Source: Pseudovirgaria hyperparasitica
Lineage: Eukaryota
Assembly (NCBI GenBank): GCA_010093815.1
Contig: ML996576.1
DNA length: 39,952 nucleotides
Reading direction: 5' to 3' (one strand)
Below, one piece after another: positions 1 to 39,952 of this stretch; position 1 is the first letter of the stretch; each line of letters opens with the position of its first letter. The notes below the pieces were generated by a model. The model did no database searches. It had not been told where the DNA came from and was given only the letters and a program-made list of their open reading frames with translations. The position numbers were made by a program, and so were the translations under genes.

Positions 1-124
1 CCTAACCCTAACCCTAACCCTAACCCTAACCCTAACCCTAACCCTAACCCTAACCCTAACCCTAACCCTAACCCTAACCCTAACCCTAACCCTAAACCTA
101 AACCTAAACCTAACCCTAACCCTA
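1..124 (+). repeat. Telomeric repeat (CCCTAA)n, left chromosome end
   Basis: About 20 tandem hexamers from base 1; three variant CCTAAA units at 91-108. Confidence 0.98.
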
Positions 125-192
125 CAACAAACCAGGTTAGTCTCATTCTTCTGGAGATCACGTCCACAAATCGACTCGAGTCGACAGGTTGT

Positions 193-675
193 TTAGCTTT
201 GCTGCAATTGTATCGCGATAACACCAGCACTTCCCCCTGTGACTGCCACAGTCGTTCTATTCAAACAGAATATGATGCTCTTGGCCGTAGCCTCTTCACG
301 CTCGCTAGGAGCATCGGATGGGAACACGGAGATGCGAACAGACTCTTCGTGTTCGTCGTTTGTGCAGAGCACGTATACGAGCGTTGGCACGGAGAAGGAG
401 ACTATCGTGTCTATGTTCGAGAAGTCATGCGCGACTTTAACTGCCGAAGGAATCACATTCTACGATCTCTAGGATTAGTGAGATGCCAAAATATAAGAAG
501 GGAAGCTCACTTGTCTACAATAACGCATCAATTCATCGACTGTGCTATCTGGCAATGGGAATTTATCCCATTTACCCTTCACGGGTGCAAAGGCCGTTCT
601 GAATCTTCGCAATTGATCTGGATCCACTGAGGACAATCCTCTGGACAAAGAATGTATAATAAAAGCTTCTGCCAT
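193..675 (-). CDS. Hypothetical protein, about 143 aa, two exons (675-511, 459-193)
   Basis: ATG in context GCCGCT-ATG-G. Intron 510-460 has a GTGAGC donor, CTAAT branch point and TAG acceptor and joins ORFs 475..675 and 193..456 in frame (phase 0). Region keeps normal CpA/TpG, so it is not RIPped. No recognisable domain. Confidence 0.6.
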
Positions 676-965
676 AGCGGCAGCGGATGAAATTGCGAAA
701 CAGAGATCATTTATGCGAAAAGTGATTGATGGGTGTAGAGGGCGGGGTAGTTCTAGGGCGCCCGCGCACTGAGCCGCATCGGCATCTGAACAAGTGTCAC
801 GTGCTTACCTAGTCCCTTAGAACTCTACGCTACTCCTAGCGTAGCGACTTACTATGCTACTATACCGTTAGCCATGCCTAGTTAAGTAACTTATCTATAT
901 ATAGTTTCTATAAGATATACTAGTTATAGAGATAGATCTAGCTAATCTATTAAGTTTATAGTAAT

Positions 966-1653
966 TATAATAATAATAATAATATTATATAACTATGTAG
1001 AGTAGTACTCTATAGATATATATCTTCTCTAGTCTAAGCTACTATATAAGAAGAAATCTAAGAGGAAAAACTCTCTTTACTCTATAACTATATCTTATTA
1101 AGTCTTTATATCTTCTTAAGTATATAGCTATAGAGTATATATATAGATCTATAGTCTATATTACTATTATTTTACTCTTATATAGTATATATAGTATATA
1201 TAATATATAGAGTTATTAGTTAAGGGCTACCCTTAACTAATAGTTAGAGTTCTTCTAGAGTTCTTCTAGTATATACTAGACTTCTTCTAGTATATACTAG
1301 GGTCTATCTAGTATATATCTAGTTTCTTCTAATATATATATCTAGATCTACTAGAATTAAGAGAGAGAGAGATATATAAGTATCTACTATATAACCTTCT
1401 TAGAGTACTTATTAAGCTATTATATAATATTAGAGATTCTTATTATATAGATATATATTTATCTTTATATATAGAGATTAGAGTATATTATAAGATAGTA
1501 TTATATTATATCTCTTTAGCTATATATATTATACTATAGAGATAAATTAAAGATATCTCTCTAGTATAGATAATATAGAAGCTCTATAGCTTCTATTTAG
1601 ACTTAGAGAAGTATAGATATCTAGACTTCTATTAGCCCTTTATATATCTATTA
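966..1653 (-). mobile_element. 5'-truncated, heavily RIPped 3' end of a Tad1-like LINE
   Basis: Colinear with 12871-13525 and 33802-34460: (TAA)n tail, 3' UTR palindrome, 20-mer repeats, ORF2 C-terminus. Confidence 0.85.
1214..1242. repeat. Shared palindrome copy 1 (LINE 3' UTR)
   Basis: TATTAGTTAAGGG-CTA-CCCTTAACTAATA. Confidence 0.95.
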
Positions 1654-2700
1654 AGATTATTAATATATTAAGTTATATTAGTTATAAAGTATACTATTTT
1701 CTATCTATATATCTAGTTAGTTATATTTATATATCTAACTAGTTTACTACTATCTATAGTAATTATATATAATATATACTAATACTATAGCTATAATAAG
1801 GTATCTAAATTTAAGAGAACCTACTACTACTCTTAGTAGCCTTATATATAATACTTAGATAGATATAGATTTATATCTTTATAGATACTATATTATAGTT
1901 AATCTACTACTAAACTAATATTAGAGAGTTTCTTAGTAAGATAATATACTTTATAGTCTCTTTAGAGTAATCTTATTACTTAGCTAGTAGCTTACTAATA
2001 TTAATATCTTAGTTATTATTCTAATTAACTTATAGTATCTTACTAGTAGATAGTATACTAGTTAGTTTATAGAAAGCTATTATAGTCTTATCTTATATAC
2101 TATTTAAGTTATTATCTAGAAAAACTAGCTTTATAATCTTTTTATATATCTTATAATATAGCGGTCTATTTAGAAGTAGTTTAGTAAGATAAGGTTTATA
2201 CTATTTATAAATATAAGTAGCTATAGTAGCGCCCTTAAGTCTAAAGCTATAATATTAATAGATATTCTAGTAGTATTTAACTATTTACTTTAGTACTAAC
2301 TCCTTAGTATAGAGCTTATACTAAGTATTATAGATCTAATTTAGATACTTCTATATATACTTACTAATTTTATTATTAAATAATCTTATAGTATACTTTC
2401 TATACTTATAAATTAACTTTATAGACTTAAGGTATTAGAACTTAGTCTTAGATATAACCTAATCTATATATACCTTAGCTAATATAGTTAGAAGATAGTA
2501 TAAAGGGTAGTAAACGGTTATATACTAAATAGATTAGTATCCCTTTATATATATACTCTTAGATTTCTACTAAAAGAATTTAGTAGTAATTTATTCTATA
2601 ATAGAATATACTCTATTATTCTATCTAACTATACTACTATCTAATAACTCTATTCTTATATTTAAATTACTTCTAATATAGTACTATAGTTAAGATAGTC
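1654..2700 (-). mobile_element. Extremely decayed AT-rich relic, possibly gypsy RT/RNase H
   Basis: Saturating RIP. Only faint traces resembling DHKA...NLNS..Q...DY...YKP near 2060-2140; boundaries approximate. Confidence 0.3.
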
Positions 2701-3081
2701 TAACTAGAACTAAGAAGATTAATATAATCTACTATAAATATAAGTAATACTATATTAAATAATAGAGATCCTCTATAATTAGTATTAAATCTAGCTATTT
2801 CTAACTAAGAAGTAGAGATATTAGACTAAATTATAGAACTTTCTAATAAAGAAATAGTAGATATACTAAGTAACTTCTAATAATAAGAAGCTAGATAATA
2901 AGTTATAGCGGAGCTATATAAGATATTATAATAAACTATTACTAAACTTTAGAAATATATTATAAATTAGATCTAAGAGATCTAAACTCTTAAAGAGTAG
3001 ATAGAATATATAAAACTTCTTATAAAGAGATAAGAACTTAAAGGGTCTCTTAAAGAACTACGCTAAATAATAGTAGATAGA
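2700..3081 (+). mobile_element. Old gypsy host element, segment 1 (probable gag region), continuing at 11093
   Basis: Joined to 11093 onward by the ATAGA TSD of the inserted element; left boundary approximate. Confidence 0.5.
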
Positions 3082-3321
3082 TGTAAGGATTGTAGACGTA
3101 GGATAGCAGTCTAACAGGTCATAGGAGGATTCGGGAATATATTTAGAAGGGTAGTCTACTCTCCTAACGAGATTGATTCCTGAAGAGCAGGAATCTAGTG
3201 TGTACGGCCTACTTATATAGTGGTCTCGCTTATTCTAGCTGGCTTAACCCGGGTCCACCTATCACGGACCGTACTGGGCCATAGTGGTCTAGTTAAGTCT
3301 ATCCTAGTGTCAACCCTAATA
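3082..3321 (-). repeat. 3' LTR, gypsy family 1
   Basis: Direct repeat of 10853-11092; the differences seen are transitions; TG...CA ends partly RIPped. Confidence 0.97.
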
Positions 3322-3338
3322 ATATCCTTCTTCTTTTT
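3322..3338 (-). other. Polypurine tract, gypsy family 1
   Basis: Minus-strand AAAAAGAAGAAGGATAT abuts the 3' LTR. Confidence 0.8.
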
Positions 3339-3808
3339 GTGCTTCGCCCCGAAGCACTTAGCTATATGTAAATCCGTAATTCCATAAGCGTTATGTTTGT
3401 GCGCGCATCTAATTAAATCCATGTAACGTTATCGATAGTCTTTGCATTAGTGAACTTGAGCTCTAGTTCACTTTTATTTATACACGCGCTCATCCCTTAC
3501 TTCATGGCTGCTGCCTTGGAGGTAGCTCCGCGGGTCATGTGACCGCTATATTAACTAAGCTTATATTTAGTTCTCTTGTTCTGAATTTTCTTCTCTAGTA
3601 TATCCACCTTACTCTTAAGGTAAGTCGTTAATTCGTATACTATCTCCTTTAGTTTAGATCCGTTCGGGTCTAGAGTGGTCTATTTTCGTTAGAGCTGGTC
3701 CTATGTAATCTATTCGCGTTGTTAGGGTTACTAATTTAGCTTCTTTAATCGCCTTTAAGGCTGAACGAGTATTCCACTCTTAGATCTCTAGCTAACGTGT
3801 GTGTATAG

Positions 3809-5113
3809 ATGTCTAATACTAGTCCTATTCCTAAGCCTGCCTCCTCCTCTCGTAAGACTCGCTCTAAAGGGATTACCTCTACCCCGGCTATACCGGCTAA
3901 AAAATCCACTTATCGTAGTGGTGTGAAGGCGCGCTCTAAGTTAGAGAAGAAGGCAGCTAAGGCTACTACTACTATTACTACTAACGTGGCCACTAGTCGC
4001 TCTAATCCAGGTGATTCTAGTACTGGTGTTGCGGAAGAGGTGGCTGCAAAGCCTACCTACACCTACTCGCGCCGCCTATCTACTCTACCTCCTTTAGAGG
4101 ATGAAGAAGATCTCGTCGTAGACGATAATCGAGAGTTCACGCCTTCGCCGCCTCGCTCTAAACGCTATTCCTCTTTTCGGTCTAACATAGACCGACTTAG
4201 TCGCTCTAGGTCCTTTCAGGACCTTAACATTCGCTCTAAACCTAGCCCTAGTAATAATAAGGCCTGGGTCGCCGAAGATACTAAACGTGGTCGCGGTTTA
4301 CGCCATAGGAAAACAGCGAACTACGGTTCGATATGCTTTAAGTGTATTAAGGCTCACGCCACCGGCTCTAAATATCTCTTCCGCTCTAACTCTAGTATCA
4401 GCTACTACTCTACTAACCGCGACGGGCCTATACGCCTAATCTTTAAGCTCCCTACCCGCTGCCGCCGCTATACCGTCCTCGGTAAAGTTTGTCTTTAGGT
4501 GAGTCTATTAGGCTGTTTTGGTCTAGAGTAATCTAAAGTCGTCCATACTAATGCGTTTTTAGGTTCCTATTCGTGTATAAGATACATATAACGATCTTCG
4601 CGTCCGCGAGACTCTTAGCGGTTCTAGCGGTTACCTAGCTTCTATACACAGGGAGTTTAGGGAGCGCTGTAAGCTCTTCCTAGAGGTTATCAAAGTATGA
4701 GTTTAGAAACCGTTAATTATCATTAACCTTAGCTTATAATTTTCAGTCACCGCGAGATTCCTAGCGCTTAGGCTACCTATTCTAGGGAGTCGGTTTTAGC
4801 CACTAAGGCCGCAGAAGAGATTCGTGCTGTTCCTTCCCGCCCGCCTCGTGCTACTAACGGGTCTCGCAAGAGGTCTACTAGTTCTCCTTCTAAGTCGCCT
4901 CGTAAGAGGGTATATATTCTATTCTAGATTATTCTAGACCGCGTTAGCTAACTTTAGGTCTAGTCGCTCCGCTCTAGCGCTTAGTCGTCGTCTTACCAGG
5001 CTCTAACCGAGCGCGTGGTTACTCTGGAGGATGAGGTCTCTAACCTCCGTCGCTCTATTACTCGGTTAGTTCGTTCGCTACGCTCTAAGAGTAATAATGA
5101 GATGGAGGAGTAG
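3809..5113 (+). pseudogene. Antisense accessory gene inside gypsy family 1: basic S/R-rich N-terminus, Cys-rich Zn-cluster-like motif, C-terminal coiled coil; about 4 exons
   Basis: 229-aa ORF followed by introns 4499-4562 (GTGAGT..CTAAT..AG), 4695-4732/4746 (GTATGA, acceptor ambiguous) and 4910-4963 (GTATAT..GCTAAC..TAG). Exons contain only TAA/TAG stops revertible to CAA/CAG. Confidence 0.75.
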
Positions 5114-5364
5114 CTCTGTAGCTCTATTTGCTAGGGTTTCTATGTGGTGTGTATTGGCTCTATCTGCCTAGTTTCTATCCGTTTTGGTCCTTTTTAGACC
5201 GTTTAGATACCCGTCTACCAGTTTTCTAGTAATTTAATTCTTAACTTGATGGTATTATATGCGTTCTTGTTTGTTCTGTGACTATTGAATTTTGGATTCT
5301 AATTTCCTTTGAGTTACTTGAGTGTGGGCATCGTATATAAATTAGTTTGTCTCTCTAAATTATA

Positions 5365-5414
5365 TTAGAGCACCCGAACCAGTGGCCTAGTAGTCATCGG
5401 TTCGGGTACTCTAA
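5365..5414. other. Inverted repeat / hairpin between convergent 3' ends
   Basis: TTAGAGCACCCGAACC (5365-5380) pairs with GGTTCGGGTACTCTAA (5399-5414) with one transition mismatch. Confidence 0.75.
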
Positions 5415-5739
5415 CCTTTTGTATTGTATATCACGAGTTCAATTCCGTAGTGGGGTACCTTTTTGGTTTCTTGGTCCCATGTTCTTCTCGTGTATAATGG
5501 TCCATGTTAGTCCATTCTAGACTTCTCTATGTTATTCTATTGTAATGTGTCGCGTCGCGTGCCTACAGCGGTTGTTTACGTTTTCTTCGCGTTTGGTAAC
5601 CGTGTATCGCTTAAATTATGGGGCTGCCTTACAGAGTTTTCCTAGTGTGCGTTTAGGATTCGTGATTCGACACTTCGTTCTCTACGGCATCCTTCTTCTT
5701 TTTACGACGGCCCCGACGGCGCTAGGTTTACGGTGGTAA

Positions 5740-8700
5740 CGTGTTGTCCTATAACCTCTGTTTATATGCAGCCATCGCGGTACTTAAGATATGCACCGTA
5801 GGTTTCTAGGTGTCCTTATCCTCGGTGTAGTTCTTCCAACGGATTCGATACTTTTGGACACCGTTCTCGTCGAGCCTATGTTCGACAATATGGTCCACTT
5901 CGTACACGTCTAGTCTATCTTAGAGTATAATGGAGTGTAATTGCACGTTCGTGCGTTTATACACGTTAGGTCGAAACCTTTTAAGCAATAAGACGTGGAA
6001 TACGTTATAGACTCTCATGTCGTTTCCTAGGTCGAGCTCGTAGGCTCTTATACCGATGCGACGTTTGATTCGGAAGGGACCAGCCATTTTATAATCGAGC
6101 TTTTTATTCACTCGCGACGTTCGTATGTTACGGACGTTAAGGAGGACTTCGTCTCCCTCCTCGTACGCTTGATCTTTAACTAACCTATTATAGTACTTTA
6201 TATACGACTCATTCGCTTACTAGATCATTGCGCGATAGTTGCGTGCGGTTTTAAAGATTTTAATCGCTAGTTCCTGCGCGTGGACGTTAACATCTATCGT
6301 TCGGTTGAACTAGACCGTGTAAGGTTCGAAACCTATCCTTAGACTACGTCCTAGGTTCGCCTAGAAGGGCGTAACATCTATTATACTATAACGACTATTA
6401 TTATACGCGAATTCTGCTATGCTTAGTAGAGAGGCCTAGTCGTCTTATTCGAAATTATAGAATGCACGAAGGTAGGCCTCGAGCGTTTGGTTCTATCGCT
6501 CTATCTAACCATCTGTTTATGGATGGAATGCTATTAACATGTTTCTATTCATACCGGCCATTTCGCAGAATGACGTCCAGAATTTGGACGTGAATGTACT
6601 CCCTCGGTCCGTAACGATCCTTTTTGGTATACCATGGACCTTGATAATCTTATTCTGGAATACTTGTACCAGTTCTTTTAATGTGATCGTCTTCCACATA
6701 GGGACGTACCTAGACATTTTTATGAGTCTATCCACGACAATAAGAATTAAATCATAACTTATCCTAAGCATCTCGCTTGGAGGCAAGTTAACTATAAAAT
6801 CCATAGTAATATCTTCCTATACAAAGAGGGGGACTAGTAGAGGCTGCAAGTTCCCATATGGCTTGTGCCTAGGTGCCTTTATTCTTTGACAAATCGGATA
6901 AGTAGCTATCCATTCTTCGACGTACTTAGGTATATCTTCCTAAAAATAGTACTAACGAATCGAGCTTAGGGTGCGTACATACCCGAAATGTCCTGCTAGG
7001 TCAGCGTCATGGTATCGGCTAACTACGGTAAATCGTGCGTTGCCCGTTGGCACATAGTACTTTCTATTATAGTAGAGCAAGCCGTCCACGAAGGTCCACT
7101 TATAGTCTACTTCGGTCCGTAATAACCTATCTTACTATATTTTACGCAACTTTAAAACTGTCGGGTCTGTCTTTTATAGATCCACGATTAACTAGGCGAG
7201 GTCTACTTAACATACACGCCGGGCACCATCGCCCTCCCTAACAGCGCCGATAAATGGCTCGCTAGGGACTTCGGTACCGCGTCTTTAGTCACCGGCTTCG
7301 GTCTTATAAATTCGATTACCGGTATCGGCGTTAGCATCTCGCTAATCGTCGGATAACTTATTATCTAACCTCGTCCTTGAGAGTTGGGCCTACAGCTACT
7401 CCAGGACCCTATGGCCACTATGATCCTAGGCGCCTTCTTTATAGTTAGGTCTTCTTAATATCCCATTAGCTAGGTTTATACTTCTAGGTCGATGGTAGAT
7501 CATAAAGTAGAAATTTATAAGCTACTTAGCCTATCGAACCTATCGACGATTTAAAACCGTCGTACTCATGAACCCCTTTAAGTTATGGTAATTAGTTAGT
7601 AACTTAACGTCATGTATAGCACCTTTAAGATAATATCGCCACTACTTAAACGACTCTACTATTACTAGTAGCTCTTGGTTATGAATAGTGTATCTAGTCT
7701 CGACGTCGGCCATCTTACGCGAGAAGAACGCAACTAGATACTATTAGACCTTTTTGGACTCTATTAGTCTAGGCTAGGAGAGTATGCCCGAGATTATAAA
7801 TCCTAATACATTAGTTTCGACGCGAATAGGTTTGGTTAGGTCGAAGTACACTAGTAATAGGGCGGTTAGGAATGCTTCTTTAATCTTCTCGAAGGATATT
7901 CTTTCGACCTTAGTTAATTTAATAGATTATAATTCGATATTACGCTGTTTCTATCTACCACGGACCGTAATAGACGAGTCGGTAGTAGTAGTGCGCGCAT
8001 TAAGTGGTGCGGCTAAACGGGAGAAGTGTTTAACAAATTTTCGGTAGTAGTTGGCGAAGCCAATAAAGACACGTATGTCTCGAACGGATTTTGGTTCAGG
8101 CTAGTCCATAATAGTAGTAACTCTATCTCTCTCCATGGTTATACCTTGATTAGTAATAACGAAGCCAAGAAAGTTAACATGGTCCTAATGGAACTCGCAT
8201 TTGGATAGCTTAATATATAGCTTATGCTTTTCTAGTCTGTCTAGGACTGTACGTACGTACTGGATATGCTTCTCCTCGTTATCTAAGAAGATAAGGATGT
8301 CATCTAGGTACACGATACATGTCGTGTCGAGTAGGCCTGCTAGCGCGTTATTAATGTACGCTTGGAAGGTGCCTAGCGCGTTGGTTAGTCCAAAAGGGAC
8401 CACGGTGTACTCAAAGTGTCTATAACGGGTCCTAAAAGCCGTTTTCCATTCGTCGCCTTCCTTAATGCGAAGGCGATGGTAGGCGTCACGTAGATCGAGC
8501 TTGGTAAAGATCTTTACGCGCCCTAGTCTATCGATAGACTCGGAGATAAGAGGTAGTAGATAACGATTCTTTCGCGTGATGTTATTTAGGCCACGGTAGT
8601 CGATACATAGACGGAGGCTCCTATCCTTCTTCTTTATAAAGAGGATTAGAGCTCCGGCTAGGGATATACTAGGCCTAATCTATCCTCGCGTAAGGTTCTT

Positions 8701-9430
8701 TTTAATGTATTCTCGAAGGGCTTATAACTCGGGTTCTAAAAGAGGGTAGATGGGTCCATGTGGAGGTTGCTGGCCGTCTTCGAGATCAATAGTAAGGTCG
8801 GTAGATTGGTATTAAGGTAGTTCGGAGGAATCGATCGCTAACGCGACATGTTAGTACATTTTATACTAATATAGTAGGTTTTCGTCCACTTTAATACTAA
8901 GCTTACTATTTTACGTGAGTAAGAGTATGTAGATAGTAGAGATCGCCTTCTCGCAATCTTTCTGGAATTATTCGTCGTCGATAAGCTATACTAGTTCCCA
9001 TTAAGGTGGGTTCATACGCCAGCCAGCTATCTTCTTAAGGAAGTCTAGTTTTGGGTTATATTTCTTAAGCTACGGCATACCTAGGATTATGTCGAAGGGA
9101 CTGTCTGCCACGATAAAGGTTAAGCAGCAGAGTTTCCATTTCCCTCCGCTGTCCCAGATGCCGTATTTGATGGTGCAGGTGCCGTGTAACTTAATGGGAC
9201 CGTCGATGCCATGGAACATGGCACCTATTAGAGCTTGGATGTCGGCGTTAAGTTCTCGTGCTCGTTAGGTCGACATGACGTTAGTAGCCGACCCACTATC
9301 GAGTATTATAGTCCAATATTATCCACGAGGGACCTCGATGGGTCTAGCCTATAGTTCGATGTACTATTTAGCGGATTACCCCTCTATTATGGTCGCGCCT
9401 ACGAGTCGCGAGGGTTTCTTATAGGCTATT
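5740..9430 (-). pseudogene. pol: pol (protease, RT, RNase H, integrase, chromodomain), gypsy family 1
   Basis: ILDSGS near 9300; VPFGLTNA and VYLDD (8185-8403); MDFIVNLP and IVTDRGSTF (6517-6804); GPFRI (5920-6111); chromodomain YEVDHIVEH...YRIRWKNY near 5800-5910; end approximate. Confidence 0.95.
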
Positions 9431-10811
9431 AGTTTTTTATATTCTATGCTAGGCAGTTAGGCGCGATGTGTCCTAGCTACTAGCACTTATAGTATATAAC
9501 TGGTTAGTTAGTTATATTAGCACTCGGTGGCTTCCCCAAACGGCACTTAGGTGCTATATGGCCTATTCTACTATAGGTGTAGTAAGTGACTTTAGATTAT
9601 TTATGCGAGTCGGTCCTCGTATCTCGATGTATCGATTGGTAGGGAGATCCACGATACGATCCGCGTGGTTTTGAATTCGAGGCGTGGTAGTGGCCTCGTA
9701 ACGTCCCGCGAGATCTGTTACTAAATCGGTTTTGGTTAGACGATTTTACGTTGGATTGGATTGTTAGGGATAGTCATGCACTAGCGCGGCGTTAATTATT
9801 TATTATACGCTAGTATCGCTCCGCGAGGTTTATAAGAGCTTAGAGGTCTATAGGGATTATCGTTATAAGGTCGAGACGGTCCTTTATATTTAGGGCGAGG
9901 GACCGTTTAAAGTCGTCGTACTATCGAATCATACGATCTTCTTCGGCTTCTCTCTAGAGGGGCCGAAGGTATTTAAGAAGTTGTAACGGTAACTAATTAT
10001 CTCGTTGTCGAGTCTTGAAGATATAGCCCTAGGCCTAGTCGCGTCGTTTAGCCCTATCGCCAAAATATTAGAGGAGAAATTCGGTGAACGTGTCCTAGTT
10101 GTAGGCATCCTTAGGATGTTTAATTCGGTGTGCTATCCAACGTTCTAAAGGCGTCGGGTCGAGGTAGTTCTAGGCGAATCTAATTTTATCGCTATCGTTC
10201 GTGAATAGATGGAAGAATCGGCTACATTAGTAAGCCCATGCGTGGAAACTCTTTCTACTTTTACCATCGAAGTGAGGTGGTTTCTTAGGTCGGGGTAATT
10301 GGGATAGTAGTGGACTAGGATGGATCGTTTTAGTTGGTATAGGTCCATATGGATATAGATTAGTCGTTACTAGAACCGAAGCGCGTAATACAGCTTCAAG
10401 TCTCGCAGTGCGTCCTCGAGCTTCGTCGAGTTCGCGTAGTTATTACTCGAGTTAAACCTATCGTTACCTCTCTTCGTGTAGTCTGGTATACACGTTATCA
10501 TGAGGTGTAGTTAACGTTAGGCGATTCTAACGGATTAACTCGTTAACGTTAATAAGGTCTAGCCTCGTGTTAAGGTTAGGTCTAGTATAGTTTAAACTAG
10601 ACCGAGATAGAGTATGATAGACTCCATCCTCGTGTTCTATAATATCTTCTATAGTTACACGGAATATCGTGCGAGTTATCGGTGCGATGGCCTGTAAGGT
10701 GTAGTCATCGGTAGAAGTAGTTATAGGTAGACTATTCTCCTCGTTCAGGTTAGGAGAAGGTCTACTATAAGAGGCGGTACCACGAGTGTTATGACGAGTG
10801 GTTAGAGCCAT
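9430..10811 (-). pseudogene. gag: gag, gypsy family 1
   Basis: ATG at 10811, 41 nt inside the 5' LTR; CX2CX4HX4C knuckle at about 9452-9495; A-AAA-AAC slippery heptamer at 9438-9432 before pol. Confidence 0.85.
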
Positions 10812-10852
10812 TCCTATGAACTACCGTCGTGCTATATAAAGAGAAATCAAAA

Positions 10853-11092
10853 TATAAGGATTATAGACGTAGGATAGTAGTCTAATAGGTCATAGGAGGA
10901 TTCGGGAATATATTTAGAAGGGTAGTCTACTCTCCTAACGAGATTGATTCCTAAAGAGTAGGAATCTAGTGTGTGCGGCCTACTTATATAGTAGTCTCGC
11001 TTATTCTAGCTGGCTTAACCCGGGTCCACCTGTCACGGACCGTACTGGGCCATAGTGGTCCAGTTGAGTCTATCCTAGTGTCAACCCTAACA
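10853..11092 (-). repeat. 5' LTR, gypsy family 1
   Basis: Direct repeat of 3082-3321; minus-strand TATATAAG box. Confidence 0.97.
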
Positions 11093-12870
11093 ATAGATAA
11101 CTTTCTATACTAATTTAGATAGAATTAGTTTATCTACTACTAGAGTTATAATAATCTATTATAATTCTAGCTACTTTATTACTAATTTACTCTATTCTAT
11201 CTCTAGATATATTAAAATCTAAAGATCTAACTATATTTATAGAGAAGAACTAAAAGAAGTAGAAAGACTAGAAGAGAGACTATAAAAAGTACTTTCTTAA
11301 TAGCTCTCTACTCTTTTCTACTAAAGTATAATATATTTTATTTAGAGAATAATACCTAGACTTATAATTCTATAATTAATAGAATAGATAGAAGAAAGTA
11401 TAGCTACTATCTATAATAATCTAGAAATATTTAGCTATATTTATACTAAATACTCTTAGAATAGATAGAGAATATAAAAGAAAGATACTATCTAAGTTAA
11501 GAAGTATAGTATAATAACTAAACTAGATATCTACTTAACTACTATAATACCTTTAAAACCTATAGAATAATATTCCTATACTATAGAAGAATATTTATAT
11601 ATTCTAGTTTTATAAAGTACTACTTCTATTAATCCGCGAAAGACTATAAATAATATTATTAAGTTTTAACTATCTATATAAATTAGAGAAGAAAGCTAAT
11701 AAATACTACTATATTCTTAAGAAATATAGCTCTCTAGGTAAAACTAATAAACTCTATATAGATTAGAAATAAGATTAATTAAATATATTTAATTAAGAGT
11801 AACCTTACTATAATTAGTACTAGAAGAGTATAAATTAGAGTAGAAATATATTAAGAGAATACTAAAATAATTAAAATAGTACTTATTAATATAGAAAAGA
11901 ATAAGATATAGACTTAAATATAATATCTATTATAAAATAGTAGGATTATAGTATACTTTATTACTATAAGTATAGAGAAATAGAATATATTTTATCTAAC
12001 TATAAGAATCTAAAAAAAGAATAGACTAGTACAAAAGACCTAACCATATTCTTAGCTAAATTATATATACTTAGAAGAAGCTATAGCGCCTTCTAGTAAG
12101 TAAAGATCTAATATTACTAAAAGTATTATTATCTATAGTAAATAGTAATAAGACTATATAGACCCTTATAGATACTAGTATAGAAGATAACTATATTTTA
12201 TTAATTCTTATAAAGAAGTATAGATTATCATACAACCTTAGTAAAGCTAGCTAAACTATTATAGTTAATAGATATAAAGTTAGAACTTTAGATAAAGCTA
12301 TAATAAATTATAAAGTTTATAACTTAAAGATAATAAAATAGTAGATATCTAATAAATTTATTATAGCTAATATTAGCTAATAGAATATAATTCTAGAGAT
12401 ACCTTAGCTTAAACACCTAAACCCAATCCTTAATTTTTAGAAGAAAATATTAACATTCCAATAATACTATAGTAAATTATACTAGTAAGTTATAACTATT
12501 AGTAAGGAGATATAGAACCTTACTATATAGACTTAATTATTACTAATCTATCTTATATTTCTATTAATTATTAATAAAGATAAGAATAATAGTAATAATT
12601 AGAGTAAAGACACGCTATCTAATATATATTTATAGTATATAGATATATTTTTAGTAGGAGATATATTATTTCTCTCTAATTATAGACTATATAAGCTAAA
12701 GATTAAGCTTAAAGAGGGAGTAGATATCTCTTATAGTCTACTTTATCTACTTTTAAGACTAGAACTTAAAGTTCTTTATAAATATATTAAAGAATACCTT
12801 AGAAGAGACTAGATATATTATAGTATATTATTAGCTAGTATATCTATTCTCTTTATAAAGAAGAAAGATA
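11093..12870 (+). mobile_element. Old gypsy host element, segment 2 (gag, protease, RT start)
   Basis: De-RIPped motifs LIDT(G) near 12170, IL(GM)P(W)LKHLNP near 12390-12425, and ILF(V)KKKD ending at 12870. Confidence 0.85.
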
Positions 12871-13105
12871 ATAATAATAATAATATTATATAACTAGGTA
12901 GAGTAGTACTCTATAGGCCTATGCCTCCTCTAGTCTAAGCCACTATATAAGAAGAAACCCTATAGAGAAAAACTTCCTTATATCTATAACTATATCTCGT
13001 TAAACCTCTATTTCGTCTTAAGTATATAGCTATAGAGTACGCCTATTAGCCTATAGCCTATATTACTATTATTTTACCCTTAGGTAGCACGTATAGGTGC
13101 GGAGG

Positions 13106-13136
13106 TTATTAGTTAAGGGCTACCCTTAACTAATAA
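13106..13136. repeat. Shared palindrome copy 2 (LINE A 3' UTR)
   Basis: 14-bp perfect arms, CTA spacer. Confidence 0.95.
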
Positions 13137-13219
13137 TCGGGGTTCTCCCGGGGTTCTTCCGGTATATATCGGGTTACTACCGGCGTATACTAGGTCTCTT
13201 CTAGTATATATTTCCGGGT

Positions 13220-16200
13220 CCACTAGTACTAGAGGAGTAGTAGATATATAAGTATCTATCGGGAGACGTCCTTAGGGTACTTATTAAGCTATTATATAAT
13301 ATCTAAAGTCTTCGTGACGTAGATAAGCTATTACTATTATATATAGAGGTTAGGGTATATAGCTAGATAGTGGCGTATTATACCTCTCCGGCCGCACGCC
13401 TTATACTATAGGGAGGTATTAGGAACGCCTCTCTTATAGATATAGTATAGAAGTCCTATGGCGCCTATTCGGGCTTAGATAAGTATAGATGCTTAGGCTT
13501 TCGTTAGCCCTTTATATATCTATTTACTTGGTTCCTTCTATGGCCCTCGAATCTACTCTAGGTACCTATTCTACTAGAAGGTCTAGTAGGTACGGAGTAC
13601 CTCTTTCTACTTATCTTAAGTCTATAACCGCATGTTTTTCACGAGTTCTTAAAGGCTCTACTAGTCTAGGAGAGCGTCCGGGTTATCTCGGACTTCTTAT
13701 ACTACTTAGCTAGAGTCGGCTTCTATTAAGTACCTATACCGTATTCGATTCCGGCCTATATATAGGAGTGCGCGGTAATATATACTAATTCGTACACGTA
13801 GCGCGGCGAAAGTATATTCTACGTTTCCTATGCGTTCCTATACTTATTATTTAGTAAAGTATACCACGCTCTATATCTAGTAGAAGTTATATATACTTAT
13901 GACGTCTATCTCGCGTCGTAGTAGTACCATATTAGTAGCTTTATATACGCCTAATATAAGACGGAGTATACGGTTCTATATAGATTCGAGCTTCATTCGC
14001 CTAGTCTATATAAGGGCTATATACTAGTACTCGTGTCCGTACGTGAAGGCGGGTCGTACTATAGATATATATAGCTAGCGTGCCTTATCCCGGGCGGTTC
14101 CCTATATAGAGACTATAATCCATCGTATAGTGGCTTCTACCCGGAGGGCCCTAGAGACGGTATATACCACTTATGGTCCCTATTTAAGCTTACTATCTAG
14201 TATAACTCCGAGCGCGCGTATACTTTATACTAGTAGTTCGTTAAATACGTTGATTCGGGGGCGTCGTTCGCCTTCCCTAGTTACCTATTTCCCTTAACGA
14301 TTAATAAAGTGCATAAGCTGGTATTTCTCTAGGGCGAACTTTACTCTATGGCGTTTTACCTACTAGAGGTACCTCTTATAGTCCTATTCTAGTCGTCTAC
14401 ACGTTCGGTTAGTATTATTATTAATAGCTAGGAGGTATATATTATCGGTGTATCCGACTACCTCTATATACTTTATTCCTTAAAGAAGGTCTACCGTAAA
14501 GAAGAGGAATAGAATCGGAGAGATGGTGCTCCCTTATAGGATGCCGTATACCGTCTCTTTGTATTCGCTCTGGTATCTAGGGATATATATCTAAGTTGTT
14601 CTTCCTATAAGGAATGACTATATAAAGCGTGTAATCCATTCTAGTATTCGTCTCATCCGGAGGTTATAAATAAGTCTTATATAGTTTATCTTATTAAACG
14701 CTCCGGCCATATTAAGGGAGAGGAGCGATACTACCCGTCCCTATTTCTATGCGGCCTGGACGACTTTAATAATATATTAGATAGCTATTATTAGAGAGCT
14801 ATCTACCTTTACCTTCTAGTTCGGAGGGAGGAGATTATATTCCTATGCCGCGGTACTTATCTTCTTCGCTATTATAGCCTCTAGTATCTTATCTAGGTAG
14901 AAGAGAAGGGCGATTAGTCTCTATCCCTTTAGGGAGTTAGAGCTCTTTCCTAGCTTCGGGAGTATAATAGTATAGACGACTCGGAAGCTCTAGAGGTGGT
15001 ACCCCTACGTGACGCATGCTTAGAATATATAAGTAATAAGTGGTAGGGTCGCTTTTATAGTACTTTTTAGGTATTAATTTAGAATTCCATCTGGTCCGGG
15101 TGCTTTATCATTTAGGAGTATCTTAATAATATTAAGTATGTCCTCCTCCGTAACTTCTTCGGGGATATCTACCATATATAGATATTCGGCGCCGTGAACG
15201 TCTAATAGGTCTACTAGTTCCGGGAGAGGGAACATAGTCTTCCGTAGAGCCTTAGTTTTCTTAAGGCCCGTAGAGTATATTCTCCCCTAATATATTAGGG
15301 AAGGCATAAGTAGTAGGGGTATCGGAGTGTCTACGCCCTTAGCCTATTTCGCCATGCGCCATAGCCCTATTACGTATCGTGTCTATTAACTAGTAATTAT
15401 ACGCTACTATTTACGCCTTTTATTACAGAGGACTTTATCGTGTTATCGTATCGCTTCCTTCTATTCTTCCTATAACTCGGGTATTCTTATACGGTATACG
15501 CGTCTATATAGCCTTCGGGCGTCTTATCTACTTTCCTATACTTAAGGAATCCCCTTTACTTCCGAGGGCCGGTATATTTAGTATAGTACGTGTTTATTTC
15601 TCGCATTCTAGTATATTTATAGGAGTATCTATACGGCCTAGTCTATGGCTAGGTCGTTAGATATATCGACTATAGAGGGATCTAGGATCGCCGATTCTAG
15701 GTCCTTTAGGTACTTTTCCTAGTCGGTGTCCTTCTATATCTATTGTCCCCGTTATTTATTCGGGGTATACACGTTTATTACGGTTTCTATATATTCATGG
15801 TCGGAATCCGTCTATACCTAGCCTAGGCGGTAGTATTAGATCCGGTGACTAATGTACTCCGTAGCGAAGGTAAGGTTAAGCATAGACCCGTCTTCGTCCT
15901 ATTTATATTTTTTCTATATAACTTATCCTATAGGTGTAAGTAGGTATAGGAAGTCGTAGTAGCGGGTACGTAGTTCCCTTACTCTAAGTTCTTCCCTAAC
16001 CACGGCTAGGCCTCCCTACTATTAGTAGTAGAGGTTAAAGTCTTCTAGGAGGATGTGTTGCCCTGGTTCCGTGGTACCCTCGAGTATCTCGTCTAGTATA
16101 AGTATACGTTATTAGTTATATATGTTATATATATATAGGGGGCCTATATCTATTTATAGGTATAGTATTATCCTAAGGTTATCGCGCTCGGTATATAACC

Positions 16201-16430
16201 ATAATAAGAGTAGTATTAACCTATAAATATGGAAGAGGACTCGTCTTTCTAGTCCTAGAGGGTGTATAGTATAGTATCCGGGGTATATGGTTAGTTTACT
16301 CGTCTAGTAGTATTTATAGGGTTCCTAGATAGCGAGTATTATGGCCCCGGTCTCTTCGAGGAGCGTCGCCTAGTTCTCTCTTTTATATTATATATTTACC
16401 TATATAATTCGGAGTATATTCTAGTCCCTT
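13220..16430 (-). pseudogene. LINE ORF2 (APE endonuclease, reverse transcriptase, C-terminal Cys/His motif)
   Basis: LAI(Q)EP near 16330, LLEDFNL (LLGDFNL) near 16040, GPDGI near 15090, GI(PQ)GAP near 14535, GYTD(D) near 14450; ends approximate. Confidence 0.9.
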
Positions 16431-16464
16431 ATTAGATACTAGAGAGTATATATACCTATATACT

Positions 16465-17880
16465 TATTCCTTAGAGGCGCGACTATCCTCGCGCGGTAGC
16501 GGCTTTAACTATACCTTTTAGTCGTCCTATCGTCTTCGGGATAGTCTACTATCCCGTCTAACTATCTTCCGGAGGGGAGGTTAGGGGTGTTATAAAGGAA
16601 GGGCTCGTGGTAGGTATTATATTCTATAACCATCTCGCGCCTCTCGCTTTTATCGTGCGAATGTATTCTATAATCTATTTACGTTTTATGCACGTTAACG
16701 ACCATAATAGGTATTTCCTATCGTAGTTTAAACACTATGCTATATCCCTGTTTCTTAGTCCGTCTCCTCACGGTTTATAAGGGCACTTCTAGGTAGCGTG
16801 GTCCCTACGGCACTATCCGCACTTAGTCTTCTATAAGCACCTTTATATAGTATATCTATACCCTTAATAGTTAAAGCACTATATTATTACCTATGCCCTA
16901 TCCTATAGCTCGGCCATAAGGAGCTCTCCTTCTATTAGGAATCCCTCCTATATAATATATTATATAAGGGCGGGGTCTCGGAGCTCTATAATTATAGTAG
17001 AGTGTTTTTTCGCCGTCGTCTTAATCGCCTATAGGTTCTTCTACCACGCTTTCACGATCTTAATCCCTGGGTATTTTCGCGTGTTAGATTGTTCCATGCA
17101 CGTAATATCCTCCGCTCCGATAGCCTATCCCCGCACGGGTACTATATATACTATAATTAGGTATATAGCTACTCTAATAGACGCGCCGGGGAAGATACTA
17201 TCTATCGCGTTTAGATCTCGCGAGATGTTTTACTACGTAGTATTTATTATAGTAGTAAGTACTACCCTACCTAGCGTAACTTTAGTAGCCACGACGCTTA
17301 ACTATATTCCTTTCTATTTATTAATCTTATTTATAATTTCCTTTAGGGATGCCCGTTAGACCTATGCTAGCATGTCCTTATCCTAGATTACGATACGTAT
17401 ACTACATGCTCTATCTATGGTCCTAGTAGTCCTTAGTATGGTAGCTCCGGGTATTACTATAATCTAAGCCTACGTGTTAGGGCGCTTATCTTAGGATAGC
17501 TCTTCCTAGATTCTCCGTAGGCTAGCTTCCATTCGGTCGAGTCTACTACTAGGTTCCTCTTATGGCGACTTTCTTTCTTCCTCTATAATTTCTCTTAGGT
17601 TCCGGATAAGGTCCCGGAATACATAAAGAAGGGTCTTCTTTCTCTCCTCGGCGTCCCTCTCTACACGTATTACCTAGTATTTAATTTTATCTAGGAGGGT
17701 CTCCCCTCTCGGGGTCCCCTTAGTCTAGATTATCTATAGCGCTTCGCACCCTTAGTTAGTTCCTATATTTTAGATAGGTATCTAGCTATCTATATTAATA
17801 TCGCTATATGGCCGTTTCTACCGTACTAGTAGGGGTATATCCGGCGTATGCCGGGGTATTACGATGCCTAAGGCCGCCAT
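16465..17880 (-). pseudogene. LINE ORF1 (gag-like)
   Basis: ATG GCG GCC at 17880; three Cys/His knuckles at about 16690-16885. Confidence 0.85.
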
Positions 17881-17882
17881 GG

Positions 17883-17913
17883 TTATTAGTTAAGGGCAGC
17901 CCTTAACTAATAA
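17883..17913. repeat. Shared palindrome copy 3 (LINE A 5' UTR, 2 nt before ATG)
   Basis: 14-bp perfect arms, CAG spacer. Confidence 0.95.
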
Positions 17914-18148
17914 AAGGGGGTCGGCATGTCGGCGTTTATTAGATATAGTCTATACTCGTGTTATCGAAGAGTCTTTAAGCGTATATATATAGTGTCTCTA
18001 TACGTCGGTATTGTCGCGTATTATATACTATACGTACGCACGTGTGTCGGAGGTTGTTATACTTGGTATACTCTATCGTTTAATATATGTAAATCGCTGT
18101 TTTACCCCGAATTAACTAGTTTAGTCCGTTAGGGTGTAAGAAGTTCTT

Positions 18149-18708
18149 TAAAGAAGAAAGATAGAAGTTTATATATATATCTATATATTAACTATTAGAT
18201 ACTAAATATAGTAACTAAGAAGAATTATTATCTATTACTACTAGTTAGTAAATCTTTAGACTAATTAATAACGGTAAAGTACTTTATAAAGCTAGATTTA
18301 TAAGATATATATTACTAGCTTTAAATTTATTATAGAGATAAGTAGAAAACTATATTTTAAACTAGATATAGTTATTTTAAGTATACTATTATACTATTTA
18401 GACTAATAAATATACTAGAAGTATTTTAAGAATATATTAATACTATACTTATAGAATTACTTAATATAATATATATAGTTTATCTTAATAATATACTAAT
18501 TTACTCTAATAGTATATAGAATAATAAAGAATATATAAAATTAGTACTAAATTATCTAAGATAGTATAAGCTCTATATAAAGTTATCTAAATATAAGTTC
18601 TACTAATAAGAAGTTAGATTTCTTAGCTTTATTAGAATATATAGTAGTCTAAAAATAGAGCTAGAGCGTATAAAGACTATTATAGAATAGCTAGAATCTA
18701 CTACTATA
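18149..18708 (+). mobile_element. Old gypsy host element, segment 3 (RT)
   Basis: Continues KKKD(G)SL..., VYLNNILIYS ([10 protein letters not shown]) near 18480 and KLYIKLSK near 18570; interrupted by the copia LTR. Confidence 0.9.
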
Positions 18709-19284
18709 TATTAATATGAAAAGGGCAGGTATAAATAGATATATAATATTCCTTATATAAGGAATATATATCTAAATAGAGTTATATAATAGAATCTAGC
18801 TATAATAGACTATTATATAATAAACGGATCGGCGGAGTATAGCTTAAAGATAATAAGAATATAGTATAATTCTTAAAGTAAAGACTAGATAGAGAGAGAA
18901 CTAAATACATAGAGAGACCGTTCCTTATATATTCCTCCTTATATATTCTAGATTCTTCTCTTAATTAATAATAGAAATCTTCTAGACCTCTAGACGTACG
19001 TATACGTTCTATAGCTCTAGTAGTTTTCTAAGAATAGAATAGAGTAGAGTAGAACTCTATAGAACTTATAGACTCTATAGTAGAACCTAATAGAACTCAT
19101 AGAAGTTCGTGTTTCTAAAGACCTCTAGAAGTTTCTAGAGGGTTCTAGAAACTTCTATAAGAGTATAGAGTATTTATATATATAAGTAGATAATATTAGT
19201 AATATCGATTACTAATATTAAGCTATTCCTAATAAGGAAATACCTTATATAAACTTATTAGATATAGTAGAGGTTAAGTTTATA
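18709..19284 (-). repeat. Putative copia 3' LTR (about 575 bp)
   Basis: Begins after the PPT and ends TTAATA (RIPped TCAACA) at the host RT junction; partner LTR not in window. Confidence 0.65.
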
Positions 19285-19569
19285 TACCCCCTTAAGTTTT
19301 ATAAGGTATCTATATATATAAATATATATAGAATAATATAAATAGTCTTAAGAGACGTTTATAAGTCTAATCTTACTAATAAAGTCTTGAAATTTCTCTT
19401 TATTAGTTTGTTTAGTTAGATTATCACTTAATATAGTACTAGTATTTTCGTAAACTAGTTCTATTTTATTAGAGCTTAGATTTTCTCTAATAAAGTAATA
19501 AGTAATATCTATATACTTAGTCCTAGCATGGTATATAGGGTTTTTAGCTAGTTCTATAGTACTTAAAGA
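18709..19569 (-). mobile_element. Ty1/copia 3' end: RNase H C-terminus, PPT, 3' LTR
   Basis: Minus strand reads IELAKNPIYHARTKYIDI...LSDNLTK; AAGGGGG PPT at about 19287-19293. Confidence 0.9.
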
Positions 19570-20643
19570 AACTTCTTTTACATCCCCAAGAGGCTAACTT
19601 GGTCTATTTAGGGTAATATAGCGAGATACACACCTTAATCGATAGAGTACACCGAGTACACTAACTACTACTACACGCACGTACGTGTAGCGTCGAAACC
19701 AAGACGTTATTACCGTGTAAAGATATATACACACCCTCTTAAAATCCTCACGGAGATAGAGGCACGGACTATACTACTAGAACGCCGACACGCTAACCCC
19801 CTTTTATTAGTTAAGGGCAGCCCTTAACTAATAAATATGGCGGCCTTAGGCACCGATATACCCTAGCATATACTAGATATACCCCTACCGGTACGATAGA
19901 AAAGGCCATATAGTAATATTACTAAGGGTAACTATACACCTATCTAAAACGTAGAATACACCTAAAGGCGCACGCCGCTATAGATAGATAGAATAAAGGG
20001 GACCCTAAGAGGGGAAACCCTCCTAGATCGCATCGACTACTAGATAGCACGTATAGAGAAGGAAGCCGGAGAGGGCTAGAAGACCCTCCTATATATATTC
20101 TAGAACCTTATCCGGAACCTAAAGGGAATTACGGAGGAGGAGAAGAAGATATAACTAGAAGGACCGGAGGGTAGGCTCGACCGAATAGAGGCCAGCCTAC
20201 GTAGAATCTAGGAGGAACTTACTTAAGGTAAGCGCCCTAGTATATAGGTATAAATAGTAGTAACACTAGAGGCTATACCACGGGCCCCCCGGACCGGCGA
20301 CGCGGCGTATAGTATACGCGTTATAATCTAGAATAAGGACACCCTAGTATAGGTCTAGTAAGTATCCCTAAAGGATATAGTAAGTAAGATTAATAAATAA
20401 AAGGGAATATAGTTAAACGTCATCGCTACTAAACTTATACTAGGAGGAGTAGTACTTACCACGATAACGAATATCGCGTAGTAGACCATCTCGCGCGATC
20501 CGAACGCGATTAGTAGTATCTTCCTAGGCGCCTCTATTAGGGCAGCCATATACCTAATATAGATATACTCTATATCTATAAGCGGACAGGTTATCGGAGA
20601 AGAGGATATCACGTAGATAGAATAGTTAAACGAGCGAAAATAC
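19570..20643 (+). mobile_element. LINE copy B, 5' part (5' UTR and ORF1 start, ATG 19837)
   Basis: Homologous to the reverse complement of 17070-18148; ends at the gypsy-2 LTR. Confidence 0.9.
19803..19835. repeat. Shared palindrome copy 4 (LINE B 5' UTR, just before ATG)
   Basis: 15-bp perfect arms, CAG spacer. Confidence 0.95.
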
Positions 20644-21015
20644 TATGGTAAGCCATCGCTACGTGTGTCCCTTTTATAAATGGCTGTGTTCCTAGTATAG
20701 TAGTCGCGACGAACTCACAAGTATCTCTCCTAGGTATTATAAGTTCTCTTTAAACGTATAACTTCTTATTAGTTCTCTTTTATAATAGGACGGGTCTATA
20801 TAATACTCTTAATTAATTCTTCAATAGCTAAGCCTAATAATTAATACCTATAGAGGCCTATGAACGTAAGGAAAGGTCGAATAGTCGAATATTAGTGATG
20901 GGGGAAGCGCGCCGAGCAGAATGACCAAGGAAAACGCCCTCCTTAAATATATAATAAAGCCATGTAATCGAGCTAGGGATACATATATATAGGGCTATAG
21001 GAGCGGCCTTCCATA
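20644..21015 (-). repeat. 3' LTR, gypsy family 2
   Basis: Direct repeat of 31710-32081; inverted relative to 38025-38396. Confidence 0.97.
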
Positions 21016-21161
21016 TATACCTCCCCGGCCCATAGAACTACTACCCTTAGTAGTATAGTAACCGTGTAAGAAACCGTGTGAAGAATGCCTAAAAGAAAGA
21101 CCTTAATACGAATAAAATGCGCCCCTAGTAAACCTCTCAGCGCGGGTAAACCTTAGCCCGG

Positions 21162-21194
21162 ATTATTAGTTAAGGGTAGCCCTTAACTAATAAT
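21162..21194. repeat. Shared palindrome copy 5 (gypsy 2, just after the dioxygenase-like ORF)
   Basis: 15-bp perfect arms, TAG spacer. Confidence 0.95.
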
Positions 21195-21219
21195 TAGATA
21201 GGTTTTTAGGCGTCTAATC

Positions 21220-24147
21220 TTAGTACTTAAGGTCGCGAGCCAGCTCCTAAAGAATCGTGTCGCTTATCTTAGAGAGGTTAGATTCCTCCTCGTCGGATAG
21301 TTCGTTAGGCCTCTTCTATCTATAGAAGTTCTCTTTAATATTATCTAGGCCCGCGTTAGACTCGAATTTCTTAAAATTAATTAGCCGCTTAGCGGCGCGC
21401 GCCTCGTTAAATTCCTTCTAGAACGACCTATCCCTATAGACTAGCCTTTCCTACCTTACCATTTTCTTAAAGGTCTCTATAAATACCCTCGAGCCCTTCT
21501 TAAACTAGGCGTCTACCTTAGCTTTAAGTTATTAAGGACTTACGTTAAGCCACGTAGCTGCCTCTTCTTTTACCTCCTAGCTGTCCTATCTTTTACGGCC
21601 GACTAATACGTTACTAACGGCGTTAAAACTCGGGAGTTAAACTGCGGCTAGAAAGGCAAAAGGAATCGCGCTATATTTATTAGAAAATCCCGATAGAGAC
21701 GTGGGTCCCGGAGTTAAATTCCTATGAGCTACTATAAGTTATTCCTATGTATCTATTTTAGGCACTTCTATTATTATATAATTAGGGCCAATCGCGATAT
21801 ACCATAGAAGTATTATACGTCTTCTACCCTTTACGGGACCCTAGGCGCCGTGTATTATTAGTAGGCTAGAGATACGCACTTTAAGGGACTAGTAGGGGAC
21901 CGGGACAAAGGGACTAAATCGTTTCTTATCGTCCGTATTATAGATCTTATCGTTAATAGCTATGATTATACCGTTTTAATTGACCCCCTCGCGGAGCTTA
22001 GCCTTCGACTACTATTCGTTTAAGAACTTATAGAAGCGGGGAACGATTATAGTATAGTCGTTACTTCGTTCGTCGTCGAGACTAATACTCCCCTAGATTA
22101 TGTTAAACCCGTGTCTATTACTAGGATCGAGGATTCGATTAATAGCGTTATCGAGATGCTTAAAACCCGTCTTATCGCCCCTATCCTAGGACTTCGCATA
22201 GTACGGGTACGAGATTAGATAGTAGTTAAGATCGGGCCGAAGAGCGATATAGGTGAGCTAGTAAAGTAGGTATTACCTAATAAACTATTAGATATAGGAG
22301 TGGTATATAGTTCGTAGCTAGCCGTAGTTCGATTTCTTATTAAACATGCGCTAGTAGTACTTATATATATTAAATTCATCCCTCGCGAGTTCTAGGATAC
22401 TCTTATTAAGTATAGAGGTTATCTTTTTAAGTAGCTTAAAGAGCCCTTTAATATTAATACTTCCGGTACGTTCCTACTCGTCGAAGAGTTACCTACCTAT
22501 TCTACCGTCCTCCTTCTAAATTATAAATGTAATACTAGTAAGGATGGTTTTAATATTAATAACTTGCTTTAGGGTCTCTAGGGCCTAGTAATAATAGATA
22601 TCTAATGCCTCTATCGGATGAGGTGGCCGCGCGTACTTCGCGAACTAGGTATAGCGGTCCTTATAAACTTTAAGGGCCCCCACATTATCTCTAAACTCAT
22701 ATACTATTTTAAGTCTCGCTACTAGGTTTAAGTAGGACACGCTAACGAGTATATTATTCTTTCTAGCCACGTCTTAGTAATGCTTATAGTAGACTTTATA
22801 CGGAATAGCCATATTACCTATCTACGCTTTCTAGCGCACTAGTAGAGCCATTCCCTTAATACTCGTGAAATTCTTCTTTAATAATATAGCTGCCTTAAAA
22901 GTCTTCGTCACTAAAGGCGCGTATCAATACTTCTTAGGCTCGTCCTCTTCCTTAACTAATACTATCGTCTTAGGGTGCGAACTAAGAATAACCGGGGATT
23001 ATCGTATAGGCGCCCCTGGTAATTACTAAGGGCCGGTAGATAAGGCACGTCCGCGAGTAGGTTTTATCGGCATGGCCGTAATAGGTACTAAAGAGATTCT
23101 CGCATAGCCCGGTAAGAGACGTATACTAGTAGTAGTAGAAGGAATACTTACTTCAAACGGACAACTAGCTTCGAAGAGACGACATACTACTAAACTAGAA
23201 GGCGTGCTTCATAGAGGGGACTTTACCGTAGGCATTATCTACACTAGTTTTAGCGACGGTAAGGTCTAAGGCGGAGACGATACACTCATCTCTTTAATTT
23301 ATAGATAGTATTTAACGGGCCTATAAACTATTCTACTTATCCGTAACTATTAACTAGCGGGGATAATAAGTCCCGTCTTATTATAGAACGTTAGTTTATT
23401 TTATCGGCTAGGGTAGTTCGAGAGTTACTAGAGAGATAGACCGTCCTTATTACTATCGCTAGCTAGGGCGGTATTAATATTAGAGCTCTAAAGATATACC
23501 TTAATTCCCCTTCCCTTCTATCCCTAGCCGATTCAGAACTATAGAGATACGTTTAACTAGTTCCTCGCTCTCGCCTATGTCCGCATTCATAAGAGCGCTA
23601 CTAGCTTTTCTATGAAGTTCTATGTTTACTAGAGCTGTCCGAGGGCGGATTAGAGTAACTAGCCGTTATTATTAGGGAGGTCTTTTCACTAGTTTTATAG
23701 GATTACATTTTTAGCTTTTAGAATACGGGAGTTAGTATCTCTTCTACGACAAATTATCTCATAGACTTCTTTCGGAATAGAGGAGTTAATCTTTACCTTA
23801 CTATACCCTATTACGGCTCCTACTTCCTAGAAGAGGTTAACTATACTACTTAAGAGCTATTCTATAAGGCTAGTAATATAAAGGAGATTATTAAACGTGT
23901 CTAGAATATAGTCCTATCGCTCTTACGGGTCCTAGATAGTAATAATTTAGTTAATGGTAGACTTATTTACTTCCGTAGCTTCTATAGCCTATCCGTGCGG
24001 AGTAGTAGATGGCCTTGATACTATAATAGCCGTCGATGGCCCTACTTTAGTACTCACGACTCTTAACTAGAACCGCGTCTATCTTATTAGTACTTAATAA
24101 TCTTATAACTCTTTACGGGTAGGCGTTTTCTTTTTCGGCGGGGCTAT
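21220..24147 (-). pseudogene. Extra ORF (about 975 codons) with a C-terminal PhyH-like 2OG-Fe(II) dioxygenase domain
   Basis: Start (M)APPKKKTPTRK, H-L-D at 22158-22150, I(Q)GSISLDDE, distal H at 21852 and RRR at 21825-21817 are all in one frame; stops in the segments translated are RIP-type TAA/TAG. Confidence 0.8.
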
Positions 24148-24368
24148 TATTATTATCGGTTCTATCGGCGAGTTGTATTCTAAGGAGAGGTAGTTAAGCG
24201 AGGTGGAAGTAGAGGAGAAGGTTTTATTAATTAAGAAGGTATAGAGAGGTGTAAGAGGGAAGAGTGATATACTATCTTAAGTTCTCTTTTATGCCTCCTC
24301 GAATACTAGGTATATAGTAATTTTTATAAATGATCCTTACTAACAGCCGTAGGCCCGTATACGTGTCG

Positions 24369-24468
24369 AATCTATGAATAAATATATACTAGGTACATAG
24401 GAAATCTATAAATGAATATATCTACCGAGTATATGGCGGAATCTATAAATGAATAGATACCGGGTATA
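24369..24468. repeat. About 35-bp tandem repeat x3 upstream of the extra ORF
   Basis: AATCTATRAATRAATA... units at about 24369, 24404 and 24440. Confidence 0.7.
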
Positions 24469-27400
24469 TTCTTATCCTTATAAGACTTCCTATAAGTATC
24501 TTTTTCTCCTATACCTCCTCCTTCTTTTCTTCCTTATTAGTTTCTAATAGAGCCTATTCTATAGTAATGAAATAGGCCTTTAATAGGTAGGCTTCGATTA
24601 CACGACCGGCTTTAATATATAGTAGGTGGAATTCGCGTAAACGCCATTATATCTTCTTTCGAGCATTGCTTACTTTAATAATAAGTTTTATTATTTTATA
24701 GTAATAATAGGGTTTATTATCCTCTTTCGATGATAGAGTTCATCGTCCTTTTTCGATAATGGAGTTCATCATCATAAGACTACTTTTATAAGCATCCCTT
24801 CCCTCCTTAAAAAAACTTCTATTCTCTAGAAGGAGATATCGATTCTAGGGAAACGTAAATATTCTTCTCTATTAAAGTCTTACGGAGTAGGAATTACCAC
24901 TTCTACCCGGGTTCGTATGGCGTCGTCGAGGTGTTCTATAAGTTATTTATGATAGTTTTTCTTATCGCTACTCTCCTTATTTTCCTCGGTAATTCTTCTA
25001 ATTAGTGGTCGCGAGGGCTCGTCGTAACTCTTGTTACTTATATTTCTTATAAAATATTTCTTTAACCTATGGCTAGGAAACGTCCCTCTAAGCATGGCTC
25101 TATTAAGCTCCGCGAGCTTATAAGTATAATTAAATATAGACTAGATTCTATATAGCCCCCTCTAATACTACCTTAGCTTCCGCCCTATATCCTTCTATTA
25201 CTATAAGTCGTATAGGAGGATAATTATATCGACTAGTAACGACTCTTAACGAAGGTAATGGTCGTTATTCCATGCCTCTCTCGATTCCTTACGCGTTCGT
25301 ATTGCGTGGGCATGGGCCTCCTTAAGATCCTCGGATCTTCTCTTAAGTTATCTAGCTTAAAGAGTAAGTAAGTTAGACGTTAATTACACCTCGTCCTAAG
25401 GGAGTATTTAGAGCGACTCAAATTCGACTTTAATAGGTATGATTAGTTTATAGCTAAGTACGAGGTATATAGTACTATACCCTATACTAGTACGTGTCGT
25501 TATTCTATCTACCTAGACGACCGTATAGAGGTAGCCGGGCTAGTTCTTGAATCCGCCATTAGTTATCTTCGCGAGAGCATTAGCGAGTAGTATAAAACTT
25601 CTCTCGATAATCCTATTTACTTAGGGATTATACGTAGACGTAACCTTCTAATAAATTCTATAGAGTCGGAGGAGCTCCTCTATAGCACCTATATTTTCTC
25701 TACCACCATTATAGGTAATTTTAGGAATGATTCCGTATCTATAGATCACGTTCTTAAAGAGGAACTTTACGATAACTATAGACGTGGCCGCCGTACATGC
25801 CTCTACCTTAGTCTATCCGCTTAGCTATTCTCGTATAGATACTACTTTACTATACCCTATAGAAGGTAGTAGCGTCGTTACGTCTAAGTATATTCTTTAC
25901 TAAAGAATAGACGTTATAACGTGGTAGAGCCCTTTATTAAGACCTCTAAGGAGTTTACTTCATTATTAATATTTATTATAGGTTTTTACGTGCTATCGCA
26001 CGTCTCTACGTATACCTATCTACTAATACTTATCCTTAATCCTTCTAAGGGTCCCTTCGCTACCTCTATAATCTATCTTATCATGAGTAGCGGTAATTAT
26101 ACGCGCCCTAGTATTCGGATCCTTAATTACTCGTGTATATTAGCGATACCTATCTCCTCTCCGCTAGAGTATTCGGTTATACACGAGGAACTTTAGGTAG
26201 TCGGTTATAAAGGCCTTATACGCTCGGTCGGTTAGGTTAGTTAGCCTCTTAAGTATAGTAAGGTACTTTATAATCCTCTACCATTTATCGCTATATTTAT
26301 CTATTAAGGGAGACTTAATGGCGGTATAGTCGAGTATCCCTATCGTGTAATCTCTCCCGCTAACGGGCTTAATTAACGACGTCTCTAGCACGTCTATATA
26401 TAGAGCCATATCCACGAACTCGTCTAGGTTAAAGGTAGGGACGTCTAGTAGTTCTTCTCCTTCGTATATCTATAAGATACCGTTGGCGACTACGTTACGC
26501 TTCCTAGGTATATACCTAACTATAAAGTTCTATAGCTAAATCTACGCGAGCCACCTAGTAACGAGTACCCCTAGTAAGTTAGTTACGGTGCGGTTAATTT
26601 AAGCGACTAGAGTATTCGCGTCTATTTCTATAATAAAGTGCGTGCTATAGAGGTATTACCGGAACTTCTATAACGCGTGGAGGAGGGCTTAGTACTCTAG
26701 CTTCACGGTGTCGTAGTTTCTCTTAGCTTTTAACTATATTCCTCTATTATACCGCGATAGCTAACGTTTACGATCCTCGTTCTCCTATATTAATATAGCT
26801 CCCTACCTAACGTTACTAGAGCCTACTACTAGAATTATATCTCCCGTACCTATCCCGTACCGTAACGTTATTAGTACGGGAGTAGTAGTTAGAGCTATCT
26901 TTAGCGCGTCTATCGAGGTCTACTCCTTAGCTATCTACTACTAGACCGATTTATTCTTTAATAGTATAAATAGCGGCGATGCGATAATAGCGTACCCGGG
27001 GATCTATATCCGGAAATATATATAAACGCTAAGAAAGGCTCGTACATTCGTCGTGTTTTCGTAGGGTTTCTAGTCCCTAATAGTAGTAACCTTTTTATTA
27101 CTCGGTCGCCTCCCTTTAATATCGTAGACATATTCTATAATATTAGCGGCTTTAACATACTACTAAGTCTTCTTACTACTTAGGGCGTATCTAGCGCGCT
27201 CTATATCCGTGAGAACCTTATCTACGTTAATTAAATATTCTAGGATATATCTACGAATTCTAGGTAGGGCCTCCTTAGAGTTATATTTTATCATAGGTCC
27301 TTTAATGCCTAAGTTATCTAGGAATAGTAGAGCCCTCTCCGGGATGTGTTCTTATATAATAGTTAATATAATTCTAACGAACTAAGCTACTAAATTAGTG

Positions 27401-28458
27401 GCCCCTTAAGGTAATATTATCCTATATAGTAATCCTAGGGGCGTTATAAACCCCGTTAAGTCTCGGTAATACTCTACTAATAGAATCTAATTATATTCTA
27501 AGAAGAAGTCGGTAAACGTTAAGACGGCTATCCCTATAAAGTACTCCGAGAACTCTTTATATAAGGGCGGCGTGGCCGTATCACGAATGGTAACTCGGTT
27601 GATTTCTATCGCCGAATTAATTAACCTATAATCTCGTTCCTTATTAGCTTCCTTCTTCTTTTCCATGAGAAAATAGGTGTTTTAATAAGGACTACTATAG
27701 GGCTCGAGCCTTCTACTATTAAGACGCTCTTTTAGGATTATAAGTACCTTCCTATAAAGGGCTCTAGAAATATTAAAGTTCTTAGCCTACTATACCTTAT
27801 ATTCTACCGTTCGGATCTCCTACGGAGATGCTACCTCTTTATTAAATTTACTAAGGTATAAGAATTTCTATACTAGTGCTTCCTCGCGATATAATAAGAT
27901 TATATATAGTAACTTAAGTTCCGCGGGACGTAGCTCTATTCTAATCTTTAGCTAACTTATACGTAGAGGCGTTAGACGTGTTCCTAGCGGGATAGTTACC
28001 CTTTAAGGCTCTATTAGTCTATTAAACGTATTAAGGCCTAGATAGATAGCTAGAAGAAGTACCTACTATGCGATTACTCGTTCACGCTAGTCTAGATACC
28101 CTAATAGATTCCTAGGAACCTTTCGGTAGGCTTCGGAGTCATCCACGGGGTGTACTTTAACTCCCTTTCTTTTATATATAGTAGCTATACTAAATCCCTT
28201 TAATACCCCGGATAAATACCGTCTTTAGAGGCCGGTAGAGCCTACTATAAGCCGTTCTATTATCGTGCCTTATTTATATATAAAGGTAGCGTACCTTACC
28301 GCTATAACTAGAGCGGCTAAGTTATCTTTTCTCGATAACCGAGTAACATTTTTAGGCCGGATTTTCTCGGAAAGTAACTCTATATAACTTATTTCTATAT
28401 CCGTATAAAAATATAGCCTATCCCCTTCGTTAGTAGGTTTACCGGACTCTATTTAGTG

Positions 28459-28497
28459 CGGATTATTAGTTAAGGGTAGCCCTTAACTAATAATCCG
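28459..28497. repeat. Shared palindrome copy 6 (gypsy 2, inside pol)
   Basis: 18-bp perfect arms, TAG spacer. Confidence 0.95.
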
Positions 28498-31177
28498 GCT
28501 TAACTCCGGCTTCCGGCGATATACTCCGCTATATAGTTAGTCTCTAGCTATAGAGTTACCCTCCTTCTCTAAGACTAGAATATACTTATCCGGACTAGTT
28601 TTAAAGGTTATACGTTCTTATCTATATATAGAGTAGACTATTAAGAGTACTTACCTAGAGGCTAACCTCTATACCGTAAGTAAGGCCTATCTAGTATATG
28701 GCTCCCCTAGGATAAGGTTATAATTAAGTTTACTATATACGAATATTAAAGTAGCTATAACGATCTAACCTATATAGATAGAGTATTACTATATTATTCC
28801 CATAAATAGAGTACTATACTAAGTAGCGCTAACTAAACTTAAGTTCTTTATATATAGTAGAAGCGAAGATATTACTAGCCTAAGATACCTCATAGTATCT
28901 AGTCGAATACTATTTACCTATGCGCTACTATTAAATAGTACTATACTAGTCGCCCTTTTAGGACTAACTTCCATAGGGTACCTCGGATACTCGGCCACTA
29001 GCCTTACTATCCCTTTCTTAAGCTAATTAATATCTTATTACGTAATAGCCGTCCCTATGGTATAGAGAGGTACTAATATATTAAGTTTATTTATCTCGGG
29101 AGCCATAGTATAGTCGTTTCTTCCTTTCTTCTCGGCTCTCTCTTCTTAAGCCTTATAGACCTCTCTAGCTATAAAGTCGGGGGCACCCTTCTCGAATACC
29201 GCACGATATAAGTTACTATTAAGGCTTAATAGTTCGCTAATAGTAATATTTATAGTTATCCCTAGAACGCGTACCAGCCATGCTTCGCTAGCTTCTATAC
29301 TTAGCCGCTATCCTTCGCGTAGATAGTTATTAAGCTTAATGCCTCGGATACATGCCTTTTAACTAGGATTTAGGCTATCCCCTTTATCTATCTTATCCTC
29401 TAGCGCCGTTAGCTCTTATTTAGATATTCTCTAGTCGCTACTCTTCTTACCGTCCTTCTATTCCTTAATAATCCTTATATACTACCCTTTACGCATTCCG
29501 CGGAGGCGGGCGATCTTTCTTTCCTTAGTATAATTAGGTATACTCTTCGTAATCCCCCTTCTAGATATTATAAGTATAGCGGGCTCTTCTAGGGCCATCT
29601 CCTTATAGATATATCTATTACTAGCTACGTTAAAGCGTTCGTGGAATTCTATATATCTATCTTTCTTACTCTCGGGCGACGTAACTTCTTCTTCCGAATC
29701 GCTATCCGCTAAGGCCTAGTAGGGACCCTTTATAGGTTTTATACTAATACTATATACTAGCACTCTCTATAAAGCGTTAATGTTTACTACGGACGTAGAA
29801 ACCTTTACTCCTCCTCCGTACTAGCTTAGGCCGTTTTAAACTATTACTATATAGTTCTAGATAGCTTATAGAGTAGCTTATAGCCCTACCGAGGAGGGTA
29901 GTAATAGAATTTCTTCTCTATTCGCCCCGAAACGCCCTCGGAACACTCGCACCCTATTAATATTTAGTAATCCGTCTCTAATGTATCCTACTATCTCCGG
30001 ATATCTATATATTAGATAATCTTCTCCGTACGTAATGCATACGATTAGTCTTTAAGGCCTATCCTAGACTATAACGCCTCCTTAGGAGTCTCGGGTAGAG
30101 ACGTATTCTCTATTCTATATATAATTCTATGGATAAACTTATATTAGTTCTATAGACATGCCTCGTGCTTAGGGATGTACTAAAAGATTTAGCCTTCGCG
30201 TCTACTAGTTAATAATAGCCGAAAGTAGCTTAGGTTCGTACTTCTTAAGGGATAGGAATAAGGGATTAGAGGTAAAGTAGGACTTTATCTTAATTAACGT
30301 GAGGTCTAGTTTACTAAATCTCTCTACCATCTCGTTAAACTTATCCGATTCTAGCGTGACGTGTACTATAACTAGAGAGAGGTAGTTAAATTTATTAGTT
30401 CTTCTTTCTTTATATAACTACTCTTCTAAGCCGGTCTTCTTACTCCCTATCTTTAATTTATAGTATATAGCTATGGCTAGCTCTTGTGCGGCTAAGTACT
30501 TATTAATACGAGCTAGTTTCTTAAGTACTCTAGCCTTTCGTAATACGAAGCTATAGATAATTACCTAGTCGTAACTATATACTTCTATTATAAGTTAACA
30601 TTTCTCTATAGCCCGAGCCTTAAGACTATTAGACAGCCCTTCTAGAAAGAGCTCTATTCGCGAATACGAGCTTAGGCTTCCTTTAGCTATAAGTTTCTCC
30701 GTGATAACACGATACTAGGAGTAGTATATAGGGAGAGAGTAGGATAGGTCTACTTTAACCATTTCCACGTATTTTCGGATAAAGTAGATGGTGCCTTCCT
30801 CGAGGGTAGAGTTAAATAGAGAGAATTCCTTTAATAATTCTTCACGTAGCGTGGCCTACTACTATTTCTAAAACCTACTTATTCCTTTAATAGTAGAACG
30901 GAGATAGTCCTCATAGTATAACGGTAGGGAGGTTATCTTCTTATTAGGCGGAACTTCATAGTTTATATATATGTCCTTATACTTCTAAAGGAAGGCTGTA
31001 ATATTTATTCCTTTAAAGCGCTTAGGGGCTAGAATAGATAGAGGTACTATCCTTCCTTATCGCGTAAATACTACGAAGAAGTTAAGTATCTCTCTATAAG
31101 TTACTAGGTCGTTATTTTAAGCTCCTATTATACTATTACTAGTAGTAGGTGTACTAGTAGAGACGCTAGGGGTAAGG

Positions 31178-31205
31178 TTATTAGTTAAGGGATTACCTTA
31201 ACTAA
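31178..31205. repeat. Shared palindrome copy 7, variant (gypsy 2 gag N-terminus or leader)
   Basis: TTAGTTAAGG-GATTA-CCTTAACTAA. Confidence 0.9.
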
Positions 31206-31687
31206 AGGTTGGCCCAATACGTCTACCCACAACACCTATTATCCCTTCTCTATGTTAACTAATCCCTTTATAAGGTGAACTATTACTATCGTCTTTATCG
31301 ATATAAGGTTTACGGTATCCTACTTATATTATTATCTTCGTGTAAGGCGTTCCTAAAGTGGTATACTTATGTGGCCATATTTATAAATAACAGCTATGGT
31401 AGTACTAAACAGGTTATATTTATCGTTTTTGAACTCTTCTTTACTACTTCATCTAGCCCTATTTTATATCCTATTCCCCTAAGACATTTTCGAGTCGCGC
31501 TATCACCCGTGTTAGTATATGCATGCTTTTTACGGCTACTTTTAAGAGGCTAGCCCCTAGCGACTCCGGACTCCCTATTTTCCGGACTCGTAGCTTTGAT
31601 CTAGTAAGTCTAGACTACCTTATTAGGCACGCTATATACTTCCCCTAAGCTAGTTTCGGAGTCCTAATCTCCCCCTATAAGTTCGTA

Positions 31688-31705
31688 GTCCGGGTACGAC
31701 CTCTA
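31688..31705 (-). other. Primer-binding site, probably tRNA-Gln
   Basis: TAGAGGTCGTACCCGGAC (de-RIPped TGGAGGTCGTGCCCGG) 4 nt after the 5' LTR; resembles the complement of fungal tRNA-Gln 3' ends as recalled. Confidence 0.7.
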
Positions 31706-31709
31706 AAAT

Positions 31710-32081
31710 TATAGTAAGCTATTGCCACGTGTGTCCCTTTTATAAATGGCTATGTTCCTAGTATAGTAGTCGCGACGAACTCATAAGTATCTCTTCTAGG
31801 TATTATGAGTTCTCTTTAAACGCACGACTTCTTATTAGTTCTCTTTTACGATAGGATAGGTCTATATAATACTCTTAATCAATTCTTTAATAGCTAAGCC
31901 TAATAATCAATACCTATAGAGGCCCATGAACGTAAGAAAAGGTCGAATAGTCGAATATTAGTGATGGGGGAAGCGCGCCGAGCAGAATGACTAAGGAAAA
32001 CGCCCTCCTTAAATATACAATGAAGCCATGTAATCGAGCCAGGGACACATACATGTAGGGCTGTAGGAGCGGCCTTCCACA
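31710..32081 (-). repeat. 5' LTR, gypsy family 2 copy A
   Basis: 372-bp direct repeat of 20644-21015. Confidence 0.97.
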
Positions 32082-32271
32082 CTATCTAATAGGATTTAAA
32101 AGTTCTAATATCTATAAACTATATAACCTAGAGTCTAATAAAGTTATCTATGCTAGAGACTATAAAGTATTAGAAGGATACTTTTATACACCTAATAATT
32201 ATAAGAATATTTAAGAAATATACTCTAATATAGATAACTTTAAGAACTCTAGTAGAATAGAGAAGTCTAGT

Positions 32272-32331
32272 TCTACTTCTACTTCTACTTCTACTTCTAC
32301 TTCTACTTCTACTTCTACTTCTACTTCTACT
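32272..32331 (+). repeat. (TCTACT)10 microsatellite, in-frame Ser-Thr run in the copia IN-RT linker
   Basis: Direct reading. Confidence 0.9.
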
Positions 32332-32557
32332 CTAAATAATACTTCTATAATTATAGAAGATTTAGAGAAAGAAGAATTAGAATATATAAATAATACTAGC
32401 TATAAAGATATATATAATAGTCTAGTATATTATAATATTCTAAATACGTCTATTATAGAACCAAAGTCTTATAAAGAGGTATTATTACACCCTAATAAGA
32501 ACCTCTACTTAGAAGCTATGAAAGTAGAGGTAGATACTCTTATTAAAAATAATACCT

Positions 32558-33515
32558 NNNNNNNNNNNNNNNNNNNNNNNNNNNNNNNNNNNNNNNNNNN
32601 NNNNNNNNNNNNNNNNNNNNNNNNNNNNNNNNNNNNNNNNNNNNNNNNNNNNNNNNNNNNNNNNNNNNNNNNNNNNNNNNNNNNNNNNNNNNNNNNNNNN
32701 NNNNNNNNNNNNNNNNNNNNNNNNNNNNNNNNNNNNNNNNNNNNNNNNNNNNNNNNNNNNNNNNNNNNNNNNNNNNNNNNNNNNNNNNNNNNNNNNNNNN
32801 NNNNNNNNNNNNNNNNNNNNNNNNNNNNNNNNNNNNNNNNNNNNNNNNNNNNNNNNNNNNNNNNNNNNNNNNNNNNNNNNNNNNNNNNNNNNNNNNNNNN
32901 NNNNNNNNNNNNNNNNNNNNNNNNNNNNNNNNNNNNNNNNNNNNNNNNNNNNNNNNNNNNNNNNNNNNNNNNNNNNNNNNNNNNNNNNNNNNNNNNNNNN
33001 NNNNNNNNNNNNNNNNNNNNNNNNNNNNNNNNNNNNNNNNNNNNNNNNNNNNNNNNNNNNNNNNNNNNNNNNNNNNNNNNNNNNNNNNNNNNNNNNNNNN
33101 NNNNNNNNNNNNNNNNNNNNNNNNNNNNNNNNNNNNNNNNNNNNNNNNNNNNNNNNNNNNNNNNNNNNNNNNNNNNNNNNNNNNNNNNNNNNNNNNNNNN
33201 NNNNNNNNNNNNNNNNNNNNNNNNNNNNNNNNNNNNNNNNNNNNNNNNNNNNNNNNNNNNNNNNNNNNNNNNNNNNNNNNNNNNNNNNNNNNNNNNNNNN
33301 NNNNNNNNNNNNNNNNNNNNNNNNNNNNNNNNNNNNNNNNNNNNNNNNNNNNNNNNNNNNNNNNNNNNNNNNNNNNNNNNNNNNNNNNNNNNNNNNNNNN
33401 NNNNNNNNNNNNNNNNNNNNNNNNNNNNNNNNNNNNNNNNNNNNNNNNNNNNNNNNNNNNNNNNNNNNNNNNNNNNNNNNNNNNNNNNNNNNNNNNNNNN
33501 NNNNNNNNNNNNNNN
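32558..33515. other. Assembly gap (958 N)
   Basis: N run; size is compatible with the missing copia RT core. Confidence 0.99.
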
Positions 33516-33801
33516 GGGAGGGGATATAGACTCTAGAAAATCTACTACGGGTAATATATTCTTATTATCTAATAAGAATAAAGATAATAGTATAGCTATT
33601 AGCTAGCTATCTAAATTACAAAAAATAGTAGCTATTAGTTCAGCCGAGGCCGAATATATAGCCTTAAAAGAAGCTACTAAAGAGAGTCTATTCTTAAATA
33701 ATTTTATTAAAGAACTCTTTAATAGTAACTCTAATATTAAAGAATATTATAAGATCTTTAATAAAATAAATACTATTAAAATAGACTCTTTAAGTACTAT
33801 A

Positions 33802-36800
33802 ATAATAATAATAATAATATTAGTAAACTAGGTAGAGTACCACTCTATAGGCGCATGCCTCCTCTAGTCTAAGCTACTATATAAGAAGAAACCTACGAAT
33901 AGGAAAAACTCCCTCATATCCATGACTACGCTCTATCTATCCTCTCGTTCTTTATATATATATAGCCCTAGGGGCTACCTATGGGCCTATAGCCTATATT
34001 ATAATAGTTTACCCTTAGGTAGCACGTATAGATGCGGAGATTATTAGTTAAGGGCTACCCTTAACTAATAATCGCGGTTCTCCCGGGGTTCTTCCGACGT
34101 ATACCGGGGTTCTTCCGGCATATATCGGGGTTCTTCTAGTATATATACGCGGGTCTACTAGAACTAGGGGAGAGGAAGGTATACGAGTATCTATCGGGCG
34201 ACGTCCTTAGGGTACTTATTAAGCTATCGCGTAATGTTAGAGGTCCTTATTATATAGACGAGGGCTTATCTTAGGGTATAGAGGCTAGAGCACGTCGCGA
34301 GGTAGTAGCGTATTATACCTCTCCGGCCGTAGTCCTCGCACTAGGGAGATATATCTAGGATACCTCTCTAGTAGAGGTAATATAGGAGACCTATAGCGCC
34401 TATTCGGGCTTAGAGGAGTATAGATGCTTAGGCCTTCGTTAGCCCTTTATACATCTATTTACTCGGTTCCTTCTAAGGCCCTTAGATCTATTCTAGATAC
34501 CTATTCTATTAGGAGGCCTACTAGGCTTTAAGTACCTCCCTCTATTTATTCTAGATCCATGACCGTATAACGCGGCTAAGCTCCTTAGGGCTCTATTAGC
34601 TCGGGATAGTATCCGGGTTATTTTAAACCTTCTACGCGGTCTAGCTCGAGTCCGCCTCTATATAGTATTTATATTATACTCGAGTTTAGTCTATAGTAGG
34701 GAGGGCCTAGTAATGTGCGTGGATACGTGTATATAGTACGGCGAAGGTATATACCCTATCTCCTCCACGTTCTTATGCTTATTATTTAGTAAAGTATATA
34801 AGTCTCTATATCTAGTAGAAGTCCTATATACTCGTTACGTTTATCTCGCGTCGGAGGAGCATTATATTAGTAGCTTTATATACGCCGGAGATAAGGCGGA
34901 GTATACGGTTTTATATAGACTTAAGCTTTACTCGCCGAGCTTATATAAGGGCCGTATACTAGTACTCGTATCTATATATAAAGGCTAGGCGTACTAGGGA
35001 GACGTATAGCTATCTCGCCTTATTCTAGGCTATTCTCTACGTGGATGCCGTAATCCGGCGTATAGCGGTTTCTACCTAGAGGGCTCTAGAGACGGCGTGT
35101 GCCACCTATGGTCCCTATTTTAGCTTATTATTAATCATGACGCCGAGTACTCGTATGCTCTATACTAGTAGTTCTATAAAGGCGTCGATTTAGGGGCGAC
35201 GTGCCCCCTCCCTAGTAGCTTATCCTCTATAGCGGTTAATAAAGTATATAAGCTAGTATTTTTTAGGTGCGAATTTTACTCCGTGGCGCTTTACCTACTA
35301 GACATATTTCTCGTGGTCTCATTCGAGTTATGTACATGTTCTACTAGTACTACTATCGACCGTAAGGAGGTATATATCGTCCGCGTATCCGACTACCTCT
35401 ATATATTCTATTCCCTAAAGGAGGTCTACTATAAAGAAGAGAAAGAGGATCGGGGAGATGGTACTCCCTTACGGGATGCCGTATACCGTCTCCTTATATT
35501 TGCTTCGGTATCTAGGGATATATATTTAAGTAGTCCTTTACGCGAGGAAGGACTATATAAATTATATAATCTACTTAGGTATTCGCCTTATCCGGAGGTT
35601 ATAGATAAGTCTTATATAGTTTACCTTATTAAACGCCCCTACTATATCTAGGGAGAGTAGCGTGACGACTCGTCCTTATTTCTATATAGTCTAGATAACC
35701 TTAAGGATATATTAAATAGCTATAATTAGGGAGCTTCCTACCTTCGCCTTCTAGTTTACTAGGAGAAGGCCGTATACCTATACTACTATACTTATCTTCT
35801 TAGTAATTATAGCTTCTAGTATCTTACTAAGGTAGGAGAGAAGGGCGATCGGCCTCCATCCCTTCGGCGTGTTTAGGCTCTTCCCTAGTTTTAGGAGTAT
35901 AACCGTGTATATAGTTTAGAAGCTCTATAGGTGGTATTCTATACGGGCGCACGCTCGGAATATATAGCCTATAATTAGTAAGGTCGCCTATATGGTCCTC
36001 TTAAGGCATCGATTCGGAATTCCGTCTAGCCCGGGCGCTTTATCGTTTAGGAGTATCTTAATAGCGCCGAGTATATCGTCGTCCGTGATTTCTCTAGGGA
36101 TACTTATAGCTTCCGGGTATTCCGTGCCGTTAATATCTAATAGGTCTACGGGTTCTAGGAGAGGGAATATAACCTCTTATAGGATCTCTATTTTCTTAAG
36201 GCTCGTGGAGTACGTCTTTTCTTAATATATAAGGGGGGGTATAAGTGGTATAGGTGTCGGGGAGGCGGTGCTTTTAGCCCATTTTACTATATACCATAGT
36301 CTAGTAGTATTACGTGTATATCTATCCGTAACTATACGCTACTATTTATATTACTTATTACGGAGGACCTTATCTCATTATCTTCTCGCCTCTCTCTATT
36401 TATCCTACGCTTTAGGTATGCGGTTATAGTATATATATATATATAATCTCTAGACTTCTCGCCTATGCTCTTGCACTTAAGGTATACTTTTTAGGTCTAG
36501 GGGTCTATATATTCGGTACGGCACGTATTTATCTCTTGCTCCCTAGTACGCCTATAGGAGTATATTTATGGCCTAGTTAATGGCCGGGCCATTAGATACG
36601 TCAACTATAGACGGGTCTAGGATCGTCGATTCTAGGTCCTTTAGGTACTTTTCCTAGTTAGTGTCCTTCTATAGCTATCGCCCTTATTAGTCTTAAGGGG
36701 TAGATACGTCTATTACGGTCTCTATATATTTATAGTCGGAGTCTATCTATATAAGGCTTAGGCGGTAGTATTAAGTCCTATTATAAATATATCTAGTGGC

Positions 36801-38024
36801 TAGGGTGAGGTCGAGTGTGGATCCGCCCTTATCTTATTTATGTTTTCGCTAGATAATCTATTCTACTAGTATAAGAAGGTATAGGAAGCCGTGGTATTAG
36901 GTACGTAGTTCTCTAGCTCGAAGCTCTTCGCGGGTGACGGTTAGTCTACTCTACTAGCTATAATAGAGGTTAAAGTCTCCTAGGAGGATATATTATTCTA
37001 GCTCGGTGGTACCCTTAAGCATATTATCCGCCTAAAGCGATTAGTTCTAATTATATATATTATATATATAGAGGGGTCCGATATTCGTCTAGAGGTGTAG
37101 TATTATCCGGAGGTTATCCCGTTTAGTATACGACTATAATAAGAGTAGGATAGACTTATAGATATAGAAGAGGACTCTCCTCTCCGGTCCTAGGGGGTGT
37201 ATTATATAATATCCTAGGTGTGTTATTGGTTTGTTCGTCTAGTAGTATTTATATAGCTCCTATATGGCGAGTATTACAGCTCCGGTCTCCTTAAGGAGTA
37301 TCGCCTAGTTCTTACGTTTATACTATACGTTTACCTATATAATTAGAAGTATATCTTAGTCTCTTATTAGGTGCTAGGGAATATATAGGCCTATATATTT
37401 ATTCCTCTAAGACGCGACTATCCTCGTACGGCGGCGGCCTTAGTAATTTCTCGGGGCTATTCTATTATTAGCTTTCTTAGGACGGTTTACTATTTCTAAC
37501 CGCTTCCTTATAAGGAGGTAGTCTATAGTAGTAGTATTATAGTAAAGAGAGGAATAGTAGTAGGTTATATCGTTTATAGCTACCTTACTCCCTTCATCTG
37601 GATTAAGTAGATATATTCGGTAATCTATTTGCGTTTCGCGCACGTAGCCGACCACGACGGGTACTTACCGTCGTAGTTAGAGTACTTCGCCATGTCTCTA
37701 TCCCTCTAGCCCTCTCCTCGTATTCTATAGGGGTACTCCTAGGTACTATATTCTTATCGACACCATCTATATCTAGTCTTTTAGGAGTACCGCTATACTA
37801 TATACCCGTATCCCTAATAGTTAAAGCACTATATTATCGCCTATGCTCTATCCCATGGTTCCGCTATAAGAAGCTCCCCTTCCGCTAGGAATCCCTCTTA
37901 CGTAATTTAATACGCGAGGGCGGGGTCCTTAAGCTCTACTATTATAGTAGAGTGTGCCTTTAATCTAGTTTTAATCCCTTATATGTTCTTCTACCATGCT
38001 CTTACGATCTTAATCCCTAGGTAT
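33802..38024 (-). mobile_element. LINE copy B, 3' part (ORF1 end, ORF2, 3' UTR, tail)
   Basis: Colinear with 12871-17074; RT GYADD near 35380; broken at the gypsy-2 LTR. Confidence 0.93.
34039..34073. repeat. Shared palindrome copy 8 (LINE B 3' UTR)
   Basis: 16-bp perfect arms, CTA spacer. Confidence 0.95.
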
Positions 38025-39952
38025 TATGGAAGGCCGCTCCTATAGCCCCACATGTATGTGTCCCTAGCTCGATTACATGGCTTTATTATATATTTAAGGA
38101 GTGCGTTTTCCTTGGTCATTCTACTCGGCGCGCTTCCCCCATCACTAATATTCGACTATTCGATCTTTCCTTACGTTCATAGGCCTCTATAGGTATTAAT
38201 TATTAGGCTTAGCTATTAAAGAATTGATTGAGAGTATTATATAGACCCGTCCTATCGTAAAAGAGAACTAATAAGAAGTCGTGCGTTCAAAGAGAACTTA
38301 TAATACCTAGGAGAGATACTTATGAGTTCGTCGCGACTACTATACTAGAAACATAGCTATTTATAAAAGGGACACACGTGGCAATAGCTTACTATAATTT
38401 TAGAGGTTATACCCGGACTACGAACTTATAGGGGGAGATTAGGACTCCGAAACTAGCTTAGGGGAAGTATATAGCGTGCCTAATAAGGTAGTCTAGACTT
38501 ACTAGATCGAAGCCACGAGTCCGGAAAACAGGGAGTCCGGAGTTACTAGGGGCTAGCCTCTTAAAAGTAGCTATAAAAAGCATGCGTATACTAATACGGG
38601 TAATAGCGCGACTCGAAAATGTCTTAGGGGAATAGGATATAAAATAGGGCTAGATGAAGTAGCAAAGAAGAGTTTAAAAACGATAAATATAACCTATTTA
38701 GTACTACTATAGCTGTTATTTATAAACACGGCTATATAAGTATACTACTTTAGGAACGCCTCACACGAAGATAATAACATAAGTAGGATACTATGAACCT
38801 TATATCGATGAAGACGATAGTAATAGTTCACCTTATAAAGGGATTAGTTAATATAGAGAAGGGATGATAGGTGTTATAGGTAGACGCATTAGGCTAACCT
38901 TTAGTTAAGGTAATCCCTTAACTAATAACCTTACCCCTAGCGTCTCTACTAGCATATCTACTACTAGTAATAGTACGATAGAAGCTTAAAACAACGACCT
39001 AGTAACTCGTAGAGAGATACTTAACTTCTTCGTAGCATTTACGCGACAAGGAAGAATAGTATCTCTATCTACCCTAGCCCCTAAGCGCTTTAAAGGAATA
39101 AACATCACGGTCTTTCTTTAGAAGTACGAGGACATATATATAAACTATGAAGTTCCGCCTAATAAGAAGATAACCTCCCTACTATTATACTACGAGGACT
39201 ATCTCCGTCCTACCATTAAAGAAATAAGTAGGTTTTAGAAATAGTAGTAGGCTACGCTACGTGAAGAATTATTAAAGGAATTCTCTCTATTTAACTCTAC
39301 CCTCGAGGAAGGCACCATCTACTTTATCCGAAAATACGTGGAAATGGTTAAAGTAGAGCCATTCTACTCTCTCTCTATATACTACTCCTAGTATTATATT
39401 ATCATAGAGAAACTTACGGCTAAAGGAAGCCTAAGCTTATATTCGCGAATAGAGCTCTTTCTAGAAGGGCTACCTAATAGTCTTAAGGCTCGGGCTATAG
39501 AGAAATGTTAACTCACGATGGAAGTACATAGTTATAACTAGGTAATTATCTATAGCTTCGTATTACGAAAGGCTAGAGCACTTAAGGAACTAGCTTATAT
39601 TAATAAGTACTTAGCCGCATAAGAGCTAGCCATAGCTATATACTATAAATCAAAGATAGGGAGTAGGAAGACCGGCTTAGAAGAGTAGTTACATGAAGAA
39701 AGAAGAACTAATGAATTTAACCACCCCTCTCTAGTCGTAGTACACGTCGCGCTAGAATCGGATAAGTTTAACGAGATAGTAGAGAGATTTAGTAAACTAG
39801 ACCTTACGTTAATTAAGATAAAGTCCTACTTTATCTCTAATCCCTTATTCCCATCCCTTAAGAAGTACGAACCTAAGCTACTTTCGGCTATTATTAACTA
39901 GTAGGCGCGAAGGCTAAATCTTTTAGTATATCCCTAAGTACGAGGCATACCT
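38025..39952 (+). mobile_element. Gypsy family 2 copy B: 5' LTR (38025-38396), PBS, gag start; runs off the window
   Basis: Inverted near-identical copy of about 30155-32081. Confidence 0.96.
38901..38928. repeat. Shared palindrome copy 9, variant (gypsy 2 copy B)
   Basis: TTAGTTAAGG-TAATC-CCTTAACTAA. Confidence 0.9.

Follow-up and report, generated by a model that had tools for sequence, protein, structure and literature searches.

A 31-bp palindrome, TTATTAGTTAAGGGC-[A/T]-GCCCTTAACTAATAA, is present in seven near-exact and two variant copies in the window (the whole stretch of DNA analysed here, 39,952 nucleotides), and its copies are distributed over five contexts: the 3' UTR (three copies) and the 5' UTR (two copies) of a LINE, and three sites within an LTR retrotransposon, gypsy-2. 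All five sites are non-coding junctions, and the comparison of their surroundings shows that the palindrome was physically copied into them, in the LINE and gypsy-2 lineages, before these families multiplied, and was then inherited. Our preferred reading, held at somewhat less than even confidence, is that the copied sequence is a cis element of the retroelements, one that forms hairpins in their own nucleic acid, rather than a neutral passenger.

Sequence and copy number of the palindrome

The window was scanned with the 31-bp pattern, allowing up to three mismatches, and 100 dinucleotide-preserving shuffles served as the null. Canonical copies start at 13106, 17883, 19804, 21163, 28463 and 34041 (no mismatch) and at 1213 (one mismatch, the last base being G), against none expected by chance, since not one of the 100 shuffles held any match. 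The nine copies described in an earlier note on this DNA are thereby confirmed at the sites that it gave, with coordinates corrected by 0–4 bases for those placed at 1214, 34039, 19803, 21162 and 28459. The region is AT-biased and strongly RIP-affected, which could suggest that the copies are alike by chance, that RIP made them converge on AT-rich sequence, or that assembly or adapters produced an artefact. However, chance is ruled out by the shuffles, RIP cannot create the GGGC..GCCC core, and contigs from four other runs, belonging to three studies, either run across the palindrome or end at it. An origin of this kind is effectively refuted.

The palindrome consists of 15-nt arms on either side of one central A or T, the whole unit being a perfect inverted repeat. 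The earlier note had described the dyad with a three-nucleotide spacer; the spacer reduces to a single A/T, the three central nucleotides being C-W-G, which RIP has turned into TAG or CTA in five of the seven canonical copies. The 31-bp core extends to 33–41 bp at some sites, the shared sequence measures at most ~41–45 bp, and the unit has stops in each of the three reading frames. An 11-nt arm occurs 20 times at no more than one mismatch, against 2.24 occurrences expected, and 18 of these 20 matches are the paired arms of the nine palindromes, leaving two solo arms. All palindrome counts cover this one 40-kb window, in which non-transposon DNA amounts to ~0.8 kb.

Host elements and palindrome sites

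The window is a mutation-riddled fungal chromosome end. LINE copy A (12868–18149, minus strand) is a non-LTR retrotransposon of ~5.3 kb with an RVT_1 domain at ~14207–14932 (E = 1.2e-12), an (ATT)n tail at ~12868 and a 5' end that we infer to be 18149, where contigs of X3 and X4 end; it carries palindromes A2 and B1. LINE copy B (33802–38025, minus strand), about 73–75% identical to copy A, is cut at 38025 by a gypsy-2 LTR and carries A3. LINE 5' fragment C (19570–20643, plus strand) is inverted with respect to copy A (17071–17950 matches 20643–19767), carries B2 and has a loose contig end at 19569; the gypsy-2 LTR cuts it and copy B at one shared LINE position. Palindrome A2 (13106–13136; no mismatches, plus-strand centre CTA) lies in the 3' UTR of copy A, ~250 nt past the end of ORF2 and ~220–240 nt ahead of the 3' tail, and A3 (34041–34071; no mismatches) occupies the equivalent site in copy B. 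The same 3' UTR site is found with one mismatch as A1 (1213–1243) in a 5'-truncated, heavily RIP-mutated LINE fragment (967–1652). In the 5' UTR of copy A, B1 (17883–17913) ends 2 nt ahead of the ORF1 ATG (17880–17878); the frame opening at 17880 starts with M and continues into ORF1-like sequence, in which CCHC-like knuckles were read by eye. B2 (19804–19834) is the equivalent 5' UTR site in fragment C, with its centre base flipped relative to B1.

The gypsy-2 LTR retrotransposon (20637–32088, minus strand; 11.4 kb) is bounded by LTRs at 20637–21013 and 31705–32079 (92% identity), encodes RT_RNaseH (26548–26838) and Integrase_H2C2 (25981–26118) domains on the minus strand, and carries palindromes C, D and E1. 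Palindrome C (21163–21193) lies ~150 nt upstream, in the sense direction, of the 3' LTR (20637–21013/21022). Palindrome D (28463–28493), where the dyad spans at least 39 bp, sits where gag-PR gives way to the RT-RNaseH-integrase ORF: a protease-like motif was read by eye upstream of it, and it corresponds to the start region of a separate ~1200-aa pol ORF in relatives (10 found, 8 mapped), the eight mapped by tblastn (1164–1267 aa) aligning from their residues 57–184 and starting at 28209–27996. Variant E1 (31178–31208), which matches the canonical sequence at 25 of 31 bases and forms a 10-bp stem with a 5-nt loop, lies 496 nt past the 5' LTR and at most ~180 nt upstream of a conserved gag motif. 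Variant E2 (38898–38928) is the equivalent site in a second, partial and inverted gypsy-2 copy (38018–39948, plus strand; 30158–32088 matches 39948–38018 at 93% by self-BLAST), and the two variants are mutually reverse complementary because their host copies are inverted. Both had been noticed before, at 31178 and 38901, and are real. The five independent contexts originally proposed likewise hold as five sites with unrelated flanks, with the 5' and 3' sites of gypsy-2 exchanged, because both elements lie on the minus strand.

Within the window, the palindrome is present in every element copy compared for sites A (3/3), B (2/2) and E (2/2), and it is absent from the gypsy-2 LTRs (20637–21022, 31705–32079 and 38018–38396). 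As the earlier note had reported, no match is found in gypsy-1 (3081–11095, minus strand; LTRs 95% identical; RVT_1, rve and SH3_Tf2-1 domains), which provides a palindrome-free negative control family, or in the AT-rich blocks resembling copia; tolerating decay by G>A and C>T changed neither result.

Flanking sequence and evidence on insertion

Across contexts, similarity detected by self-BLAST covers just 30–43 nt and ends within ~10 nt of the core, and alignments of the flanks between contexts are not significant against shuffles, in a purine/pyrimidine alphabet or against real-sequence nulls. Two exceptions are a weak hint of similarity between the LINE 3' UTR and the middle gypsy-2 site (p ~0.05–0.1 per side) and the canonical gypsy-2 sites C and D, which have 8/10 bases in common just downstream. 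Significant flank homology, set beforehand as the outcome that would point to capture of one larger segment, was not found, and the proposal that different retroelement classes acquired the sequence is borne out by its copying into unrelated flanks of LINE and gypsy-2.

Such copying might also reflect a neutral passenger, a micro-foldback or MITE-like DNA made of two inverted ends only, which would have inserted several times into non-coding parts of LINE and gypsy-2 master copies and then been carried along. We regard this origin, the main rival of the cis-element reading, as possible but rather unlikely. It accords with the perfect inverted repeat formed by the whole unit, with identical copies in unrelated flanks and with ragged extra common bases at some sites (those of C and D, and TCCGCAC at A), and the non-coding positions would follow from survivorship, because stops in all frames would make coding insertions lethal to the element. 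A search for target-site duplications (offsets −6 to +7, lengths 2–9) found no direct repeat outside the dyad in any context, but 7/7 copies hold, within the dyad, a self-complementary dinucleotide (TA or AT) that could hide a duplication. Against a neutral passenger, private insertions are absent from the rest of the ~39 kb of transposon DNA, gypsy-1 and copia included, and no empty variant reaches a share of 5% at six sites in four runs among those counted. The latter test is weak, since the palindrome interrupts contigs: in independent runs they end or begin precisely at it (X3 at 17913 and 17884, X4 at 17912). A contig of run X5, from a differently labelled organism, nevertheless spans site A. 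Furthermore, this origin requires five separate insertions in two families, all of them fixed, and one copy lies just 2 nt from a start codon.

MITEs and foldback elements are non-autonomous class II transposons with terminal inverted repeats that occur in many copies and insert into other transposons. The palindrome resembles them in its terminal inverted repeats (as a 31-bp unit), its multiple copies and its location within other transposons, but it has no internal region, shows no unambiguous target-site duplication and, at 31–41 bp, is to our knowledge smaller than described eukaryotic MITEs; nor were empty sites or private insertions seen. A MITE remnant with empty sites, a second outcome set beforehand against the cis-element reading, finds no backing in the window, within the limits of that weak test, and a minimal mobile insertion, the alternative originally offered, remains a live rival. 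Bacterial REP elements and integron attC sites are likewise short palindromes, perfect or imperfect, at gene boundaries that act as single-strand hairpins and are moved by HUH or tyrosine recombinases. They provide a functional analogy only, being prokaryotic, and neither recombinase is in evidence here.

RIP and conservation of the arms

Repeats in the window bear a clear RIP signature, with TA/AT of 1.44–1.72 and (CA+TG)/(AC+GT) of 0.00–0.54 (0.25–0.27 in LINE and gypsy-2), compared with 0.91 and 1.10 in unique DNA. Less-mutated contigs, set against the window, give A>G at 474 places and T>C at 201, versus C>T at 19 and G>A at 20. The palindrome arms contain neither CpA nor CpG, the preferred RIP targets. 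In dead copies, no identical run between A2 and A3 is longer than the 34-nt stretch that contains the palindrome (4.2 kb compared, 72.9% identity), upholding the original observation that the arms stay identical in diverged LINE copies; the palindrome again gives the longest such run (31 nt) when A2 is compared with A1, and its arms rank first and fourth among the identical runs of B1 and B2. Only 4 of 416 31-nt segments free of CA, TG and CG are identical, and all four are the palindrome itself. In A1, the GGG/CCC cores (CCCTT) are unchanged although 79% of CCT sites are mutated. Under trinucleotide rates, the probability that all eight arm cytosines remain unchanged is at most 0.01 in A1 and 0.16–0.25 in each other comparison; these statistics treat each site as mutating independently of the others and depend on RIP-mutated DNA aligned with MAFFT. 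Judged from these alignments, the lack of CpA and CpG accounts for part, not all, of the arm identity. A neutral passenger could retain its arms through the absence of preferred RIP sites, and short perfect palindromes may escape RIP. RIP-degraded copies were not found in the ~39 kb of transposon DNA of the window, and the C-rich pre-RIP form suggested in the earlier note has no support there, matches in a metagenome scan falling only in bacterial-type genes.

That dead-copy arms are spared RIP-type change beyond what context predicts is also what a protein bound during RIP would produce, and the palindrome may be a DNA-level site for a dimeric sequence-specific protein, of host or transposon origin, acquired by different retroelements. 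The perfect dyad, with a centre that varies freely as if not contacted, fits such a site, as do the solo half-sites, which are not enriched (2 vs ~2.2 expected), so that the site works, if at all, as a pair. On balance we find this improbable: at 15 nt the arms exceed what is usual for the half-site of a transcription factor, no copy lies in an LTR or other likely promoter, and no DNA-binding, accessory or dioxygenase domain is detectable in gypsy-2. The 3.8 kb between integrase and site C (21192–25045, minus strand) gave no Pfam match at E up to 1, and the plus strand at 21023–25824 gave none either; this region is RIP-degraded, and a protein may be missed there. In Arabidopsis, VANDAL DNA transposons encode the anti-silencing protein VANC, which binds short non-coding motifs. 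The palindrome resembles VANC targets as a short non-coding transposon motif and a possible address for a sequence-specific protein, but its carriers are retroelements and an accessory protein is undetected in gypsy-2; the VANC-like scheme of the earlier note is consequently left with no protein partner in evidence.

Hairpin potential and the centre flip

Free energies predicted for the hairpins range from −17.6 to −26.5 kcal/mol, with z-scores between −3.5 and −6.4; the stem is constant and the loop variable (CAG, CTG, TAG or CTA, enlarged in E). No compensatory base changes occur among the copies, and the hairpin is not proven by covariation because its stems never vary. The flanks of B1 and B2 are reverse complementary, yet both copies read CAG on the plus strand. 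Such an A/T flip is a transversion, a class that accounts for only 19 of the 1126 places found to vary in run X1 among the contigs counted, and it fits inversion of the loop in a hairpin. This flip, and the weak extra similarity on both sides of the LINE 3' UTR site and gypsy-2 site D, would also fit a palindrome without a role that arises because DNA or cDNA readily forms hairpins, and that spreads and becomes homogenised through template switching or recombination between copies, or else acts as a preferred target or breakpoint. We consider a by-product of this kind very unlikely, given that joints or rearrangement breakpoints at palindromes are absent among those listed, that nested insertions in the window lie elsewhere (gypsy-2 entered the LINE ~810 nt away) and that homogenisation limited to 31 bp over thousands of copies is hard to picture.

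Discussion

In the cis-element reading that we tentatively prefer, each copy would fold as a 14–19 bp hairpin in transcript or cDNA and, because the sequence is self-complementary, any two copies are able to pair. Pairing could bridge the 5' and 3' UTRs of the LINE, could involve the leader, the gag-PR/pol junction and the 3' end of gypsy-2, or could mediate RNA dimerisation. The palindrome would have spread between contexts through micro-insertion or when reverse transcription switched templates, and would be retained by selection on master copies; dead copies would keep their arms through the lack of CpA and CpG and because palindromic DNA is apparently a poor RIP substrate, as a cruciform or with a bound factor. 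Several points count against a cis element. The gypsy-1 and copia elements of the same window do without the palindrome, the LINE 3' UTR copy adjoins neither the ORF end nor the 3' tail, and a strong signal for translation or packaging would be expected to be larger than a 14-bp AU-rich hairpin. An RNA-level function leaves arm retention in dead, stop-riddled copies unexplained, and RIP protection is an added assumption.

Known retroelement palindromes provide partial parallels. PAL1 and PAL2 in yeast Ty1 RNA, like retroviral dimer-initiation sites, are self-complementary, can pair with a second RNA copy and are needed for RNA dimers to form and for mobility (PMC6844567). The LINE B and gypsy-2 E sites share with them a location in a transcribed non-coding 5' region, but the palindrome is 31 nt and not short, occurs in two to three copies per element that include 3' positions, and takes one identical sequence common to a LINE and an LTR element. 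LTRs of maize Sireviruses are rich in palindromes that can form hairpins, are conserved in old copies, make up a hot spot for matches to small RNAs and have a proposed role in silencing and element fate (PMC4728375). The present palindrome is similarly hairpin-capable, located within retrotransposons and kept in old copies; those of Sireviruses belong to the cis-regulatory part of the LTR and are family-specific, whereas it lies outside LTRs at ORF junctions and is identical across unrelated families. Lastly, LINE 3' UTR stem-loops are recognised by the element's own reverse transcriptase (PMC5135761), and sites A represent a conserved potential stem-loop in a LINE 3' UTR. Unlike the 3' stem-loop of stringent LINEs, which immediately precedes the 3' terminal repeat, the palindrome stands well upstream of the 3' tail, at the distance given above for A2, and has further copies in the 5' UTR of the LINE and in an LTR retrotransposon.

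The two levels may also be combined, although we hold this to be quite improbable, in a palindrome that serves as a cross-family address in both forms, through RNA pairing within and between LINE and gypsy-2 transcripts and as DNA shielded from RIP by a cruciform or a bound dimer. If this were true, pairing of LINE and gypsy-2 transcripts would allow co-packaging or hitch-hiking between non-LTR and LTR retroelements, and the palindrome would be without precedent as a defined sequence with local resistance to RIP.

The palindrome copies and their flanks

A pattern for the 31-bp palindrome allowing at most three mismatches is matched seven times in the window (1213, 13106, 17883, 19804, 21163, 28463 and 34041) and in none of 100 shuffled sequences. 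A variant at 31178 and 38898 represents a single site in two inverted copies of the gypsy-2 element. In all, the nine occurrences fall at five sites: A and B in the 3' and 5' UTR of a LINE, and C, D and E in the 3' part, middle and 5' part of gypsy-2, respectively. Site A is kept in all three LINE 3' ends of the window, and site B in both LINE 5' ends. The dyad symmetry described in the earlier note holds, but the fixed 3-nt spacer assigned to it does not: the arms are 15 nt long around one central A or T, and the apparent spacer is a C-W-G in which the CpA/TpG has been altered to TAG or CTA in five of the seven copies.

The sequence common to different sites spans only 30–43 nt by BLAST. As the earlier note had claimed, the flanks are essentially unrelated: measured against shuffles, in a RIP-tolerant purine/pyrimidine alphabet and against 1500 real 80-nt windows, the between-site comparisons were not significant apart from two small exceptions. 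Sites C and D agree at 8 of 10 bases immediately after the palindrome in the sense direction, and sites A and D are weakly alike on both sides (p about 0.05–0.1 per side) because of CCGG-containing tandem units beside both, GAACCCCGG-like at the LINE 3' UTR site and GCCGGA-like at site D. These short units adjoin the palindrome at 13137–13200, 34072–34140 and 1244–1310 (site A) and at 28494–28530 (site D), and a TCCGCAC begins 2 nt after site A. Since the flank nulls are mostly non-significant, the flanks are judged to be essentially unrelated and the common unit to be 31 bp, with ragged edges reaching ~41–45 bp; the same comparisons led us to reject a larger common segment around the palindrome. 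Identity over 31 bp between unrelated flanks requires physical copying. Convergence and RIP were both rejected as origins, given that neither can make the GGGC..GCCC core. Neither RIP-degraded nor private copies of the palindrome were found elsewhere in the window, and no direct repeat flanks it, the only candidates being TA or AT dinucleotides hidden within the dyad.

The retroelement nest

Telomere repeats, (CCCTAA)n with a few CCTAAA variants, open the window up to about base 120 (1–122), which places the entire transposon nest in a subtelomeric position. Next comes a unique, GC-normal stretch of 0.8 kb (~120–880), and an open frame at 1–627 matched no convincing Pfam family. By self-comparison and domain scans, nearly all of the remainder consists of nested, mutated retroelements. 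A gypsy-1 element lies on the minus strand at 3081–11095, with RVT_1, rve and SH3_Tf2-1 domains. LINE copies A (~12868–18149, with a minus-strand RVT_1 domain at ~14207–14932, E 1.2e-12) and B (33802–38025) are likewise on the minus strand, and the LINE is also represented by a heavily mutated, 5'-truncated 3' fragment (967–1652) and an inverted 5' fragment, C (~19570–20643). Near the end of LINE ORF2, contigs from three other sequencing runs (X1, X3 and X4) skip 276 bp (13402–13677) and carry CACA instead, an indel that separates the window copy from less-mutated copies.

Gypsy-2 (20637–32088, minus strand; LTRs at 20637–21013 and 31705–32079) carries RT_RNaseH and Integrase_H2C2 domains and is ~35% identical to Pol proteins of roughly 1200 aa. 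At 11.4 kb it is unusually long, with ~3.8 kb between the integrase and the palindrome that precedes the 3' LTR (21192–25045); no Pfam family is detectable there on either strand, and the segment may contain an accessory gene that has degraded, or else a nested fragment. A second gypsy-2, partial and inverted, occupies 38018–39948. A gypsy-2 LTR interrupts both LINE copy B and fragment C, each time at an identical position in the LINE (17071–17075, 20637–20643 and 38018–38025), and a LINE-plus-gypsy-2 composite must therefore have been duplicated within the window in opposite orientations. Two LINE 5' ends (~18149 and ~19570) are arranged head to head with 1.4 kb of AT-rich copia-like DNA between them, and the pair makes up one large imperfect inverted repeat (17071–20643).

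The copia-like, AT-rich pieces lie at 18717–19569 and 32215–33606, with an ORF for a pol C-terminus on the minus strand at 19348–19593. The second piece is a long open frame that enters an assembly gap of 958 N (32558–33515), located between gypsy-2 and LINE copy B. Contigs of runs X3, X4 and X5 that match 18726–19569 are nearly identical to it (2–6 differences), at depths of up to 5504 versus 40–93 for the LINE. Rather than RIP debris, these pieces look like a copia family that is young, high in copy number and natively AT-rich.

Positions of the palindrome within the elements

In the sense of the LINE, 2 nt separate the end of site B from an ATG (context CCATGG) that opens a frame into ORF1-like sequence with CCHC-like knuckles; an in-frame TAA within the palindrome precedes this ATG. 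A read-through search returned no ORF1 homologue at E up to 1e-5, so that the ORF1 start is placed from the reading frame and from knuckle motifs read by eye. Site A falls ~250 nt past the end of ORF2 and ~220–240 nt before the (ATT)n tail common to all three LINE 3' ends. In gypsy-2, 496 nt separate the 5' LTR from site E, which is at most ~180 nt upstream of a conserved gag motif (read by eye), and site C is ~150 nt upstream of the 3' LTR. Site D separates an upstream protease-like motif from the downstream RT–RNase H–integrase block. Ten gypsy-2 relatives (891–1267 aa) have RT, RNase H and integrase domains without a protease domain, and the tblastn alignments of the eight tested begin at their residues 57–184 and at window positions 28209–27996; a separate pol ORF thus begins close to site D.

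The palindrome has stop codons in all three frames of both strands and therefore could not sit inside a working ORF. Its confinement to non-coding junctions could reflect a neutral micro-foldback insertion, able to survive only in the non-coding parts of master copies. We consider this explanation possible but on the unlikely side; the lack of private insertions and of an unambiguous target-site duplication argues instead for a cis element, as do the junction positions themselves (at one site a start codon is 2 nt away), the presence of the palindrome in every family copy in the window, and a stem that is invariant while the loop varies.

RIP and the conservation of the arms

In base composition the repeats are strongly RIP-like, with a TA/AT ratio of 1.44–1.72 versus 0.91 in unique DNA and a (CA+TG)/(AC+GT) ratio of 0.00–0.54 versus 1.10. 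Another sample of the same organism yielded contigs with a less-mutated LINE, which departs from the window copy by A>G at 474 and T>C at 201 places, but by C>T at only 19 and G>A at only 20. In the most mutated site-A copy (A1, in the 3' fragment), 80–100% of CpA, 83–88% of CpG, about 50% of CpC and 14–23% of CpT sites have changed. The palindrome arms contain neither CpA nor CpG, which explains part of their stability.

Several comparisons indicate that the arms are conserved beyond this. Between LINE copies A and B (4225 columns, 72.9% identity), the palindrome is the longest identical run at 34 nt, followed by runs of 32, 28 and 24 nt. The site-A copies A2 (LINE copy A) and A1 likewise have the palindrome as their longest common run (31 nt), and in the 5' UTR comparison its arms rank first and fourth, with a break only at the centre. 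Among 416 windows of 31 nt without CA, TG or CG (502 in the reverse direction), the four identical ones are all palindrome, and in A2 against A1 the palindrome is the one identical window among 112. Trinucleotides are extensively mutated in A1 (CCT at 23 of 29 and 31 of 39 places; CCC at 8 of 15 and 10 of 23), and the chance of all eight arm cytosines remaining unchanged, from trinucleotide rates in the same alignments, is at most 0.01 in A1 and 0.16–0.25 in each of four other directed comparisons. These values are rough, assuming independent sites and correct alignments, and agree with the empirical window counts. Missing RIP sites as the sole cause of arm identity were rejected on both the window counts and the trinucleotide rates.

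The LINE copies compared are dead and riddled with stop codons; the excess conservation of the arms therefore points to a cause at the level of the DNA, either less RIP where the palindrome can extrude or the binding of a factor. A double-stranded site for a dimeric protein, the idea put forward in the earlier note, would explain protection from RIP, but no accessory protein was detected in gypsy-2 by Pfam, and we regard such a site as improbable.

Predicted hairpins and contigs of other runs

The predicted RNA hairpins range from -17.6 to -26.5 kcal/mol, and a fold as stable arises in no more than 1 of 200 shuffles. Variant E has a 10-bp stem and a 5-nt loop, with its downstream 14-nt arm intact. 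The flanks of the two site-B copies (17883 and 19804) are reverse-complementary, yet both read CAG on the plus strand, and the centre base must therefore have flipped, a transversion; transversions account for only 19 of the 1126 places that vary in run X1. A flip of this kind, here a single event, is what inversion of a hairpin loop would produce. Rfam at the gathering threshold gave no match and ARAGORN no tRNA, so nothing indicates descent of the hairpin from any structured RNA already known.

Contigs of other runs end or start exactly at the 5' UTR palindrome (17913 and 17884 in X3, 17912 in X4 and in X1), where a 31-mer occurring in several contexts would break the assembly graph as seen. 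A contig from X5, a differently labelled organism, runs across site A and differs from the window at 8 places over 202 nt. No contig variant skipping the palindrome occurs among the matches listed for the six sites compared, with X1 counted in part, which is weak evidence against empty sites.

Discussion

The shared palindrome is real and unusual, and any function is putative. Our preferred reading, held tentatively, is a hairpin-forming cis element that would have been acquired several times by retroelements and retained in their master lineages, and whose self-complementarity could allow its copies to pair within one RNA or between two. Retroelement palindromes are known as dimerisation sites in Ty1 and in retroviruses. 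In its pairing the present palindrome would resemble PAL1/PAL2 of Ty1, self-complementary sequences with a demonstrated pairing role (PMC6844567). Also known are hairpin-forming, siRNA-attracting palindromic LTR regions in maize Sireviruses (PMC4728375) and LINE 3' stem-loops that serve as reverse-transcriptase recognition sites (PMC5135761). In none of these systems do a LINE and an LTR element have one identical sequence in common at several junctions.

Searches of the open-access literature for the 11-nt arms or C-rich forms returned only unrelated papers among the matches listed, and this literature yielded analogies but no description of a comparable case of sharing between retroelement classes, or of a sequence locally resisting RIP. 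The C-rich pre-RIP form proposed in the earlier note found no support in the window, and a metagenome scan yielded bacterial-type genes only. In that scan, a RIP-tolerant 25-nt pattern matched five loci (L001–L005), with the palindrome in frame: L003, L004 and L005 have one common flank, with a RecG wedge domain in L003, L002 has EF-G/EF-Tu domains (an EF-G/LepA-like GTPase), and L001 lies beside a DDAH-like ORF. A perfect 25-nt palindrome whose C-rich arms follow the same pattern (L002:4–28; L003:382–406, with the flank of L004 and L005) is translated as SQGLPLT in two different genes, always near a contig end, and looks like an in-frame palindromic insertion element of an uncultured bacterium. 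The five loci were judged unrelated to the fungal palindrome. The viral contigs scanned contained no locus.

To our knowledge, the retroelement families of one genome normally have only protein domains in common. An identical 31-bp dyad copied into five non-coding junctions of a LINE and a gypsy element would point either to a tiny mobile DNA of a type not known from fungal nuclei, or to a cis element useful enough for repeated acquisition across retroelement classes. That the arms survive in copies in which most of these trinucleotides have mutated raises the question of whether RIP can be blocked locally by a short palindrome or by a factor that binds it, and either answer would bear on the persistence of transposons in RIP-competent fungi.

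What the first reader, a model, noticed from the sequence alone, without database searches (positions are those of the whole stretch)
3809..5113. Antisense, intron-containing accessory gene inside a chromovirus
Seen: a 2.3-kb stretch between the chromodomain and the PPT holds a plus-strand gene with canonical fungal introns (4499-4562, 4695-4732/4746, 4910-4963, and possibly a 5' UTR intron from GTAAGT at 3620). The product is about 380 aa, with a basic disordered N-terminus, CFKC...(C)...CRR(C)TVLGKVCL(Q)VP resembling an expanded Zn-cluster, an RKR..SPRKR NLS-like patch and a terminal heptad repeat (LTERVVTLEDEVSNLRRSITRL). Established: introns survive retrotransposition only when antisense to the genomic RNA, which fits. 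Inference: an element-encoded nuclear DNA/chromatin-binding regulator. Both complete gypsy families here therefore carry different accessory genes at the same position.
Basis: partly seen in the sequence, partly recalled or inferred. Interest (0 to 1): 0.72.

Follow-up and report, generated by a model that had tools for sequence, protein, structure and literature searches.

The report
Antisense spliced gene inside fungal retrotransposon
A mutation-riddled fungal jumping gene carries on its opposite strand a genuine four-exon extra gene for a probable zinc-binding nuclear protein; its closest relatives share the gene, and extra genes of this kind are already known from other retrotransposons.

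Summary
Window 3082-11092 is a complete, RIP-mutated Ty3/gypsy chromovirus on the minus strand, with 95%-identical LTRs and an ATAGA target-site duplication. Between the pol end and the 3' LTR, the plus strand carries a four-exon gene (3809-5113, about 380 codons). It has only 4 in-frame stops in 382 codons, against 45 in 1138 in pol. Its 229-codon first exon was matched by 0 of 1000 dinucleotide shuffles. Contigs at least 80% alike from the same organism cover the module along with the rest of the element.

No sequence homologue of the product was detected. The three closest complete relatives by reverse transcriptase are the window, L001 and L002. All three carry an antisense gene at the same place with the same build: six cysteines ending "C-L-x" directly before intron 1, three introns in phases 0-2-0, a basic patch before intron 3, a helical last exon, and a duplicated polypurine tract around the module. 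The L002 gene is an annotated 286-aa hypothetical protein of Stemphylium lycopersici.

Other clades carry antisense genes with canonical Zn2Cys6 spacing plus a coiled coil. Function as a nuclear, dimeric regulator is inferred, not shown. Antisense genes are known in plant elements and in fungal Boty (brtn), so this is a new member of a known kind.

The parts
3077..3081 (.). Target-site duplication ATAGA, left copy
   Evidence: Read. The same 5 bases follow the other LTR at 11093-11097. Contigs of runs X1 and X2 join 3076 to 11093, skipping 8016 bases, which is the empty site.
3082..3321 (-). 3' LTR of the chromovirus (the element reads on the minus strand)
   Evidence: Direct repeat 3081-3324 / 10852-11095, 95% identical. 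The TG..CA ends are read; one end is RIP-changed in each copy.
3324..3338 (-). 3' polypurine tract next to the LTR
   Evidence: Read. It is an exact 15-nt copy of 5689-5703.
3339..3357 (-). Hairpin just 5' of the PPT in the genomic-RNA sense (8-bp stem, GGG loop)
   Evidence: -11.6 kcal/mol, z -3.29, 1 of 200 shuffles folds as well. Comparable stems next to the 3' PPT of L002 and L001 were seen by eye only; they were not significant.
3339..3808 (+). Presumed promoter and 5' UTR of the antisense gene
   Evidence: Inference only. L002 has a stretch of similar length (about 460 nt) between its 3' PPT copy and its ATG. No RNA data are available.
3809..4498 (+). Exon 1: basic, Ser/Thr/Arg/Lys-rich N-terminus, then the six-position cysteine module; the last codon is TAG
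   Evidence: 229-aa open frame. 0 of 1000 shuffles reach this length.
4334..4492 (+). Cysteine module: C-x2-C-x19-[Y]-x18-C-x2-[Y]-x6-C, where two positions are now Tyr
   Evidence: Codon list; alignment to L001 and L002. The module ends 'C-L-x' directly before a 5' splice site, as in L001 and L002.
4499..4562 (+). Intron 1 (64 nt, phase 0)
   Evidence: GTGAGT...ACTAAT...TAG. L001 and L002 have an intron at the same position.
4563..4696 (+). Exon 2 (ends at 4694 in model a, at 4696 in model b); one in-frame TAA
4697..4746 (+). Intron 2, preferred model b (50 nt, phase 2, 5' site now ATGAGT); the alternative model a is 4695-4732 (38 nt, phase 0)
   Evidence: Both models keep the frame open. Phase 2 matches intron 2 of P0122/L002 and of the L001 model. 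The pre-RIP G at 4697 is inferred, not seen.
4747..4909 (+). Exon 3 (starts at 4733 in model a); one in-frame TAG; ends with the basic patch RKR...SPRKR (about 4859-4909)
   Evidence: P0122 ends its third exon with SPAKR before an intron of the same phase.
4910..4963 (+). Intron 3 (54 nt, phase 0)
   Evidence: GTATAT...GCTAAC...TAG. It holds 4 stops in the exon frame.
4964..5113 (+). Exon 4: one in-frame TAG, four leucines at heptad spacing (5003-5086), acidic end, stop at 5111-5113
   Evidence: There are weak coiled-coil Pfam hits only, the best at E 0.0048 and below the family cut-off.
5689..5703 (-). Second, pol-proximal copy of the polypurine tract, inside the basic C-terminal tail of pol
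   Evidence: Exact 15-nt repeat of 3324-3338. The same duplication flanks the antisense gene in L002 and L001.
5755..9312 (-). pol: RT, RNase H, integrase, Tf2-type SH3 and chromodomain, RIP-broken but without frameshift
   Evidence: Pfam RVT_1 at 1.7e-34, RT_RNaseH, Integrase_H2C2, rve, SH3_Tf2-1 and Chromo at 3.2e-06. A single tblastn segment to P0003 covers residues 36-1204.
9313..10850 (-). gag and protease region
   Evidence: Read-through translation shows RIP-damaged CCHC-like knuckles. No Pfam hit; there are 31 stops in 517 codons.
10853..11092 (-). 5' LTR

Best explanation
The stretch is a RIP-inactivated copy of a genuine protein-coding gene. The gene belongs to the retrotransposon itself and is read from the strand opposite to gag-pol.

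The gene sits in a module bounded by two identical copies of the element's polypurine tract. One copy lies at the end of pol and the other lies against the 3' LTR. The gene would be transcribed towards pol from its own promoter, in the roughly 470 bases next to the 3' LTR.

Because the gene is antisense to the genomic RNA, its three introns are not removed from the RNA that is reverse-transcribed. They are therefore copied along with the element.

The roughly 380-aa product has:
- a basic, disordered N-terminus;
- a six-cysteine module, probably zinc-binding, with two positions now Tyr in this copy;
- a bipartite basic patch that looks like a nuclear localisation signal;
- a C-terminal leucine zipper.

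Most likely it entered the nucleus, dimerised through the zipper and bound nucleic acid or chromatin. In that role it would tune the element's own expression or the host's response to it. This is how antisense accessory proteins of retroviruses and of plant retrotransposons are thought to act.

In this copy the gene is dead: it has four premature stops, two lost cysteines and probably one lost splice donor.

Shown: the gene structure, its place inside the element, its presence in many related sequences of the same genome, and the shared architecture with the closest relatives.
Inferred: transcription, splicing, zinc binding, nuclear location, dimerisation and any regulatory role.
For: Coding signal.
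- The model has 4 stops in 382 codons, against 45 in 1138 in pol of the same RIP-hit element.
- 0 of 1000 dinucleotide shuffles reach the 229-codon run.
- Three GT..AG introns each restore the frame.

Part of the element.
- The gene lies between the Chromo hit and the 3' LTR of an element with 95%-identical LTRs and a 5-bp target-site duplication.
- RIP indices in the gene are like or stronger than those in pol.
- 14,978 contigs of run X1 and 6,027 of run X2, at least 80% alike, cover all 30 bins, including the module.
- 463 of the 479 variable places in X1 are transitions.

Relatives.
- In the RT tree the window groups with L001, L002 and L006, with SH-aLRT 97.
- L001 and L002 each carry an antisense gene between pol and the LTR.
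- The junction 'C-x2-[C/Y]-x5-6-C-L-x' followed directly by GTRRGT occurs 4 times in 638 kb of loci plus the window, both strands. Three of the four are these genes.
- P0122 is a database protein (hypothetical protein, Stemphylium lycopersici). It maps exactly onto L002 as 4 exons with intron phases 0, 2, 0, and its third exon ends in SPAKR.
- The longest-ORF splice model of L001 also has 3 introns in phases 0, 2, 0.
- The PPT is duplicated around the module in all three elements.

Cysteine module.
- Tyr 4469 aligns to a Cys of L001 and L002.
- Other clades of relatives carry antisense ORFs with six invariant Cys at Zn2Cys6 spacing plus a long helix.
- A profile of those ORFs finds LAC9 at E 0.0085. 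7 of the 23 listed PDB rows are Zn2Cys6 proteins.
- 13 of the 15 listed Foldseek rows for their model are Zn2Cys6 DNA-binding domains, though none reaches E 0.001 or better.
- Of 39 loci with at least 800 nt after pol, 10 have the paired motif on the antisense strand. The controls give 1 on the sense strand, and 2 antisense and 0 sense within pol.
Against: No sequence homologue.
- There were 0 hits among 1293 candidates.
- There were 0 hits in 1.84 billion representatives.
- There was no tblastn or tblastx hit in the 78 related loci.

No significant similarity to the positional counterpart P0122.
- The whole product gives z 1.19, with 44 of 300 shuffles as good.
- The best exon pair gives z 2.56, with 11 of 500 shuffles as good.
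- RIP-aware scoring gives z 1.15.
- Kinship with L001 and L002 therefore rests on position, gene structure, short motifs and the pol tree.

No family or fold assignment.
- No Pfam family, including Zn_clus and bZIP, is hit by the window's product or by any relative.
- The cysteine spacing in this clade does not fit the Zn2Cys6 rule.
- The AlphaFold model of the cysteine exon is unusable, with pLDDT 39.5.
- hhalign of the window's exon 1 against the canonical-spacing group finds nothing, with probability 0.1.

Other limits.
- Intron 2 is either unusually short (38 nt) or needs an inferred pre-RIP base.
- The L001 model was chosen by maximising ORF length, which favours a tidy result.
- Runs X1 and X2 may be the very sample the window was assembled from, and summed contig depth is not a copy number.
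- Some sister elements (L007, L012) have only 128-251 nt between pol and the LTR, so the module is not universal.
Confidence: 0.55

Rival explanations
1. Same gene, different job. The protein is real and element-borne, but it is not a DNA or chromatin regulator. It could instead bind RNA, chaperone the genomic RNA or the integration complex, or block host silencing. The cysteines would serve protein-protein or RNA contacts.
For: - No DNA-binding family is hit.
- The N-terminus is rich in repeated R-S-K/N units. These are encoded by the CGCTCTAA repeat family and are as compatible with RNA binding as with DNA binding.
- The fold of the expanded cysteine module could not be modelled.
Against: - Related clades have canonical Zn2Cys6 spacing followed by a coiled coil, which is the Gal4-type DNA-binding layout.
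- Their weak PDB and Foldseek hits are nearly all to such DNA-binding domains.
Confidence: 0.2
2. Passenger gene. A host gene, with its introns, was captured once in antisense orientation by an ancestor of this clade. It has been carried along without any role in the element's life cycle.
For: - The module is flanked by a 15-nt direct repeat, the duplicated PPT. That looks like the scar of an acquisition just behind the original PPT.
- Sister elements without the module exist.
- A review states that the origin of most antisense ORFs in plant elements is unknown and that capture is one option (PMC7264820, passages).
Against: - No host homologue was found anywhere. The 3 hits are the element-borne genes themselves.
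- The gene is intact, with splice sites, in L002/P0122. It is also kept, with the same structure, in elements whose pol is only about 40-45% identical to the window's.
- The accessory type tracks the RT tree, with one change per type.
- Both PPT copies stay identical within each of the three elements while differing between elements. That suggests constraint rather than a decaying scar.
Confidence: 0.12
3. The antisense RNA is what matters. Transcription across the 3' end of the element yields RNA that pairs with the genomic RNA and feeds or tempers RNA silencing. The open frame would be secondary.
For: - Antisense transcripts without coding capacity, and a dsRNA-based role, are discussed for other retrotransposons (PMC7264820, passages).
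- The gene converges on pol.
- No protein homologue exists.
Against: - The frame is far better kept than chance allows.
- A 286-aa spliced frame is intact in L002.
- Cysteine positions and intron phases are kept between elements.
- The two roles do not exclude each other.
Confidence: 0.08
4. Not a gene, or an unrelated nested insertion. It could be a chance open frame in spacer DNA, or the remnant of another mobile element that landed in this copy.
For: - No homologue and no Pfam domain were found.
- The module is flanked by a direct repeat.
Against: - 0 of 1000 shuffles reach the open run.
- The stop density is lower than in pol.
- No terminal inverted repeats bound the module.
- There is no similarity to any other part of the window.
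- The module is covered by thousands of related contigs of the same organism.
- The same architecture occurs in L001 and L002.
Confidence: 0.03

Closest known systems
[quoted passage not shown] 2011, Virology 417:248)
   Same: [quoted passage not shown] I know this only through citing papers: PMC7264820 section 5, PMC8365987 methods passage and PMC4227169 passage.
   Different: The paper is not held and I had no brtn sequence, so homology, introns and domains could not be compared. No database protein of any name matched the window's product. brtn could correspond to one of the canonical-spacing groups seen here, or to none of them.
P0122, hypothetical protein DDE82_009063 of Stemphylium lycopersici (286 aa), which is the antisense gene of locus L002
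   Same: - It has the same place and orientation in the closest complete relative by RT.
- It has four exons with intron phases 0, 2, 0.
- It has a cysteine module ending C-L-x at intron 1 and shares the FRSN motif.
- It has an SP-x-KR patch before intron 3 and a helical C-terminal exon.
- A duplicated PPT surrounds its module.
   Different: Overall sequence similarity is not significant. The window's product has a basic N-terminal extension of about 170 aa that P0122 lacks. P0122 is intact, whereas the window copy is RIP-broken.
Antisense additional ORFs of plant Ty3/gypsy elements (maize Grande gene23, rice RIRE2, Silene Retand with its TRP28 domain, Phaseolus PvRetro13)
   Same: They are antisense genes in a long pol-to-3'-LTR region, present in most copies, with no clear database homologues. 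Some are nuclear or predicted to bind DNA, and a regulatory role has been proposed (PMC7264820 passages; PMC11963269 passages).
   Different: They come from plant lineages that are not chromoviruses (Retand, per PMC11963269) and carry other protein domains (TRP28, SMC). No sequence relationship was found. Here the gene has three introns and a cysteine module.
HBZ of HTLV-1 (from memory, plus the mention of HTLV antisense genes in PMC7264820 and PMC11963269)
   Same: It is an antisense, spliced gene at the 3' end of a retroelement, with its promoter at or near the 3' LTR. Its product is nuclear and has a leucine zipper.
   Different: HBZ is a bZIP protein. Here no basic region abuts the zipper, no bZIP family is hit, and a cysteine module is present instead. 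It is an analogy only.
Gal4-type Zn2Cys6 binuclear-cluster transcription factors (Pfam PF00172)
   Same: Both have six cysteines in two C-x2-C-containing halves, followed by a basic stretch and a dimerising helix. The second half of the window's module (C-x2-[Y]-x6-C) fits the rule. Related clades fit the whole rule and give weak hits to LAC9, GAL4, PUT3, LEU3, Pho7 and Hap1.
   Different: The window's first half is stretched: x19 where the rule has x6, and x18 where it has x5-12. No Pfam hit was obtained for the window or for any relative, and the fold was not modelled.

Membership tests
Ty3/gypsy chromovirus | LTR pair with target-site duplication; pol ordered RT - RNase H - integrase, with a C-terminal chromodomain | tested here: met
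   LTRs are 95% identical and the TSD is ATAGA. Pfam hits are RVT_1, RT_RNaseH, Integrase_H2C2, rve, SH3_Tf2-1 and Chromo, in that order in one frame.
Antisense additional ORF between pol and 3' LTR (aORF-3R) of LTR retrotransposons | Lies inside the element, between the end of pol and the 3' LTR, on the strand opposite to gag-pol | tested here: met
   The gene is at 3809-5113 (+), the Chromo hit ends near 5755 (-), and the 3' LTR is at 3082-3321.
Antisense additional ORF between pol and 3' LTR (aORF-3R) of LTR retrotransposons | Present in all or most copies of the family, not in one copy only | tested here: inconclusive
   Contigs at least 80% alike from runs X1 and X2 cover every bin of the module, at summed depths within the range seen over pol. 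Depth is not a copy number, single copies could not be told apart, and the runs may be the window's own source.
Antisense additional ORF between pol and 3' LTR (aORF-3R) of LTR retrotransposons | Kept in related elements of other genomes | tested here: met
   L001 and L002 are the closest complete relatives by RT. They carry a gene with the same place, orientation, cysteine-module junction, intron number and phases, and a flanking PPT duplication. Sequence similarity itself is not significant.
Antisense additional ORF between pol and 3' LTR (aORF-3R) of LTR retrotransposons | Own promoter and antisense transcript | not testable with these tools
   No RNA holder was listed, and no fungal promoter tool is available.
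brtn of Boty-like elements | Sequence homology to the brtn product | not testable with these tools
   The paper and the sequence are not held. No named protein matched the window's product.
Zn2Cys6 binuclear cluster (Gal4 type, PF00172) | Spacing C-x2-C-x6-C-x5-12-C-x2-C-x6-8-C | tested here: not met
   The window has C-x2-C-x19-[Y]-x18-C-x2-[Y]-x6-C. Only the second half fits, and two positions are Tyr. The rule is met by relatives of other clades. The rule itself is recalled from memory.
Zn2Cys6 binuclear cluster (Gal4 type, PF00172) | Match to the family profile | tested here: not met
   No Zn_clus hit at E up to 1 or 10 for the window's exon 1 or its cysteine part, nor for 15 antisense ORFs of relatives at E up to 0.1.
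Zn2Cys6 binuclear cluster (Gal4 type, PF00172) | Fold of the DNA-binding domain | tested here: inconclusive
   The model of the clade's cysteine exon has pLDDT 39.5 and is unusable. For the canonical-spacing relatives the model has pLDDT 73. Foldseek gives no row at E 0.001 or better, but 13 of 15 listed rows are Zn2Cys6 domains.
bZIP | Basic DNA-contact region directly N-terminal of a leucine heptad repeat | tested here: not met
   Four heptad leucines are present (5003-5086). The residues before them are Ser/Gln-rich, and the basic patch lies across intron 3. No bZIP Pfam hit was obtained at E up to 1.

The most novel reading that the evidence does not exclude
A large radiation of ascomycete chromoviruses may carry, antisense to gag-pol, a gene for a fungal-type six-cysteine (Gal4-like) protein with a dimerising helix. 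That would be a transcription-factor-like regulator owned by the retroelement.

Three structural versions each map to one clade of the RT tree:
- intronless, with canonical cysteine spacing;
- intron-split, with canonical spacing;
- the stretched, three-intron version seen in this window.

In the window's clade the module sits between two identical polypurine tracts. These elements would then also have a second, internal plus-strand primer site, as lentiviruses and Ty1 do.

If true, the elements would bring their own DNA-binding factor to steer LTR activity or host silencing. They could also be a source of, or a sink for, the very large Zn-cluster factor family of fungi.
Probability: 0.35. Interest if true: 0.7.

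Novelty: new member of a known kind. Interest (0 to 1): 0.5.

Why it matters
Accessory genes are what turn a bare gag-pol element into something that negotiates with its host. In fungi only one such gene (brtn of Boty) seems to be in print in the library searched, and it is not in current genome annotation (PMC8365987, passage).

The window's gene is not a curiosity of one RIP-degraded copy. An antisense gene with the same build sits in the closest relatives, and antisense cysteine-module genes sit in about a quarter of 39 related metagenome elements. Where annotated at all, they are 'hypothetical proteins'.

Three consequences follow:
- These genes give a handle on how fungal retrotransposons are regulated.
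- They are a caution for annotation, because such genes are masked together with the repeats.
- They offer a testable case of a retroelement-borne, fungal-type DNA-binding protein.

The duplicated polypurine tract hints at how the module was acquired, or at a second plus-strand priming site.

For this particular copy the biological consequence is nil, because the gene is dead.

Tried and rejected
- Whole genome: none is held for this window, so other copies could not be aligned. The window holds no second copy of 3325-5800.
- RNA evidence: no RNA holder was listed.
- Read laying: runs X3 and X4, which carry the same species label as X1, gave 2 and 0 contigs. The table of differing letters was cut (483 rows not shown). 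The states of the cysteine/tyrosine codons and of base 4697 in other copies were therefore not seen.
- tRNA-like look of 5340-5460: ARAGORN found no tRNA in the window. Rfam found nothing in 3000-11200 at E up to 1.
- Direct homology of the product:
  - The search for homologous proteins gave 0 hits.
  - The search of protein representatives gave 0 hits.
  - Pfam gave nothing for exons 1-2 and only sub-threshold coiled-coil hits for exon 4.
  - tblastn and tblastx against the 78 loci gave nothing better than E 0.36.
  - hhalign against the canonical-spacing group gave probability 0.1.
- Similarity to P0122 or P0121 was not significant for whole proteins, exon by exon, or with a scoring scheme that lets each T have been C and each A have been G.
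- Canonical groups A and B align only over the 34-column cysteine module (hhalign E 0.0061, probability 6). A single origin of all versions is therefore open.
- ESM Atlas: only unnamed Ascomycota clusters were found, at scores 0.93-0.96 for the L039 ORF and 0.85 or less for P0122. These are leads only.
- Structure of the stretched cysteine exon: pLDDT 39.5, so it was not searched further.
- Homodimer test of the C-terminal 42 residues: complex prediction never accepted the job because its queue was full. Dimerisation rests on the heptad pattern alone.
- PPT duplication in groups A and B: none was found with an 11-nt seed.
- Second gypsy-like element (20630-31995): Pfam found only RNase H and integrase on the minus strand and nothing on the plus strand. 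There is no open run of 70 aa or more in 20930-25500. I did not follow this further.
- The very long 'open frames' at 32.2-33.6 kb are a run of N.
- Earlier findings of this scan: none.
- Literature: searches found no paper describing an antisense cysteine-module or Zn-cluster-like gene in fungal LTR retrotransposons, other than the citations of brtn. Zhao et al. 2011 is not held. The supplementary figure of PMC8365987 that draws brtn and other extra ORFs is a PDF and was not seen. Either could show that part of this is already described.
Full report
SETTING

The window starts with telomere repeats, (CCCTAA)n at 1-125. It is a mosaic of blocks with 14-23% G+C and blocks with 35-47% G+C. TpA/ApT is 1.3-2.3 throughout, and (CpA+TpG)/(ApC+GpT) is 0.0-0.07 in the AT-rich blocks and 0.4-0.7 in the others. 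This is the signature of fungal repeat-induced point mutation (RIP). No whole genome is held for the window.

THE ELEMENT

- A direct repeat, 3081-3324 / 10852-11095, is 95% identical. Read base by base, the LTRs are 3082-3321 and 10853-11092. They are flanked by the same five bases, ATAGA, at 3077-3081 and 11093-11097.
- Contigs of two runs of the same organism join 3076 directly to 11093, skipping 8016 bases. That is the empty site in other copies of the older, far more RIP-degraded repeat into which this element inserted.
- On the minus strand, one frame read through RIP-type stops gives Pfam RVT_1 (1.7e-34), two RNase H families, Integrase_H2C2, rve, the Tf2-type SH3 domain and Chromo (3.2e-06), in that order.
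- A single tblastn segment to a related polyprotein (P0003 residues 36-1204) runs from 9312 down to 5773 without a frameshift.
- The element is therefore a complete, RIP-killed Ty3/gypsy chromovirus of 8011 bp.

THE OBSERVATION

Between the chromodomain (about 5755-5904) and the polypurine tract next to the 3' LTR (reverse complement of 3324-3338), the plus strand holds an ATG-started frame of 229 codons at 3809-4498. It ends in TAG directly before GTGAGT.

The gene model has four exons:
- Exon 1: 3809-4498.
- Exon 2: 4563-4694 or 4563-4696.
- Exon 3: 4733-4909 or 4747-4909.
- Exon 4: 4964-5113.

They have GT..AG ends and ACTAAT / GCTAAC branch sites.

Intron 2 needs correcting:
- 4695-4746 breaks the frame.
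- 4695-4732 keeps it but is only 38 nt long.
- 4697-4746 (50 nt) keeps it with a normal length, a pyrimidine-rich 3' end and phase 2. Its 5' end now reads ATGAGT, which a single TpG>TpA RIP change would make from GTGAGT.
- I prefer 4697-4746, because phase 2 is what the two relatives have (see below). The ancestral G at 4697 is inferred, not seen.

Either way the product is 378-382 aa with four internal stops, three TAG and one TAA. All four are of the kind RIP makes.

IS IT MORE THAN CHANCE?

Yes.
- The model has 4 stops in 382 codons. The same element's pol has 45 in 1138, and its gag frame has 31 in 517. The accessory frame is thus better preserved than the frames whose coding nature is beyond doubt.
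- The other five frames over exon 1 hold 6, 37, 6, 11 and 44 stops.
- None of 1000 dinucleotide-preserving shuffles of 3322-5754 reaches an open run of 229 codons (mean 88.5, maximum 187).
- Apart from a run of N this is the longest open run in the window.

DOES THE MODULE BELONG TO THE ELEMENT?

- It lies inside the LTR pair.
- Its RIP indices are like or stronger than those of pol.
- It resembles nothing else in the window.
- No inverted repeats bound it.
- When contigs of two DNA runs of the same organism were laid on 3000-11200 at 80% likeness, 14,978 and 6,027 contigs matched. Every one of the 30 bins was covered.
- Summed depth over the module was within the range seen over pol. In run X1 it was 54,000-129,000 over 3274-5739 and 39,000-233,000 over the rest.
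- 463 of the 479 variable places in X1 were transitions, mostly C>T and G>A.
- Many diverged, RIP-affected relatives of the whole stretch, module included, therefore exist in that genome.

Caveats:
- The runs may be the window's own source.
- Depth is not a copy number.
- The table of differences was cut, so the bases of special interest were not seen in other copies.

THE PRODUCT

The product has no detectable sequence relative:
- There were 0 hits among 1293 word-sharing candidates.
- There were 0 hits in 1.84 billion cluster representatives.
- No Pfam family was hit, beyond sub-threshold coiled-coil hits on the last exon.

RELATIVES OF THE ELEMENT

The pol has thousands of relatives, the best 46% identical. 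A profile of the twelve best was used to fetch 78 related loci from metagenome contigs. None holds sequence similar to the module.

Many of them do have open frames on the antisense strand just after the pol stop. Read closely, these fall into two groups.
- Group A is intronless, about 180-190 aa. It has six invariant cysteines at C-x2-C-x6-C-x8/9-C-x2-C-x6/7-C followed by a long helix.
- Group B has a charged N-terminal exon, an intron before or within a cysteine module of the same spacing, a basic KRK patch, a helix and an acidic tail.

How often this occurs:
- Of 39 loci with the pol end mapped and at least 800 nt beyond it, 10 have the paired motif on the antisense strand downstream.
- The controls give 1 on the sense strand there, and 2 antisense and 0 sense in an equal length of pol.

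What the group A and B products resemble:
- Pfam's Zn_clus is not hit.
- A profile of group A finds LAC9 at E 0.0085. 7 of its 23 listed PDB rows are Zn2Cys6 proteins (LAC9, GAL4, PUT3, LEU3).
- An AlphaFold model of group A has mean pLDDT 73. In Foldseek it gives no row at E 0.001 or better, yet 13 of the 15 listed rows are Zn2Cys6 DNA-binding domains.
- Groups A and B align to each other only over the cysteine module (E 0.0061, probability 6).

THE WINDOW'S OWN CLADE

By RT the window groups with L001, L002 and the truncated L006 (SH-aLRT 97, quick IQ-TREE). L002 also has the highest pol identity, 44.5%. L001 and L002 each carry an antisense gene with a stretched cysteine pattern like the window's.

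Five features tie the three genes together.

1. The splice junction after the cysteine module.
   - In all three genes the module ends C-L-x directly before a 5' splice site.
   - The site is GTGAGT in the window, GTAAGT in L002 and GTAGGT in L001.
   - That composite pattern occurs only 4 times in 638 kb of loci plus the window, on both strands. Three of the four are these genes.
2. Gene structure.
   - A profile search found P0122, a 286-aa 'hypothetical protein' of Stemphylium lycopersici.
   - It maps letter for letter onto L002 as four exons with intron phases 0, 2, 0.
   - The longest-ORF splice model of L001 has three introns in phases 0, 2, 0. It was chosen by ORF length, so it is somewhat biased.
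   - The window's preferred model has the same phases.
3. A basic patch before intron 3.
   - The third exon ends with SPRKR in the window and SPAKR in P0122.
   - In L001 a KKRR patch lies shortly before the intron.
   - The last exon is helical, with an acidic or charged end.
4. Cysteine positions.
   - Tyr 4469 aligns to a cysteine of both relatives.
   - With the shared FRSN motif as anchor, Tyr 4403 aligns to a cysteine of L002. I placed this one by eye.
   - TGY>TAY is a RIP-type change.
   - P0123, a RIP-affected relative of the L001 gene, shows Cys-to-Tyr in the first C-x2-C.
5. The duplicated polypurine tract.
   - In all three elements, an exact copy of the polypurine tract at the pol end is repeated against the 3' LTR, with the antisense gene in between.
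   - No such duplication was found in groups A and B.

What speaks against kinship:
- Sequence similarity between the window's product and P0122 or P0121 is not significant by any measure tried.
- The model of the stretched cysteine exon is useless, with pLDDT 39.5.
- Kinship of the three genes therefore rests on place, orientation, gene structure, short motifs and the pol tree, not on alignment statistics.
- On the RT tree each of the three gene versions needs only one change (0 of 500 label shuffles as low). This fits vertical descent with the elements.
- Some sister elements (L007, L012) have only 128-251 nt between pol and the LTR, so the module is not universal.

HOW IT MOST LIKELY WORKS

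- The gene is antisense to the genomic RNA, so its introns survive reverse transcription. This is established reasoning and is the principle behind intron-marked retrotransposition reporters (recalled from memory).
- The gene would be transcribed from the roughly 470 bases between the 3' PPT and its ATG. L002 has a stretch of similar length there.
- The product combines a basic disordered N-terminus built of repeated R-S-K/N units (the CGCTCTAA repeats), a six-cysteine module, a bipartite basic patch and a four-heptad leucine zipper.
- The best reading is a nuclear, dimeric, zinc-dependent nucleic-acid or chromatin binder that tunes the element's expression or the host's response.

My odds:
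- About 0.85-0.9 that this is a real element-borne coding gene, dead in this copy.
- About 0.4-0.5 that its product is a DNA or chromatin regulator.

None of transcription, splicing, zinc binding, localisation or dimerisation could be tested. No RNA run was listed, and the complex predictor never took the job.

COMPARISON WITH WHAT IS KNOWN

- Antisense extra ORFs between pol and the 3' LTR are a described feature of plant elements such as Grande, RIRE2, Retand and PvRetro13. Some of their products are nuclear or predicted to bind DNA, and a regulatory role has been proposed by analogy with retroviral accessory and antisense genes (PMC7264820, passages and section 5; PMC11963269, passages).
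- In fungi the precedent is brtn of Boty-like elements of Botrytis and Sclerotinia. I know it only through citing papers. The original paper is not held, so I could not compare sequences.
- Seven full-text searches found no description of a cysteine-module or Zn-cluster-like antisense gene in fungal retrotransposons.
- The finding is therefore a new member of a known kind.
- The wider pattern, of clade-specific antisense genes with Gal4-like cysteine modules across many ascomycete chromoviruses and a duplicated PPT in one clade, may be new. It rests on weak fold and profile evidence.

VERDICT

Noticed in passing
window 3324-3338 and 5689-5703; L002 3340-3353 and 5211-5224; L001 5639-5672 and 7559-7592: The polypurine tract is present twice, once at the end of pol and once against the 3' LTR, with the antisense gene in between. 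The two copies are identical within the window and within L002, and their last 14 bases are identical in L001 (74% over the 34-nt repeat), but they differ between elements. This could be the scar of how the module was acquired, or a second internal plus-strand primer site. It was not seen in the other two clades.
   Followed up: partly
window 3339-3357 (minus strand): An 8-bp GC-rich hairpin with a GGG loop lies directly 5' of the 3' PPT in the genomic-RNA sense (-11.6 kcal/mol, z -3.29). L002 and L001 have different stems with a G-rich loop at the same place by eye, but their folds were not significant.
   Followed up: partly
window 1-125: Telomere repeats (CCCTAA)n lie at the very start, so the window is a chromosome end packed with RIP-degraded repeats.
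   Followed up: no
window 1000-3076 and 11098-12900: The chromovirus inserted into an older repeat that is far more RIP-degraded (about 21% G+C, CpA+TpG index 0.0-0.07). Related copies of that repeat without the insertion exist in the same organism (joints 3076>11093). Similar repeats also lie at 12868-13524 and 33802-34459.
   Followed up: partly
window 3854-4245 and 5076-5088: The motif CGCTCTAA recurs in the coding frame at spacings that are multiples of three. It gives repeated Arg-Ser-Lys/Asn units in the N-terminal half of the product, which is an RS-like, possibly phosphorylated, low-complexity region.
   Followed up: no
window 5365-5414: A 16-nt inverted repeat (94% complementary, 18 nt apart) lies in the convergent gap between the antisense gene's stop and the pol end. 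The stretch looked tRNA-like by eye, but ARAGORN and Rfam found nothing.
   Followed up: yes
window 20630-31995, with an inverted partial copy at 38018-39948: There is a second, 11-kb LTR element (LTRs 91% identical) with RNase H and integrase hits on the minus strand. It has roughly 3.5 kb between the estimated pol end (my estimate from the integrase hit) and the 3' LTR. No open run of 70 aa or more and no Pfam hit were found there.
   Followed up: partly
window about 32.5-33.5 kb: A run of N (an assembly gap or withheld stretch) causes spurious 330-460-codon 'open frames' in all six frames.
   Followed up: yes
loci L039, L045, L037, L027, L054, L055, L057, L071 (group A); L016, L022, L023, L024, L040, L047, L048, L052 (group B): Related chromoviruses from metagenomes carry antisense ORFs just after pol. 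Group A and five group-B loci show six cysteines at canonical Zn2Cys6 spacing plus a coiled coil. L023 and L040 were put in group B only by similarity of the C-terminal part of their ORFs. Each version is confined to one clade of the RT tree. In group A the ORF's 3' end overlaps the end of pol.
   Followed up: partly
L004 6541-7056 (minus strand): The antisense ORF downstream of pol in this relative is a fragment of a DDE transposase (PF13843, E 1.1e-08). It is a nested DNA-transposon remnant, not an accessory gene.
   Followed up: no
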